DNA of 64,000 nt from Cenococcum geophilum. Lineage: Eukaryota. Of this stretch, positions 1-64,000 are shown piece by piece. The number at the start of each line of letters is the position of its first letter. Position 1 is the first letter of the stretch. The position numbers were made by a program, and so were the translations under genes. A model generated the notes under the pieces. It was not told the DNA's origin, did not search any database, and saw nothing but the letters and a program-made list of their open reading frames with translations. The stretch is from contig CP158635.1 of assembly GCA_050273025.1 (NCBI GenBank), positions 20,088,001 to 20,152,000 of the forward strand. Reading direction: 5' to 3'.

Positions 1-1700
1 TTATTATCCGGAAGATCCTTATTAAATCTATCCTTCTATAAAAGTAACCCAGGCGTCATTACTATATTATAGCATATAAAGTAGCTGCTTAAGGAGCTGC
101 TAGCTATTTATACTAGTTTTTTCCCAGTAGAAGAACTATCTTCTCTCCATTCAACCATTTTTTACTAAAATACCTCTTCTATTTCTAACACTATTGCACC
201 TTCTATACTATATAGAAATTTAAGTTCTTTAGTTTTATAATTACACTTTATATATTAAATTTGGAGCTCGCCTAGAACAACTTTTAGTTTTTGGTCATTA
301 AAGCCAATAGTATCCCAGTTACGGCGAATAAGAAAATTCATAAGAATTAGGCCACTAACCTTAACCAATTCTTTATATGTCGTAGACTGCGAGGCACTTT
401 TAGGGTTACTCCTTCCCTGCTTTAAAAATTAGGTCCATAGTTTAGCTATTTTATTAACTTCCACGGACGTGCATTTTCTAAAAATGCTAGGGTTAGCTTA
501 AGCGGTTGCCCAATCTATATCTTTAAGGGCGCTTATAATAAATTAGCATATATCTATAACACCATTCTCTATTACTGTGCTAGAGCTTAGGCAAAGAATC
601 TTAGGTATAGAGGTACCCCCATTTTTTTTTAAGAGCGAAGGAATTAGTTAATATAAATTTCTTAATTTTTTTTTATTATAAAACTTATCCTATAAGATTC
701 TGCTAAAGAGCGTAGTTACAACGGTCTATATACCTCTATAGGGGGCCGTTAAAGAACTATAAGCAGGGCGTTTTCTTTTTACCTATAAGAGTCTAACTAT
801 TATTCATTACATCGTAATCTAACTAGTCCCCTAAAGTCCCCATTTAAAGCCATTCCTAAGGGTTTAGTCGCGCCATTTCTTTATACACACCTTCTATCTT
901 ATAGGACATTGCAAACCGTAGTAGCGTCTACTCTTTTATTATAAGCGTAGAGTCCTTAAATAATAAGATATAATTATCTCTCTAGCCAGTAATCACACTT
1001 AGAATTATAATGACTAGATTTACACTATGCTATCTTTATATTATAGATATAGCGTTTTAGTTTATATATAAGTATAAAAAAGGCATCTTGTCCTAGCTAG
1101 GATACTCGGTATCTTTAGCCTAGTTATTCTCCTATAGATACTAATTCGTATTCCCAGCTACTTAATTAGCAGCCACTTCGTCTAGGTTTATAGCAGAGTA
1201 ATAACTAAGGACAATAGTTAAGTACGCGGTTATAATTTTTCCGGTTCCTACACTATTAGCAAAAACCCTACCGTTTAGTTAGTGCGCTCCTAGTAGAATA
1301 TCTTAGATACGCTATACAGCTAGTATGGGAATAATTTAAACCTTAGATTTAGACCCCATTTACTAAAAATGGGGACCAGGTTCTTCGCTAAGACGGCCTT
1401 TTTAGAAACTCTGTATAGCTTAGCCAAACATTTATACATCTATTACTCTATTTATTAAACCTTACCTCCTGCTTTGGCTATAGCGGCCTCTTAAAATCTA
1501 AAAAGAGCTAATATTAGTCTAATTCAAGATATACTCCATATAACTATATGCTTATACCTTTACGCAATAGGCATTATAGCCTATATCTCCTTAGCTTAAG
1601 TTATATTATCCTTAAGCGCATTTTTACCTAAGGTATCTTTAATCGCATTAATTTCTATAGTTTTACTAAGGAAAGCTTTTATGGGTATAAAGTTTAATTA
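1..1700 (-). pseudogene. SNF2/SWI2-family ATPase (helicase-like), RIP-degraded, runs off left edge; 5' start unresolved (may extend to ~3000)
   Basis: Minus-strand translation gives ordered SNF2 motifs: FKLFPY*LYSV (Q motif); GRVFANSVGTGKII at ~1272-1231 (motif I, after a 1-nt frameshift); NLVIIILSVITG*REI (Ia); FSRIL*DKFYNKKN at ~707-666 (II, de-RIP DEFH); KILCLSSSTVIENG (III); FLIRR at ~340-320. Confidence 0.8.
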
Positions 1701-3499
1701 TTATATAGAGTCTAAGCTAATTAGGGATATAAAGTAGTTTTGCTCTTAGGAGTATCGCAATTATTTTTACCGTGCTCTATATCGTTAGGATTATCCATAG
1801 GCTAGATAACTAGATTATTGCGGCTGTTCCTAGCAGCTTGCCGTAGCTTACCACAGTTTGCCGTAGTTTGCCCATAGATACCTCTAGTAGGTTGCTCCCT
1901 TTTATAATTACGTTTCTTCGGACTTAATAAACTTAGAATACCACTATGTGTTAATAAGATGGATAAAGCATTACTCTTATTCTCGCTATCTTTATTAATA
2001 AACTTAATATCTAAGTGCTTGCGGATCGGCTTAGGCATAATCTTCTACCGTTTCTTAAGTGCGGCCTTAATGCGTAAATACTGGTAAATTAAAGTATTAG
2101 CAATTCTAAGAGGGTTTATACCCCACTTATTTAGTAATTAGTACGGTACTTTTATAATTAAATGCTTAACTATAATTATTAGTATATAGCTAGCTAGATG
2201 TTATTAAAGGGACTTACAATCCGTACTCTTAAGTAGAAATTCCACTCTACTCCTATTATATAGCATACACTACTAAAATATAGCTTATAGTGGCCCTCGC
2301 CAGGTAATATAAACCTCCTTATTAGTAACCACGTTAAGCTAGGTAATTTTATCCTTATTTAAAATAAAACCTACTAATACTACAACCTCTTAAAATAGCA
2401 AGAAACTAATTTCTTTAACTATTAGTGTTTCTATATTGCCTTTTAAAATTTATAGACTTTATAAAGCTCTACTATGCTTTAGGTAATTAGGTTTATTCTT
2501 TAAAACTAGAAGGTTATATTTTTAAATAAAAACGGCTTATTTAGTAATATAAAACCATATAATTTAGAGATTGGCTTAAAAGTAAATATACATACCAGCG
2601 TTATTATAGGTTTAAATTAGGTTTAACTCTAACTTTTAGGTTCCGACTTTATATTATTTTACCATTTAATAGCATTGGTTCTCTAAGATAATATAAAAGG
2701 AATAATAGCCTATCTAGACTAGCTATTTAAAGCACGTTCCTTCTTAGGTAAGTTACTAAGAATCTTCTAAATAAACTAATCGCGCGGCACTTTATCTTTG
2801 GCAGTATAAAATATAGATTTTTTAAGCCCAGCCTCTTATATATTATCTAGGATTATATCTCTTAATTTCCTTAAGGCAACAAGTATTAATATCCCATCCC
2901 TTCGTGATATCTTAAGTTCTTTATTATAATATATAAAGATACTAAGATGGAATAAAGAAGGAGTGGAGCGTTACTATATAAAAGTAGAAGAATCTAGTTA
3001 GTATTTGGTAAAGGTATAAGTCTAAAGTAGGTAAGTGAGATAAACCAATTATAAGAGTTAATCTACTAGGCAGATTACCATAGTTTTAAAGAGTAAGTCG
3101 CAGCTTAAAGTAGCAATTAGTGGTTAAACTAATTAATTAACTAATTAATATCGCATAGAGGTGCCGTGCGAGAGTTGGTTAAGGTAGTAGAGGTAAAGAG
3201 TGTAAAGTAAAGTAAATAAGCCTAAGGTAAATGCTCTTGCTAATAGAATATAACGCGTACATTAAAGGGCAATTTACTATAGCAGATTGCCGCTAAATAC
3301 GCTTCCTCTAGTTATAGAAAATATTCTTTATAAATAACCAGCATAATAGGCGGAGTTAAAAGTATATTAAAATATATAACCTAAAAATAAGGGTTAATAC
3401 GCCTAGGACGTTTTGCCTACCTAAAATTAATATTTTAGCTTAATTAAGACCGCTTTAATACACCCCTTTAAGTAAGGCTCCTAGTAAATAATTAAAACT

Positions 3500-4330
3500 C
3501 TAAATAGTATTAGATTTAAAGCTATAAGGACTGCTACTATATACCGCGTATATTCGCAACTACAAAAACAATTATATCCTTAGAGGCTTTAAGCGTTTGT
3601 TATATTATATACTTTAATAGTCCCACATTCCAAACTAGTATAATTATTAGTATATCTGCCTATAACTCCTCCATCTCTAGGTTAACTCTAGCGTCCTAGG
3701 CAATATTAAGAAATTTAGGGAAATCTAGAAGACTCGTCCACCCTTCTACTAAGTTAGTTCGAAGTAGACTAGCACCTAAGTCTATATAAATTATAGACCG
3801 TAGTATATTCTTTAAATCTCGACATATATAGATTATAAAACCCTAAACGTTATATTTATTAACATATTTTAATAAAAGAGATTAATATACGTTCTGAGGC
3901 TCTGCATAAGGGTACCCTATAGCAGAATTTGTAGCTTTATACCGAAGTCCCAATTCAGCACTAGTCTGGCCAGCTTTCTTATACATATTTAACTGCGTGC
4001 AAGTAAGGAAATATTAGGCTACTTCCTTAGTCCACCTAACCAGAGCATTACTGGACTCTAGGATTTAGTTAACGATTTTAGCTATAATCTTACTTTAAAT
4101 AACGTAATTTATTCGGTCTCGGAAGCGTATAAATATTATATTACTCTTATTCACAATATCCTTAACTACCCCTTTAATCTCATATAAATAAGCGCTACTA
4201 ATACTAAACCCGGATATAATCTACTTATCCTTCCTAGGAGTTTTACCGGTAGACTTATACTATACCTCCTCTATAGTATACACACCATTTAATTATATTA
4301 TTGCTATACTAGGTGCGTATAGTGTTAGCA
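3500..4330 (-). pseudogene. Degenerate ORF of unknown function inside the Plavaka element
   Basis: Frame open except for RIP-type stops over the >110 codons read (NGVYTIEEV*YKSTGKTPRKDK*...LVRWTKEVA*YFLTCTQLNMYKK). No recognisable domain; bounds approximate. Confidence 0.45.
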
Positions 4331-4429
4331 AGGGACGCGGGATTAAAGGTTTATAAATGTTTAGTAGTTATAAATTAATTATAATAGGTACTGTAGGATA
4401 TAATACTGCTTTATATATTATTAGCGCTT

Positions 4430-7400
4430 AGGATAATATGCTATTTAGTATATTTAACTTATAATTTAAAAGGAGCAAGCCATTATAGTTAGTTATTAGA
4501 ATAGCTAGCAGATCACCACAGATTACGGCTATTAAATTAGTCATATAATATACTATCCTTTTTAGGCACAAACCCACCTATCTAATCTTAATAATAACGT
4601 AAGGAGCCATATTTATCGCTATTATAATAGGCTTAATAAATCGCTAGTGCCCTAAATATAAGCACACAATTTCTACTATAGGTAGATTGGCGCGACATAG
4701 GCCGTACTACAGGGCTGTGGGCACAGACTCTCTTAACCAACTAGATAATGTCTATCCTACAATTTAGGCTTAAGCGGATACCCGTAAAGACGACGAATTT
4801 ACCATAGAATAATGGGTACACAACCTTATAGCAACTAACACCGCTGTCAATAATACTTTATTAACCATTATAGGAAATACCGGCTTAATATTAGCAGAGG
4901 AGCTAAGCCATATAGCACCAGTAGAATAACCAACTAGTACTAAAACGCATAGTCACGCGGTAATAAGCCTCTCTACCTTAAATATTTATTATACCCAAAC
5001 TTATTATAAAGTAACTAGCCGCGATACAGGAACCCTACTCAGCCACCTAGAGGGGAACTCTAATTAGTAGTCTACCGCAGATCGCAACCACCTACTAAGG
5101 CCTAGCTAGCTAGCGGATAGAATAAATAAAGGCAATAACATATTTTATCCTTTCGTAAGCTCTGTAGAATAGGCGTAAGTTGCCTAGTAGGTACGCAATA
5201 GCATATTAGCAAAGGAAATAAACGCGTAGCTATAAGACCCCCGTATTAAAAATATAAGGGACGGATATATATCATACCAAAATATAAAAAAAGTCAAGAT
5301 AAAACTACATTCTATTTCTAAAGGTGTAAGTAATAAGAGCTAGCAAATCACAGAACTTAATATATACGGCAAAAACCTAAAGATATACCACTGTAATATA
5401 CTTAGCGTAGTAGCCTTCCTAATCGGTTATTTCCCATTTAAAGATAATATAGTTTATTCTCCTATTTATTAATTTAATATAAAGGGTAATAGAGTATATA
5501 ACGAGGCATATACGGCTAACCGTTAATAAAAGATCTAAGATTAATTACCTAATAGTGCGATAGCTATTATGGTAATACCTAGTAGCGACCAAACTAAGCT
5601 AACTACACTATCCGGAGACAAAAAGGCGCATCCGGTTTATATTATAATACTTAATATCCTATTAAAGACTTAACGTACAGCTAGCAGGCCAGTAATGCTT
5701 CTTCTAGGTTATATACCTACGGACTTACCAAGTAACCGGATAAACAAGCTGGATGTATACCATTAAGTAATAAGTATTATATTTAAACGTAAGTATTTAC
5801 CTTAGCAGTATATAGGTACTTAAGTTAATATAAAAGCTAGCCCTTAAACATGCTACTAGGCGCGGCATACCAATGCGATACATAGATAGGTTTATTAGGC
5901 AATGCTACCCTATACTTACTAGGTTTATAGCAGACTATAAAGAGTAGGTTATATTAATAGAAGTAAAATTAGGGTAATACTATATAATATATTATATACC
6001 GCCTTATAAACGAGGTAACCTACTAAGCACTATATCCAGCAAATAGCCGCAATAGACGCATAAATCGACCATTAAGCAACTTAAACAATAGCAAAACTTA
6101 CAGCTAGATTGCAGCGACCCTAAGTATATTAGGCCAATTTAAAATTTTACCTAGTCCCATTATATAGCGGATATACACGCTATAATAGCCCCTAATTTAC
6201 TATACTAGCTATATAAAGGCGTCACAAAGCATTTAATAAGCTGGCTTCGGGCACTACTACTTAATATTAAGAAAGGGAAAGGGAAGGTTCTAATAACTAA
6301 TTAGAGTAGTATAAAAACCCTATTATCTACTAAGAATAGGGTAGAACGTCTTCTAACCACACGATTCGCCAAGGTTAAACCCTTTTAGGGTATAATTAGG
6401 TGGGATAACTTCGCAGAGTTAAGCCAATGGACTAGAAAGATATATAAGTCCCTTCTTTATTAGATTATACCAGTTATAGCACCATTACTATATAGGAACG
6501 AAGGGGCAATACTATTTATTTATACTACAGTTAACTTTACATTATTAGCCGAATATAAATCACACGATAAAGATATAATTAAATATCTTAAAGCTGCATT
6601 ATATTAAATAGATAAGACCAAAAAGGCGTTCTTACCGTACTAACCTAATAATAAAAACCTACCCAATTTTAACATACCTAAACTTTATGCAATTTCCCAC
6701 TATCCGGAGATAATTTGTATATTTAGCGCCCTAATGGGAACTATAATAAAGCACGGCGAAAGGGCACATATTCCTTAGAAGAATTTCTATTAAAGATTAA
6801 ATAAGCGTAAAGGGTATAAGGAGTAAATAATTTATCTTAATACAGAATTAATAAACACTATAGTAATACAAAAGATAGAGCTATGGGAAAATATAAGGCT
6901 AATACCAGCAGCTAATACTATAGAAGATTTATACATTATATTATTATTAGGCATAGTTAAGCTAACAAACAAGCCGTATAGATAGGATTGCTGCTAGTCT
7001 ACTAACTAAATATTTTCAATATGCGGAATAAACCCAAACTTATAGCGCAAAGCCAGCGAAATTCAGACTAGGCTAGGTATTAATGAATTTATTATAAAAC
7101 TAGCTTTATTTATGCGGGAATATTATAAGCAAGTTAATAGTATATAAGTAACGGATTCGGACATTAAGCGCCTTAAAAGGGATGCAGCCTAGGCATAAGA
7201 TTTACCTATTAGTATTCATCACTCTATAACATACCACATTTAACGCAGTAAAGACTCCCGTAATCTCAATCGACCATATAAAGTACGGGCATACTATAAC
7301 CCAGTCTAGATGCGGACTACTGCCCTATAAAGGGACCAAGTTCTTATATAAGAATATAAGAACGCACTAGATAGAATGAAGGGAACATAGGCTGCCTGTC

Positions 7401-7840
7401 TAGAATTGCTAGTATTAGTACAGGACTTAAAGCGTATAGATAAGAATGGTAGATACTAAGTATACTATAGAGCACTTTTTAAGCTATTCCGTCCATGCAA
7501 CGGAGGCAAGGTAGATCCTTTTAATGGGATAATTAAAGTAGAACGATTTCTTACGAATATAGTACAAAATAGACGAAACCTAGACGGCTACTAAATATAC
7601 AACATTTCCTATATCGAGAGACCCATACAATTAATACCAACTTCGCTAGATAAAAGAAGAACGTTCTAAATAAACTCATATACAGATTGGGATATATATA
7701 ATCAATTCTACAATAACAATTTTCTTTAGATTAATAGCATACGCGCAGATAAGTTTATAAAGAAACAAAAATCTAAAACTAAGCTTCTAATTAAATTATA
7801 GGAGGTCTTAAAACGAAAACGAAAACGGCTAACGTAATTA
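4430..7840 (+). pseudogene. Plavaka-family transposase, RIP-degraded, with at least one intron
   Basis: YPFVSSVE*A (~5146); RVYNEAYTAN at 5491; SSDQTKLTTLSGDKKAHPVY at 5581; LLGYIP; intron gtaagt..ctag at ~5789-5840; QCYPILTRFIADYKE*; PNLLY*LYKGVTKHLISW; SQWTRK; FNIPKLYAISHYPE; INSYTDWDIYN near 7680. The 5' bound is approximate. Confidence 0.88.
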
Positions 7841-7999
7841 ATAGGGAATCCGGTATATTTAATCCCTAGGAATCTAGGCAAATTAGCTATAAGATAAGGC
7901 AAGATAAAAAGAAGTTAAAAAAGCCGTTGGTTAGCTTAAAGGTAAAGGCGGCGTGTCCAATATATAGGTAAATTAAGTAGTAAAGGGGCTTATTAGAGT

Positions 8000-8537
8000 A
8001 AGAGGCTGGCTAGCTAAACGTATTTTTACGGATTTTGTATTAGCAGAGTAGTATAATAGCCCCCCCTCTTCTAGCTTTCTCTTCCAATTTGCCGTATGTT
8101 TTTCTTTAACAGGCTTCATTTTTGTAATAATCTCTACCTTTATAGTCTAAGCTTCTTCTATCTATTCGTAATCGAGTATATTAACTCTATTAACACTTAG
8201 GGCTAAATTAATAGCTAATCTTTATAACCGTCGCTTCTTAATATATAGAATAGCCTTATATTGCTCCTCTATAAAGGCTCTTCTTAAGTTTTAAATATAA
8301 AACAACTTTATTAGCTTATCGCCTAAGCTAATACGCTTTAAGGGAGATTCTAAGTAGAAAAAGGCGGAAATAGCGCGATTAAACTAACTCTACGTCTTGG
8401 GTGTATCTATAGGCTAACTAAGTATAAAGGGGAGCTCCAGAGTACGTCTTAATAAAGAAGGAGAATAAGAATAACCGTCAAGCACTTACTACTTAGGTAG
8501 TATTAACCTACTAAACCGCCAGAAAAGGTTAGCCATA
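8000..8537 (-). pseudogene. Short degenerate ORF, basic, unknown function
   Basis: Reads MANLFWRF...PIDTPKT*S*FNRAISAFF...EEQYKAILYIKKRRL with mostly RIP-type stops. Confidence 0.3.
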
Positions 8538-8823
8538 TCCATATAAATTGGTTAAATTCTTACATTTTTTACAGGCAGTTATAACGCTCTTACCCATAAA
8601 GATTAGCTCTAGTGCTTGCTTATTAATAGGAATTCTTAATATTACGGCAATCTGCCGCAATTTGCCCTAAATAGGCTAGTAATAGGCCCAAGCTCCCTAG
8701 TAGAACATTAAAATCTACCCCTTTACTCCTCTATTTCATTAACTACATCTATACTAGCAAATATATAATCTAAAAGTATCATACTTTATCTTTACATCTT
8801 TATTAACTTTTTTAACTTCTCCT

Positions 8824-11250
8824 ATGTTAGTTATGCCGAAGGTTTACTAACCTCTACTATCCTAAATAAATACAACTACAGCTTCCAAAAAGAATAAGGT
8901 ATAGACTACCCTCCATATAACTGCTCGAAATACTAATATATACCTACCACTAAGGTAAAGGCAAAAGAAATAGCAATGCTAGTGCGAGAAGAATCTAGAA
9001 ACGTATACGCGAACGGCAGTCGGGCTAAAGTACTATAAACAGTACATACACGGTAGCATGCAGCTAACTTTAGCAGACGGCTATATATGGCGATAGAGTA
9101 TCCAGGGATAGTATCCTAAAACGTCAGTTAGATATAAATAGCGATTCTAAAGAAGATAGAGGCCTAATGCCCCAGGGAAGAGCGCATCGTCAAAAACTCC
9201 AGCAGAGTTCAGACAAAGAATCTCTAGATCTACACACACAGAATTTAACCATAGTATCTATTACATAGACTCTATTCCTTTACACCCGCTAACGCTTTAA
9301 CAGCGGTCACAAGTCCTAAATCACCCCAATAAGCGGCTCCAATTCCACCGTCCCTCCACTAAAGAGCTTATCTTTAGTGCCAAAGATAACTCTACAGCCG
9401 AGTCGTTTTACACAGCGCCTATACGCAGTAATAAACCGCAGAAGTCTTAATATAGTATAGTTAGAAGATAGCAAGAAATAAGTCGTAGCAGTAAACCCAA
9501 ATTAAAACCTACGGATAAACTAATATCAAAAGCTGCTATACGCTTCTTTCTAATATTTATAATATTAGGCAAGGCTCCTAGTGGTCTTTCTCTTACACTA
9601 TGGCTAGAAGGGAACATAAAGACTCTAGAAAAGACAATAGACTTAGTATAGGATAAAGCAGTGGAGTATAATAGGGTTTCTAAAGGCGACGGTTCTAGCT
9701 AGGCTATGCAAAAACCGTCGCCATTAATGTATCGCATGGTAAGCTACCTCTTATTGCTTCTATATATACTAATATAAAATAGATATATAATAGCATTAGC
9801 CAGTTCCAGTCTTACCTGTTAAAACGCATACAAGATTGCGTAAAAGCTAAGTACTTATTTAGAAAGCTCTCTTAGTAGGAAACAATTACTAAAGTAGAAG
9901 AGCTACTCTATATAGATAACTTTTAATACTCTAAGACAGTACGCATAGCTATACTACCTTAGCACCCTTCTTATTATTTACAGGGCAAGCAATCCCGCTT
10001 TATAGCACCGGTTATTATAGCCAGTCTATCTAAGTTATTCTTTAAAGGAAAGTAGCAATTTAGGTTCGGTATAGATACGCAGCACTTTCTGCGCCTAATT
10101 AGCTCCGGGGCTGTTATACTAATTTATATAATAATCCGCCACATTATTAATAAATGGAAAAGTAGTAGTTTTACCCAACAAAAGTTTAAAGCAGGTGCCA
10201 ATCTTAACAGTAATTTATTCTTTCTCTACCCTTATTCTAACTACCTAGGCTACGCTATAACTAACTCTAATATTAGCCACATAGGAACGGATAAAGGCTA
10301 TATAGGCAGATTAGTCAACAGAGCGCCAGAACCAGATTTTAGGGCTTCTATAACAGGGCATCTTAAAAAGACTTTAAGTAACTATACACAACGACCCTAC
10401 TGCATAAGTAATTCCAAATCTATTTAAATATAGTCTTAATAATCTTTCTAACCTAGACTCTAATTATAACGCAGGATTCAATAAGCAGCGCTTTAATATA
10501 CTTCTACCGGTATACGACTACTTATAATAACAGTTCTGGACTAATACTTATATCTAGGTACTTAACGCGTCCCTTTCCTTAAACTTAGATACCTCCCGCC
10601 TTTCCGGCACTGTTACTCAGCCTAATACATCCTATAACATGTCGCCTAATTAGACCAACCACAGTACTAATTACTAAGGCGGTAGGCCTAACGATATTAG
10701 CAACCCTAATAGCGGTATAGATAGCGGGATTAATATAAATAAGTGTTGTAACGAATATAGTGGAGTTAATATAGATAAAGATGGCGATGCGGATAATAGA
10801 ACGGATATAGCTCTAGGTAGAAATATAGATGATTAGAATGGTGCAAGAAAGGGGGGTAATAAATATAATAGAGTGGACATAGGCAATAATACTAGCGTAA
10901 ATAGTGGAGAAGATATAGATAAGGATAGTGGCGCCAGCAATAATTTTAGAAATAATACCTATAAGCTTGTCTTTAAAGGTATAAAATTGCGGAATCGGAA
11001 ACGTACCATTAATATACCATATCACTAGAATTACGAACAGTTAATGGTTACAGTTAAGCCATTTAGAAAGATGCTTAGGGCTAAACCTAATACAAGTCTT
11101 TGGTATACTATTAGAAAGGGGGTTAAGTCTATACTATTTAATAATAAGGATCTAGATATCTTTAGAACAAGGGTAAAGAAGGGGCTAGGCAAGGCAAATG
11201 CTTTATAGTCTATAATAGGTTTAGAGGAGTAGCTATTTTATATAGTGATT
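8824..11250 (+). pseudogene. DUF6532-like protein with Ser/Pro-rich N-part and acidic C-tail, RIP-degraded, probably spliced
   Basis: ~9990-10205 reads RFIAPVIIASLSKLFFKGK..FRFGIDTQHFLRLISSGAVILIYIIIRHIINKWKSSSFTQQKF, resembling from memory the DUF6532 pattern (F.HP.I..FF...G...F..I...IAL...I..W.TG). Acidic relic at 10750-10980. Confidence 0.45.
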
Positions 11251-11332
11251 ATAATATAAATATATTTTTAAAGGCATATTATAGCAATCTATGGCAATCT
11301 ATAGCAGTATATTATAATTTAGAGAAATATAT

Positions 11333-11608
11333 ATAATTTATACAGTTCGTACAGTTTATACAGTTCGTATAGTTTATATAGTTTATACAATTCGTATAGT
11401 TCGTACAGTTTATATAATTCGTACAGTTTATACAGTTTATACAATTCGTACAGTTCGTACAGTTTGTACAGTTCGTACAGTTTATACAGTTTATACAATT
11501 CGTACAGTTCGTACAGTTTATACAATTCATACAGTTCGTACAGTTTATACAATTCGTATAGTTCGTACAGTTTATACAATTCGTATAGTTCGTACAGTTT
11601 ATACAGTT
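11333..11608. repeat. 9-bp minisatellite (ACAGTTCGT/ACAGTTTAT/ACAATTCGT), about 30 units
   Basis: Directly visible; it generates the spurious CIN/CTN and YEL/YKL ORFs. Confidence 0.95.
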
Positions 11609-11665
11609 TGCGCGCTATTTATTTATAGGGTAGCAAAATGCTAGCATTAGTTTGGAAGTTAAGCG

Positions 11666-11795
11666 TTTTGCCGCAATTTGCCGCAATTTGCTATCGGATG
11701 CTGCAATTTTATTGCGAAACGCGCAAATCGCTAACGACCATATACGACCACCGCGATCGTACAGTTTGCCGCAATTTGCCGCAATTTGCCGCAAA
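11666..11795. repeat. Subterminal 10-bp repeats TTTGCCGCAA in two clusters
   Basis: ttttgccgcaatttgccgcaatttgc at ~11666 and tttgccgcaatttgccgcaatttgccgcaa at ~11765. Confidence 0.9.
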
Positions 11796-11857
11796 CCGCA
11801 ACAACCAGCCCCAAAAAAAATTTCCTAATATAACTATACGCAGATAGGTAATAAGTA

Positions 11858-13851
11858 AGTTTAGGAAGTAGAAGAGGCAACTATAAGACAACTTATAAGA
11901 GGCTCGATTAAATATATACCTATCCTTTAATCTTTAGACGTCGCCGAACTACTACGCTATTATCGCGATTATTGCCTACTATATTAATAAAAACGGCCTC
12001 TAGCAGACAAAAGTTCTTACTTTATAGTGCCTTAAGGGCGAATATAGTGGCGCTAATTAAGCTTAAATTATCCTGGATATAATTGGCGAATATAAGATTA
12101 ATAAAAGGGTTAGATATTTTATGCTTAATAACGCGTTAAGTAATAATACGGCCATTAATTTAATTCTTAAGACGCTTTATCTAAAGATATTAGAAAAGCA
12201 ACGAAAGCGTTATTAGCTATGGTGTCTTAGCTATATAGTTAACTTAGCTACATAGGCGTTCTTACTAGGTAAAAAGGTAGATACTATACTAGAGGAATTA
12301 GAGCTAGCTTATAGTAGGCATAACTTTAACTTAATCGCAAAGATCTAGAGGAAGTAGGGCGCTCTTAAACGCCTATATAATATTATATAGTATATTTAGA
12401 TGTCGCTATAACGTTATAAGGAGTTTTGGAGGATTATAGTAGGGAGGGAGTAGTTAGAATTTAATATACTTAAGGTAAGTATTAAAGCTATTTAGTGATA
12501 TTTGCTACCTACTAATACTGGATTTTATATTATCCGGCGTATAGTTATAATATTACGATCGTAATATTTAATTTCTTATTACTACTAACTAATTAAGTAG
12601 CTTATTTAAAGTAACGCGACTTAATAGAATTTATATTTTAGCTTTATTATACGAGCTATTAATTATAGGCAACGAATTATACGGTTCTGCGACTCCTATA
12701 TACCTAAATAAGGCGAAGGCATTAAAACTAATTGTCTTACTACGCACTACTAGTTCCTTCTTAAAAAGCTTTTCTTTGTCCTCTAGCCGTTCTATAAAGC
12801 TACTATATATAGCTAAGGCTATAAGCATATACTTTACCACTGGTTTACTATAATAGATTGGCTTTTTAACTGCACCTATAACGCCTAGGTTGATTTTTAA
12901 GAACTCCATATTAAATATAGTAATAGTAAGGAATATACCTATTTAGAAGCCATAGCCTACGCCTTATAGGAGAAGTGCAAGGAGTACTATAAACGCGCAG
13001 ATAATAGTGCCGCTTACTACGCTGCGCATATACTTATACTAAGCAAGAAATAGTTATAGTTTTAATAGGAATTTAATTAAGATAAGAATGAGAAAACCTG
13101 GCTTTATGGTAATCCTAAAGATCTAACTAATTGTGGTATTAAAGGCTTAGTAGAGGACCTTTAGCTAGAGGAGTATAAGGGTAGGTATAGTACTCCCGTT
13201 GCTATTAAGCAGCCACTATAACTAATACGCTTTATACGCGGCGAGATATTTAATAGGCTTTTAAATCACAAATAGATTAAAGCTATACCTCTTACTAGAA
13301 CTAACGCCTATTTAACCTATATCTAAACCGACTAAAAAGCTGCTAACGATTCTCTGGCTTACTAGAATAGTAAGTATTATTTATAACTAGACCTCGCTTA
13401 ATTTACTCTTAATATACTAGCTATACCGTTAATAAGCACTAAATATAAACGCGTGTTTAGCTCCGCTAAGCACCTCTTTACTAACCCCTAAAACTGCCTT
13501 AAAGCCGATATTATTAAAGCTAATAAGTGCCTAAAGTTCTAGTTCGGGCGCCCTTAAGTAAAGGCTTTTAAAAAAGGCGTTAATTCTAATATTAATAAGC
13601 AGTATAAGGAGAAAGAGGCTGCTAAAGCTGCCGCTAAGGCTGCCGCTAAATTAGAAACTAACACAGTAGGTAATGCGGTAGGCGACTTAACGGGTAATAT
13701 AATGGGCGATGCGATGGGTAATACGGAGGTAAATTAATAAGAAGCTAGCGGGCTGGAGCATAAGAAGGAAGATTAGGAGGATAATAAGGAAAATAAAAAT
13801 AACTCTAATAATAAGGACGATAAGATTAAATACACCGTAATTAATAACTAG
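11858..13851 (+). pseudogene. hAT transposase, RIP-degraded
   Basis: ARLNIYLSFNL*TSPN (IHLSFDLWTSPN); GEYSGAN*A; FMLNNALSNN; L*CLSYIVNL (RC.GH..NL); intron ~12475-12600 before SNAT**N (ATRWNS); dimerisation domain LAIPLISTKYKRVFSSAK at ~13420-13470. Confidence 0.9.
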
Positions 13852-14142
13852 TATATCTCTTAACACTATGCTAAGACTCGCGATAGTAAGTCCGTGCTTC
13901 TAATTAACTTATTAATTACTAAACCAGCTATTTATATCTCTTAAGCTATATAGGGCTCTAGTTTACTGTTTCCTACCTTAAATAATCCTACTATATTATA
14001 TACTACAATTCACTTAAATATATACTATTTAATCTGGTTAATCTAGTTAAACCGGTTATGTAACCGGTTTGAAGCTTTTATTTAATTTTTGGATTGGTTC
14101 GAGGCTGATTTTGGCAACCGATCCAAACCAGTTGCATCACTG
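11858..14142 (+). mobile_element. hAT DNA transposon, 3' part (5' part displaced by the Plavaka insertion)
   Basis: Transposase relic followed by AACCGG-type subterminal motifs and terminus ...gttgcatcactg (rc CAGTGATGCAAC) at 14142. Confidence 0.88.
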
Positions 14143-14339
14143 CCTAGCTGAGGGAAAAATCGCGGCATACACTAATTATGTACAGATAATTGAAATTTAC
14201 GGTAGTAATATATGACTGAGAAACATGACTGTACGAGGACTCTCGTAGGCTTAAGAGAGGCAAAGAGAGGCAAGTATATACAAGAATCGGAGAACATTAT
14301 AATCCTATATAGAAATACTCAAGTATCAAAATCCATAAT

Positions 14340-15651
14340 TTACACCAATGCCGTGACACTCCTCCAACCCCTCCGCATAGCCCTCTTCGTAGCAGCAGAA
14401 AGATCACCAGAAACACCACCCACAAATCCAGAGTTTGCCCATGCCTGGCTCGCGTCCCACATCATGACGCCACCAAAGCTCGAGAATTGAGTGCAGTAGC
14501 TGATAACACTGTTTAAGGTGTTGGCTGATACGTATCCAGCACCAGCACCGGTATTAGCGGGAACCCCTAAGAGGACTTTGACATTGGTGTTTTTGGAAAC
14601 AGTCTTGGCCCAGTTATCCCAGGTGTCAAAATTGAAATTATTCTGAGTAGAGGAGCCCGCAACGTAGGATGAGACACCACAATAATTATTATAGAACTGG
14701 ACGAATATGGCATCGAAGGATACAGCCCCGTTCAGCATGTCGTTGTCTGCGTAGTCTGGGTAAGGGCACTGCGGCGCAGCAGTGAGCAGGTACATTTTCC
14801 CCGAGGAAGCCGTAGCAGCATCCATAAGTGATCTTAACTGGTTTGCAAAGGGAACCATGTTAGATACCCCGGCTTCAAAGTCAAAGTCGAAACCGTCGAC
14901 AGATGAGGAACCGAAGGGGCGGAAGGCATTGGAATCGGACTGCTGCGGACCAAATGTGGCCCAGATCAAGTCGGCAGCGGCAATAGCGGCACTGGACGAC
15001 GTAAATCCTCCTTCACTATAAGTGGCACCACCTACGGAGAGAAGTACCGTTTTGGAATAGGTGTTTTGGCAGGTGGCTATATCCTCTCTGATGGAACAAT
15101 ATCAATCAGTACTTCCAGCGAATGCCGACGTGACGTTACATGGAGCTTACGCGATATTCGGACAGTCTAGGAGCGCCGTACCATTAAACGTGGAGCAACC
15201 ATTGCCTTGGTTGGCGAAATTGATCTCTGGTTGCCCACCCACGCCATTGATGACAGTCAAAAAGGCGAGAGGGATTACCTGGTTTGGTTATACATACTGT
15301 TAACTGTGGTGGAGGTGAGAAATATCTAGAAGAAACCTTACGTCTATGTCTGTGTCTACGCAAAAGAGCATTTATTATACTGTCTGACCATACCAGTAAC
15401 CAAGAGGAACTCACTAGCACAGTAATAAGACAACCTTTGCTGCGCAAGATCTCCTGACCCTTGCCCATACGAATTTTGGCCTGTCAATGATACCAGCCTC
15501 AGTCGAGCCTACAGAGATGTAATTTCCATTAACTTAACGTACCCCAGTAAATCGCAATATTGCTTTTAGTGTTTGCGTCAAAGCCAGCGATGACACCATT
15601 GATGGATGCCATAAGAAATGACCATGATATTACCTGATGTGCGGAACGCAT
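14340..15651 (-). CDS. Class III (subgroup B, Cts1-like) GH18 endochitinase, secreted; 5 exons: 15651-15543, 15480-15415, 15355-15342, 15278-15151, 15087-14340
   Basis: Signal-like N-terminus, IAIYWGQNS, KTVLLSVGGAT, catalytic DGFDFDFE, AAPQCPYPD, VQFYNNYCG, GGVMMWDAS. All introns are GT-AG and preserve frame. Confidence 0.95.
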
Positions 15652-17769
15652 GACGAACAAGTTGAAAAATCGAAATCCACTTGTGAGAGAATGACTTTTA
15701 AAAAGGAACTGAAATATAATCTGCACATCTTAGTTGAATATCAAAACTTCCAGGCTGCTATGGGCTTATATTCGAAATTTTTGAGAGAAATTGAGTGGGT
15801 GTGCAGGTAAATCACCTGGTAGTGCAAAGAGTAACGTTCCATTTGCAGCTGCGACTTCAGAGTAGTATCTTTTGCTGGAGAAACCAGGGTATCATACATA
15901 TTAGCATGGAGCTAAATTGGCCTCCCTTGCAGATACCTACTTGTGATGAATGGTTTCACAGCCCATGAGGTTTTATGCTGTCCTAGCTTGCAACATTTGC
16001 GCATTGTATGCGAACCCCGGATCACCGACTTATCAGGGTCGGAAATTTGGAACCTAGGCATGCTATACCGCTGAAGGTCACGTAAAGACTAACCGGCCAT
16101 GCTGCTGAAAAAGGGTAACAGGCTCATAACATTTACCCCCATACTCTTAGCACCTTAGATTTGGAGGTGCCGGGGACGGAATACCAGCAAAATATGGAGA
16201 TGATCTTCATATCCCTTCTGCTGTATTTCACTGATGGGAGAGCTCAGTGGCAGTAGCTCAGGAGTCAGAAGGTGTCGGAAGCGTCACAGTAGCTGAGCGT
16301 GATTACACTACCCTTATCATTTTATTCCATACTCAAAAATCCTACCTATGGTTTCAACTTCTTCGACGAATCACATGATGGCAATGCGAGGAGATTAGTC
16401 GAAGGAATCAAAAGACTACAGTGTCGTGATAGTGAAGACAAGACCAATAACAAAACCCAGACACCAAGAAACTAATCAGGTCATGGACGAATACCATATG
16501 GTCCGATTGTGATAGAGGCTGCCGAGTGTGATCGAAGATTTGTCGGGGACCGATGTGCAAAGTGGCTGGTGGTTAGATTAAGGACACCACACGAGGCACC
16601 GCGGCACGCGCCATCATCCTACCTTCCTATCCGAGCGTTTCCCCGGGATTTGCCAACGAGTTTACGACAAGGCATGAAATGATAGCTTCATGGTGAGCAG
16701 ATCATGTTTCGGACTCTGAATAAAAAAAGCGACAGGATACTCTTGGGCAAGAAGATCACCTGCGTGTCACTTGCTGCGTGATGTCCGCTCTGAAACCTTG
16801 AGGAGCTCCATATGTCTAGCGACAGAGTTCGTGACAGTGGGTCAGCTACCATCTTTTGACCAAGTAGAAGAAAAGCTTAACTCTTCGTCCTGTTAGCTAG
16901 CGCTAGGGAGTCATCAACGCTTAGACTTTCCAATGAAGGATAATACAGTCACATGATAATTAGTAAAAGTAACGCCAGTCAGTTCCAGCCTTGACTTTCG
17001 CATTTACTCAATGATCGTAGCGACCCTTAAGGTATCCTAGTTCAGAATAGTTAGTCGCATCCATTGCTGTTTCCTCCAATTTGAGAATAGTGCAGTCCAT
17101 CCTGTTTGCATCACAGCATTGAGTTTGTTAGATCGCCGTGTACACCATGCAGTAAATAATAAGCAAGTCACTTAGATAAGAAGGTAGCAAATTGAACAAT
17201 TAAACTCTTAGCATTCAATCAAAGCTGGCTAAAAGCCTCCGTCCTATCGATTCGTCCGTGCTATCTAACTAGCAGTGGCAGTAGCAGTGAGAATCAGGCT
17301 AGCCAAAACTCCAACGAACTTTCCTTCAAGACATGCATGCCGTATCCGGACTTGCTATTCCCCCAGCAAGTCAATAGCAGTGAAAATGTGTATCGGTACT
17401 AATTGGGTACAGGAAAATTTGGAAGGTGAAAAGATGCAGTGTGAGTGGCAAGTGTAACTAACCAAGGCCAATTCGTGATCGCGATCAGCAACTCCATCCG
17501 ACAAAGAGGAACGAGAAGATGATCGATGCACGAAAAGAAAGAAAACCCTCAGATTTGGATGAGCGGGAGACAATCAAACCTCACAATCCGATTATTCAAC
17601 TCACTCGACATCCAAGTGTAAAGTGATGCCCGATAACGATCGATCAAACGCCATAAATGCTTCGTGAACAATTGAGCGAATGCTTCTGACAGACCGAAAG
17701 AAACGTGAGCAATTGGGAAGGGAAGCGGAAAGGTGTCGGTCAAAGATGATCGCATGTGAGGTGCGGTGC

Positions 17770-20700
17770 TCAGTGCACGACACCAGGTGCAGCGCGCTTG
17801 TTCCATGCGTTGTTCTGCTGTGGATTCGTCCTAGCATTGTTATTGTTCCATCCGGATCCGGTTCCACTTGTAGATGGCCGAGGCGTGGCGTTTTGAGACG
17901 GTCCCGCTTGGGCTTGGTAGTTGCTCGATGGCTTCCTCGATCGGGGGTTGGGAGAGTTAATGTTTCCCTCTCGAGGGTTGAAGCTGCGCTTCTTGCTATT
18001 GCTGTTGTTGTATGGTGTCGTTTTGCGAGCACGCGGCTTGGGCATGGTCTTCGTAATTGTCTCTTTTGCACCTGGAAGACGTATGTTGACTTCACCATCG
18101 ACGGGAGTCATGGGAAATGGCGTCGCGCTGATGGCTTCAACGAGTCGCTGAAACTTTGAGTTTGGACGGCTAGATGGAGATGGAACCGACAGCTCATTCG
18201 CCGCGAGATGTGGTTTTTTTGGCAAGTTAATCGTGGGCAATGATCCAAACTCACGATCTTCGAGGAGAGCCTCCTCAGCTGTAACCTTAGACACAACATC
18301 ATCACTGTCATCAATGCTAAAGTTTGCAAAAGCTCTCTTCGTTGGAGTGATTGGTAGTGAAACTGTAGCCGAGCTGCGTTGGGTAGTCACATCCAAAGGC
18401 GCCTTAGATGCTGACGTAACAGCTAGCGAAAGCGGTGCTGGCGGCGATGCTGCGGAATGGGCATTTTGAGATTGAGGTTGCTGTTGCTGTTGCGGCTGTG
18501 TTGTTCTGCCAAAAAGGCCGTTGAATCTTGCCTGCCAGTCTTTTTGAGTAACAAGAGGCTGCGAGCCGATGCGAATAAATGGCTCAGGCCGAACAGGCAT
18601 AATGACAGGCGCTGGCGGAGATGGCGGAACTGGAGGAAGCTTGACACGAGCTTTCGGCACCGGCAAATTCACTACCGGATGGTTCGCATCTCCATCGAAG
18701 ACAGGATGCGAATAAGTTTCAGGCGGCGGAGGTGAATCTGACTGTTGTGACGTCGTCGAAGCCTGTGAAGAGGAAGCTTCGGGAGCGCGTGGAAAGAATC
18801 GAGACGAGCGACCACCCTGGGGGTGGGGAACATTGAGATTCGCAGTCGCACCAACCGGTTGTTGAGGCGCAAGATTGTCTCCATGGATCGCCGGCTGTGA
18901 AGAATGAGAGTCTAGCTGAGTCGCTGCCGGTGCCTCTACTTTTGGAAGAGATTCAGCGGAATCAACATGTGACGCAGCTTCGGACGGATGATTCGACTTG
19001 ACTTCTGTGGCATTGCCACCTTGAGCGACGTGAACGACACTGTTAGTCTTGAGAACCTTGCGACGGCTAACACCATCCTCAGCAGGCTTGGTCAGTCTGA
19101 ATGTCTCTTTGATCTGAGGCATGTACGCTGCAGCGCCGCTCTTCTCTAACTCCTCTCTCCATTTGGCTGCGCGCATTGCATCATCGCGTTGGATGGCATT
19201 GCCAAAGTTGCCCCATTCACCTTTTGAGGTAGAGTTCGCAGCTTTCACAGGCGGAGCTATGGGGCCCGGGTCGGGTGCAGTTGCAGCGTTCAGAGTGTTC
19301 TGTGACATTTCACCAAGAGCTGCAGATTGCTGTTGACGCACATCAGCTGATGGCATGAACATTTGCGTGTGGCTGAATGCTGGCGTATGGTTAGGAATAG
19401 CTTGAGTCTGAGCAGGCGAAAGTTTCATCGCAGATGGTGGAGCAATTGGACCAGGTTGGCTTGTGTGTGATTGTTGAGGTTGGTGTGAGGCTGGTCGAGT
19501 AGGGCCTCTGTTGTAGTTTGCGTCAAATGTACCGTTTCCAAGTGCTCGGTCTTTATATTGAGGTGGGCCCCAGACGTTGCCAGTAGGCTGATTGTTGGAA
19601 ATAGAGCTGCTCCAGGCAGGATATGATTCTTGTTGTGGGAGAGAAGGCTTCCATGCTTGTGAGGAGTGGTCGAGTGACTTATATGAAGCACGGACCTCCG
19701 CCTCCGATTGTTGTAATTTTGATTGGTCCAATTGAGGTGGCTGGTCCACAATATGTGAATGGTTCTCAATAAGCGGGCTCGGTTTCGGCTGTACTCCGGC
19801 ACTTGCTGACTTGGTTGGGGAAGAGATCGGCTTAGGCACAACTTCCTGAGTAGCTTTTGCGGGCTTCGGTGACAACTTAGTCTCTGAAAAAGGAATCTCC
19901 GCAAGATTTCCCAGCTTTCTGGCTGGATGAGGTTGATGGACTTTGATCAGCCCATATTGCGCGACTTCCCCCTCCGATGTTGGTACTGGCGGCTTTGGAA
20001 GGGACTGGACTGGAGCTGGAATGGCTTTGTCCTTTTGGGGAGATTTTTCTAGGGGGAGTGGTGATGAGGAATCTTTTGCTTTGTCCTTGTGATCACCACC
20101 CAGACCCATCGCTTCCAACTTCAGCCTAAGGCGTTCCTTTTTAGCAGCTTCCTCCCTTGCCTCTTCTTCTTGCTGGCGTTGTTTCTCAAGTTTTGCACGC
20201 TCCAGTTTCTCACGCATAAGCCGCTTCTGGCGTTCCACAGCATCCTCCATTGGAACTGCCGCTCCTTGAGCTATATCCCCAGCCCCAGACGAACCTACAG
20301 AGCCGTAGGGGGAAGCTGGTTGTACGTAACTAGCATTGGGCGATGACTTCTGTGTCCAAGAGTGATGCTGCTCAGCTGGTGAAATTCCACGCTCAGGGAA
20401 ATGGGTACGATTTTGCTGAAGTCCTGGTCGAGGGGTTTCGGTTGGTGTCGCGATCTCGGAGCTAGCGAGAGACTGCGATCCACGTCGGTGCTGCATGTCA
20501 AGTGGCATAGGTGGTATATCTGGCAGCCGCCCGAAAGACATTCTCCGACCACTACCACCACTAACGTTCGACGAATTGCGCCGTCTACCCCATGAAGGAC
20601 CCTCAGCTGCACTTGAGCGAGAAGTTTGAAAAGCCGCAGACGGTTCTGCAGGCCCGCCTTGTTGTGATGGCCGCTGAAGGACTGACGGTTGCCGGAAGCT

Positions 20701-22321
20701 GTTATCCCGAAAAGATCCGCGACGCATGTCGTTGACAGGCTCATATCGGCCATTGTGTGAATTGAACAATTCTTTGTTTCCACGATCGTCTCGCCAAGAC
20801 CTGTTGAAGTCATCTGGAGCAAATTCCTTAGCAGTAGGTGCTGTTGGCGGTGCATCGAAACCATGGGGATCCCTTTGAGAAAACCGAGTTTGTGGAGATG
20901 GTTGGGTAGGGGGATTTATTTGCACTGGAGACACTTTGTCCACAGGTGGAAGCGGAGCCCATGGAGATTTGATAGGCGCAGGGGCCGAAGGCTTGGCTAC
21001 CAAGGTCGGCTTCTCCATCGCGCCCTTCAATACTAAACCGGTCTTTAATGAGCCTGTCAGAGTATGAATACCAGGCTTAAGGATTGTCTTCGTTCCGCTA
21101 GTAGAGTTTGGTCTCTGCACGCTCGAGGATGATGCCAGTACCGGTTTACCTGTCTCTGAAGGTGTCTCCTTTTCAACGGTAGGTTTGGGTTCATCAGGAA
21201 GTTGTTGGTTTTCTGCTGTGGCGACTGTAGACTTTGTACCATCCATCCATTCCACCGTCTCAGGCGCCCAATCGTCCTCATCGTCATCTATATCCGCCCA
21301 TTTTGCTTCCTTTCCAGACTCGTCTGCCTGTAACCGCGTCGCCAGGTGAATTCCATATTGTTGTTTGAGTTCTTCATCCGTGAACTGCTTTGGCGGAGGC
21401 GGTGGAATGGCTATCACAGGAAGATTAGCACAAGCGCTAGAATAAAGTGGTTTATTTTTGTCAAAGGAATGCTCACGTTGATTCTTATTCCAAACCTTGC
21501 TTGCATCAGGACCAGAGCCAGCCCCATTAAGTTTTGATAATGAAGAGCGAGGAACGGTTCCTAGTCCACTCCCTGATTTAGCCACAAGTCGGGGTTTGGC
21601 TGTTGGCTGCGCAAAAATGTTCGTTTGCCCGGAGGGAGACGCTATACATACAAGAGGCAGTTAGCAAAAGGAATAGTTTAATTTATGGAGTTCATTACCT
21701 TTATCTCCTGGCCGCACAGAGGGAGTCGACACTGCGGATTTGGCCAGGAAATTTTTTGTTACCGACACGGCTTTGAAAGACGCCGGTTTCTTGACCGAAT
21801 TCGATCGTATATGTCGCCCTGGTCTTTCCTTTGCCTGGTCTACACTTCCAGGTCTACTAATATCTGTATCTGAGCCACCACTAATCTCCGCAAGTGCTGC
21901 TTGCCCAACCACATCCTCTGCAGCGGAACGCTCTCCAGTGTCGCCGTTGGCAAGCGGCTCCTCAAGAATCTTCGGTCGTGATGCGTTATCTCGCAGTTCT
22001 TCAGCATCTGTAATTGCAGACTGTCCACGGTCAGTTTCCTGATAGTAGGTGAGTATCTTTGCAACCACTCACAGTCAAGGCATCGTTCGCCTTGTTAGTA
22101 GATGAGGGTGTAACGCCAATTTCAGGTTCGCTCGTGCTCGAATTGTTTAGGGACGAACTTAAAAGAACTTTTGAGGGTTTTAGAATGGCGGTCATAGATT
22201 CCGATAGCGCCTCGCCGTCGCCGGCGGAGTTGTTGGTAGTTGTCGCAGTAGCGTCGATGGGAGAAGCGTCACCCATCGACTGTGCTTCCTTTACCACATC
22301 TTGGATGATCTGCTCTGCCAT
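17770..22321 (-). CDS. Large conserved low-complexity (Pro/Ser/Gln-rich, coiled-coil) protein; exons 22321-22073, 22038-21699, 21641-21477, 21410-17770
   Basis: 1271-codon ORF plus upstream ORFs joined in frame by GT-AG introns. Ordered blocks FKAVSVTKNFLAK, KPRLVAK, VWNKNQPIPPPPPKQFTDEELKQQYGIHLATRL, WADIDDDEDDWAPE, ELFNSHNGRYEPV, and an E/K/R coiled coil. Confidence 0.88.
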
Positions 22322-23116
22322 AACAATTTGCGTAACTGTGCGGGCAGTCGAACGGTCTTTGTCAGAATCTTCGTATTTATCTAGGTTGATGAACATAGCA
22401 AGTCAAGGAGTCGGCCTGAGGAGGCCAAGGGTCTATGTAGTGGAAAGGCAAGCAAAAATGAATATATCTACCTATCGTCAGAGCCTACAAGTCGCCACGA
22501 GGGAGTAGTTGGCGCTTCCGCAGAAACGTCGACTGCTGGCCTGGAAAGCTCGCGCGGCGTATGTGGAGATGCGGGAGAAAAGTGGCTCGGGGGTGTTCCT
22601 AAGGTGTTGGAAGCGGCTCGAAAAGGTGGTGATGAGGTGAAAGGGCTAATGGACCTCTGTCGGAGGAGGGATGAAGGGAGAAAAGGGCCGACACCTAATG
22701 GCCAGTTGTGGTGATGATGATTAGGAGATGCGGACGTGACACCTCGCTGCTTTGAAGTTGATGTTTCGGGCACGCTGGTTGGATCCGCCAAGCCCGGGAA
22801 CGCCTCAAAGAAGGCTGAGGTCACTCTCCAAATGACCAACAAATCCGGTCACAAGTCTCTTCGCGACGAATTGAAGCCAGCGGCTATACAATTGGATGAA
22901 ATCTTTTGTGTTATGAGTCACAAATGTCAAAGATCACACACTAAACCTCAAAGAAGCAGATACTATCAAACAGACCGCCGCGACGATGAGCAGCATATTA
23001 ATGAAAAATGGCCGGTTTCAATAAGTTAGGCTCTCCATTGAATGCTGTTCACAAGCATATGTACACCCACATCCTGCCTCCTAACTTCTAGCCACCAAGT
23101 CGCCTTTGCTTAATAT

Positions 23117-23774
23117 CTAGTGAGCGTTGTTCTTGTGGTGACCTATTAGTAATTAGCCAGTGTTCAATCTCTCCAATCTCGCTTTGATGGCGTACGCAAA
23201 TGGAAGTAGTAATTCTGCGCATAGCCAATAATCATGAGAGCGCCGATGACATGAACGAGTGCTGTGAACCGTAGTTATTAGTCAAAAGTTTTTGCACCCC
23301 ATTTTAAACACTTTTTTTCAGTAAATTGGACTGGTATTGAAGCCTTACGCATTGCCGACGCATTTTTGCCCATGTATCGCGCCTGGTATCTTTGAAGAAG
23401 GCCTCTTGGCTTCGGCTCCGGGGCAGGACCTCGGGGAAGCTTCTCATAAAAGCCCACAACTCGTTGCATACGGACGGCATCCTGAGCAGCTCCTATGGCC
23501 TTCAAATCCGAGTTAGCTTTTGATATATTCTGTGCTGAGGCATGCATGGTGTAACGGATGGGAGGCTGTAGCTCCGCGGAGGGTTTGCGCTCAACCGGAT
23601 GGTACGAGAATTCAGGTTCAGAGACTATCAAATAGCACTATTGTCGGCACTCACACTCGGGGAAGCAATCTAGAGGCTCGCTTTAGTACCTTTCTGAACA
23701 GGTAAGATGAAATTTGTTCTAAATACCTTGGGCGGAATGAGGGTCGAGAGACCGCGCTTTTGTAAGTAGCTCAT
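23117..23774 (-). CDS. ATP17: Mitochondrial F1Fo ATP synthase subunit f; exons 23774-23727, 23669-23655, 23499-23349, 23261-23196, 23142-23117
   Basis: Spliced product [48 protein letters not shown]...YQARYMGKNASAMPLVHVIGALMIIGYAQNYYFHLRHHKNNAH. Confidence 0.96.
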
Positions 23775-24025
23775 TGCGACTACTGCGTCCAATTAGCCAC
23801 AGAACCTTCATCTCATACGTAAACTAAAACGAGTGGGAAATACCTGGGCTGGGAAGAGAGGGGGCTTCGATTGGTGATTAAATGAGGATGAATAGATGCA
23901 AGGTTGGAGTGCAGAGGTTCTTCAGAGGCCGGCAAATGCGGTTAGGCCTCCCGAAATACCACCCGGCGACGCCCATCGTCAGACTTAGGTTACCGCAGCG
24001 TCTACACCTCTCAACTTCATCCACA
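23775..24025. promoter_or_regulatory. Probable bidirectional promoter shared by ATP17 and NDUFS4
   Basis: Only 251 bp between two divergent start codons, with pyrimidine-rich tracts facing each gene. Confidence 0.65.
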
Positions 24026-24856
24026 ATGTTTCAGAGATCAATTCGCTCCCGGCTACTCCTAACTGCATCACGACCAACAGCGAGGTTGGCAGCTGTCCCC
24101 AAACATCGGTATTACGCCAATGAACCCTCACTAAAAGCCAGCCCCAAGGATGCTCCTGTAGCAAAACCAGGCGACTCAGCGATGATTCGACAGAAGGGCG
24201 TAGCAGGGGGTCAGCCAAGACATCAGCCGGATTATAATGTTGCTATCGACTACCGGACATCGTGAGTGGACTGGAAAACATGGCCAACCTTAAGCATGTA
24301 ATGACAGCGCTAATACATACTATTAAGGAACTTCTCCCCTATCCCAAAACGCGTTATGGACGGCAGTGAACCTGGTGATTCTGTTGCTGCAGCAGTGCTC
24401 TCAGGTGCGCCGGTGGACCTCCAGGCACGAACCGTCAGGTGAGCCACCTAAATGGAACCCTAGCATTGCACTCGAATCACAGCCGATACTACTCTCTCTC
24501 ACTTTGTAACGAAGTCTTGAGGAGTCTGATTCTAATAACCTTATAGAATCTACCGCCCTACTAAAACAGCCACACAATCCGGAGACTGGCACTCGCACCA
24601 TTGGGTCATGGACTGGGACCCTCTCCCCAAAGGACATCGATGGGAAAACCCGCTCATGGGCTGGCAGTCTTCGGCTGATTTCATGCAAGGCTATAACTTG
24701 AACTTCAAATCAAAGGAAGACGCAATCAACTTCGCCAACAAGCAGGGATACGAGTATTTCGTGCAGGAGCCGAATGAAAGAAAGTTTATCCCTAAGGTCT
24801 ATGCGAATAACTTCGTGCACAGCCCGAAGAAGCTGAAGATTATTAGGACAAAGTAG
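24026..24856 (+). CDS. NDUFS4: NADH:ubiquinone oxidoreductase 21 kDa accessory subunit (NDUFS4/NUYM/nuo-21); exons 24026-24261, 24328-24438, 24547-24856
   Basis: Arg-rich presequence MFQRSIRSRLLL; LSGAPVDLQARTVRIYRPTKTATQSG; RWENPLMGWQSSADFMQG; FKSKEDAINFA; YANNF...KLKIIRTK. Confidence 0.96.
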
Positions 24857-26016
24857 GTCAAAGGAGGAGGGATAACATGGGGCTTGGAAATCAACAAAGG
24901 AAGGGATTGTAAATACCGGCTTAGCTTACTTTTGTAAAATTGAACCACGCCATTGTGAAAGGTCGTTAATGGCTAAAATCCACGAGACCAAAAACATGCT
25001 GTCCTGCAGTTTCGTTAACAAACTCATATTTTCACATGATATTTTACGCGGCCTTTTTGGTATTCGCCATATTGAAAACACATGTTGGACGAGTGAGGCA
25101 TCACCCCCTTATTGGCGCACTAATTCGTATAAACAACCTCACATGGTTTTCTAGAAAGACACAAGATCACGATGAGCATAATTGCCTCTTTCTTATCAAG
25201 CGCGAACACCCATTGACCATTACCTGTCTCGATGCCGATTTCCCTTCAAGCATACGAAGTCTAGCCTCTAAGATACAGAGAACTTAATACCAATCGAATT
25301 TGGCTCTGTACCTAATTATCATGAATATTACGTTTCCTTGTGAATAATGACTACTGATGAGACACTGCTTACAGATTGAGTAGACGCTGGGTTTCTTCTC
25401 GGTACTTTCAATCGAACATTTGAAGTCTCGATGGACCGTACATTAGTTGAGATATTTGGCACTTTTGGTCCTACCGTTATCGATAAGAGTTGGCTAATAG
25501 AATCAATTGGATCAAGGCTCCGTGATGAAAAATATCAGGTCGAAGAAGCTGTCAATTTCCATGTATAATTGCTATATACACTTAATCTTTGGAGTTAAGT
25601 TGCTCCAAATAAGGAAGCCAACACTCATCTTTTCTATAGAACGGTATGTGGTAGACGGGGCAGCCAAATAGAGTTCTTGGAGCTCTATGTCGCCTCCTCT
25701 AACTCTTACTACTACGAGCTTTACGAGCCGTATTTGGTGAGCACTCAAAGTCGATGGGACAAAATCTATATCATTGGATGGAGGATTAGAAGGCATGATT
25801 GATTAATGTATAAAGGTCTGGACCGGCTCGTGTACGCGGATGGTGTGTTAGCAACTCAGTCAATCGAGGCACGAGCACGGCAGGAAGGACGCATACAAGC
25901 CTGTACGATTGAATTGTCTACAGGGTCCGGGAGGTTCGGTGTCCCCCCCTGGGGCGCGCAGCAGCGGTGGCATCCAATTTCGCTTGAGCTTCGCCTAAAT
26001 TAGTATGTAGAGCTCT

Positions 26017-26752
26017 CAGGAAGGGGTGTAGTACGTGGTTAGGGCTTGAACCACGGCCCACCTCGAATTCGGAGCTCTGAGCTCGATTTTGAAGCTATTC
26101 TGAACTCCTCTCCCCTACCAAATTGTAATATCACCTCTGGATCTTGGTGTTTTACCCCGTTGCCTTCCTTAATATGGCTCCAAATCTGGGTGACTAGCAG
26201 TACGCCTTTATTTAAAATCCTTCTTATAGCCGGCGCCAGTATGAGTGTATGTGCCCGCGTTTGAAGCTTATATTGATAGGAGAAAGAGGCTTTATAATAC
26301 TACGACTTTTGGTAAGGGAGAGGAGTTTAGAATAGCTTCGAATTGAGCTTAGAGCTCCGAATTCGAGGTAGGCCGTGATTCAAGACCTAACCACGTACTA
26401 CAGTAAAACCTCCTTAGTACGATATGGGGTATATAACGATATCTTCTGTATTACGACCTGCACCCCTTAATCAAGCCTTTTTTGGTGTAATGTTACGATA
26501 ATCTGACTTTTGACAATATCGTTAGGCACCTACCACCAATATCGGTATAATCAGTAGAGAATTTGTATGGGAAGGGGCCCTATTTAGCCCGCGAGGTAGA
26601 CATCCTAAGCCTTTTTAGGCATTAAGCTCTTCTTTTTCCTGCTTATTTACCCAACACGTAACTCCTGATATAACAATACCATTAGTATTACGATACGCTC
26701 GGCCGAACAAACGGTATCGTACTAAAGATATTTTACTATACACCCTTTCCTG
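26017..26752. mobile_element. MITE with ~105-bp TIRs (possibly Mutator-type); right TIR split by a second MITE
   Basis: Left TIR caggaaggggtgtagtacgtggttaggg...cccctacca matches rc of 26310-26400 plus 26739-26752 (tacaccctttcctg). TSD not identifiable. Confidence 0.85.
26401..26738. mobile_element. Tc1/mariner-pogo type MITE, TA target duplication
   Basis: TIR cagtaaaacctccttagtacgata versus tatcgtactaaagatattttacta; flanked by TA at 26399-26400 and 26739-26740. Confidence 0.85.
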
Positions 26753-27335
26753 CTATAGTGATGTAAGCGGATATTGCGGATATCTAATTCATTAATTTAT
26801 GTAACGCGTTATTATTACCACACGTAGTTATTTTTTTTTTTAAGACTTAGGGCTTTGAAATAGTATAAATGTTATTATACGGCTATTACTTAGTCCTAAT
26901 ATTAATTTCGTTAAAGTTAAAAAACGCATTATTAAAATTATAAGCATATATTATATTTTATTAAATAGTCTACTAATATAGATAAAACTATATAGATCTA
27001 TAAATATCTACTACTTAAAGTTATTGCAATACCTAGTAAATACTATAGTTAGGTCCTTCCTTAAAAATATCCTTTCTTAGCCTAAAGTGCCTCTACTACT
27101 ACTTGACGCTATATCTATATAAAAAACCTACTATAGCTTAGAAGAAAAGCACTAGTTATTAAAATTAGAAGACTATAGTTAAATAGGAATACTAGTAGGT
27201 CTTATAGAGTTTATAGAAGCTAGATAATTGTATATAGGAGAATTTTATATCCCTAGTAGAGAGGTAGTTATAGGATATATAAAATAAGCTTCTAGCCTTA
27301 TAGGAGGCAAGTAAAAATAAACAGTTAAGCTTAAT

Positions 27336-27606
27336 TGTATAATTATAGCACCTATTATACTAACCGCGTGCTTACGCGTTTGGTATACCAGGTACGCGTT
27401 TACGCGTTTAGTGTACTAACTACTCGCTTACGCGTCTAGTGCACTTATAAAGCACTAACTAATTAGGGGGGAGGTGTATTAGTATATAGACTACGTAGTC
27501 TGCTTTATATAATCGACAGTTACTATTATCTAAAAGAGTATACGATACTATACGTATTTCGTGCCCCTAGATTTAACTCACTTATGCTATTAAATTAGTA
27601 CGAATA
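27336..27606 (+). repeat. Copia 5' LTR
   Basis: tgtataattatagcacc...ttagtacgaata, direct repeat of 41905-42175. Confidence 0.95.
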
Positions 27607-30600
27607 CTGATTAGTAAGCGCGTATAGATTAGTAATTACTTAATACCTCCCCCTAAGCGATACTTAATAGCGACCACCCGTTTAGACTCCTAGTACGACT
27701 TACTAGAAGGTTAGAAGTTAGGGATTATAGACTTATCTCTAACTCTATATACTTATTTAAGTCTTAATATAGTTTACTAAAAGTATAATAAACGCGAATA
27801 TAGACCTATATAGAACCCCTACCCTTAAACCTTAAACCCCTATTCCTACTATACCTCTCTTAACCTCTTTTTAGACCCCTTATAGAGACCCTTTACCCTT
27901 TTATAAACCGTTACGGACCCGTTAATTACCTTTATAGACTGTTATAAAACCTTTTACTCTTCTGCGAACTATTATGGACTTACTAACCGCCTTTATAGAC
28001 TACTATAAGACCTCTTTTACCTACTATGTATTATACTATATAATATAGTATAGTAGACCTAAGAAAGCAAGTTAATAAAGGTTAGGAAAAGTAGAGGTAG
28101 GGAGTTAACCTTATGTCTATACCTAACGTTAATAACTATATTAAATTTAAAGTTCTTAAATATAAATATTTTAAGCTTATAAATGTTAACCTATAGGAGT
28201 AATACTAGGAAGACTTCGCGGACTTTACGGAAGCTATCTTTAAAGTATATAACCCTACTACTATCCGTAACCTACGGACCCTCTTACGTAACTAAGGTAT
28301 ATAGGTTAAAAGGAATAAATAAGTTACTGTTATATAATCCTTATATAACATAATATATAAAAAGGACTAAACGGAATAGACTAAAGAGGAAATCCTAGAC
28401 CAGTTCTAAGAAACTAAGGAACTCTTTACTTCTTCTAAACTTAATATAATTGCTAGCCTTATACCTAACCTACTTAACTAAATTCGTCCTATAAACCTAA
28501 GTAGTTTTAGAATTAATCTTATAGGCTAAAGTATACCTAGTACTTAAGTTACGGACTATAATACCCCCGTAAACCAAAATACGGACCAAATTACTTCTAT
28601 TATTTAAGTTATAGATCCGCAAGCCATATATCCGCAAACTATATATCTATAAGCTATATATCCGCAAGCTATAGATCTATAAGTTATAGATCTGCAACCC
28701 ACCTAAGTAAAGACCTATAGTAAGGAGCTAGCTAACCTAGCTAAGTTCTATACTAATAAATCTAAGTATAGTGGTAAAAATAATAACTTTAACTTTAAAC
28801 TAACCATCTTTATAGACCTCTGTTAGAAGGCTAATATTCCTAAATAGGAGTTTAGCTAAGCCTACTCTACTATACTACGCGGCCTAGTACTTAACTACTA
28901 CTACACTAACCTTAAGAGTAACCCCCTTAGTGTTCCCTTTAATAAGCTATGCGAAGCTACCCGTAACTACTTTAAAGAACTAAAATATAAGCGTAATATC
29001 CTTACCTAATAGAATGCGACTAAGCTATGGACTATAATTAATAAGAATATTAAAAAATCGACTATAGAGTGCCTGTAAATTCTTATTAAAGACCTCCGGC
29101 ACCTATAGTACGGCCTTAACGCTAAGCTTTAAATAGACGACTTTCTGTATAATAAACTTATTATGGCCTACTAAGAAGTAGAGCCCTATAAGTACGCCTA
29201 CTATAAGCCTATAGATATCTTAGCTAGCCTTATTAATAATCTACGCTCCTCTATTATAATGTATAAAGTCTTAAACCCACTAGGCAGTACTTAAGCCTTT
29301 ATTATGGATATTTAATATCCGTAAATAGACTTAGACGTCTACTTTATAGACCGCCGCTACCGCTAGTAGCACCTATACCAACTAAGTCCTACCTGTAACC
29401 CCTATAGCAACCCCTATATGAAAATATACCCCTATAGACAAACTAGCCAGAAGTGCTTTATATGCGGTAAAGAAGGATATTGGTCTATAAGGCATACCTA
29501 GAAAAAACGTAATAAGTTTAGGAAAAGACTTAATAGCTATATTAACTAGTTTATTTTAGAATATAAAGGAAAGGAAGTAGAAGAGCCCCCTAATAAGTTA
29601 ATAGAAGCCCTTATAATTGACTTTAACTTAAACGCTTAGGAATAAGAGACCTTAAAGATATTTTTAACTACTTTTGGACCTTTTACGGACAGCTAAGCCT
29701 TTAATATTACGACTATATTAGCTAACTGTTCCTTTATACACTTAATTACGCCTAAAAACTATTTTGTAAGTACCCCTATTATAGACGTTATAGATTATAA
29801 GTAGGACCTATTTATATATATTACTATAAAACGCTATACCCCTAAGGAATTTTACAGTGTTATAATCGATATAGGTGCCTTTAAGAAGTCTACTATAGGC
29901 TATAGATAATACCTTATATATAGGACCACTATAAATAACAATACGGATATTAATATTACGTAAACTAGGGCCGTAAACGTCTAATTCGGCATCAGCTTAA
30001 CCGTATTAATTAGATTAGTTAAAGTTAAAACTCTAATTAGCCTAGTTAACTTCTACGTAGTAAAAGCGGACACCCCCTTCCTACTCTATCTTATAGATAT
30101 GGATAGGTTATAGGTATATTATAATAATGTTACGGACACCCTAATTAGCCCTATAACTACCCTAGGAAGCAAGTATATTACCTTACTAATTATATAACAA
30201 TTTAGATACCCGTTCCTTATATAGGGAGAGACTTTATAGACCTATATTTAGGAATCTTTTGACTATAACCTATACTACCTTACTAGTACGGAAATCTACT
30301 ACCTATACCGCTGTTTCGGCCACCTGTTAGCTAAAAAAATATAGAGAGTCCTTAAACACTCTAGATATAATGACGTTAATAGGAAAATAATTAACCACCT
30401 AACTAAATACTGCTCCTTTTACTAGAAATACGGACGTTCCCTAGGCCGATTTAAGTTTACCCTTTATAAGGATCTTAATTTTAACCACTTAGTATACGTA
30501 GATATTATATATATTAACGGCAGCCTAGTATTATATATAATTAATAAGGTAACCCGCTACTAAGCCGCCTATTAGTTGTAAAATATATCTATAAAATATA

Positions 30601-31899
30601 CTTAGGATATTTTACGGACCTACTAGATTAATATATACCTTAGACCTCCTAAGTATATTACCTATAATGCTAGTAGGAACTTTATTAGTAAGGAATTCTA
30701 ATAGTATGCTATGGCCATAGCTATTTTAACAAAAGCTATTCTAGTTAAGGCGTACTAGTTTATTAGGCTTATTAAGTAAGCTTACCTAGCTCTATGGAGA
30801 GCTTACTAGATTATTATAGATAAGTATAAGGATATCTAAAAGGAACTAGCTTTACAGATGGCCGTAAAAGCCGTTAATAATACCGCTAGCCTTAACGGAT
30901 TAGTACCTACCCTCTTGGTTTATAAAGCCTATCTAAGAATAAGTAAACTAAACCCTCTTACCCCGTTTATTATAGACCGAGCAGCTATAATATAGAAGGT
31001 AATAGCCGAAATAGTTAAATTACGGCCCAAACAAACTACTAATAACGCCCTATACTACCGTAACGGACCTAACACAACCTTAGTTTATAACCTCCTACTT
31101 AATTCTAAAGTCCTTATATAGCGTAAGAGCGGCAACTAGACTGGACCTTATTGTCTACTAGCCGTAGAAAACGAGATATGCTATATATAGCTTTTTAGTA
31201 GGCTAACTAGCTTTAGAAGTACGTTTATAAAACCCTACTTTTAATCTAAAAACACTTATAATGTCGAGCTAGATAAACTAGAAGTACCTGCCGAATTAAA
31301 TAAACTAAAAGCACCCTTGCCTACCCTAGAGGTTCTCTAAAAACCTACTAAACCTACTAAACCTACCATAAAGCGTGGCTAAGGACGCCCCCGTAAGAAC
31401 CCCGTAATAGAGAATTACTTAACCTCTATAGGCATATCTATAAAGCAATCTCCGCCTATAAATATATTAGTTTTAGTATATAATTATAATTATAATATTT
31501 AATTACGCTATTGCGGCTCCCGTTAAGGTCCATGCAGCGGGTCTATATAGGTATATATATATATATATATAAGAGGGGAACCGTACCGCTAGGGCCGGAT
31601 AAAACCTCTCCTTCTCTTGTTATACGGCCTATATGGCTTATTATATGGCCTATATAGCCTCTCTTCTAATTAGTAACTACTAAGTACAAGTAAACGTCTC
31701 TTTAAGGCGCTATAGAAAAGCCATCTTAATACGTACTCCTAGGTTTATCTAGTGGGGTATATAGCTAGGGCCTAGGTTCCGTTCCTAGCTACTCTAGTTA
31801 TCTAGGTAAGGTATAAACCGGTAGCCTATAAGGCTAGTAGTAGTATAGAAGGTTCCGTTATTTATATCTGCATTAATATACGCAGCTCTATACCTTACT

Positions 31900-32230
31900 A
31901 AGTTTTATTAGGTTCTATTAAGATATTAACCTCTACTAAATTCTACCAGGTTACTAGATTCTATTAAATTTTATTAGGTTGCTAAAGTTCTACTAACTTC
32001 TATTAGGTTATTAGATTCTGCTAGGTTGCTAAGATTCTACCAAATTCTATTAGGTTGCTAGAACTCTGCTAAATTCTATTAGGTTGCTAAAATTCTGCTA
32101 ACTTCTATTAGGTTGCCAAATTCTACTAAATTCTGCTAGGTTAATAAGTTTTACCAAATTCTACTAGGTTACTAGAGTTCTGCCAACTTCTACTAGGTTG
32201 CTATTTGCAAAATTCTACTATATTTTACTA
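31900..32230. repeat. Imperfect tandem array of TTCTGCYARA/GGTTGCYAGA-like 9-10 bp units in the LINE-1 3' UTR
   Basis: Directly visible, with ~29-bp higher-order period. Confidence 0.85.
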
Positions 32231-32773
32231 TCCCTATAGTATTTATCCTCCGCCTCTTAAAGCACTTCCTAGCCTCTTTTTTTTACCCTAGCTAGCTCTC
32301 TAGCAAATAAAAGGTGTAGTAAGAGGTTTGTTTGCATAAACCAGTCCATAACTACTTTAGTAGCCTTTAGCTTAGTTAGGAGCTCTTTATATAAGGATAT
32401 TCTAGTATAGTAATATATTTCCGTCTAGCTAGTAGCGTATCTAGGGCAGAATACCACTATATACATTATTAATTATTAGCTATAGCCGCATAGGTTTTTT
32501 TTATTTTTTTATTTTTTTTTATATCCGTTGTATTATACTACGTACAATACTGCGCATGCAGCCTCTGGGCTATGGCGCTATAGTTCTATATACATAAATC
32601 CTTTCTAGGCAGCTTAATATGTACTAGTAGCTATGTCCTAGTAGTTTATAAACCCCTAAATTAGGAGTTTATAGTTTCTTAGTAAAAATACTAAAATACT
32701 ACAACTACTAGGGAATGAGAAAATGGTGAGAAAAACTGTAAGAAATCCTAACCCCCGTCCCTGTCCTTTTGCT

Positions 32774-33133
32774 CAGTGATGGCAATAATTAGTTAGTTAG
32801 TTACGATTATGTTATATTATATAGGAACATAACTAACCTAATCATAATCGCACCTGCTGATTATATTACGTAGATATAACTATATAATCAACCGCGGAAA
32901 TAGCGGAAATAAAAAGAGGGAGAGGTAGAGCTTTGGGGGAGAGCTCTAGGTAAGCTCTAGGCAAGTGTGTTATCTACACGTGAGTTTTCACGTGTAGATA
33001 ATATCACGTGGAAGCCCGTGCCTAAAAGATGTAATCAATGTAACTATATAACCAAATCAGAATCACTTTCTTTGATTATATAATAATCGGAATCATGGGG
33101 CTGATTATGGTTATATAGTTATTGCCATCACTA
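32774..33133. mobile_element. hAT-type MITE, 360 bp
   Basis: TIR cagtgatggcaataa / ttattgccatcacta; perfect 8-bp TSD CTTTTGCT (32766-32773, 33134-33141). Confidence 0.95.
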
Positions 33134-33203
33134 CTTTTGCTCTCTACTATCTTTTAACCTAAAAGCCTAGTAGGAGTTACCTCCTTCTAAACTCCTATTA
33201 ATT

Positions 33204-34589
33204 TTATTCTTCCATAGAATCTTCTACACCAGTACTATATACTAGTTTAGCTGCTCTAAGATTCTCGCAGTCTCTGCTATTAGCAAAGTGTTTTTCTTTA
33301 CAATTAATGCAAAGAGGGGTGGTATGCTTGCAAGGCCTGCCGCTTATTAAGCAGGTAGAACAGCAGTGGTCTTTAGATAGATATGCAGCCGCATAATATC
33401 TACAGGCCCTAGTAGAGCATCTGTCTCCTATATAGCCAAATTTTTGGCAGCTATTACACTGCGTAGTAGGAGAGACTTTGAGGTATTTTACTACCTTAGT
33501 AGCTGTACCTGCAATTGATATCTCTTTTTGCTTGAGGATTTCTTGTCTTTTTTCTTCGTTCTCTATAGTAAAAACTATAGAGCCAAATCTAGTCTATAGA
33601 TCGTGTCTTTTTACACTAGATGAGATCCATCTAGGTAGTCCTTATATCCTTATAGGATTAAAAGTCTCTATTTCTTCTTTTAGAAGCTTAGAGCCTCCTT
33701 CTCCTAAGAAAGGTAGGGTAGGAACCCTATGGGCTATAATTTGAACCCATGGTTCTAATTTTTGTTCTCTTTGAAAGGTAAAGCAGTTATGCCAGATTTC
33801 CTTATATTTGACTAGGAAATCTGCATTATACTCTTCCGTAGTCGTAAGGAGAATATTTTGTTTTCCTTTAGTTCTGGCTATAGATGCTAAAACCGGTTTT
33901 TCTACTTGCAGTTTTAATGCAAATAGTTAATTGACTTTGTTTCGTATAGAGAAGGTATCTAGAGGTTGGTCCTTTTGGTCTATAATTAGGACTAGCTTTC
34001 TTTCTTATAGCTGCTTTTTCTTACTTCTAGTAGAAGTAGAAGGAGTAGGAAATGGTAGTAACGAGGAGGGTAGAGAGGACGAAGTAGGGAGGTCCTTTTT
34101 TAGCCTCTCTGCGTAGGTTTCTTTAGTAGGGGCTACCTCCTTACGGAGAGCTCTTACTTCTTCAACTAGTCCTTTTAGGACATCTTTTGTCTTTTCTTTT
34201 CCTTTTATAAAGGGATTTTCTCCTACTAGGATACTACGTGTATAGTCCTCTAGCTGTTTAACTTGTTCCTTTTTGTCTTCTTCTTCTTCTTCTTCTAGCC
34301 CTTTATAGGCCTGGATTAGGCTATCTAGAGCCTTTTATAGGTGTTGTTTTGGAGAAAGGGGAGAGAAAGATATACTAGGTATACCAGCCGTGAAAGTCAT
34401 TAGTTTGGTTGTCTTTTTTGCAGGTTTTTAGTTTTCTTTTTTAGTAGAAGACTGAGGATGTCCTCTTTTTTCTCCTGTCCCAAATAGGCCAGGAGAAGGA
34501 GAAGGGCCAGAAAAGGTGAATGTAGATATAGACTCATTATCACTTATTTCTATAGGAGGTTTCTTTTTAGGCCTACCGGGCCTTGGCAT
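33204..34589 (-). pseudogene. LINE ORF1/gag-like zinc-knuckle protein, 461 codons, a few RIP stops
   Basis: MPRPGRPKKKP...TYAERLKK...WVQIIAHRVPT...PRWISS...GSIVFTI...TTQCNSCQKFGY...ACRYYAAAY...CSTC...CINCKEKHFANSRDCE; no frameshift. Confidence 0.88.
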
Positions 34590-37500
34590 TGTGTCTCTTA
34601 TAGGGGGGTTTTCCTAGTTTTTACTATCCTTATACCCTTTCTCCTTACTAATCCTACTAGAAGATTTCTGAGGAGATTAGGCTAAGAGGTAGTAGGGAAA
34701 CTAGCCCCTATTTTGTAGTTTTGGTATTAGTAGTATTGGTAGTAGTGGTAGTAGTTTTGGTGTTCCTGTCCGTACCTCGCTTATAAGCTAGGGCCACCTT
34801 TAAAGAAATTTTTTTGTTAGGAGAAAGGGGGTAAAACGACAAATAAATCCACCTCTAGCTCGCTAGGCAGTAGGAATTAGGTCTTAAAAGTTAGAAAATC
34901 GATTGTTTTTGATGGTAAGATGGGTATGCGTAAGTTTTGGAGTGTGGCGCTACCTTTTGGTAAGGTTGCATGTGTGGTGAAGCTTTTGTAGCCGCATAGG
35001 TAGGTTAGGGTTAGGTGCCCTAGTACTTTTTAGTAATAGAGGTATCTATTAAGCCCTATATACTTAGTTCTAAGCAGCATATTAATTATACTCTTTACCT
35101 TTATAAGCCTTACGTGGCGTTTAAAAACTTCCTTGTTTTATAGCTCGGCCTAGGCCGTTATATAGTAGGTAAATATACTCTAATACTTTTCCTATTCCCT
35201 TTTTTACCGCTTTTTAAACGCCTCTTATACCCTAGCCCTTCTACTTCTCTTATACTGCGCTTTAGATAGGTTTATTAGCCGTATATCTATCCCTAAAATA
35301 GCAACCGCTATCCTCTTAAGCTTATCCCATCTAGTGGGCCGTATTAGTAGCTTTATTCTAGGCTAGAGTTAGTAGGCTATCGTGGCCTATATAGTATTGC
35401 ACTCCCTCTTAATATACTCTCTTACCAGTCCTTCCCGTGTCCTTTTTGCGTAGGCTATAGCTAGCTCTTTAAGGTATATCTAAAGCGGCGGAAACCCCGT
35501 CTTATACTCTAGTACTACTATTAGCGTTAATTTATACGCCCCCGTAATAGTATAAAGGTATAGGTTCTATACTACGCCTAGCTAGCACAGCTTAGTTTTA
35601 CTTATCTTTTTAGGCTTTATCCACTCTGGTAGCAAGTACTAGATACTATATATATATAAAATTACCAGCCGGATTACGGCGGAGTATATTATCTGTGCCT
35701 TTTAGAAAGAAGCGCCCTATATAGAGGCCGTAAGCCGGGTTAGTATAGCTATTTAGGTAATCGCCTTCGTCTTAACGATATTAACGTATGGTCCCTATTT
35801 AAGCTTTAAGTTAACTTATACCCCTAATATATATAGGTTACTAACTAGGCCTTCTATAAAGCCATATATGTTAGCTATAGCCTTTATATTAAACTTCTTA
35901 TGGCTCCTTATAAAATAAATAAGGTGGTACTTTTTAGGGGTAAACACTACCCTATACCGGCGTGCCTATGCCATATATACCTTATACGCCCTTTCTATAG
36001 TTCTATAGTTTTCCTCCGTAGTCTTGCTATATATTAGTATATTAGAGTTATTAACAAATCTAAATACTATAGTGGTTCCCCCTTATAGCTCTAGTAGGAG
36101 TATATAGGCAAAAAAGAGGAATAGGATTGGCGATAGCGCTAAGCCTTAGGGTATACCGGTGTTCGTTTATATTATTTATACTATATATCCTCTAATTAAG
36201 AGCCTTATTATTTAATCCTTAAGGAAGGACTTTATAAACTGTACTATCCAGTAGGGTATGGCTTAGGCCTTTATATTATAGATTATTCTTTTATAGAAGA
36301 CTTGGTCGAAGGCCCTGGAAATATTAAGGCTAAGTAATAAGGCTACTAGGTTTAGGTTACTCCTCCACACTATATATACCTATTAGATTAGTAGCTCTAG
36401 TGCTATTTACATTAAGCGCCCCGGCCTTGCTCCTATTTAACTAGCTAGTAGTATACCCGTCTCCTCTATAATTTTAGATAATTAGCTGGCTACTATTCTC
36501 TTAAGTAGCTTCCCAATGGTATTAAGCAGCGCGATCGGCCGGTAGGCCTTTGCCGTGGTATAGGATAGCTTTTATAGTTTCTAAAGGACTACTATAATAA
36601 AGTCTTTAAACGGTTTTAGGTAATATCTAATTACTATATAGCTGCTAAAGAGTTTAGCCAGCACTAGGGCTAGCTACTCTCCGCACATCTTAAGGAATTA
36701 GTTAGTAATCTTCTTTAGACCTAAAGCCTTATTAGGGGCAAGCCCCTTTAGGGCCGTAATAATATCCTCCTTCTTAACTACTTCCTTTACTATTCGCGGC
36801 TCCAGGTATATAAACCCTAGTATATTATTAAGGTCCACCTCTACCAGCAGTAAGAAGAACTACTCTATAAGGATAGTGGCCTTTTCCTTATTATTATAGT
36901 ATAGGGTCTCCTCTCCTAGTCTGCTAATAGGAGGAAACTATAGTAGGGCCTTAGGCTTCCCGTCCGCTATACGCGCCTATTTTACTATCCTCTATATCCC
37001 TTTAGGGTTATTTATTAGCTTTTTAACAGTCCTCCTCTATAGCTTATTAGCCTCTTATTAGATTGCCCTTTTCTTCTTATTCTATACAACTCTATAGTTA
37101 ATCTAGTTAGGTATTAACTAAGAGACTTTCCACGCCTAGAAGGCCTGTTGGGTTTCCTTTACCACTTCTATATATTCCTCTAACTATACTTTAGAGGCTT
37201 ACGGCGAGGGCCACGCGTTAGGTACTATTTTTGCTATAGTGTTCTTAATCGCTTAGTATATAGCCTCTACTAATATATCTAGTTTATCTCTTATATCGCA
37301 CGGGAGTCTATATAGGGGCTAAAGTCGACCCTCTAGCTCGTTCTACACTACCTTCTAATTAGCCTTCTTCTATAGCGGTCTCCTAGGTAAAAAGGGCCCC
37401 TCTAACATCTCTACGTCTACCTCCGTAATAATAGGAAAGTGGTTAGACCCTATATACCAGCGGTCTTGTCTTTAACTCTATAGCAGCCTATTAGTAATTT

Positions 37501-40500
37501 AGGGGGAGGTAAACACTAGGTCTAGCGTGCTCCTTAATATGCCCTTTACCTATATCTTTATGCCCGCCTTAATAGCTAGACTTAGGCCGGCTACCTCTAT
37601 AGCGCGGATAAGGTTGTCCATTACGTTGTCTACGCATATTACTGTTATACCCCCCTAGAAGGGGTGGTGTAGATTAAAATCACCTAACAGTATATATTCT
37701 CCTTCGGCCCTTAGCAGCTCCAGTAGCATATAGATACTATTATTTATCTATTAGGGGTTATAAATATTATAAATCTAGATAGTCCTCTCACAGCCCTCTA
37801 GCTTAGTTATATATACGTCCGCTAAGTGGTATATAGGCGCCTACTTATTTATATTAATAGCCTTATTTATATAAAAGCAGACCCTTATATTGCCTACTCC
37901 CGCGTATACCAGGTAGTAGGATTTTATAGTATATATTGTATTTCCTTAATCCCTCTGCCATAGCTCTTAGATGGCTAATATATCTAGCTAGGGGTCCGCC
38001 TACTCTACCTCTTGTAGAAAATAGAGTAGTACACCGTTCCTACTATTATTAGTATTATACTATATAATTATAAGTGTTTTCCAGTGTCCTAATATAAGAG
38101 GTCTATACTGGCCTCTAAGTTAGCTAAGTCAGTACCCTTTAGCGTCCGTTTACTTCCTTATAACGTAGTTTTAGAGCCTCTAGATGCCTCTCTCCGGATC
38201 TAGGCTTTTGCTTCCACCTCTATATTAAACTCTATATTTAGTAGAGGCTCTTAGGTTACTAGGATTTAAATTAGGGCGTGTATACTACTATATAGTGCTA
38301 TTTAGAGTGTTAATTAAAGGGTCCTCTAGCCCATTTCCTTCCTAAAATAGTTAAAAGTTTGCGGCCGGCTAACCTTCTAGGGGGCTTCCTCTGCCTATAT
38401 AGAGCTCTCTTACATAACTATCTCCTTTAGCTTCCTTTTCTTAGCTCGTTATAAGACCTCCTTAATAGTAATCTCGTACTATAATTATAATTGCTGTCCG
38501 CTTATAGGTGCCTTATAGGTGCCTATATAGTATATTAGCATATAGGCCCTAATTGCTGCAGCCTTCTCCTACTGTATCCGCTTAATACTACACGCCCCGT
38601 TCCATACCTTATAGTCTACTTTATAGTTAATACACTTTTTAGATAGGTCTCCTATACATTCGCTAGTATTATATTACCTAGCGCAGCGTCCACATCTAGC
38701 TTCTCTCCTATAACTCTTAGCTATATAGTTAAAACCTTAGCATTTAAAGCACTACGTTACTAGAAACGTTGTCTTATGCCTTATAACTAGGTAGTAGTCT
38801 CCTTCTAAAAAGAGGCCCCAATTAAATAGCGTATTTACTAACTCTTTTAACTATATGCCTATAATAAGTAACAATTTAACCTTTTGTCCCGTTTGGACTT
38901 TTCCTAATCTTTTCCACGCCAGCCTTTCTACTGTAAGCCCCGCTATAGTATAGTTCTACTTTATTATATCTTCTATTGTCTACTTAGCCTCCAGGCCTTA
39001 GATAACGAGGCTCGTAAATACTGTATAAACCTCTACTAGTACTAGCGGAACAGCTAGTATAGCAGAGCGTCCAAGGACCTTTATCCACTCTATTTCTTAT
39101 AGCAACCTATCTTTTACGTCTTTATCCGTAACATACGCCCTAACGTTACCGCTTTGTAACTTCTTTACGGCCTATATTCTATGGGTGTCTAGGGGTCCTA
39201 CGGCCTAGAGTTTATATACTAGGGCTTAGCTATTCTACTTTAAGGTTTCCTTATAATTGGCGGCGTCGCCTATGCGGATTGTGATCTTATATACTTCTAT
39301 AGGTTTATAGGTAATTTATCTTATAGCTTAGGGCATTATAGGTGTGGTAGTAGCAATGTGTGCGTATAATAGCGGGCCTATAAACGTCGGTCCGCTCTTT
39401 GTAGCCATCGTTACGGCCTTCCTAAGGGCGCCAATATCTGTCCGGATTGCCTTTATATCTTAGGCATATTGCTCCTGGGTTCCTTGGGTCCAGATAAGCT
39501 CCGCTAACGTGGCGAAGGCTATCCGGAGGGTTGTGATCGCGGTGGTAAGGAAGGAGAGCATAGTGGAGCGCTCCTCGTCTGCATTAAGAGATCGTTTCTA
39601 TAGTGCCTACTAGGTTTGTTCTACGGTTTATATAGTCTATAGAACGCGTTCTTAAAAGGCGCGCTATTTAATTAGGGTGGTTAGGGTGGTTAGGGTTAGG
39701 GTTGGGGGTTTATTTGTTTATTATAATCCGGTTTTAGGGGCTATATATTAGAAAACACCACATATACCTCCACTAACGCCGAATTAGGGTGTATGGTTTT
39801 AATAGAAAGGGTTTCTATAGTCCTCTGGAGCTCGTGGGAGCTCTATTGGGCTTGTATTACAAGTTTCTTTAGCGGGCGATTGCATTATAATGGGTGTAGT
39901 TTTAGGATAGGAAACCCCTTTTACGGACTTATAACGTAAAGAGATTAACAGACTACTTAAGAAGGGCGTCTTTACGGTTATAACGGAGAGAGACGTTCCG
40001 TAAGGCGTCCGTATATTTAACTTACGCTTTATTAACGAAATTAAGCATCCTAGTACTAACAAAGCCTTTAAGAAATTAAGGCTTGTTGTATAAGCTTATA
40101 ATAATAAGGGAAAGGACTTAGTCCTTATATAATTACCTATAACTTAACGGGTTAGTTAACGGATTATACTTATACTTACGCCTAAACTGTAGTAAACTAA
40201 GCCTATAGCCCTCTACTTACGGGATATCTCGTAAGCCTATATATAGTCTAATACCTACCTAAGCAGAGATATTTTTATATAACTACTCTACGAGCTTAAC
40301 TTATAACTAGGAATAATTTTATAGGTTATAAAACCTCTTTATAGAGTACTAAAAGCTAAAAACTATTGGTTTAAGATATACCACTAGCACTATATTAGTA
40401 AACTTAAAATAGAACAGTTGACCTATAACCCCTACCTCCTATATAGCCCATTAAACGGCTTTAGTATTATTAGACTTTAAATAGATAATACCCTATTCCT

Positions 40501-41904
40501 AATAGACTAGACCTTTATAGACGCTAAAGAAACTAAACTATAAAAGGCTAAGTTCTTAGTAAAGCCGTAAGAGTAGTTAACTAAGTAGAATCTAATTAAG
40601 TTTAATAAAAGGGCAACCTAATTAAGCTGACTTAGGAACGCTAAGCTTAAAACCTAAAGCCTATTATAGCAAAGCTTACGGACCTTACTAGCTCCCGCGA
40701 AGAGACCTATAAAACTATAAATATAAAGGACTAATACGTTGCATAGCGTGTAAGAGGTGCCTATATTGCTATAGTCTGTTAACCTAAATCTACCTATAAT
40801 TTATCCTTTACGGCCTAGGCAGTAGATCTATAAGAAGAAAATATTAAGCAGCTTAATAAGCGTATTTAGTGGCAAATTGATAATACAGCAAGGGGACTTA
40901 CTTTTGTACCACTAGACCTAAGTTCTCTTAGCTTACTAGCATTTACGGACGCCTTCTTTGCTAATAATAAAGACCTATTATTATAAATTAGCTTTATAAT
41001 TGTACTTACGGACTATAATTAGGACGTAAATATACTATATTAGTCCTTAATTAAATGCAAATAAGTAACCCGCAGCGTGCTAGCTTCCAAACTATATATA
41101 CTAGCTTATAGCTTTAATATAGCAGCCGCAATTAAATTAACGGTCTAGAAGATTCTATAATTAAAGTAGTTACCCCTAGTTTTATATATTAATTTAAAGT
41201 CCCTCTATAACTGCCTAGTTAAACTAGGTATAATATAAGAGAAGAGGCTTATAATTAACCTAATATGCTTATATTAGGCCTATAAATAACGTGAAATTAT
41301 AAAGGTTAAATAAATTAGCGGCGGAAATAATTTAGTAGACGCTATAACTAAGGCAAAGCCGTGTTAAGCCCTTAAAACCCTAATTAATATAAATAGGCTT
41401 AACCTAAAAGTTATAAAATGGGTAGAATGGGACTAATAGAGTACCTATAGTACGCCTATAGCCTATTAAAAGGCCGTATAGCTTATTATACGGCCTATTC
41501 TACAGACCGTAAGCTATTAGGTAAAAAATGGTGGAGAGCTATAATAGAACTTAGTGGACTTACATAACCTACTAAATTCTGCTATATTCTGCCACGGTAG
41601 TTAAATCCACTAATTATAATTTTCTATGCCAGGTACAGAAAATTGCTATTAGCTTGCTTAGCACTAGCGCCTTAGCAGCCCTTAAGATCTGACTTATAGC
41701 TTATTTACTGCCTATTAAAAGGCTATACGGTTTATTTTATAGACCGTAAGTAGAACTTACGGCTAGCTTAGGGCACCGTTTAAAAGGTAGCCTAAACGGC
41801 ACCTTAGGGGAGATTTTCTATATATTTTCCTTTGTATTTTATAGTTTTATTAAAGCAATTACGGAGGCTGTATATAGGTAGTTTCATTTTTTAAGTACTG
41901 CTAG

Positions 41905-42175
41905 TGTATAATTATAGCACCTGTTATACTAACTGCGTGCTTATACATTCGGTACACCAGGTACGCGTTTACGCGTTTAGTATACTAACCACTTACTTAC
42001 ATGTCTAGTGCACTTATAAAGCACTAACTAATTAGGGGGGAGGTGTATTAGTATATAGACTACGTAGTCTGCTTTATATAATTAATAGTTACCATTATCT
42101 AAAAGAGCATACGATACTATATATATTTCATGCCCCTAGATCTAACTCACTCGTGCTATTAAATTAGTACGAACA
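41905..42175 (+). repeat. Copia 3' LTR
   Basis: tgtataattatagcacc...ttagtacgaaca followed by TSD ttaat. Confidence 0.95.
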
Positions 42176-42561
42176 TTAATAGATAGAGCTATTAAGCTTC
42201 TATATCTATATAGCAGACAACCCAGTTAAATTAAAGTATTAAGACGGGTAATATATAGGTAGAGGGACTTATTCCTAGTAGTAAAGACATTATAGAATAA
42301 GAGTATAATAATATAGGCAATTCCATTACTAATTTAAGCTTTTATTATTATTATTATTATTATATTATCTTTAAACATAATTAGAGAGGAGCAGCTATTA
42401 AAGATATAGGTAATTTTAGAAGTAAATCCCGTATTTATATATATAGAGGTAATAAAAGCGTATATAGATATCCTAAAATATATTAAGGCGGGTTAGTTTA
42501 CGCATATTTTAGTATTACTAGAGTTACTATTAAGTAAACGGTTCTACTATATCCTTATTTA

Positions 42562-45500
42562 AACGGAACTGGAGCTCTTGCTGCACCCGGCCTAAAAAGA
42601 CTAAAACTAACTAAAAGAACCCTAAAAAACACCTAGAGAATCCCCCTGAGATGCATGCATTACAGGGGAGGCACACGTCAAACGACGGTGGCTCGCACTT
42701 GCGCGCGACCGCTAGAACTACGCCTAGCAATGGCCCTCCACAACAAAGACGGGCGAATACCACACCATAAAGCGGAAATACCTCTATTAAGAAGGCATCT
42801 AATAAAATATAAAGCCTATTAGACGCGTTTAGTATCCAGAATTGCGGGGGAGTAACCGTTAGCTATAATAAATTAATGCAGCTAGTAGAATGGCTCCGCC
42901 AGTCCAGCAAACCTTAGGCGCCCCTCCAGTAAACCCTTAATTAAATCCTCTAACGGCTAAGCAAAATTAAAAATAAGCATAACTCCCCCTTACCAGCGAA
43001 CCGCACCTAGGCCGCCGTAGCTGCGCTTTTATAGCATAGGGAACCTACTTCTCTTAAGTTAATAACCGGGTATATAATTATAATATAACCAAATATAGAA
43101 TAAGCAGAGGGGCTTAGGGGATAATTAAAAATAGAAGTCCTTATAGAGATACGTAAAGAGGTCCACGACGCTGTTATAGTCCGACACCTTAAGAGCGGAG
43201 ATATTAGAGTCACCCTAAAGGACTAACAGGTAAAGGAACAAGCCGTAAGGGTAGGGGATAGGCTAAGAGAACGTATTAGTATAAAAGTACTCCGCGAGGA
43301 TTACCTAGTTGAAGTCCCAGCGGTTCCTATAAGCCTTAGGGTAGAAAAGGGACGCTAGGTGGATAACACAGCAATTATATAGGAGATAGTAAGACAAACG
43401 GAACGCCTTATACTAGGACTCAAAATCACCTAAATCTAATGGCTTTAATAGGAAAATGCAAACTAAGTATATAATAAGAACAATAAGAGGACACAAGGGT
43501 TGCCGGAGACTCGCTAGGGAGATGCTAGACGAACGTATAGCTCCCTTATTGTCAGCACACATACACCAGAAATGCAAAAACTCCTTATCTAAAAAGGAAT
43601 AATTATAAATGGCCTTATATACAACACAAGGCTCTACAACCACAGACTACGCCTAGAACGATGCTATCGCTATATACAATGGGGACACACCCAATCTATA
43701 TGCGCAGCACAGGTGTGCTACGGCCACTGTGCAGGCCCCTATAATACGAGATATTGCTTAAATTAAGACTAAACAAAATGCGCGAACTGCCACCAAAGCA
43801 TATATAAGGCGTAGGAGAGAGAAGACTGCATTAAATACAGGAGACGGAAGGTAAGGGCTTAACAGCTACGGGAATAACTACACGCTAGGTTATATAAATA
43901 GAAATAACAGGCGATAAGCTAGGGGGACGCAGGTGCTTTCCTAGCGTTTCCTACCTTTAACACTAGAGGGCTAGGCTAGCCATCCTAAGCCTTAACGGGC
44001 CAGAAGCGATGCCGCGCAATATTACCAGACTAATTAGAAATATAAGGGTCACAGGGGACACAAGGGAGAGGACGCCCCGTAGGAAGACCCCTATAGACAG
44101 CAACAGCAGGCTTAAGACCAGGATAATTAAGAATTAGACTTAATACGGCAAATATAATATTCGCAGCCGACCCATAAAGGGTATATAGCCGACCAGTAAG
44201 AACAGGGGAAAAACCGGTAATAATAATAGATTTAAATATAGAAGCGCTAACAGGAACACAAGACACGGAAATAGAAAGCTCTATACAAAATAAGTAGTAA
44301 CTAGGGTGTAGATATAAGAGACAGAAGCTCTAAATATCCTAAAAAAAGTGGAAATAGAAGAAGCAAGGAATAAAGGAGAGTCGAAGGACCCTCGCTAGGG
44401 GTCCGCCACCTATCCATTATACAGTATAACTACGGCAATACAAACCACTACCTCGTAAGGCCCCTACTAGATAGTCTAGACCTAGAGAAATATTATATCC
44501 TTACTATACAAGAGCCGTATTATAATACCTTTATATAATTAATATACTGCCCCCAAGGATTCCAGCTCCTATATAAACTAAAAGCAGCCATATATATGTG
44601 CTTTATAATTAGTAAGGCTATTAGCCTATCCTTATAGTTATAGCAGGCAGTTAACCTAGACATTATAGTTATAACAATCCAAACATATAGGGGACCGGTA
44701 TAAATTATTAATATATATAACCCTAGGGTCGAAGGGGTCCTATAAATAGAGAATATTATATTGGTAATAAGCTTACTAGAAACCGAAGGTATAGAGTCTA
44801 TCCTATTAGGAGATATAAACCTCTACCACCCGCGGTGGGGGGGTATCTATATTACTGCAGACCAACAGTCAGAGTGCCTACTAAGAGCTATAGATATCTG
44901 GGGCCTTAAGCTAGCTACCCCCCTAGGAGCAATTACATGGCAATAAGGCACCGCTAGAAGTATAATTAACCTCACATTTATAGACGAAGGCCTATACTAG
45001 AGACTTAAAAGGTGCAACCCTAAAGAAGAATAGGCACTTACCCTAGACTATATCCCTATCTAGATACAGCTAGACCTAGATACTAAAGCGCAACTAAATA
45101 GAAAAAGATACGTAATAAGGAAGCTTAAGACAGACAGTTTCCTTAATGCAGTTAAACAACAACTCTAAGACCTAGAAGAAATCCACCCAATACCAAATAA
45201 GCGAGGCCTATTAACTACCCCCGAGGAAATCGACCGAAGACTAGAAAGGATCTAGGCAGCAATTAAAAATGGGCTGGAAGAGTACTACCCGATCTTAAAA
45301 CCGGGCCCCTATACGCGATACGCATAGTCTATATAATGCGCAGTTCTAGTTACTAGCTAATAATGAGCAAAAAGGAAATATATAAGCAGCTATAACCCTA
45401 AAGATAAGAGACGATATAAAGATACAAGAAACCAGCTAAAGAATACCCTAAAAAAAGAAGTAAGGAATAACTAGAGACGGTTTATAAATAAGTATACTTC

Positions 45501-48112
45501 TAACCCGAGCCTCCCCCATAATAAGGGCCTTTGGGATATAGCGAAATGGGTAAAGAAAAAGGCAGGGCGCCTAGTAGAAGACCTACACCTACTACCCCTA
45601 CGAAGAGTAGGAGAATTATAGGCCATAAATAACAATAATAAGAAGGCAAAGATCCTTATAGAAAGGTTCTTCCCCTAACCAGCTCTAGCAGACCTTAGTA
45701 ATATCATAGGCGAAACACTAGTGACTCGCCTGCGGGTTAACAGCGACATAATAATAGAGGAAATGGCTAGAACCATTAGCCGCCTTTTAAATAATATAGT
45801 ACTAGGACCAGATAGGATTCTAAATAAGGCCCTAAAAATCTATGGGCCACTTATAGCACCTTAGCTTGCAGATATAGCTAGAGCATGCTTTACTATAGGC
45901 TACTACCCGCGACTCGGAAGATCTATAACAATGGTTGTTTTATGAAAAAAAGGCAAAGCAGATTACTTAATCCTAGGAAGCTACCGCCCTATTGCCTTAA
46001 AAAACACCCTTAGTAAGATCTTAGAAAGGGTAATAGCGGAACATATAGCAGATACGGTAGAGGAATACGCCCTACTACTATAAAGCCAAATGGGGGTAAG
46101 AAAGAACCGCTTAACACTATTAGCACTTACGCTACTCGCTACCACTATTAAATCTGCATAGGCGATGCAAAAGGACTTCGTAGTATTAATGCTTAGCCTA
46201 GATATTAGTGGTGCCTATAACAATATACCCTATAAGCGTCTCCTACATATCTTTAGGGCAAAGGGCTTCCTAGAATAGATTATATAATTTATCCAAGGGT
46301 TTATAGGCCAGAAAGAAATATTACTAGTCTTTAGCGGATACCAGAGCCCCCCTATTACAGTTATAATAGGAATACCATAAGAATCACCCCTCTCGCCTAT
46401 ACTCTTCCTTTTCTTTATAAGCAACCTGCTTAACTCCTTTAAGGAAGGGGCGACCTAAGAGATAGGCTTTGTTAATAATATAAACCTAATTATATATGGG
46501 CCAATAGCCGCAGAGAACTGCAGAACACTAGAGAAAGCCTATAACACTTATATAGAGTAGGCAAAACGTTATAGAGTCTAATTCTCACTAGAGAAATACC
46601 AGCTAATCTATTTTATAAGAAAACGCAACTAATCTGCAGATCTCTAGCATATAATTCGCATCTAAGGCTTTAGGGGTTAACCAGTTTAGGGCCTAAGGGT
46701 ATTAGGAGTATGGGTAGACAGCAAGCTCCGGTAAAGCGCATATGCGGCGTAAGCGGCCTATAAAGGCCAAGTATAGTTCATCGCTTTATCTAGGATTGTC
46801 AATTCTATATAGGGTCTATGCTTCTAGAGGTTACGCCTACTATATACAGCAGTTATCCGGCCAACTATAATATATAGATCCAGTATCTAGGCCATTGGAG
46901 AAACTAAGAAGGGCCCCCTAAAATCACTCCTTAAACCACTTCAAAAGGTCCAAACAGCCTGCCTTTAGAGTATCACAGGCGGGTACAAGCGAACGGCCAT
47001 AGTACTGCTTAAGAAGGAATCCAATATTCCCCCCCTACAGTTACATATTAAAGCCGCTGTAATATAAAGAACGCAAAATAAACGCAACTCTAATGTCATA
47101 AAGTATATTAAGACACGCCTAAGTAAACTATAGAGGGACCCTAGGGTGCCCTATAGGAGAACAAACTAATAACCCCAAAGTAGGGAAGAGATATTAGAGA
47201 AACAGGTAAAGAAAGCAGAAGAAGAATAGTGCCGCTTTAGGGCCCAGGCCTATATAGAGGAGGAAGGGAGACGTGTAAGAGGTCAGCAAAGACAATAGTA
47301 AGACAGAGAAAGGAGCCAAAGTAGAACATGTAAGAACGCTAGGAAACCATCTACCGCAATACAATACTGGTTGGACCAACGCTAAAGAGGCGAATAGGAG
47401 TTAAAGGTACAGAGGCTAACTTAGGCAAGACAAACCCAAGCTATAGCATAGTTAACGCTATAGGGGGTAAATACCTAAGGGCTCTAAGAAGGCCTAACAA
47501 AGGCAGAAAATATAATAGCAACACTCTTAAGAATAGGAATAATAGGACTAAAAAATTGGCTTTACTGGGTAGGTGTCCCAGTAGGTAGCCTAAGATGCGA
47601 ATATGGCTAGCTAAGACAGACACCAAAACACGTAATACTGCTATGCCCCCTACGCACCAATTAAGAAATAATGCTCTCAGCAGCTGGCATAGAGAACTAT
47701 AATACACTGCTCTTAATATAAAAAGGCCTTAAGGCGGTTACCCAGTGGCTTATTAGTTAAAATATGCTAAATCAGTTCCGGGTTATAAGGGAAATAGTAA
47801 TAGAAGGCAAGGGGGCGAGCAGTAGGTGCCCCCTAGTAACTCTACAGTAGTAGAGTAAAAGTTTATAATACTAGCGCGTCCGTAGGCTTGTTACGGCAGC
47901 AGTGGTTCCTAAGGAGGTTAAACAGTAAGGTAGTAAAGCACCATAGGCGACTCGTAGGCGCTAAGTAGGCGAGTCCTAAAAGGCGGGGAGATAGATTACG
48001 GGGTTTTCTTATTTTTCTTAAATAGAGTTTTCTCCCCATATGTAAATAAGGAGTAGTCCGCGTGGGCCTAGTAGGGATCCGAATCGGACGTTAAGCAATG
48101 AATTATTATTAT
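42562..48112 (+). mobile_element. LINE-2: Tad1-like non-LTR retrotransposon, full length, RIP-degraded
   Basis: 14-bp TSD tatatccttattta (42548-42561, 48113-48126) and (ATT)n tail. ORF1 from ATG 42730 with knuckles at ~43660-43830. ORF2 ~44410-47860 with APE (LLGDINLYHPRWGG), RT (GSYRPIAL, GIP*ESPLSPILFLFF, FVNN) and C-terminal finger. Confidence 0.94.
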
Positions 48113-51017
48113 TATATCCTTATTTAGCCCTTTTTTCGCTTATATATTTTCTTAGTTATAATTAGTAAGTATTATCTAGTTGCTAACTAGGGTAAAAGCT
48201 TCCGGCCCTATTATATATAGCTCTTTAAGGTCTAGTTACTACTTAGTCTAATAGTACTATAGTTTATATATACTGTAATACTTAATAAGGAGACGTATAT
48301 AAAGGTAATAAAGCTAGTAGGGTTTTCTTAAAGTATAACGGATCTTAAATAAATAAATATTAATTGGCCTAACCTATTTATTATTAGGGACTATATTAAG
48401 AGGAGGGATAAGAACGATTACAAGGCACTATTCTTTATTATTAAAGAGGTATTTAAGGAGGTAGTAATAGAGGAGGATTATACATCCGTAATCCTTAATT
48501 AGATATTTATAAGGTTTAGTAAAATATCTATATTATTTAGCTAAACGCCTATAGCGCCTAATAGGATATTTATATCTTTTAGTTAAATATCTACTACCTC
48601 TATTTATTAATTAGCTGGGTAGATCTAAAATCTAGTAGGAGGTACTATATAGCTAGAGGGACGAAAGGTTCTAAGTCCTAAATTAATTCCTAAATAATTA
48701 TCTTTCTTTATACTAAAATCTATATCTATAAGTATATAAATACTATCTATTCGTGGCCTATAACTAAGGGCTATACTATTAAGTAGGCTAAAATAGCAGT
48801 GCGGAGTTATTATGCGATATTATCTAAATATAATAAGAGTAAGGAGCATTAAAATTTCTATATAGAAGACTTACTTACCTATATTCTTATTATATTAGAT
48901 GCCCTAGCCTATAGTACGGATATTCTAGATATTATCTATTCTATTATATATAGTTATTATCCTAATAAAAGCCTAAATATAATACTGCAGCGATTTAGAT
49001 AGGCTGCCGAATGTAATAGTATTATCGGATATATAATTATCCTTATTAAAGACTGGTATAAGGGCGCTCTTATAAATATTACACCACTAAAGTAAAAGCC
49101 TTAAAAACCTATAGCCCCTCTATCTACCCGACTTAGCTATAACTTTATTACTACTAGGATAGCAATATAGGAAGATAGGGTAGCGGATTTCGCCAGTGAT
49201 TTAGTTTTATTCGTTATAATTAATAGTAATATTATTTCGCAGGTATTTACTTAGAAGGAGGAGGATTAAATACTTAATAAGAATATAATATTATTAGTCC
49301 TGCTAATTAAGTATATAGAAAAACAGAAGAGGGTAAAGACTAATATAGAGAAACAGGTGGTACTTCTAGATATATTATATAAGCTTGTAAATAAAGCTAC
49401 TAAATATTTATATAATATTCTACTTAAGCTATATAAGGAGATAAGTCCATTATCCGGAGGTTTATACTATTACTCTAATTGCAATAATTTGTTGCAAGCT
49501 TATAAGGAGTATAATATTATTATACTATATACTAGAAATATTACGAAAAGCAAATACTTAAAGAATCTATTTATAAGTATTAAGAAGTAGATTAAAGGAT
49601 GGCTTAATATAATATACTAGGATATAGTTTAGAGTTTAATTTCTAGTTATATTATATAAGATACTAGTACTAAAGTATTACGTTTCTTCCTTATAAATAA
49701 AGCGGATAAGTATATCTACTTTATTTTCTAGGAAGCTATAATCCTATTTAGGCAATATCCGCTTAAAGCCTTTATAAATTAGTAGAGGTTAGATATAGAG
49801 TATATAGATTTAATTATTAAATAGGCTGCGTTGCAATCTAATAGACGTATTACTATATCTAGAAGCTTATTACAAATACCTCTACTATTAGTAGGTTAAT
49901 AGGGACCTCTTAGTGTATTAACTATAAAAAGTGCTAGCCTTAATGAACCGTTATAAACCGAAGTGTTACCGCCCTTATAGCTATTATTAGTATCTAGCTT
50001 GTAAATGGATATAACTAAGTCTTAAATATTTTAGCTTATATTAACCTAAGACTTATAGATAAACTGGTCCTAGACTATATATACTACTCTATTACAGTTA
50101 TTTTAATAGCTGGATATTTAATATCTATATACTATAGATATACGGCTACCTGCTTAAAAATTATCTAGTATATATTTATAGTACCCTTAAATTAACCTTT
50201 AGTATCCTAATAACTCCCTATAGTACCTCTATTATTCTTAATAACCTTTTAATATCACTTTATACAAATTTTATAATTCTTTACTACCTTAGTTTATATC
50301 TTAGAATAACCTAGGTATTAGTTTACGGTATAGCCTTTAAGCTCTACAGTAGAGGTCTAATAGTATTGTTAGCTCGAATATAGGTAGCGCTAGTTTATAG
50401 TATAATGTTTAATCTCCGCAGCGATCTCTATATACGGTTATTATAAATTAATATAGCCTTGTTAATAATCCTGCAAGTAATAGTCTATTATTAGTAGCAA
50501 TCTATAGTAATTTCGTATTAACGGCGACGGCAAACTACCGTATTATAGTACCCTCTATAGTAACTTAGCAGTAGGATACTAGAAGGGAATTAGCCTATAT
50601 AGCGGGTATGGACGGATATCTACAGAGTTAGTGTAATAATTTAGTAGCTTATCAATTAACCTAGGCTTATCGCTTATAGCGGCTTTTAAATAGTTCGTCC
50701 GATTAGTTATATATTAGTGCTTAATAACCGTATACTTTGCCTAGTGGCTTACTGGTATAGTTAAAAAGCTTATCCTAATATATAGACTTACGGGCTAATA
50801 TATTAACCACTATAGAGTTAGCTCCCTTCTAGCTAGTAGAATTAATTAAAGGTAAATTTAGCACTTATTGCCGCTCTACTTAAGTAAGAAGTACTACCTC
50901 TACTTATATAGCTAGTGCTAATATAACTCTAAGCTAGTCTCTTTAGCCAATCCTCCCCTCTAGTACTACACTAGCTAGTAGTATAACCTTAAAAAAGACG
51001 TAGAGATGTCTATTTAC

Positions 51018-54000
51018 TATTAGCGACTCAGTCAATCAAGACATAAGTACGGTAAAAGGGTCGCGCAAGCCTATATAATTGGATTGTCTATAAACGAGAA
51101 TCTAAAGCTAAAGAAAGGAAAGGAGAAGAAGGGGAGCGCCGCTCGAAGCTATATACGATCTTCGCGTCACGTGACCGCAATATGCGGCAATCTGTAGCAA
51201 CTTGGCGGTGCGTAGTTCTGCTAAGTTCTGCTAGTGCCGTAACATTACCCCCTCCTCCAAAAAAGCCTGCCCTTAGGCTTTGCCGCTAAAAGTCTTAGTA
51301 AGAGAATCTAACTAATTAGACAACTTTAACCGCCGGTCGAAGTTCCTGGATATCTTAACACCTTATATAACTAAGAAATTTCTGGGGTGTTTTTGTCCTT
51401 ATATTCTTCTAGTAGCTTATCGTCTTTATTATACTAGCATTCTATCCACTTATCTAGGTACTTTAGCGGTCCGGGTTTATTAGGGTAACGGCTATAGAAC
51501 TCCTAAAGCTTATAGGGGCTACCTATAAAGTTCTATATAGGGTACTAAGTGGGGTCTAGGTTATATCCTTTCCAACTAATATAATACTTTAACGTTCCCT
51601 TTACAAGTTTACAGGCCAGTATTTCTTTAATTTCCCATTTATTATCGTCGTTAACTTAAATTAGCAGGGGAGGTTTATTCTTTTATTTAGGCAGTAGATT
51701 ATTTACAGCTTTTTATAGCTTATCCGGTAAGAAGATAGGGTGGACTTTAATTAAGTCTAGGAGCTTAACCTTATACGAATTGCCTACTTTATTAAGAATC
51801 TTATACGGTCCTACTATCTTATAGTTTAGCTTATAGCTAGGCCGTTCTATCTTTTAGTTCTTTATCGTGACCTAGACTATATCGCCTACAGTAAAATCAG
51901 GTTTGCGCCTATGCTTATTTACCTACTATTCCATTAATTTCTAGGCCTTTTTTAGGTTCGTACAGGCTACTTTCTAGGCTTCTTCTAAGCGCTTAGCGTA
52001 CTGCTAGGCTTCCTTATAAGATAGTTTTTCGCGTATAGTCTAGGGCCCTTCTAGTCTTTCCTAGTTAAAGCTTATGCGGGGTAGGTAACCCATTTCTAGT
52101 TAAATAGGGGCAAATCCGGTAGAGTTATGGGGTAGGGTTGCTTAGGCGTAGTCTATTAAGGGTAACAGTTCGGCTTAATTATCCTAAAAATAGTTAATAA
52201 AAGGCCGGAGCCTCTAGTCTAAGTATTAATTTACAATCTTCGTTTAACCGTCTGTCTGGGGGTAATATGCCGTAAAAAGCTTTAGCTTAATACCTAGGAT
52301 CTAGGTAAACTTATTCTAAAAGGCTAATATAAACTACGGCCCGCGGTTAGATATAATAGTGTCTAGTAGTCTATAAATTTAGTAGACGTAGTAAATATAT
52401 AGTCGGGCTGCCTCTTTAGCATTAATATTTTTATAATAGGGAATTAAGAACGGGCGCTTGCCAAAGCGGTTAACTAGGATTATAACCATATTATATCCAT
52501 TACGGTCTAGAGGAAGCTTATAAAAGTCTATAGAGATATATTACTAGGGGCGGTTAGGTATTAGGAGGGGTTTTAATAGTCCTAGGGTCTTATTTTATGG
52601 GATTATAGACCTATAGTAGTTGTTACAGTTCTGTATATAGCGGTCGATATCTATAACTATTCTGGGCCAGTAGTAGCAGTCGCTAATAATCCTACGGGTT
52701 TTATTCTTTCTAGGGTAGGCCATAGAGACCTAGGTATATGCTTTAGCAATAAGCCAAGTCCGTAAGTTCTATTCCTTTACCACTACTAGCCGTTCCTAAT
52801 ACTTAAGTAATCCATTTTTAAGGGACCATAGGCTAGTAACGTTTTTTGCCTTTTTATAGTACTCTTGTAAAGAAGGGGCCGTATAGTTTATCTACAGCAA
52901 TTCGTTAATTAAGTTAAGTCCTAAAGGGTTAATAGGATACATCTCGGCGCCCAAGGAGTCTGTACTTAGTTCTGCCTATATCTAGGGGTTAAGGTACTCT
53001 AGTTATAGTAGCGTCTAGGTCCGTAATAAGATCTTCACAGCCATATAGTTACCTAGGTCTTATTTACGCCTAGTAAAAGCATCCGCACAGTTCGTAGCGC
53101 CTAGTCTATATATAATTAAGAAGTTAAACTAAGATAGGATATCCGCCTAGCGTGCCTGCCGGGCCGTAAGGGCCTTAGTTATTATAAAGTATTCTAGGGC
53201 CTTATAATTTAATACTACTTTAATAGGTTTAGGGGTCCCCTCTAGCTGGGCACGCCAGTGCTAAAAGCTAGAGATAATAGCCAGCATTTCTTTATTATAA
53301 ATATAGTAGTTCAGTTTAGCATCTATTATAGTCTTTAAATAGTATATAATAGGGTGCCATTCTCCGTCCGGTTGCTTCTGGGAAAAAACACTGGCTATTA
53401 CACTGTTTAAGGCATTAGTTTCTAGCATTAAGGGCCGTTCTAGGTTAAAGTAGGCAAGTAGGGGGGCCGACACTAGCCGTTTTTTAAGCTTATTAAAGGC
53501 CTGCATATATATGGCGTTAAAGTAAAAGGGCTAGTCTTTCCTAGTAAGGCAGTTAAGAGGCTAGGCAATCCTGCTATAGTTCTTAATAAAGTATTAGTAG
53601 AAGTTACAGAAACCTAAAAATAATTACACCCCCTTTACGGTCCGTAGGGGCGTCCACTAATTAATTGCGGTCGTTTTCTCTAGGTTAGCCTTAATTCCGT
53701 CTGTGCTGATAATAAAACCTAAGTACTTTATACGCTTAATACTAAATTCCAACTTCTTAATATTAGCCTAGAGGCCAGCTTCGTAGAGCCGTTATAGGAC
53801 TTTATAGACGTGCTCCTTATATTCTAGTTCGTTCTCTAAGTAAATTATAATATTATCTAGATAGCCCATATAGAAGTCGTTAAGGTAGTTAAAGAGTACA
53901 TTATTTATATACCGCTAGTACGTAGCTAGTCCGTTAGTTAGTCTAAAAGGAAGTACTTTATATTTATACGTCCCGTAATAGGTCCGGAATATAGTAAAAT

Positions 54001-57000
54001 CCTTAAACCTAGGGTTTATCCTAATTCAGTAAAAGGCCTAGCGGATATTAAGCTTTATAAAAACCTTAGCTCTACTTATTTAGGTAAGAGTTTTATTAAG
54101 TAAGGGTAGCGGGTAGCGGGTAGCGGTCCTTGCGGGTTATATTATTTAGCTTATAGTAGTTAATACAGAAGCGCAGTCCTCTATTTAGCTTTTTAATAAA
54201 AAGAATAGGTAAGTTAAAAGGGGCTTGGCTAGGCTCAATAAAGCCCTTATTTAGGTTATCAATAAGGTACTACTTTATGGCCTATAATTCAGCGATAGAC
54301 TATAGGTAGAGAGGGCTAAAGCTAAGGGTGCTTCCCTTGTCTTGCTCAATCTCGATCTTATAGTTATATAGTCAGTAGGGTAAAAGCATATTAGACGCTG
54401 CCTTAGAGAATACGTCCTTAAATTTCCGGTATTAATCAGGCAGTTTTTGCTCCACTAGTTCTTTATCCGTAAGCCCGCTTTCCTATCTACTAAGCTCGCT
54501 TTCCTTTTCCTTAATTATTTAGTTAATTTTGTATAGGCTAGTTATAAAGGTAACGGTATTAGGCTGGACTAGGTTCTAGTAGAATCCTACAGCGCTAATA
54601 CAGCAGATATTAACTAGTAGAAGGTCCATAGGTTTCTTTAGCGTTAGTTAGGCTGTGGTTTACAGTATAGGGTTTATAGTCTTCCTCAGCTTACGTTCTA
54701 TTTTCTATAAGTTATCCTTCCTATCTATTAGTTTAGTGTGGCGTCTAATATCCCTGACTTTCCTTTATAGCTTTATAGGGTTCTCTATAGAGAACTTAGC
54801 TAGGTTACTACCGACTTCCTAGGTCTTTAGTACGGGTGGCGTAATATAGGTAGTCTAAGGGCGGCGTAGTATACGGATCCGTTGCGGGTTAAGCTATACG
54901 TCCTTCTTAAAGGCCTAGTCTCTGCGCATAGCATCGGCCTAGTAAATGGTATTAATTTAGGGCCGTATGAGGTTTTCTATTATAATGCTGATTTCTTTTA
55001 TAAAGGAAGGGGTTAGGGGTAGAGTTTTAGGCTAGATAAGCCATCTACTCCGTACTTCGAGCTGCAAGCCTAAATAGGCTAGCTATTTTCTTCCTAAGAT
55101 TATATTATAGCTTCCTAAGTCCATAATAAGAAAGGGGATATTATACTACCTTCGTCCGTTAACACGGAGGTAGATCCGCAAGATAGTTGTAATAGGTGGC
55201 CCTATCCGTCCATTATAACCGCGAATAGGGATTAGTTTAGGCAGTTCTTTAAGGGGTGCATTTAAAAAGTCAGCTAGTTTTACAGCGTACTTTATATTAA
55301 TTAAGGTAAAGGTATTTACTCCTAAGTTAGCTAAAGCAGAGGTTAAAACTTAATATTTATTACGAAATAAAGTATAAGGGATAGTATAGCTTTTTCTACT
55401 AACTAGCCAACCCAGATTAATATATAATATATTAATCCCTTTTAACCTTAGAGAGGAGTCTTCCTCTAGGGTTCCTCTTTTTCTAGCTCTATACTATCCT
55501 CCTAAATTAACAGGACCTTATTTATCCTTACCTTTATTAGGCAGTTCCTTATAGGGTAGCCTATTTAACCACACAAAAAGCAAGCTCCTTAATCGCTAAG
55601 GGCCTATATACAGGGGTCGCTGTATATAGGCTAGGTATACACCAGGCCCATAGTAGGGGTAGCTACGCGGCTAGCTATTAGGTTAGCTATAGGAGTTGCC
55701 AATTATACTAGGGCACTACGGGCCGTACTTATAGTACTTATGGCCTAGTTTATAAGGTTTCTAGTTTTTAGCTAGTTAGCGCGTGCCTTAATTTAATAGA
55801 GGCCTTAATTAATAGCTAGGCAATAGTCCGTAAGTTCCTTTAACGTCTATGCTATAGTATAAGCTGGTAATACAGCCCGCTATAGGTCTAGGGTAAGCTT
55901 ATTAAAGAGGTCTAATAGTAGGTCTTCTTAGGGGATCTAGGCCTATCTAGCCAGGTATAGAAAGCGGGTTTAAAAGGCCAAAAAGGTCTCCATTATTTTT
56001 TATATTTAGGCTTTTATAGCTAAGGCGGGCGTTCTATACTTTAAAAGGGTCTTTATAAATAGAAGACAAGTATTTAATTATTTCTTCTTTAGAGATAAAG
56101 GGGTTTACTAAGTCTTTAGTGTATTACGGGCGTAAATACGTCTGGACGTCTTCGCCAGTACGGCCGAAGATGTAGGCCATTCTGGCTCGGGCGTTAGGGA
56201 AGTAGTCTATATTAACTTTAAGCTTGTCCTATAATTAAAGCTTCTAATTATTAAATATAGGGTCGGTTCTATCTGTAAGTAGTAGGGGGTCCGCGACCTT
56301 TACTGACCGCTTCGGTGCTATATAGGCCTTAATAGATCTACTAAGGCGCTAGAATAGGGCCTAAAGGACTATAGTAAGTCTTTAGTTGTCTAATAATGAC
56401 TTATTATTAGATATAGGGGTATCTCTAGCTTTAAACAGCTCTCACAATTGTTTAATTTCGGCATTAGCAGCCGCAAGCTCCGCCTAGGGGGTTGAAACGT
56501 TAATTATTTCTTTATCTGAAGTATTTAAGGGTTCTACAGCTGCTTTACCCGCTGCTATAGTTCGTGGCATAGTGGTAGGGGTATTAGGTAATTCCGGGTA
56601 ATTTCTTTAGGGGTTCTGGTCTGTGCGTGTCTTATAGGTCCTTTCCTTAGGGTTTTGTTCTTTTCTTTTAGATCCTGTCCTTGTGGTCCTAGTGATATCC
56701 TTAGGGTCCTATTCTATGTTCTTATAGATATATTTAAGTTCCTTCTTAGGAAGAAAGAGTAGAGTGAGCTTTAGATAATATTAGCGACTTAGTTAATCAA
56801 GATATAAGCACGGTAAAAGGGTCGCGCAAGCCTGTATAATTGGATTGTCTATAAACAAGAATCTAAAGCTAAAGAAAGGAAAGGAGAAGAAGGGGAGCGC
56901 CGCTCGAAGCTATATACGATCTTCGCGTCACGTGACCGCAATATGCGGCAATCTATAGCAACTTGCCGGTGCGTAGTTCTGCCAAGTTCTGCTAGTGCCG

Positions 57001-57005
57001 TAACA
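51018..57005 (-). mobile_element. Ty3/Gypsy chromovirus LTR retrotransposon, full length, RIP-degraded
   Basis: 227-bp LTRs (51018-51244, 56779-57005), TSD TTTAC, PPT rc ggaggagggggtaa. RT YKVLPFRLTNG, YLDNIIIY; RNase H ETNAL, NYYIYNKEMLAII; integrase; chromodomain WEIKEIL...WKGY at ~51500-51640. Confidence 0.96.
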
Positions 57006-57058
57006 TTTACTAATATTAGTGGCAATATAAGTATAAATAAGCTATAGCCAAAACGCCG

Positions 57059-57720
57059 GATATTAGAGCTTGTAGCGCAGCATTAGGTCTTAGCCCTTAG
57101 AGCAATCTAGATATTAAAACTCACAGCGTAGTATTGGATCTTAGCCCTTAGAGCAATCCAGATATTAAAGCTTATAGTATAGTATTAAATTTAAATCCTT
57201 AGGGTAGCCTAAGTGTTAAAGCTTATAGTGCACAAATAAGTCTTAACTTTTAGACAAGCTTAAGGTTTAATATTTATAATATAGCACTAAATCTCCAATT
57301 ACAAAAAATTCTAAAGTTTAATATCTATGGCGTAGTACTAGTTCCTAGGTAGTAGGAAATCCGGAAATTTAGAATTTATAATATAGTATTAGATCTCCAC
57401 TCCTAGAAAATCCTAAGGCTTAGAATTTAAGTTATAATACTAGATCTCCGCTCTTAGGAAGGTCTAAGGCTTAGGGTTTATAGGCTAATACTTAATCCCC
57501 ACTCTCTAAACCAGGTGCGGTTTAGAATTCGCGTACTAATTCTTAATCTCCGCTTTCTAAATTAGGTACGGCTTAGAATTTATAGTTTAATATTTAATCT
57601 CCACTTTCTAAACTAAGTGTAGCTTAAAACCTATAGCCTAGTGCTTAATCTCCGCCCTTAGTTTTAGATATAGCGTAGCTTTAGTAGGTTAGTATTTAAT
57701 ATTCCTTAGCATTCCGCACG
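57059..57720 (+). repeat. 51-bp (17-codon) tandem repeat, about 13 diverging units
   Basis: gatattagagcttgtagcgcagcattaggtcttagcccttagagcaatcta then gatattaaaactcacagcgtagtattggatcttagcccttagagcaatcca, and so on. Confidence 0.85.
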
Positions 57721-58329
57721 TTTATTAACTTAATTAAGACTTAGGCAGAGCTCTAATTAGTATTTAAATAGTCTATTAGATTCTTATTTAGAGAGATATT
57801 AAGGTTTATATCTAAAGCTTTTAAAACCTATAAAACCTCTATTATATTAACTATTTAGTTTAAGTATCTTATAATCCTCCTAACTAAATATTATTTATTC
57901 TTCTTAAGCTACTATACCTTAAGCCTCTTAGCTAATATTAGATCTACCTTATAGTAAGAAAAAAAACAAAAGAATATGTTTATACACTTTAAAAGTAAGA
58001 AATCCACTTATAACCCTTTTCCAGCACCTTAATTAAGCGGTAATTCTATATTAATATTACTTTGTAAATTAACCAGACGGCGCCTACTTACGTTAATTAG
58101 TAATAACTTAACTATAAAGGATTTGCGCATTACAAATAAGCATATATAAGGTAGCTAATATTTACTAAGGTAAGTTACTATAATAGTAATTATTTATTAG
58201 TACGCTAATTTAATAAAATCTATAACGTAAATATTTACTTTTAATTAACCTCCATACCTTTTACCTTATAGCATTATACTGTAAACTTTATTATTGTTGT
58301 TTTATCTGCTGTCCATTAGTATACTACTA

Positions 58330-59837
58330 TCCATAAAACCTTTTTTTTATACCCCTAAATACATCTAATAGCCATTTAGTTAAGAAACTTAATACGCGTA
58401 ATATTAACGATAAAATAATTAAGGACGCTTTTAAGGACGCTCTTTCTTTTACTAATTGTTTAGAATCTCTACTTAGAGGGTAAGCTTCTAATACTAAATT
58501 ATGCCTATAGCTAATATAAATTTAGGAAATATATACTAAAGCACTCTTTATTAGATTTAGTAGAGTACTATAATAAGGTTATTACGAAATCTACTAGAAA
58601 TCCACTTACCTCTTCACAGTCTATTTCTTTATCACCTACTACTTTTAAAAGGTTTAATACTTATTATACTTCTACTTCTCTTAAGAAGCAGGCTAATAGA
58701 ATTACTGCGTAAAATATTTAGTATAAGATAGCCTTTAAATCGTATATATTAACTATACTCTTTTAGTATCTTCTCTACTAATTTACCTCTTATAGTAGCC
58801 TAATAGAAATATTAGAGATTTTAGATAATAATAAAGAGAATAATTTTAATAACGCCGACTCTCCTAAAAGCCCTTCTTTATCCCTTTATAATCTCCGCAG
58901 CCCTTATAAGCTCTATAGTATATAAATAGCCTAAGCTATAGTATTGGATATTAATATAAATAAGCGCCTTTCTATTTAAGTGCCGTTAGTAAATAAATAG
59001 TATACCCTAAAAGCTAGGGCTTGGGAGAATATAAAGGAAACTTACTAATAGATATATACCTACGTCTAGAATATTAAGGATAGCTTTAGTATACTGCGCG
59101 ATTTATTATACGCTCTATATATAAAGCAAGACTATAAATATCGCGTTTATAAGCAGAACTCTAGGCTATATTTTAGAGGTACGTGCTTAAGATATCGCTT
59201 AAATAGTAGGTTATGTAAAAAGGCATATACTAATAGTATACTAATATTTTATTAGCTAACACGTATATAGGATAGTTTATTAAGACTAGAGCTAGTTATA
59301 CATTAGTATAAAAAACATACGTAATTAGCTTCTGTTAGTAATCTAGCTAGAACGCCTACTAAAAAGATATAATATCCGTATAGCTTTATACCCGCATTAT
59401 CCCCCCTTTAGAGGCCTCCCCTTCCCCTAAAACTCTTATTTATAGCGATATACGCAGCTATAGGGGCACCCATTTTACCGCTACTTTTTTTTAAAACTTT
59501 TTTACTAATTCCTAGTACGCCTAGTACTATATCTAGTACTACTACCACTTTTATTAATATGGAAAATATTAGGGTATATTTAGCAATTGCTATTTCTATA
59601 CGCGTTAATATAGTCTATAAATAGGTAATTAAGATAGTAAAAAACGTTCGGGCTATAGATCGCCAGTTAAGTAAGCTTAAATATTCTCTAAGTAAGATAA
59701 AAGATAAGCTTACGTTTATAAGGTATAGTATTATAGCACTTATATACAACGCCAGGTTACTAAATATAGAGTTTAAGTAAATACTGGTTAGCTATTACTG
59801 CGGGTTAACTATTATTACGGGTTTAAAGTAATAAAAT
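58330..59837 (+). pseudogene. Degenerate, probably spliced ORF(s) of unknown function, cut by the second gypsy
   Basis: Intron-like gtaagc..gctaat..ttag at ~58480-58525; acidic stretch at ~58800-58860; coiled-coil-like VRAIDRQLSKLKYSLSKIKDKLTFI..YNARL near 59650-59760. Confidence 0.35.
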
Positions 59838-62800
59838 TGTTACGGCGCTAGTAGAAACTAGTAGATATTGGTAGATTGTGGCGGATAATCGCAGACAGTT
59901 TTAAACAGTTTTAAATAGTTGCTATTATATAACTAGAGGATTATATATAACGTTAAGTGGCGCCGCCCTCTATCTTCTTTCCTTTTTCTAGCTTTAAATC
60001 CTTGTTTATAGACTACTAATTATATAGGCTTATGCGTCCCTCTTACCATACTCGTACCTTAATTAACTAAGTCACTAATATTATCTAAAGCTTATCTACT
60101 CTTCTTCCTAAGAAGGAACTTAAATATATTTGTAGGACTATAAATAAGAATAAAATATAGAAATAGACCTAAAGACTATTACTAGAACTTAAAGAATAGA
60201 AAAGAACAATAAGACCTATAGAATACGCATAAACTAGAACCTCTATAGAATCCTACTAGAAGTTACCCTAATAACTATACTACTATGCTAAGAAATATAG
60301 CGGTTAGCAAAGCAGCCATAGAACCCTTAAATAACTTTAACGGTAAAATAGCAACTAACTTAAACTCTTAGGTAGAGTTTATAGCGGCTAATACCAAAAT
60401 TAAATAACTTTAAGAGCTGCTTAAAGCTAGAGAACCCCATATACCTAATAAAGAGTTATTTGATACCTAGAGACTTACTATAGTCCTTAAAACCCTAGCC
60501 TAACGTATAGTATTAGTATTATTGCGGTCCGTAAAGGTTATAAACCCCCTATTAATTATAGACGGAACTAACCCTATATTTAATAATTAGAAGCTTTAAT
60601 TATAAAACAAGCTCAAAGTTAATACGGACTACTTCCCTACCACTTAGGCTAAAATGGTCTACGTCTTTAGCCGTACTAGTAAGGACGTATAGACGTACCT
60701 ACGTCCGTAATACGTATAGGACTTAATAGATCCCTTCTTCTCTAGAAAAGAGATAATTATCTACCTATCTTCTATCTATAAGGACCCCTTTAAAGTATAA
60801 AACGCCTAACTTAATTATAAAAGCCTAAATATAAAAATAATAGAGATCTTCTTAGCCTTTTAGACCCGCTTTCTATACCTAGCTAGCTAGGCTTAAATTC
60901 CCTAGACCTATGGCGGGCCGTACTACCAGTTTTTACTACTATATAAACGCTAAAGAAACTTACGGACTAATGCTTAGTTATTAACTAAGGCCTCCGCTAA
61001 ATTAAGGCATGCGCTAAATAGTATAAAGCTAAAAACCCTTTAAATCAAACTATAAGCAATATAAGAACAGCCCATAATGCCCTAGCACGATTAATAACCC
61101 CTATATTACCACCCGTATAGCCCGCCGCTAATTTAATAGCTAGCTATACGGCTAGTCCTACTATAGGTCTAGCGAATGCTTGGCCTATATATAGTAACCC
61201 CTATATATAGGCCCTTAGTAATTAAGGAGCTTGCTTCTCTTATAGTTAGAAAGGCTACTATATAAAAGATTGCCTAATAAACGCAAAAGCGGATAAGATC
61301 CTATTAATCTAAAAAAAATAGTATAAAGTTGGAAAAAGAGGAGCCCTAAAGGAAGACTCCTCTTTAGGGTTAAAAGGGATTAATATATTATATATTAATC
61401 TGGGTCAGCTAATTAGTGGAAGAAGTTACACTCTCCCTTATACTTTATTCCGTAATAGATATTAAGTTTTAACCTCTACTTTAGCTAACTCTAAAGTAAA
61501 TATCTTTGCCTTAATAGATACCTAGTATACCGTAAAGCTAGCCAACCTTTTAAATATACCTATTAAAGAACTGCCTAAACCAATTTCTATTTATAGGTAT
61601 AATGGGCGGATAGGGCCACCTATTATAACTATTTTATAAATTTACCTCTGTGTTAATAGATAAAGGTAGTATAATATCCCCTTCCTTATTACAGACCTAG
61701 GAAGCTATAATATAATCTTAGAAAGAAAATAGCTAGCCTATTTAGGCTTATAGCTTAATATATAGAGAAGGCAGCTTATCTAGCCTAAAACCCTACCCTT
61801 AACCACTTCTTTATAAAAGAAATTACTATTATAATAGAAAACCTTATACGGCCCTAGATTAATACTATTTACTAGGTAGATATTATACGTAGAGACTAGG
61901 CCTTTAAAAAAGATATATAGCTTAACCCGCAATAGATCTGTATACTACGCCGCCCCTAAACTAGCTATATTATATTACCTATATTAAAGACCTAGGAAGC
62001 TAATAATAACCTAGCTAAGTTAACTATGGAGGACTTAGGCCCTACGTAGCTATAAAGGAAAGCTAGGAATATTAGACGCTATACTAAACTAAAAGATAGG
62101 AAAGATAACTTATAGAAAATAGAACGTAAGCTAAAGAAGACTATAAACCCTATACCGCAAAATATAACCCAATAAATATCAGTAAAGAAACCGGTAAACC
62201 TCCTACTAGTTAATATCTACTATATTAGTGCCGTGGGATTCCATTAGAACTTAGTTTAGCTTAATACCATCGCCTTTATAACTAGCTTATATAAAATTAA
62301 TTAAATAATTAAAGAAAAAGAAAGTAAGCTTAGCGGATAAGAAAGCGAGCTTATAAATAAGGAACTAGTAAAACAAAAGCTGCCCTATTAATTAACTATA
62401 AGATTAAGATTAAGCAGGGTAAGGAAAACACCCTTAGCTTTAGCCCCCTCTATAAGTAGTCTATTGCTAAATTATAGGCTATAAAGCAGTATCTTATTAA
62501 TAACCTAAATAAGGGCTTTATTAAGCCTAGCCAAGCCCCTTTTACCTCGCCTATTCTCTTTATTAAAAAGCTAAATAAAGGACTTCGCTTTTATATTAAC
62601 TATTATAAGCTAAATAATATAACCCGTAAGGACCGCTATCCGCTACCCCTACTTAATAAAACTCTAGCCTAAATAAGTAAAGCTAAGATCTTTATAAAGC
62701 TTAATATCCGCTAGGCCTTTTACTAAATTAGGATAAATCCTAGGTCTAAAAATCTTACTATACTTTAGACCTATTACGGAATATATAAATATAAGGTACT

Positions 62801-64000
62801 CCCTTTTAGACTAACTAATAGACTAGCTATATACTAGCGGTATATAAATAATATACTCTTTAACTACCTTAACTATACGACCTATTTAGATAATATTATA
62901 ATCTACTTTAAAAACGAGCTAGAATATAAGGAGTACGTTTATAAAGTCCTATAACAGCTCTATAAGGCTACTCTAGGTTAATATTAAGAAGTTAGAGTTT
63001 AGTATTAAGCGTATAAAGTACCTAGGTTTTATTATTAGTATAAACGGAATTAAAGCCAACCTAGAGAAAATAGCCGTAATTAACTAGTAGGCACCCCCAC
63101 GGACTATAAAGGGGGTATAATTATTTTTAGGTTTTTATAACTTCTATTAACGCTTTATTAAGAACTATAGTAGGATCGCCTGGCCTCTTAACTATCTTAC
63201 TAGAAAAGACTAGCCCTTTTACTTTAACGCTATATATAGGCAGGCCTTTAATAAGCTTAAAAACGGCTAGTATCGGCTCCCCTACTTGCCTATTTTAACC
63301 TAAAACAGCCCTTAATGCTAGAAACTAATACCTTAAATAGCATAATAGCTAATATTTTTTCCTAAAAGCAACTAGATAGAGAATGGCACCCTATTATATA
63401 CTATTTAAAGACTATAATAGATGCCAAGCTAAACTACTTATAAGAGTATATATATTAGATCCCGCCGCGCTTGTGAATAAGTTCGCAAGCACTCTATATC
63501 TTTTTGGCCGTATAGCGACGTAGAGGCGGGATACGTTACACTACCACATCTATAATAAAGAAATGCTAGCTATTATCTCTAGCTTTTAGCACTAGCATAT
63601 ATAGCTAGAGGGGACCCCCAAGCTAATTAAGGTAGTTTTAGATTATAAGGCCCTAGAATACTTTATAATAACTAAGGCCCTTATAGCCCGGCAGGCACGC
63701 TAGGCGGATATTCTATCTTAGTTTAACTTTTTAATTATATATAGACTAGGCGCTATAAACTACGCAAACGCTCTTATAAGGCGCGAATAAGACCTAAATA
63801 ACTAGATGGCTATAAAGATGTTATTACGGACCTAGGCGCTACTATAACTAGAACACCTTAACTCCTAAATATAGGCAGAACTAAGCACGGACTCCTTAGG
63901 CGCCAAAATATATCCTATTAACTCCTCTAAACTTAACCTTATTAATAAACTACTATAGGCCAACTAAATGACCCCCTCTTTATAAGAGTACCGTAAAAAG
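59838..64000 (+). mobile_element. Second Ty3/Gypsy copy related to 51018-57005, more degraded, runs off right edge
   Basis: 5' LTR tgttacggcgctag...gtcactaata (59838-60080) similar to the rc of the other LTR. Gag, protease, RT and RNase H are collinear with copy 1, with small deletions. Confidence 0.93.
63439..63540. mobile_element. Short solo-LTR-like insert (102 bp) in RNase H of gypsy copy 2
   Basis: Absent from copy 1; ends t(a)taag...ttaca (TG..CA after RIP); flanked by ctact/ctacc; internal IR atcccgcc/ggcgggat. Confidence 0.7.

What the first reader, a model, noticed from the sequence alone, without database searches (positions are those of the whole stretch)
1..11857. Large multi-gene Plavaka element carrying its own SNF2 ATPase
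Seen: a Plavaka transposase relic, a divergently oriented SNF2-family ATPase with motifs Q/I/Ia/II/III, a DUF6532-like gene and two or more unknown ORFs, all similarly RIP-ed, ending in subterminal arrays at a sharp junction. Known: Plavaka transposases were described mainly from basidiomycetes alongside the KDZ transposases, some linked to TET/JBP genes, and RIP targets repeated DNA. Inference: this is a multicopy >12 kb ascomycete transposon that brings a chromatin/DNA translocase as a fixed module, possibly for anti-silencing or target access. I do not know of this architecture being formally described.
Basis: partly seen in the sequence, partly recalled or inferred. Interest (0 to 1): 0.8.

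Follow-up and report, generated by a model that had tools for sequence, protein, structure and literature searches.

The report
Giant dead Plavaka transposon carrying SNF2
This stretch is the right half of a mutation-killed, 24-kb fungal cut-and-paste transposon that carries its own SNF2-type DNA motor gene in two copies (one full, one already broken), a passenger gene shared with a distantly related transposon family and not yet formally described for this group.

Summary
Real, and larger than reported. Window 1-11830 is the right half of a 24,176-bp PlavakaB transposon: CATCAGG...CCTGATG ends, 2-bp target duplication (12 of 13 copies), inserted into a hAT whose empty site exists elsewhere. 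At least 33 copies link the SNF2 region to the right end. Correction: the SNF2 in the window (SNF2-B) was already a pseudogene before RIP. It lacks motif VI and is frameshifted even in an un-RIPed metagenome copy whose transposase and DUF6532 frames are open. A paralogue upstream of the window (SNF2-A) keeps one frame and all motifs. A second family in this genome (transposase about 35% identical) keeps the same SNF2(-)/Plavaka(+)/DUF6532(+) layout, so the linkage is old. The SNF2 belongs to a divergent fungal lineage nearest Rad5 by sequence but without RING or HIRAN. The left end is a borrowed MITE. Function is untested; an accessory translocase acting on the element's chromatin is my best guess (about 40%). 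Giant Plavakas with other chromatin-type cargo are published, and a 26-kb Parastagonospora repeat with tandem SNF2-like helicases was described as an endogenous cluster. This scan noted the same family before, on other DNA of this genome and in other genomes.

The parts
1..11830 (.). Right half of a 24,176-bp PlavakaB element (G000:C1:20075655-20099830). Upstream of the window (window coordinates, 0 = base before position 1): left end and a 235-bp MITE with both terminal repeats at -12345..-12111; 5' fragment of a Helitron (DUF6570) at about -12100..-9159; 75-bp array at about -9100..-8745; SNF2-A (-) at about -4400..-8180; ORFc (-) at about -3000..-3900; 75-bp array at about -1600..-1280; 3' end of SNF2-B at about -560..0
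1..2920 (-). SNF2-B, a pseudogene duplicate of a Rad5-like SNF2 ATPase. Q-like motif about 1315-1335, motif I 1235-1262, motif II about 678-700, motif III about 565-590. A 158-bp deletion at about 739 and a 125-bp deletion at about -470 (removes motif VI), plus small frameshifts. Homology to SNF2-A runs to about 3210
3537..4310 (-). ORFd, unknown protein; open (296-aa frame) in un-RIPed L060; 25-27% homologues beside Plavaka in family-2 metagenome loci L066 and L080
4633..7837 (+). Plavaka transposase (PF18759): N-terminal C2HC/C2H2-like finger, intron at about 5788-5840, D...D...E with C(2)C and H(3)H motifs; open in L060 and in metagenome protein P0004
7859..8542 (-). ORFe, unknown protein; open (230-aa frame) in L060; no Pfam hit; not detected in family 2
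9300..11232 (+). DUF6532 gene, probably spliced: upstream exon about 9300-9740, DUF6532 domain 9783-10433, acidic/Gly-rich frame 10558-11232; exon joins not established
11330..11608 (.). Tandem array of a 9-bp unit (TACAGTTCG), about 30 copies
11667..11794 (+). Subterminal TTTGCCGCAA repeats (11667-11691, 11765-11794); related motif at the left end; probable transposase-binding sites (inferred)
11810..11830 (-). Right terminal inverted repeat (RIP-ed form of ...AAAATTTCCTGATG)
11831..11832 (+). 2-bp target site duplication TA (other copy at L002:7653-7654)
11833..13540 (+). 3' half of the hAT relic into which the element inserted (not part of the element); 5' half at L002 up to 7654
   Evidence: (Dimer_Tnp_hAT E 0.0099, below cut-off)

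Best explanation
SHOWN: a RIP-killed copy of a 21-25 kb PlavakaB (CMC/EnSpm-like) cut-and-paste transposon. Its DDE transposase acts on CATCAGG...CCTGATG ends and leaves 2-bp duplications. Inside the ends it carries two tandem SNF2 units, ORFc, ORFd, ORFe and a DUF6532 gene. SNF2-B (in the window) died before the family spread; SNF2-A (upstream) kept its frame and motifs. A second family keeps one full-length SNF2 in the same place and orientation. INFERRED (likely): the SNF2 is a long-standing accessory gene of this Plavaka lineage, kept under selection, rather than a recent capture. The element grew by adopting its own MITEs as new left ends, picking up a Helitron fragment on the way. INFERRED (about 40%): SNF2-A is an ATP-driven dsDNA translocase, made by active copies, that clears nucleosomes or bound silencing proteins from the element's repeat-rich ends or target sites, so that transposase can work in heterochromatin; it would act in trans on the many non-autonomous derivatives.
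For: Ends and TSD: 12 of 13 copies with both ends; empty hAT site L057 and restored hAT frame. Linkage: 33 of 38 SNF2-B loci and 33 of 37 right-end loci are paired; 25 of 35 family-2 SNF2 loci have a divergent Plavaka within 50 kb, against about 0.01 per locus by chance. Family 2: ends CGTCAGG...CCTGACG, TSD matched in 4 of 6, about 19.7 kb, same gene order. Un-RIPed L060 is 93.7% identical to the in-script consensus, with open transposase, ORFd, ORFe and DUF6532 frames. SNF2-A matches the homologue profile over positions 198-942 of 972 in one frame (344 bits) and by hhalign at 100%, E 4e-52. Nine of 12 A/B indels shift the frame, yet A stays in frame (0.5^9 = 0.002 if either copy could be hit, my calculation). 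ATPase A/B differences are enriched at third positions (transversions 50/42/62, p=0.043; transitions 91/77/153). No intact host gene of this lineage among 48 of 59 candidates scored. Intact SNF2 P0029 and intact Plavaka P0006 each come from a single JGI contig of 18,350 bp (same contig suggested, not shown).
Against: No un-RIPed SNF2-A was obtained: L060 starts downstream of it, and the consensus keeps 10 stops in the scored span. Within-family divergence (under 1.4% transversions) gave no sign of selection on SNF2-A ATPase (12/12/9) or on the transposase. The N-terminal region shows no third-position excess. The family spread while carrying a dead SNF2-B and a Helitron scrap, so it tolerates useless cargo. 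381 exact terminal-motif matches, many 0.25-3 kb apart, show that derivatives move without SNF2 in cis. Ten of 35 family-2 SNF2 loci had no scored Plavaka nearby. No functional data exist.
Confidence: 0.85

Rival explanations
1. The SNF2 genes are passengers: once captured between the ends, they were copied along with no benefit to the element.
For: Dead SNF2-B and a truncated Helitron are carried in many copies; MITE end-swapping gives an easy route for capture; no selection signal within the family.
Against: Same position and orientation in a second family with about 35% transposase identity; SNF2-A escaped all 9 frameshifting indels and the ATPase part shows third-position excess; no host source gene found.
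Confidence: 0.25
2. SNF2-A works like Rad5: it reverses forks or drives template switching at the excision gap, so the donor site is refilled from a sister copy and copy number rises.
For: The family profile's best PDB sequence match is Rad5 (E 3.5e-34, next 2.7e-26); X3X3R8 pairs Rad5-like helicases with a Rad6-like gene (PMC3017866); family 2 also carries an SF1/UPF1-like helicase relic (weak AAA_12, E 0.025).
Against: No RING or HIRAN in 17 homologues scanned; the predicted fold does not favour Rad5 over Mot1, Chd1, Ino80 or CSB; no ubiquitin-conjugating gene recognised in this element.
Confidence: 0.2
3. The SNF2 proteins are decoys or competitors of host silencing remodellers such as SAD-6/ATRX, blunting repeat recognition; truncated SNF2-B could be such a decoy.
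For: SAD-6, a SNF2-family remodeller, is needed for de novo silencing of repeat arrays in Neurospora (PMC11295056, abstract); Plavakas elsewhere carry anti-methylation or chromatin enzymes (PMC12730594; bioRxiv 10.1101/2025.02.11.637652).
Against: SNF2-B is broken from its N-terminal part onward; the lineage is not ATRX-like (ATRX ranks 58th of 60 shown); every genomic copy examined was RIP-ed.
Confidence: 0.12
4. Not one element: separate SNF2-bearing and Plavaka repeats that happen to nest, or an amplified host gene cluster as X3X3R8 was read.
For: The region is full of nested repeats; 5 of 38 SNF2-B loci lacked a scored right end.
Against: Shared ends, TSDs and colinearity across copies; no internal terminal motif between the SNF2 and the transposase; contiguous un-RIPed L060.
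Confidence: 0.02

Closest known systems
PlavakaB DNA transposons of Agaricomycotina (Kojima 2025, PMC12730594; parts 1-3 of 7 of the text read; supplement searched)
   Same: PF18759 transposase with C(2)C and H(3-4)H motifs, 5'-CATCA..TGATG-3' ends, 2-bp TSD, accessory gene inside the ends
   Different: Cargo there is TET/JBP; 'SNF2' is absent from the text and from the one supplementary file held. This element is 21-25 kb, RIP-ed, with SNF2, DUF6532 and unknown ORFs and no TET/JBP detected
Giant Plavakas of red algae (Bostrychia; bioRxiv 10.1101/2025.02.11.637652; passages read; supplements not seen)
   Same: 17-19 kb Plavakas with a fixed three-gene accessory cassette and internal repeat arrays, proposed to modify their own chromatin
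   Different: Cassette is PAG1, methylase-SET and ParB-2OG oxygenase; no SNF2 and no DUF6532
X3X3R8 repeat of Parastagonospora nodorum (Hane & Oliver 2010, PMC3017866; passages, part of section 6 and a supplement search)
   Same: 26-kb RIP-ed repeat with a full and an incomplete, 10-20% diverged tandem unit bearing Rad5/SNF2-like helicases, then a third block with other genes
   Different: Read as an endogenous gene cluster with a Rad6-like gene; no transposase, ends or TSD reported in what I read; I could not test its sequence, so kinship is a lead only
Inton and Enton transposons with a SNF2 helicase (one sentence in PMC3627910; primary report not seen)
   Same: Precedent for a SNF2 helicase as a non-transposase protein of a transposon
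   Different: Different elements; no link to Plavaka or fungi stated in the passage
Rad5/Rad16-like SNF2 ATPases (K. lactis Rad5, PDB 6l8n)
   Same: Best sequence match of the family profile; two-lobe SNF2 fold
   Different: No RING or HIRAN; instead a conserved His/Cys insert (HLP...CPS...CxC) in lobe 1; 11-15% identity to all solved SNF2s

Membership tests
PlavakaB (Kojima 2025) | Plavaka transposase domain (PF18759) | tested here: met
   Window E 2e-21 and 6e-16; L060 E 2e-36 and 1e-30
PlavakaB (Kojima 2025) | DDE triad with C(2)C and H(3-4)H between second D and E | tested here: met
   SSDQT, ADYEEQ, CTMC, HAISH, TEHGE in that order in L060; assignment of the triad residues by recalled motif comparison
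PlavakaB (Kojima 2025) | 5'-CATCA..TGATG-3' termini | tested here: met
   All 13 copies with both ends show it or its RIP-ed forms; family 2 has the variant CGTCA..TGACG
PlavakaB (Kojima 2025) | 2- or 3-bp TSD | tested here: met
   2-bp match in 12 of 13 (9 TA, 2 AA, 1 TT; C7a mismatched); empty site
PlavakaB (Kojima 2025) | Placement in the PlavakaB clade of a transposase tree | not tested
TET+ Plavaka | TET/JBP dioxygenase gene | tested here: inconclusive
   No Pfam hit in the frames scanned; the divergent PE type could be missed, and ORFc/ORFd/ORFe stay unassigned
SNF2 family ATPase (SNF2-A) | Helicase motifs I-VI in one frame | tested here: met
   In-script consensus shows Q, I (DGMGTGKT), II (WDEFH), III (SGTPMEN), V, VI (QFIYRIYRIGQ); Helicase_C E 2.5e-4, below cut-off; homologues carry PF00176 and PF00271
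SNF2 family ATPase (SNF2-B, window copy) | Intact frame with motif VI | tested here: not met
   125-bp deletion in 17 of 17 B rows; broken in un-RIPed L060
Rad5/Rad16 subfamily | RING finger inserted in the ATPase; HIRAN (Rad5) | tested here: not met
   No such Pfam hit in 17 homologues; none seen by eye in SNF2-A
SNF2 family ATPase | DNA-stimulated ATPase or translocase activity | not testable with these tools
   Needs biochemistry on an intact homologue

The most novel reading that the evidence does not exclude
Ascomycete PlavakaB elements form an old lineage of giant transposons with their own transposon-specific SNF2 subfamily (lobe-1 Cys/His insert, no RING), kept under selection as a remodeller or translocase that aids transposition or counters repeat silencing. 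The multicopy 'helicase gene clusters' of Dothideomycete genomes, such as X3X3R8 and the Bipolaris copies, would be unrecognised members.
Probability: 0.4. Interest if true: 0.75.

Novelty: new variant of a known kind. Interest (0 to 1): 0.55.

Why it matters
Transposons that bring their own chromatin enzymes (TET, SET, VANDAL factors) are a small, closely watched class. An ATP-dependent SNF2 motor kept by two distant Plavaka families would add a new type of accessory function in fungi that use RIP. A near-progenitor, un-RIPed copy and intact homologues exist in public data, so the question can be tested. It may also reclassify multicopy 'helicase clusters' in Dothideomycete genomes as transposons. 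The MITE-as-new-end pattern offers a concrete route by which such elements grow past 20 kb.

Tried and rejected
Reading the ends as CAGG...CCTG with an AT duplication (my first reading): rejected; with CATCAGG...CCTGATG the flanks match and the hAT frame is restored. Pfam on RIP-ed SNF2 frames: no SNF2-rel_dom hit. Selection test within family 1: uninformative. Search for longer Plavaka homologues: none, weak evidence. Profile word search with intact SNF2 homologues: recovered only P0029 of the family, the other 19 hits were distant SNF2s. Sequencing runs: no RNA holder listed; not evidence on expression. Contigs of 4 DNA runs covered the SNF2-A stretch in 30 of 30 bins, but no piece spanned it, so an intact SNF2-A was neither shown nor excluded. 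Fold search of homologue P0034 confirmed a SNF2 fold without picking a subfamily. Atlas searches for ORFd (best 0.78) and ORFe (best 0.91, unnamed cluster) gave no function. Family-2 middle region: no Pfam hit, one weak AAA_12 in 1 of 6 frames. PMC6431247, PMC11152077 and PMC13547354 passages were not relevant. No complex prediction was run.
Full report
Observation. The window is G000:C1:20088001-20152000 of a 178-Mb, 7-contig fungal assembly. Positions 1-12 kb are AT-rich with a RIP signature. Reading stops as X, Pfam finds Plavaka (PF18759) on the + strand in two frames and DUF6532 (PF20149) downstream; 4 of the 18 frames scanned had hits, and the SNF2 region had none. A profile of 20 intact homologues does hit the window's - strand SNF2 relic, in two frames. 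The tandem arrays are as described.

Boundaries. Comparing the 30 kb upstream and four other loci showed shared sequence from -12345 to +11830. I then fetched 13 more copies, chosen because they looked uninterrupted or had a full left end, so these 17 are not a random sample. All 17 are colinear with the window copy over the stretch fetched, with nested insertions at different places. Thirteen copies including the window's had both ends. All show CATCAGG...CCTGATG or RIP-ed forms, and 12 of 13 have a matching 2-bp duplication. The window copy is 24,176 bp with TSD TA. It interrupts a hAT: the left and right flanks join in frame, and a 92% identical hAT elsewhere has the empty site with one TA. 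These ends and TSD are those given for PlavakaB in PMC12730594. No terminal motif lies between 1.7 and 4.4 kb.

Copy number and linkage. Searches score only the best 40 candidates (of 87 and 224), so counts are lower bounds. Of 38 SNF2-B loci, 33 have the element's right end downstream; of 37 right-end loci, 33 have SNF2-B upstream. The terminal motif has 381 exact matches and the reversed control 0; many listed pairs are 0.25-3 kb apart, which indicates non-autonomous derivatives.

Two SNF2 units. Upstream of the window lies a roughly 75% identical paralogue of the segment -1598..3215. In an in-script de-RIP consensus, SNF2-A runs in one frame with motifs Q, I, Ia, II, III, IV, then after an intron V and VI (motif names recalled). 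SNF2-B, the gene in the window, lacks 125 bp covering motif VI in 17 of 17 rows. Group-wise (over 80% of 17 B rows against 16 A rows; two copies with insertions were dropped), A and B differ by 12 indels, 9 of them frameshifting, including a 158-bp loss in lobe 1. The region lost is coding in homologues. A stays in frame, with 10 stops left in the scored span. A metagenome contig, L060 (1 of 28 loci), is an un-RIPed copy of -1460..11230: GC 45%, 93.7% identical to the consensus, and 94% of its differences from the window are RIP-type. In it ORFd, both transposase exons, ORFe and the DUF6532 frames are open, while SNF2-B is in pieces. So SNF2-B died before RIP. L060 does not reach SNF2-A, and read-laying did not settle whether an intact SNF2-A exists.

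Selection. A/B differences in the ATPase part favour third positions (transversions 50/42/62, p=0.043; transitions 91/77/153, which de-RIP may bias); the N-terminal part does not. Within family 1, divergence is under 1.4% transversions and no gene, the transposase included, shows a clear signal; of 14 regions tested only ORFd reached p<0.05.

What the SNF2 is. A profile of nine X-read SNF2-A copies found 59 proteins at E<=0.001, mostly short fragments, plus 17 longer ones. Of those 17, 14 carry SNF2-rel_dom and/or Helicase_C at E<=0.001, often below cut-off, and none RING or HIRAN. Named ones are from Lindgomyces, Bipolaris (several accessions), Kalmusia, Plenodomus, Stemphylium and Pleomassaria. 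The family shares a His/Cys insert in lobe 1. Its best PDB sequence match is Rad5; the model of P0034 (pLDDT 75) matches many SNF2 ATPases about equally at 11-15% identity. In G000, 44 of the 46 matches to P0034 carry internal stops; the two without are weak (E 1e-5, 1e-3) and partial, so I found no intact host source gene.

Second family. Intact SNF2 P0029 and intact Plavaka P0006 both come from single 18,350-bp JGI contigs, suggestive of one contig. In G000 they reveal family 2: 25 of 35 SNF2 loci have a divergent Plavaka within 50 kb. Six fetched copies are about 19.7 kb, end in CGTCAGG...CCTGACG, have TSDs matching in 4 of 6, and carry one full-length SNF2 (-) at the left end and Plavaka (+) at 32-34% identity to family 1; DUF6532 was detected weakly in 2 of 6. 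A middle gene looks like an SF1/UPF1 helicase (weak). Metagenome loci of that type show ORFd (2 loci), SNF2 N-terminus (2) and DUF6532 (L064, and intact in L061).

Left end. Of 15 copies with a left end in hand, 6 are long (24-25 kb without insertions) and 9 short (about 21 kb). Both begin with a MITE carrying both terminal repeats (235 bp and about 160 bp). The extra 3 kb in the long form is a Helitron 5' fragment (DUF6570); 33 of 40 scored loci are free copies of that Helitron, and their matches stop at or before -9159, exactly at the A|T of the short form's inner repeat. My inference: a Helitron inserted there, and a second MITE inside it became the new left end. The 75-bp arrays behind each SNF2 may be older subterminal regions.

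Mechanism. Transposition by the DDE transposase is standard for the family. For the SNF2 I favour an accessory translocase that opens the element's ends or targets (about 40%), over passenger (25%), Rad5-like gap refilling (20%) and decoy against host silencing (12%). None is tested.

Literature. Ten library searches found no paper describing SNF2 in a Plavaka; only one paper held both words, in unrelated passages. The library lacks most subscription journals, Repbase Reports and, as far as these searches show, Iyer et al. 2014, which I did not read; bioRxiv supplements were not seen. Precedents: TET+ PlavakaB (PMC12730594), giant red-algal Plavakas, Tuber Plavakas with CATAC ends (PMC12581995, passage), SNF2 in Inton/Enton (one sentence), and X3X3R8. 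Earlier notes of this scan describe the same two families on other DNA of this genome (23 notes fit) and similar elements in other genomes; they are leads, not support.

Verdict. A real, well-bounded element and a new variant of a known kind. The specific gene flagged is a dead duplicate, but the SNF2-Plavaka association it points to is old and probably selected. Interest 0.55.

Noticed in passing
L002:7655-7889 and left ends of short copies (e.g. L106:128-290): Both length variants use a complete MITE of the same family as their left end; a Helitron 5' fragment sits between MITE and body in the long form. Suggests growth by end replacement.
   Followed up: partly
L088-L105 (e.g. G000:C3:2898016-2919595): Second Plavaka family, about 19.7 kb, ends CGTCAGG...CCTGACG, one full-length SNF2, and a zinc-knuckle plus SF1/UPF1-like helicase relic in the middle.
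   Followed up: partly
G000 genome-wide: 381 exact terminal-motif matches; many pairs about 2-3 kb or 250 bp apart, with less RIP at the ends than the large copies: an abundant non-autonomous family.
   Followed up: no
L060:1-12940: Un-RIPed, near-progenitor copy in a metagenome with an open transposase, so the family may still be active in some strains.
   Followed up: partly
L003:900-1255 and 8404-8721: 75-bp tandem arrays downstream of each SNF2 copy, with motifs resembling the subterminal TTTGCCGCAA repeat; open in both directions as Cys/Trp-rich frames in the consensus, probably non-coding.
   Followed up: partly
window 14340-14858 (-) and 17770-21246 (-): RIP-free island (14-26 kb) with a GH18 chitinase exon (PF00704, E 1e-8) and a 1158-aa low-complexity ORF without a Pfam hit.
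   Followed up: partly
window 52850-56941 and 59919-64000: Two inverted copies (74-89%) of a long repeat, about 3 kb apart at their inner ends; also a 276-bp direct repeat at 27336 and 41905 and a 245-bp one at 51002 and 56763.
   Followed up: no
C7a copy (G000:C7:16322090-16346264): Flanks AG and CT do not match as a TSD although the copy is full length and in the window copy's young subfamily; possibly a recombinant of two copies.
   Followed up: no

Follow-up and report, generated by a model that had tools for sequence, protein, structure and literature searches.

The window locus

The window, a 64,000-nucleotide stretch of Cenococcum geophilum DNA, contains a RIP-killed, broken copy of a mobile element from which both ends are gone. 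Very probably, the locus is a dead copy of an 11-12 kb cut-and-paste DNA transposon of the AcademH type, in a RIP-active ascomycete. As such, it is ordinary transposon debris, and helicase-carrying AcademH elements are an already known kind of fungal transposon. What is odd is confined to the window family: a doubled small accessory gene and a short DNA word that recurs along the whole element.

The left neighbour, which is not part of the element, is a long-TIR MITE (25920..26755) whose right side is cut short at ...CCTGCTA and which has a second MITE nested in it (26401-26741). An 8-nt junction, TAGTGATG (26756..26763, forward strand), found in the window copy only, lies between the truncated MITE and the truncated AcademH end. 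The element was mapped against an intact family member, L139, and its pieces all lie on the forward strand. Piece 1 (26764..27335) corresponds to element nucleotides ca. 127-696, the 20-bp TIR and the first ca. 126 nt being deleted, and holds GCGGATAT repeats, a 5' non-coding region and the helicase start. It is followed by a nested LTR retrotransposon (27336..42175, forward strand, TSD TTAAT) with a Copia-type integrase and RT region, assigned by reading, which itself contains a LINE, a hAT-type MITE (32774-33133) and other repeats. Piece 2 (42176..42561) carries RIP-damaged helicase motifs Q/0, I, Ia and Ib. A LINE encoding an endonuclease and RT (42562..48112, forward strand, 12-14 bp TSD (TA)TATCCTTATTTA) separates it from piece 3 (48113..51017), which holds helicase motifs II-VI, the Zn cluster, a low-complexity C-terminal extension and a 169-bp inversion (49655-49823). 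After a Gypsy-type LTR retrotransposon on the reverse strand (51018..57005, TSD TTTAC), the helicase frame ends at ca. 57134 in piece 4a (57006..58329); 51-nt repeats in this piece (57059-57605) correspond to in-frame repeats of the helicase tail in an intact sister, element B. Piece 4b (58330..59837, ends approximate) contains the first copy of the accessory gene, with five exons, including a Cys6 exon (58782-59266) and a coiled-coil-like C-terminal exon.

The nested inserts are bounded by TSDs, as the initial annotation of this DNA had stated. The same annotation had ended the element at 59837 and had noted that no transposase was visible. At 59837 another LTR insertion starts, a further Gypsy-type nest (59838..64000 in the window, forward strand, TSD AAAAT) that runs to ca. 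78,582 past the window, and the element resumes on its far side. In extended window coordinates, the second copy of the accessory gene occupies 78583-79536 and 82515-84382, and a DUF6589 transposase gene lies at ca. 84,041-92,272 on the reverse strand, so that its apparent absence was a window-edge effect. The element could be traced to 92456; the last ca. 60 nt, including the second TIR, are missing. The copy has been mutated by RIP and split by the LTR and LINE insertions, and it has lost both TIRs. Out of 2454 differences from L139, 2202 are C>T or G>A, and 82% of CpA sites are changed.

Besides L139, intact relatives in the same genome include family A (seven near-identical copies) and element B, which has RNA support. 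Members of the family have 20-bp TIRs and TSDs of 9 bp, rarely 10 bp. A RecQ-like (SF2) helicase lies near one end and a DUF6589 DDE transposase, transcribed convergently, near the other; the space between the two holds a spliced Cys6 accessory gene that is duplicated in tandem. Copy number is high: 102 DUF6589 matches were scored, and a genome search with the TIR returned 859 matches, compared to 0 in a control. In the genome-wide match listing, family copies occupy internal sites on all seven contigs.

Element ends and the hAT-like junction

The terminus that the initial annotation had placed at 26756, TAGTGATGTAAGCGGATATTGCGGATAT, is present there. It is not the end of the element: 40 of 40 non-self matches begin at window positions 26764-26771, and 20 of 20 copies end differently and are longer. 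All 20 fetched copies run ca. 127 bp further, to a sharp 20-bp TIR (TTACCTCAGCGAGCTCAGAC), which is found in each of 14 two-ended copies and is absent from the window copy. The TSDs of the two-ended copies were 9 bp in 12 cases (six exact, six with 1-2 transition differences), 10 bp in one and unclear in one. Element B and all seven intact copies of family A likewise have a 9-bp TSD. When single-stranded, each end of the element could form a long hairpin.

The terminus with which the junction had been compared, CAGTGATGCAA at 14142, does mark a genuine end of hAT type. It belongs to the TIR (CAGTGATGCAACTGG, 14128..14142, reverse strand) of a separate element outside the helicase element, with a partner end 27.8 kb upstream and an 8-bp TSD, CCTAGCTG; 8-bp TSDs were present in eight of eight hAT pairs picked by eye among the first 100 matches listed. 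The locus might be imagined as a large hAT-ended element with a helicase cargo, which was one of two readings offered in the annotation, or as a deletion derivative of a hAT element that once carried a whole AcademH copy. The 8 junction nucleotides do agree with the TIR of a genuine hAT family in the same genome, a CAGTGATG-ended repeat holds one AcademH copy 416 bp inside it, and in three of the 20 AcademH copies the target site is the same position of a repeat. However, other helicase copies are without this terminus, and the CAGTGATG-like junction occurred once in the 178-Mb genome, as often as a reversed control. Within 22 kb downstream, neither a MITE remainder nor a CATCACTG partner bearing the expected TSD was found. 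Upstream of two of the three shared-site loci there is no hAT end, and a pair of hAT ends with a TSD was not found around any of the three copies. An 8-bp TSD was seen in 0 of 14 AcademH copies. In the fetched copies and the genome junction search, a CAGTGATG-type TIR at both element ends was not found, and Pfam detected no hAT transposase domain in the element proteins, DUF6589 being the sole transposase match. This alternative, already largely refuted, is in our estimate very improbable.

The likeness of the AcademH element to hAT elements lies in the 8 junction nucleotides, which resemble the TIR of the fungal CAGTGATG-ended elements of this genome, and in the transposase, whose best Foldseek match is Hermes; hAT elements have an 8-bp TSD and another TIR, whereas a 9-bp TSD and a 20-bp TIR are found here. 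The 8-nt TAGTGATG, unique to the window copy, probably either remains from a hAT tip or is filler that arose by chance where a deletion was joined. A Starship reading, considered because the ends begin with TTAC, a Starship target word, was ruled out by the true 20-bp TIRs, the 9-bp TSD and the DDE transposase.

Transposase, helicase and superfamily assignment

The sole Pfam match of the transposase is DUF6589, with E-values of 9.6e-73 in intact L139, 2.6e-43 in another copy (L074) and 2.3e-17 in the continuation of the window copy. Conserved residues include D38 (28/28), D198 (56/57), H233 (57/58), D475 (58/58) and E479 (58/58). The motifs agree with the Academ HMM (PMC5751038 supplement) where read: GDQKT ... 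WVLPVPGLWH matches d-q ... w-l-v-p ... g-f-f-H, over 56 of 465 states. This comparison, made by eye with parts of one HMM, would place the transposase in Academ. In an AlphaFold model of the element B transposase (pLDDT 86), the nearest folds are DDE transposases and integrases. The top 31 VIA rows for this model are all DDE integrases or transposases, the best having a Z of 9.6 (rmsd 3.6, 133 aligned); Hermes scored a Z of 9.5 (rmsd 9.6, 294 aligned). These structural matches score modestly: Foldseek gave E 4.5e-4 to Hermes, and in VIA integrases, Hermes and the P element tied at Z 9.4-9.6. A transposase profile run against PDB sequences gave a best E of 0.025, with unrelated proteins.

A 9-bp TSD is also compatible with MULEs, and the modelled DDE fold, with its helical insertion domain, resembles those of Hermes, the P element and ISCth4; the element could conceivably be a helicase-carrying member of another 9-bp-TSD DDE superfamily (Mutator/MULE-like). 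A fungal KolobokH could be proposed as well, as KolobokH of fungi encodes a RecQ, according to the available part of PMC9587614. We consider either origin highly unlikely, given the sole match to DUF6589 and the agreement with the Academ HMM where read. No match to the MULE Pfam domain was obtained at E 0.05 in three intact transposases, and the Kolobok TSD is a 4-bp TTAA in the same part of PMC9587614, while none such was present among the 14 two-ended copies.

The RecQ assignment of the initial annotation stands. The helicase start, described there as ca. 400 bp inside the end, maps to 27133, 377 bp inside 26756. Mapping against L139 located motifs I (42281), Ia (42356), Ib (42512), II (48158), III (48269), IV (48697), V (48892) and VI (48988) and the Zn cluster (49402-49485). 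The window's helicase pieces taken alone gave no Pfam match (0/3, and 0/4 over the RIP-damaged helicase pieces tried), because they are too mutated. The intact helicases of L139, A and B match DEAD and Helicase_C, with a weak RecQ_Zn_bind in L139 and B, and the top PDB matches of the element B helicase are WRN, RecQ, RECQL5 and BLM. In loci from other samples, a convergent helicase adjoined the transposase in 13 of 25; in 11 of the 12 misses, the contig ends within ca. 1 kb. In a tree built without TLH and fungal Sgs1 sequences, a long branch with full support divides nine of nine element-linked helicases from the cellular RecQ rows.

TLH genes are subtelomeric and have a DUF3505 N-terminal domain. 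The RecQ motifs of the helicase and the multicopy low-GC subtelomeric RecQ families of fungi (PMC4522978, in part) might suggest a telomere-linked (TLH/Y'-type) gene, or a RecQ gene of the host, that became trapped between repeats. We consider this extremely improbable, since copies of the helicase lie at internal rather than subtelomeric sites across all seven contigs, TIRs flank the 14 extended copies, the intact helicases have no DUF3505, RQC or HRDC match by Pfam, and the above tree sets them apart from cellular RecQ.

Of the two readings in the initial annotation, the Academ-like one is supported by the 9-10 bp TSD, the DUF6589 transposase with Academ motifs and the convergent RecQ helicase. 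The AcademH lineage of the Academ superfamily was reportedly defined by Kojima (2020, Mob DNA 11:15). Our element shares with AcademH the TIRs, a DDE transposase with a RecQ-like helicase, and the 9-10 bp TSD, as far as the available parts of PMC10045372 (also the source for the 9-10 bp TSDs that AcademH makes) and PMC10799480 describe them. These parts report AcademH in Ascomycota as low-copy elements; the differences here are high copy number, a duplicated five-exon Cys6 gene, the element-wide GCGGATAT word and hairpin-forming ends. In transposition of such an AcademH element, the transposase would bind the TIRs, excise the element and insert it via a 9-nt staggered cut, and the helicase may unwind or remodel the ends or the strand-transfer intermediate; we regard this role of the helicase as moderately probable. 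Intact members make the role of the AcademH helicase, and DUF6589 as the Academ transposase, directly testable.

The accessory gene and the element-wide word

Splicing of the tandemly duplicated, five-exon accessory gene is supported by RNA data. The likeness of its Cys6 exon to DUF3716 (Atlas score 0.85-0.88, Pfam E 0.043) is a lead only, the Atlas scores being below 0.9. No Cys6 pattern was found in the family-A locus read, though the motif is present there. The literature compared, on AcademH, DUF6589, DUF3716 and dispersed motifs, with the defining AcademH paper outside the comparison, described no such accessory gene, motif or hairpin-forming ends in Academ. A likeness exists to REP9, an IS3EU-like fungal TIR transposon of Zymoseptoria tritici that has two DUF3716 accessory genes; REP9 differs in its integrase-like transposase and 6-bp TSD, and the word helicase does not occur in the main text of the REP9 paper (PMC8232023, available part).

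The GCGGATAT repeats had been described as subterminal. They are present near the end, but they cover the whole element, coding sequence included, with 71 occurrences seen versus 10.8 expected. An 8-letter form, (T/G)GCGGATAT, is 18-fold enriched along the element. The word is dispersed, in both orientations and within codons in all six frame/strand settings, and is specific to Academ copies in this genome. A general repeat or host signal was rejected as its explanation, enrichment being 1.6-fold in other RIP-damaged flanking DNA (132 kb) and 1.3-fold in undamaged flanking DNA (77 kb). It is not a general AcademH feature either: eight of nine more distant loci examined are without a comparable word, which is therefore not needed for AcademH transposition in general.

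An element-encoded DNA-binding protein (the transposase N-terminus or the Cys6 protein) may recognise the (T/G)GCGGATAT words, which would mark the element for expression or mobilisation. Enrichment that includes coding sequence points to some recognition step, and we somewhat favor the word as a putative binding site for an element protein. Among 14 copies of family C and 22 of family B, the word gave no local protection from RIP (p of 0.10-0.87 per site), and CpA damage there is flat with distance from the word.

Like the AcademH element, VANDAL transposons of Arabidopsis encode an accessory protein, the anti-silencing VANC, and have a short motif enriched only in their own family (PMC5735166, available part). 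VANC motifs stand in non-coding tandem arrays according to the same text, whereas the AcademH word is dispersed, in both orientations, inside coding sequence. In a VANC-like system the accessory protein would bind the family motif and relieve silencing; any such role here is putative, and RIP damage is not lower at or near AcademH words. We can suggest, as a speculative and rather doubtful possibility, that this is an AcademH lineage with self-marking: selection would have written the word element-wide, and the duplicated Cys6 protein would bind it, in trans on the Cys6-less family A too, which would maintain expression or mobility of the element in a host that silences it. If true, this would provide fungi with an equivalent of VANDAL/VANC and DUF3716 with its first function; and if the Cys6 protein does read the word, fungal transposons would have a new kind of self-recognition.

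Transposase, helicase and ends of the window element

The initial annotation saw a RecQ-type helicase gene but no transposase. A transposase gene of the same copy was found past the window, on the minus strand and convergent with the helicase gene. Its product is a DUF6589 protein (E 2.3e-17 for the window copy, 9.6e-73 for L139, an intact window-family member from a metagenome). An AlphaFold model of the intact transposase of element B, a sister element in the same genome assembly (G000; 178 Mb, 7 contigs), had a pLDDT of 86 with a 58-row alignment; Foldseek matched it to Hermes (E 4.5e-4), and the top 31 rows in VIA were all DDE integrases or transposases (best Z 9.6, tied). Conserved residues are D38, D198, H233, D475, and E479. 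The Academ HMM consensus d-q ... w-l-v-p ... g-f-f-H in the supplement of PMC5751038 aligns with GDQKT ... WVLPVPGLWH, in a motif comparison, rather than a scored test, made by eye over 56 of 465 states.

All 20 fetched copies of the window family extend ca. 127 bp beyond the start of the window copy, to TTACCTCAGCGAGCTCAGAC, and all 14 copies that were extended (those without large early inserts) close with an inverted copy of the same 20-mer, at 11.0-13.1 kb. Among these 14, the TSD was 9 bp in 12 (six exact, six with one or two transitions), 10 bp in one, and unclear in one. The TIR pattern matches 859 times in the genome, versus 0 for the control. TSDs of 9-10 bp are described for AcademH in the pertinent part of PMC10045372, and its occurrence in Ascomycota in that of PMC10799480. 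We consider it very probable that the window copy is an AcademH-type element. The terminal repeats, TSD, gene content, protein fold, RIP damage, and splicing in related copies are established; the DDE transposase would act by cut-and-paste with a 9-nt stagger.

The window copy runs from 26764 to ca. 92,456 (numbering continued past 64,000), with pieces past the window at 78583-79536, 82515-84382, and 89935-92456. Both TIRs are missing (0 matches to the TIR pattern inside the copy), and its pieces are separated by insertions: one LTR nest, one LINE, two nests of Gypsy type, and others. The helicase gene that had been reported is genuine: it starts at 27133, and, mapped against the intact 1190-aa frame of L139, its motifs lie at 42281 (I), 42356 (Ia), 42512 (Ib), 48158 (II), 48269 (III), 48697 (IV), 48892 (V), and 48988 (VI), with the Zn cluster at 49402-49485. 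Out of 2454 differences from L139, 2202 are C>T or G>A, and the altered share is 82% for CpA and 56% for CpG sites; this bias is the RIP pattern. A 48-sequence FastTree tree, from which 3 of 42 search hits were omitted as partial or fused and whose rows do not include TLH or fungal Sgs1, separates all nine element-linked helicases from cellular RecQ rows with support 1.0. The helicase may work on element ends or intermediates. When the ends of three families (n=7) were folded as single-stranded DNA, without a shuffle control, each formed a long stem beginning within the TIR (-20 to -37 kcal/mol).

The helicase gene of the window copy carries a 169-bp inversion (49655-49823). A ca. 1.2-kb segment (49823-51017), present only in a long family variant (in full in 4 of 14 copies, plus the window copy and L139), lengthens the helicase frame and terminates it ahead of a set of 51-nt repeats. 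One family copy, L063 (joined L035 coordinates 14540-16300), is internally deleted, retaining the left TIR with ca. 470 bp of left end, tandem-repeat filler, and ca. 360 bp of right end; judging from the 859 TIR matches, such non-autonomous copies seem to be numerous. Two other copies, L030 and L061 (G000:C5:10617587-10637200), lie inverted, tail to tail, 24 bp apart.

The hAT-like junction at 26756

The helicase element had been proposed to begin at 26756 with a hAT-like end. The sequence read there, TAGTGATGTAAGCGGATATTGCGGATAT, is correct, and the hAT TIR at 14142 is genuine, with 8-bp TSDs in 8/8 CAGTGATG-type pairs picked by eye among the first 100 of 163 matches. Position 26756 is, however, not the end of the element: other copies start differently and extend further. 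When the genome was searched with 26700-27340, 40 of 417 candidates were scored, and all 40 non-self matches start at 26764-26771. A hAT-ended cargo element carrying the helicase is refuted, as none of the 14 two-ended copies has an 8-bp TSD and the junction pattern matches once in the genome, at the window locus (the reversed control also matches once).

At the junction, 8 nt, TAGTGATG, connect a MITE broken off at 26755 with an AcademH end broken off at nt ca. 127. A hAT tip left after deletion would account for these 8 nt somewhat better than chance; neither a partner hAT end nor the MITE remainder was found within 22 kb downstream. Three other copies, L033, L034, and L044, sit at a common target site within a repeat, and an identical TSD was observed for L033 and L044. 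The copy in L034 has a CAGTGATGGCAATA hAT-type end 416 bp upstream of it; no paired hAT ends were found around the three.

Accessory gene and repeated word

In the region of the "unknown ORFs" noted behind the helicase, the 51-nt repeats at 57059-57605 correspond to in-frame repeats in the tail of the element B helicase. They are followed by two tandem ca. 1.95-kb units, which in element B are five-exon genes of 444 and 450 aa (introns of 47, 54, 48, and 49 nt), each of which has an exon with the pattern C-x2-C-x6-C-x11-C-x2-C-x6-C and closes with a coiled-coil-like stretch. Pfam matches were weak (Zn_clus, E 0.002 and 0.015; DUF3716, E 0.043), and the DUF3716 clusters indicated by Atlas (0.85-0.88) are no more than a lead. 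Another fungal transposon, REP9, resembles this arrangement in having two DUF3716 genes, as described in a section of PMC8232023.

When 4 of the 24 listed RNA runs were aligned to element B, joints were observed at 4/4 predicted introns of its helicase-side unit. The reads and contigs with these joints differ from B by several percent and therefore derive from related copies. Spliced contigs identical to B were obtained over the transposase and helicase regions. Four GT..AG joints in three metatranscriptomes (L107:6571-7909) lie on the strand opposite the B helicase gene; thus, a spliced antisense transcript runs across it.

Zn2Cys6 proteins bind CGG words. Counts of the word GCGGATA/TATCCGC are 30 in family A, a second group of intact sister elements (0.8 expected), 32 in B (2.0), and 40 in the window-family consensus (2.8), spread over the full element length in both orientations. 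In nine coding pieces of intact elements, CGGATAT is seen 71 times, and in all six frame/strand settings, whereas synonymous shuffles give 10.8 (at most 21 among 1000); a host ORF has 1 versus 0.4. Across 206 kb of Academ copies, GCGGATAT is enriched 18.5-fold, compared with 1.6-fold for other RIP-damaged flanks and 1.3-fold for flanks without such damage. An element-encoded protein may bind the motif, for which VANC, in the portion of PMC5735166 concerned, offers a comparison system. A large role for the motif is disfavoured, since no comparable word was found in 8/9 more distant loci, family A has the word yet no Cys6 pattern in the locus read, and RIP damage at or near motifs was not reduced (14 + 22 dead copies). 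Only one of the more distant loci, L174, has a related word; it also matches the Cys6 exon by tblastn, though a check for the strict Cys6 pattern was negative. Five 15-nt repeats at 28610-28699, in a nested LTR element, include some with the Academ word TATCCGCA.

Related elements and host surroundings

Among 274 candidate DUF6589 matches in the assembly, 102 were scored, and eight of these were stop-free: the seven members of family A and element B. Family A, a recent burst and possibly still active, consists of seven 6.44-kb elements, 99.9-100% identical, with a transposase, a helicase, a related TIR, and a 9-bp TSD in 7/7 (L090, L092, L095, L096, L099, L100, and L102; e.g. G000:C2:18686149-18692591). 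Its copies occupy separate sites, their 9-bp TSDs differ, and they are free of RIP damage. Element B is a single intact 10.9-kb copy (L104/L105, G000:C5:796833-807719); its TSD is 9 bp, and its TIR is nearly identical to that of the window family. It is inserted just within the left TIR of a RIP-damaged family A copy. Because its central 5 kb is 87-90% identical to the window family in DNA, versus 57% protein identity for the transposases and 43% for the helicases, the comparison suggests module exchange between the two.

Named protein relatives come from Penicillium, Fusarium, Dactylonectria, Ascosphaera, and Aspergillus. In metagenomes, a helicase match was present at 42/79 transposase loci, downstream and convergent in 40 of the 42; outside the four hit-richest samples it was present at 13/25 loci, and of the remaining 12, 11 stop within ca. 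1 kb of the match.

An 11-kb gene island at ca. 14.1-26 kb of the window is flanked by AT-rich blocks with strong RIP-like indices, the right-hand one, which holds the window copy, having a single stop-free frame of at least 120 aa. The island contains a GH18 chitinase exon (within 14340-25300; PF00704, E 1e-16), a 1296-aa low-complexity ORF on the minus strand (17770-21660), and short exons in 14340-25300 that, by reading only, resemble mitochondrial complex subunits. A 27.8-kb hAT-type element (left TIR at G000:C1:20074354, TSD CCTAGCTG) has its right half at positions 1-14142 and probably contains nested inserts. A 360-bp hAT-type MITE (32774-33133), bounded by CAGTGATGGCAATA ends and flanked by an 8-bp TSD (CTTTTGCT), sits within an LTR insert. 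Related Gypsy-type elements at 51018-57005 and 59838-64000 lie in opposite orientation, forming a large inverted repeat of ca. 73-89% identity over several kb.
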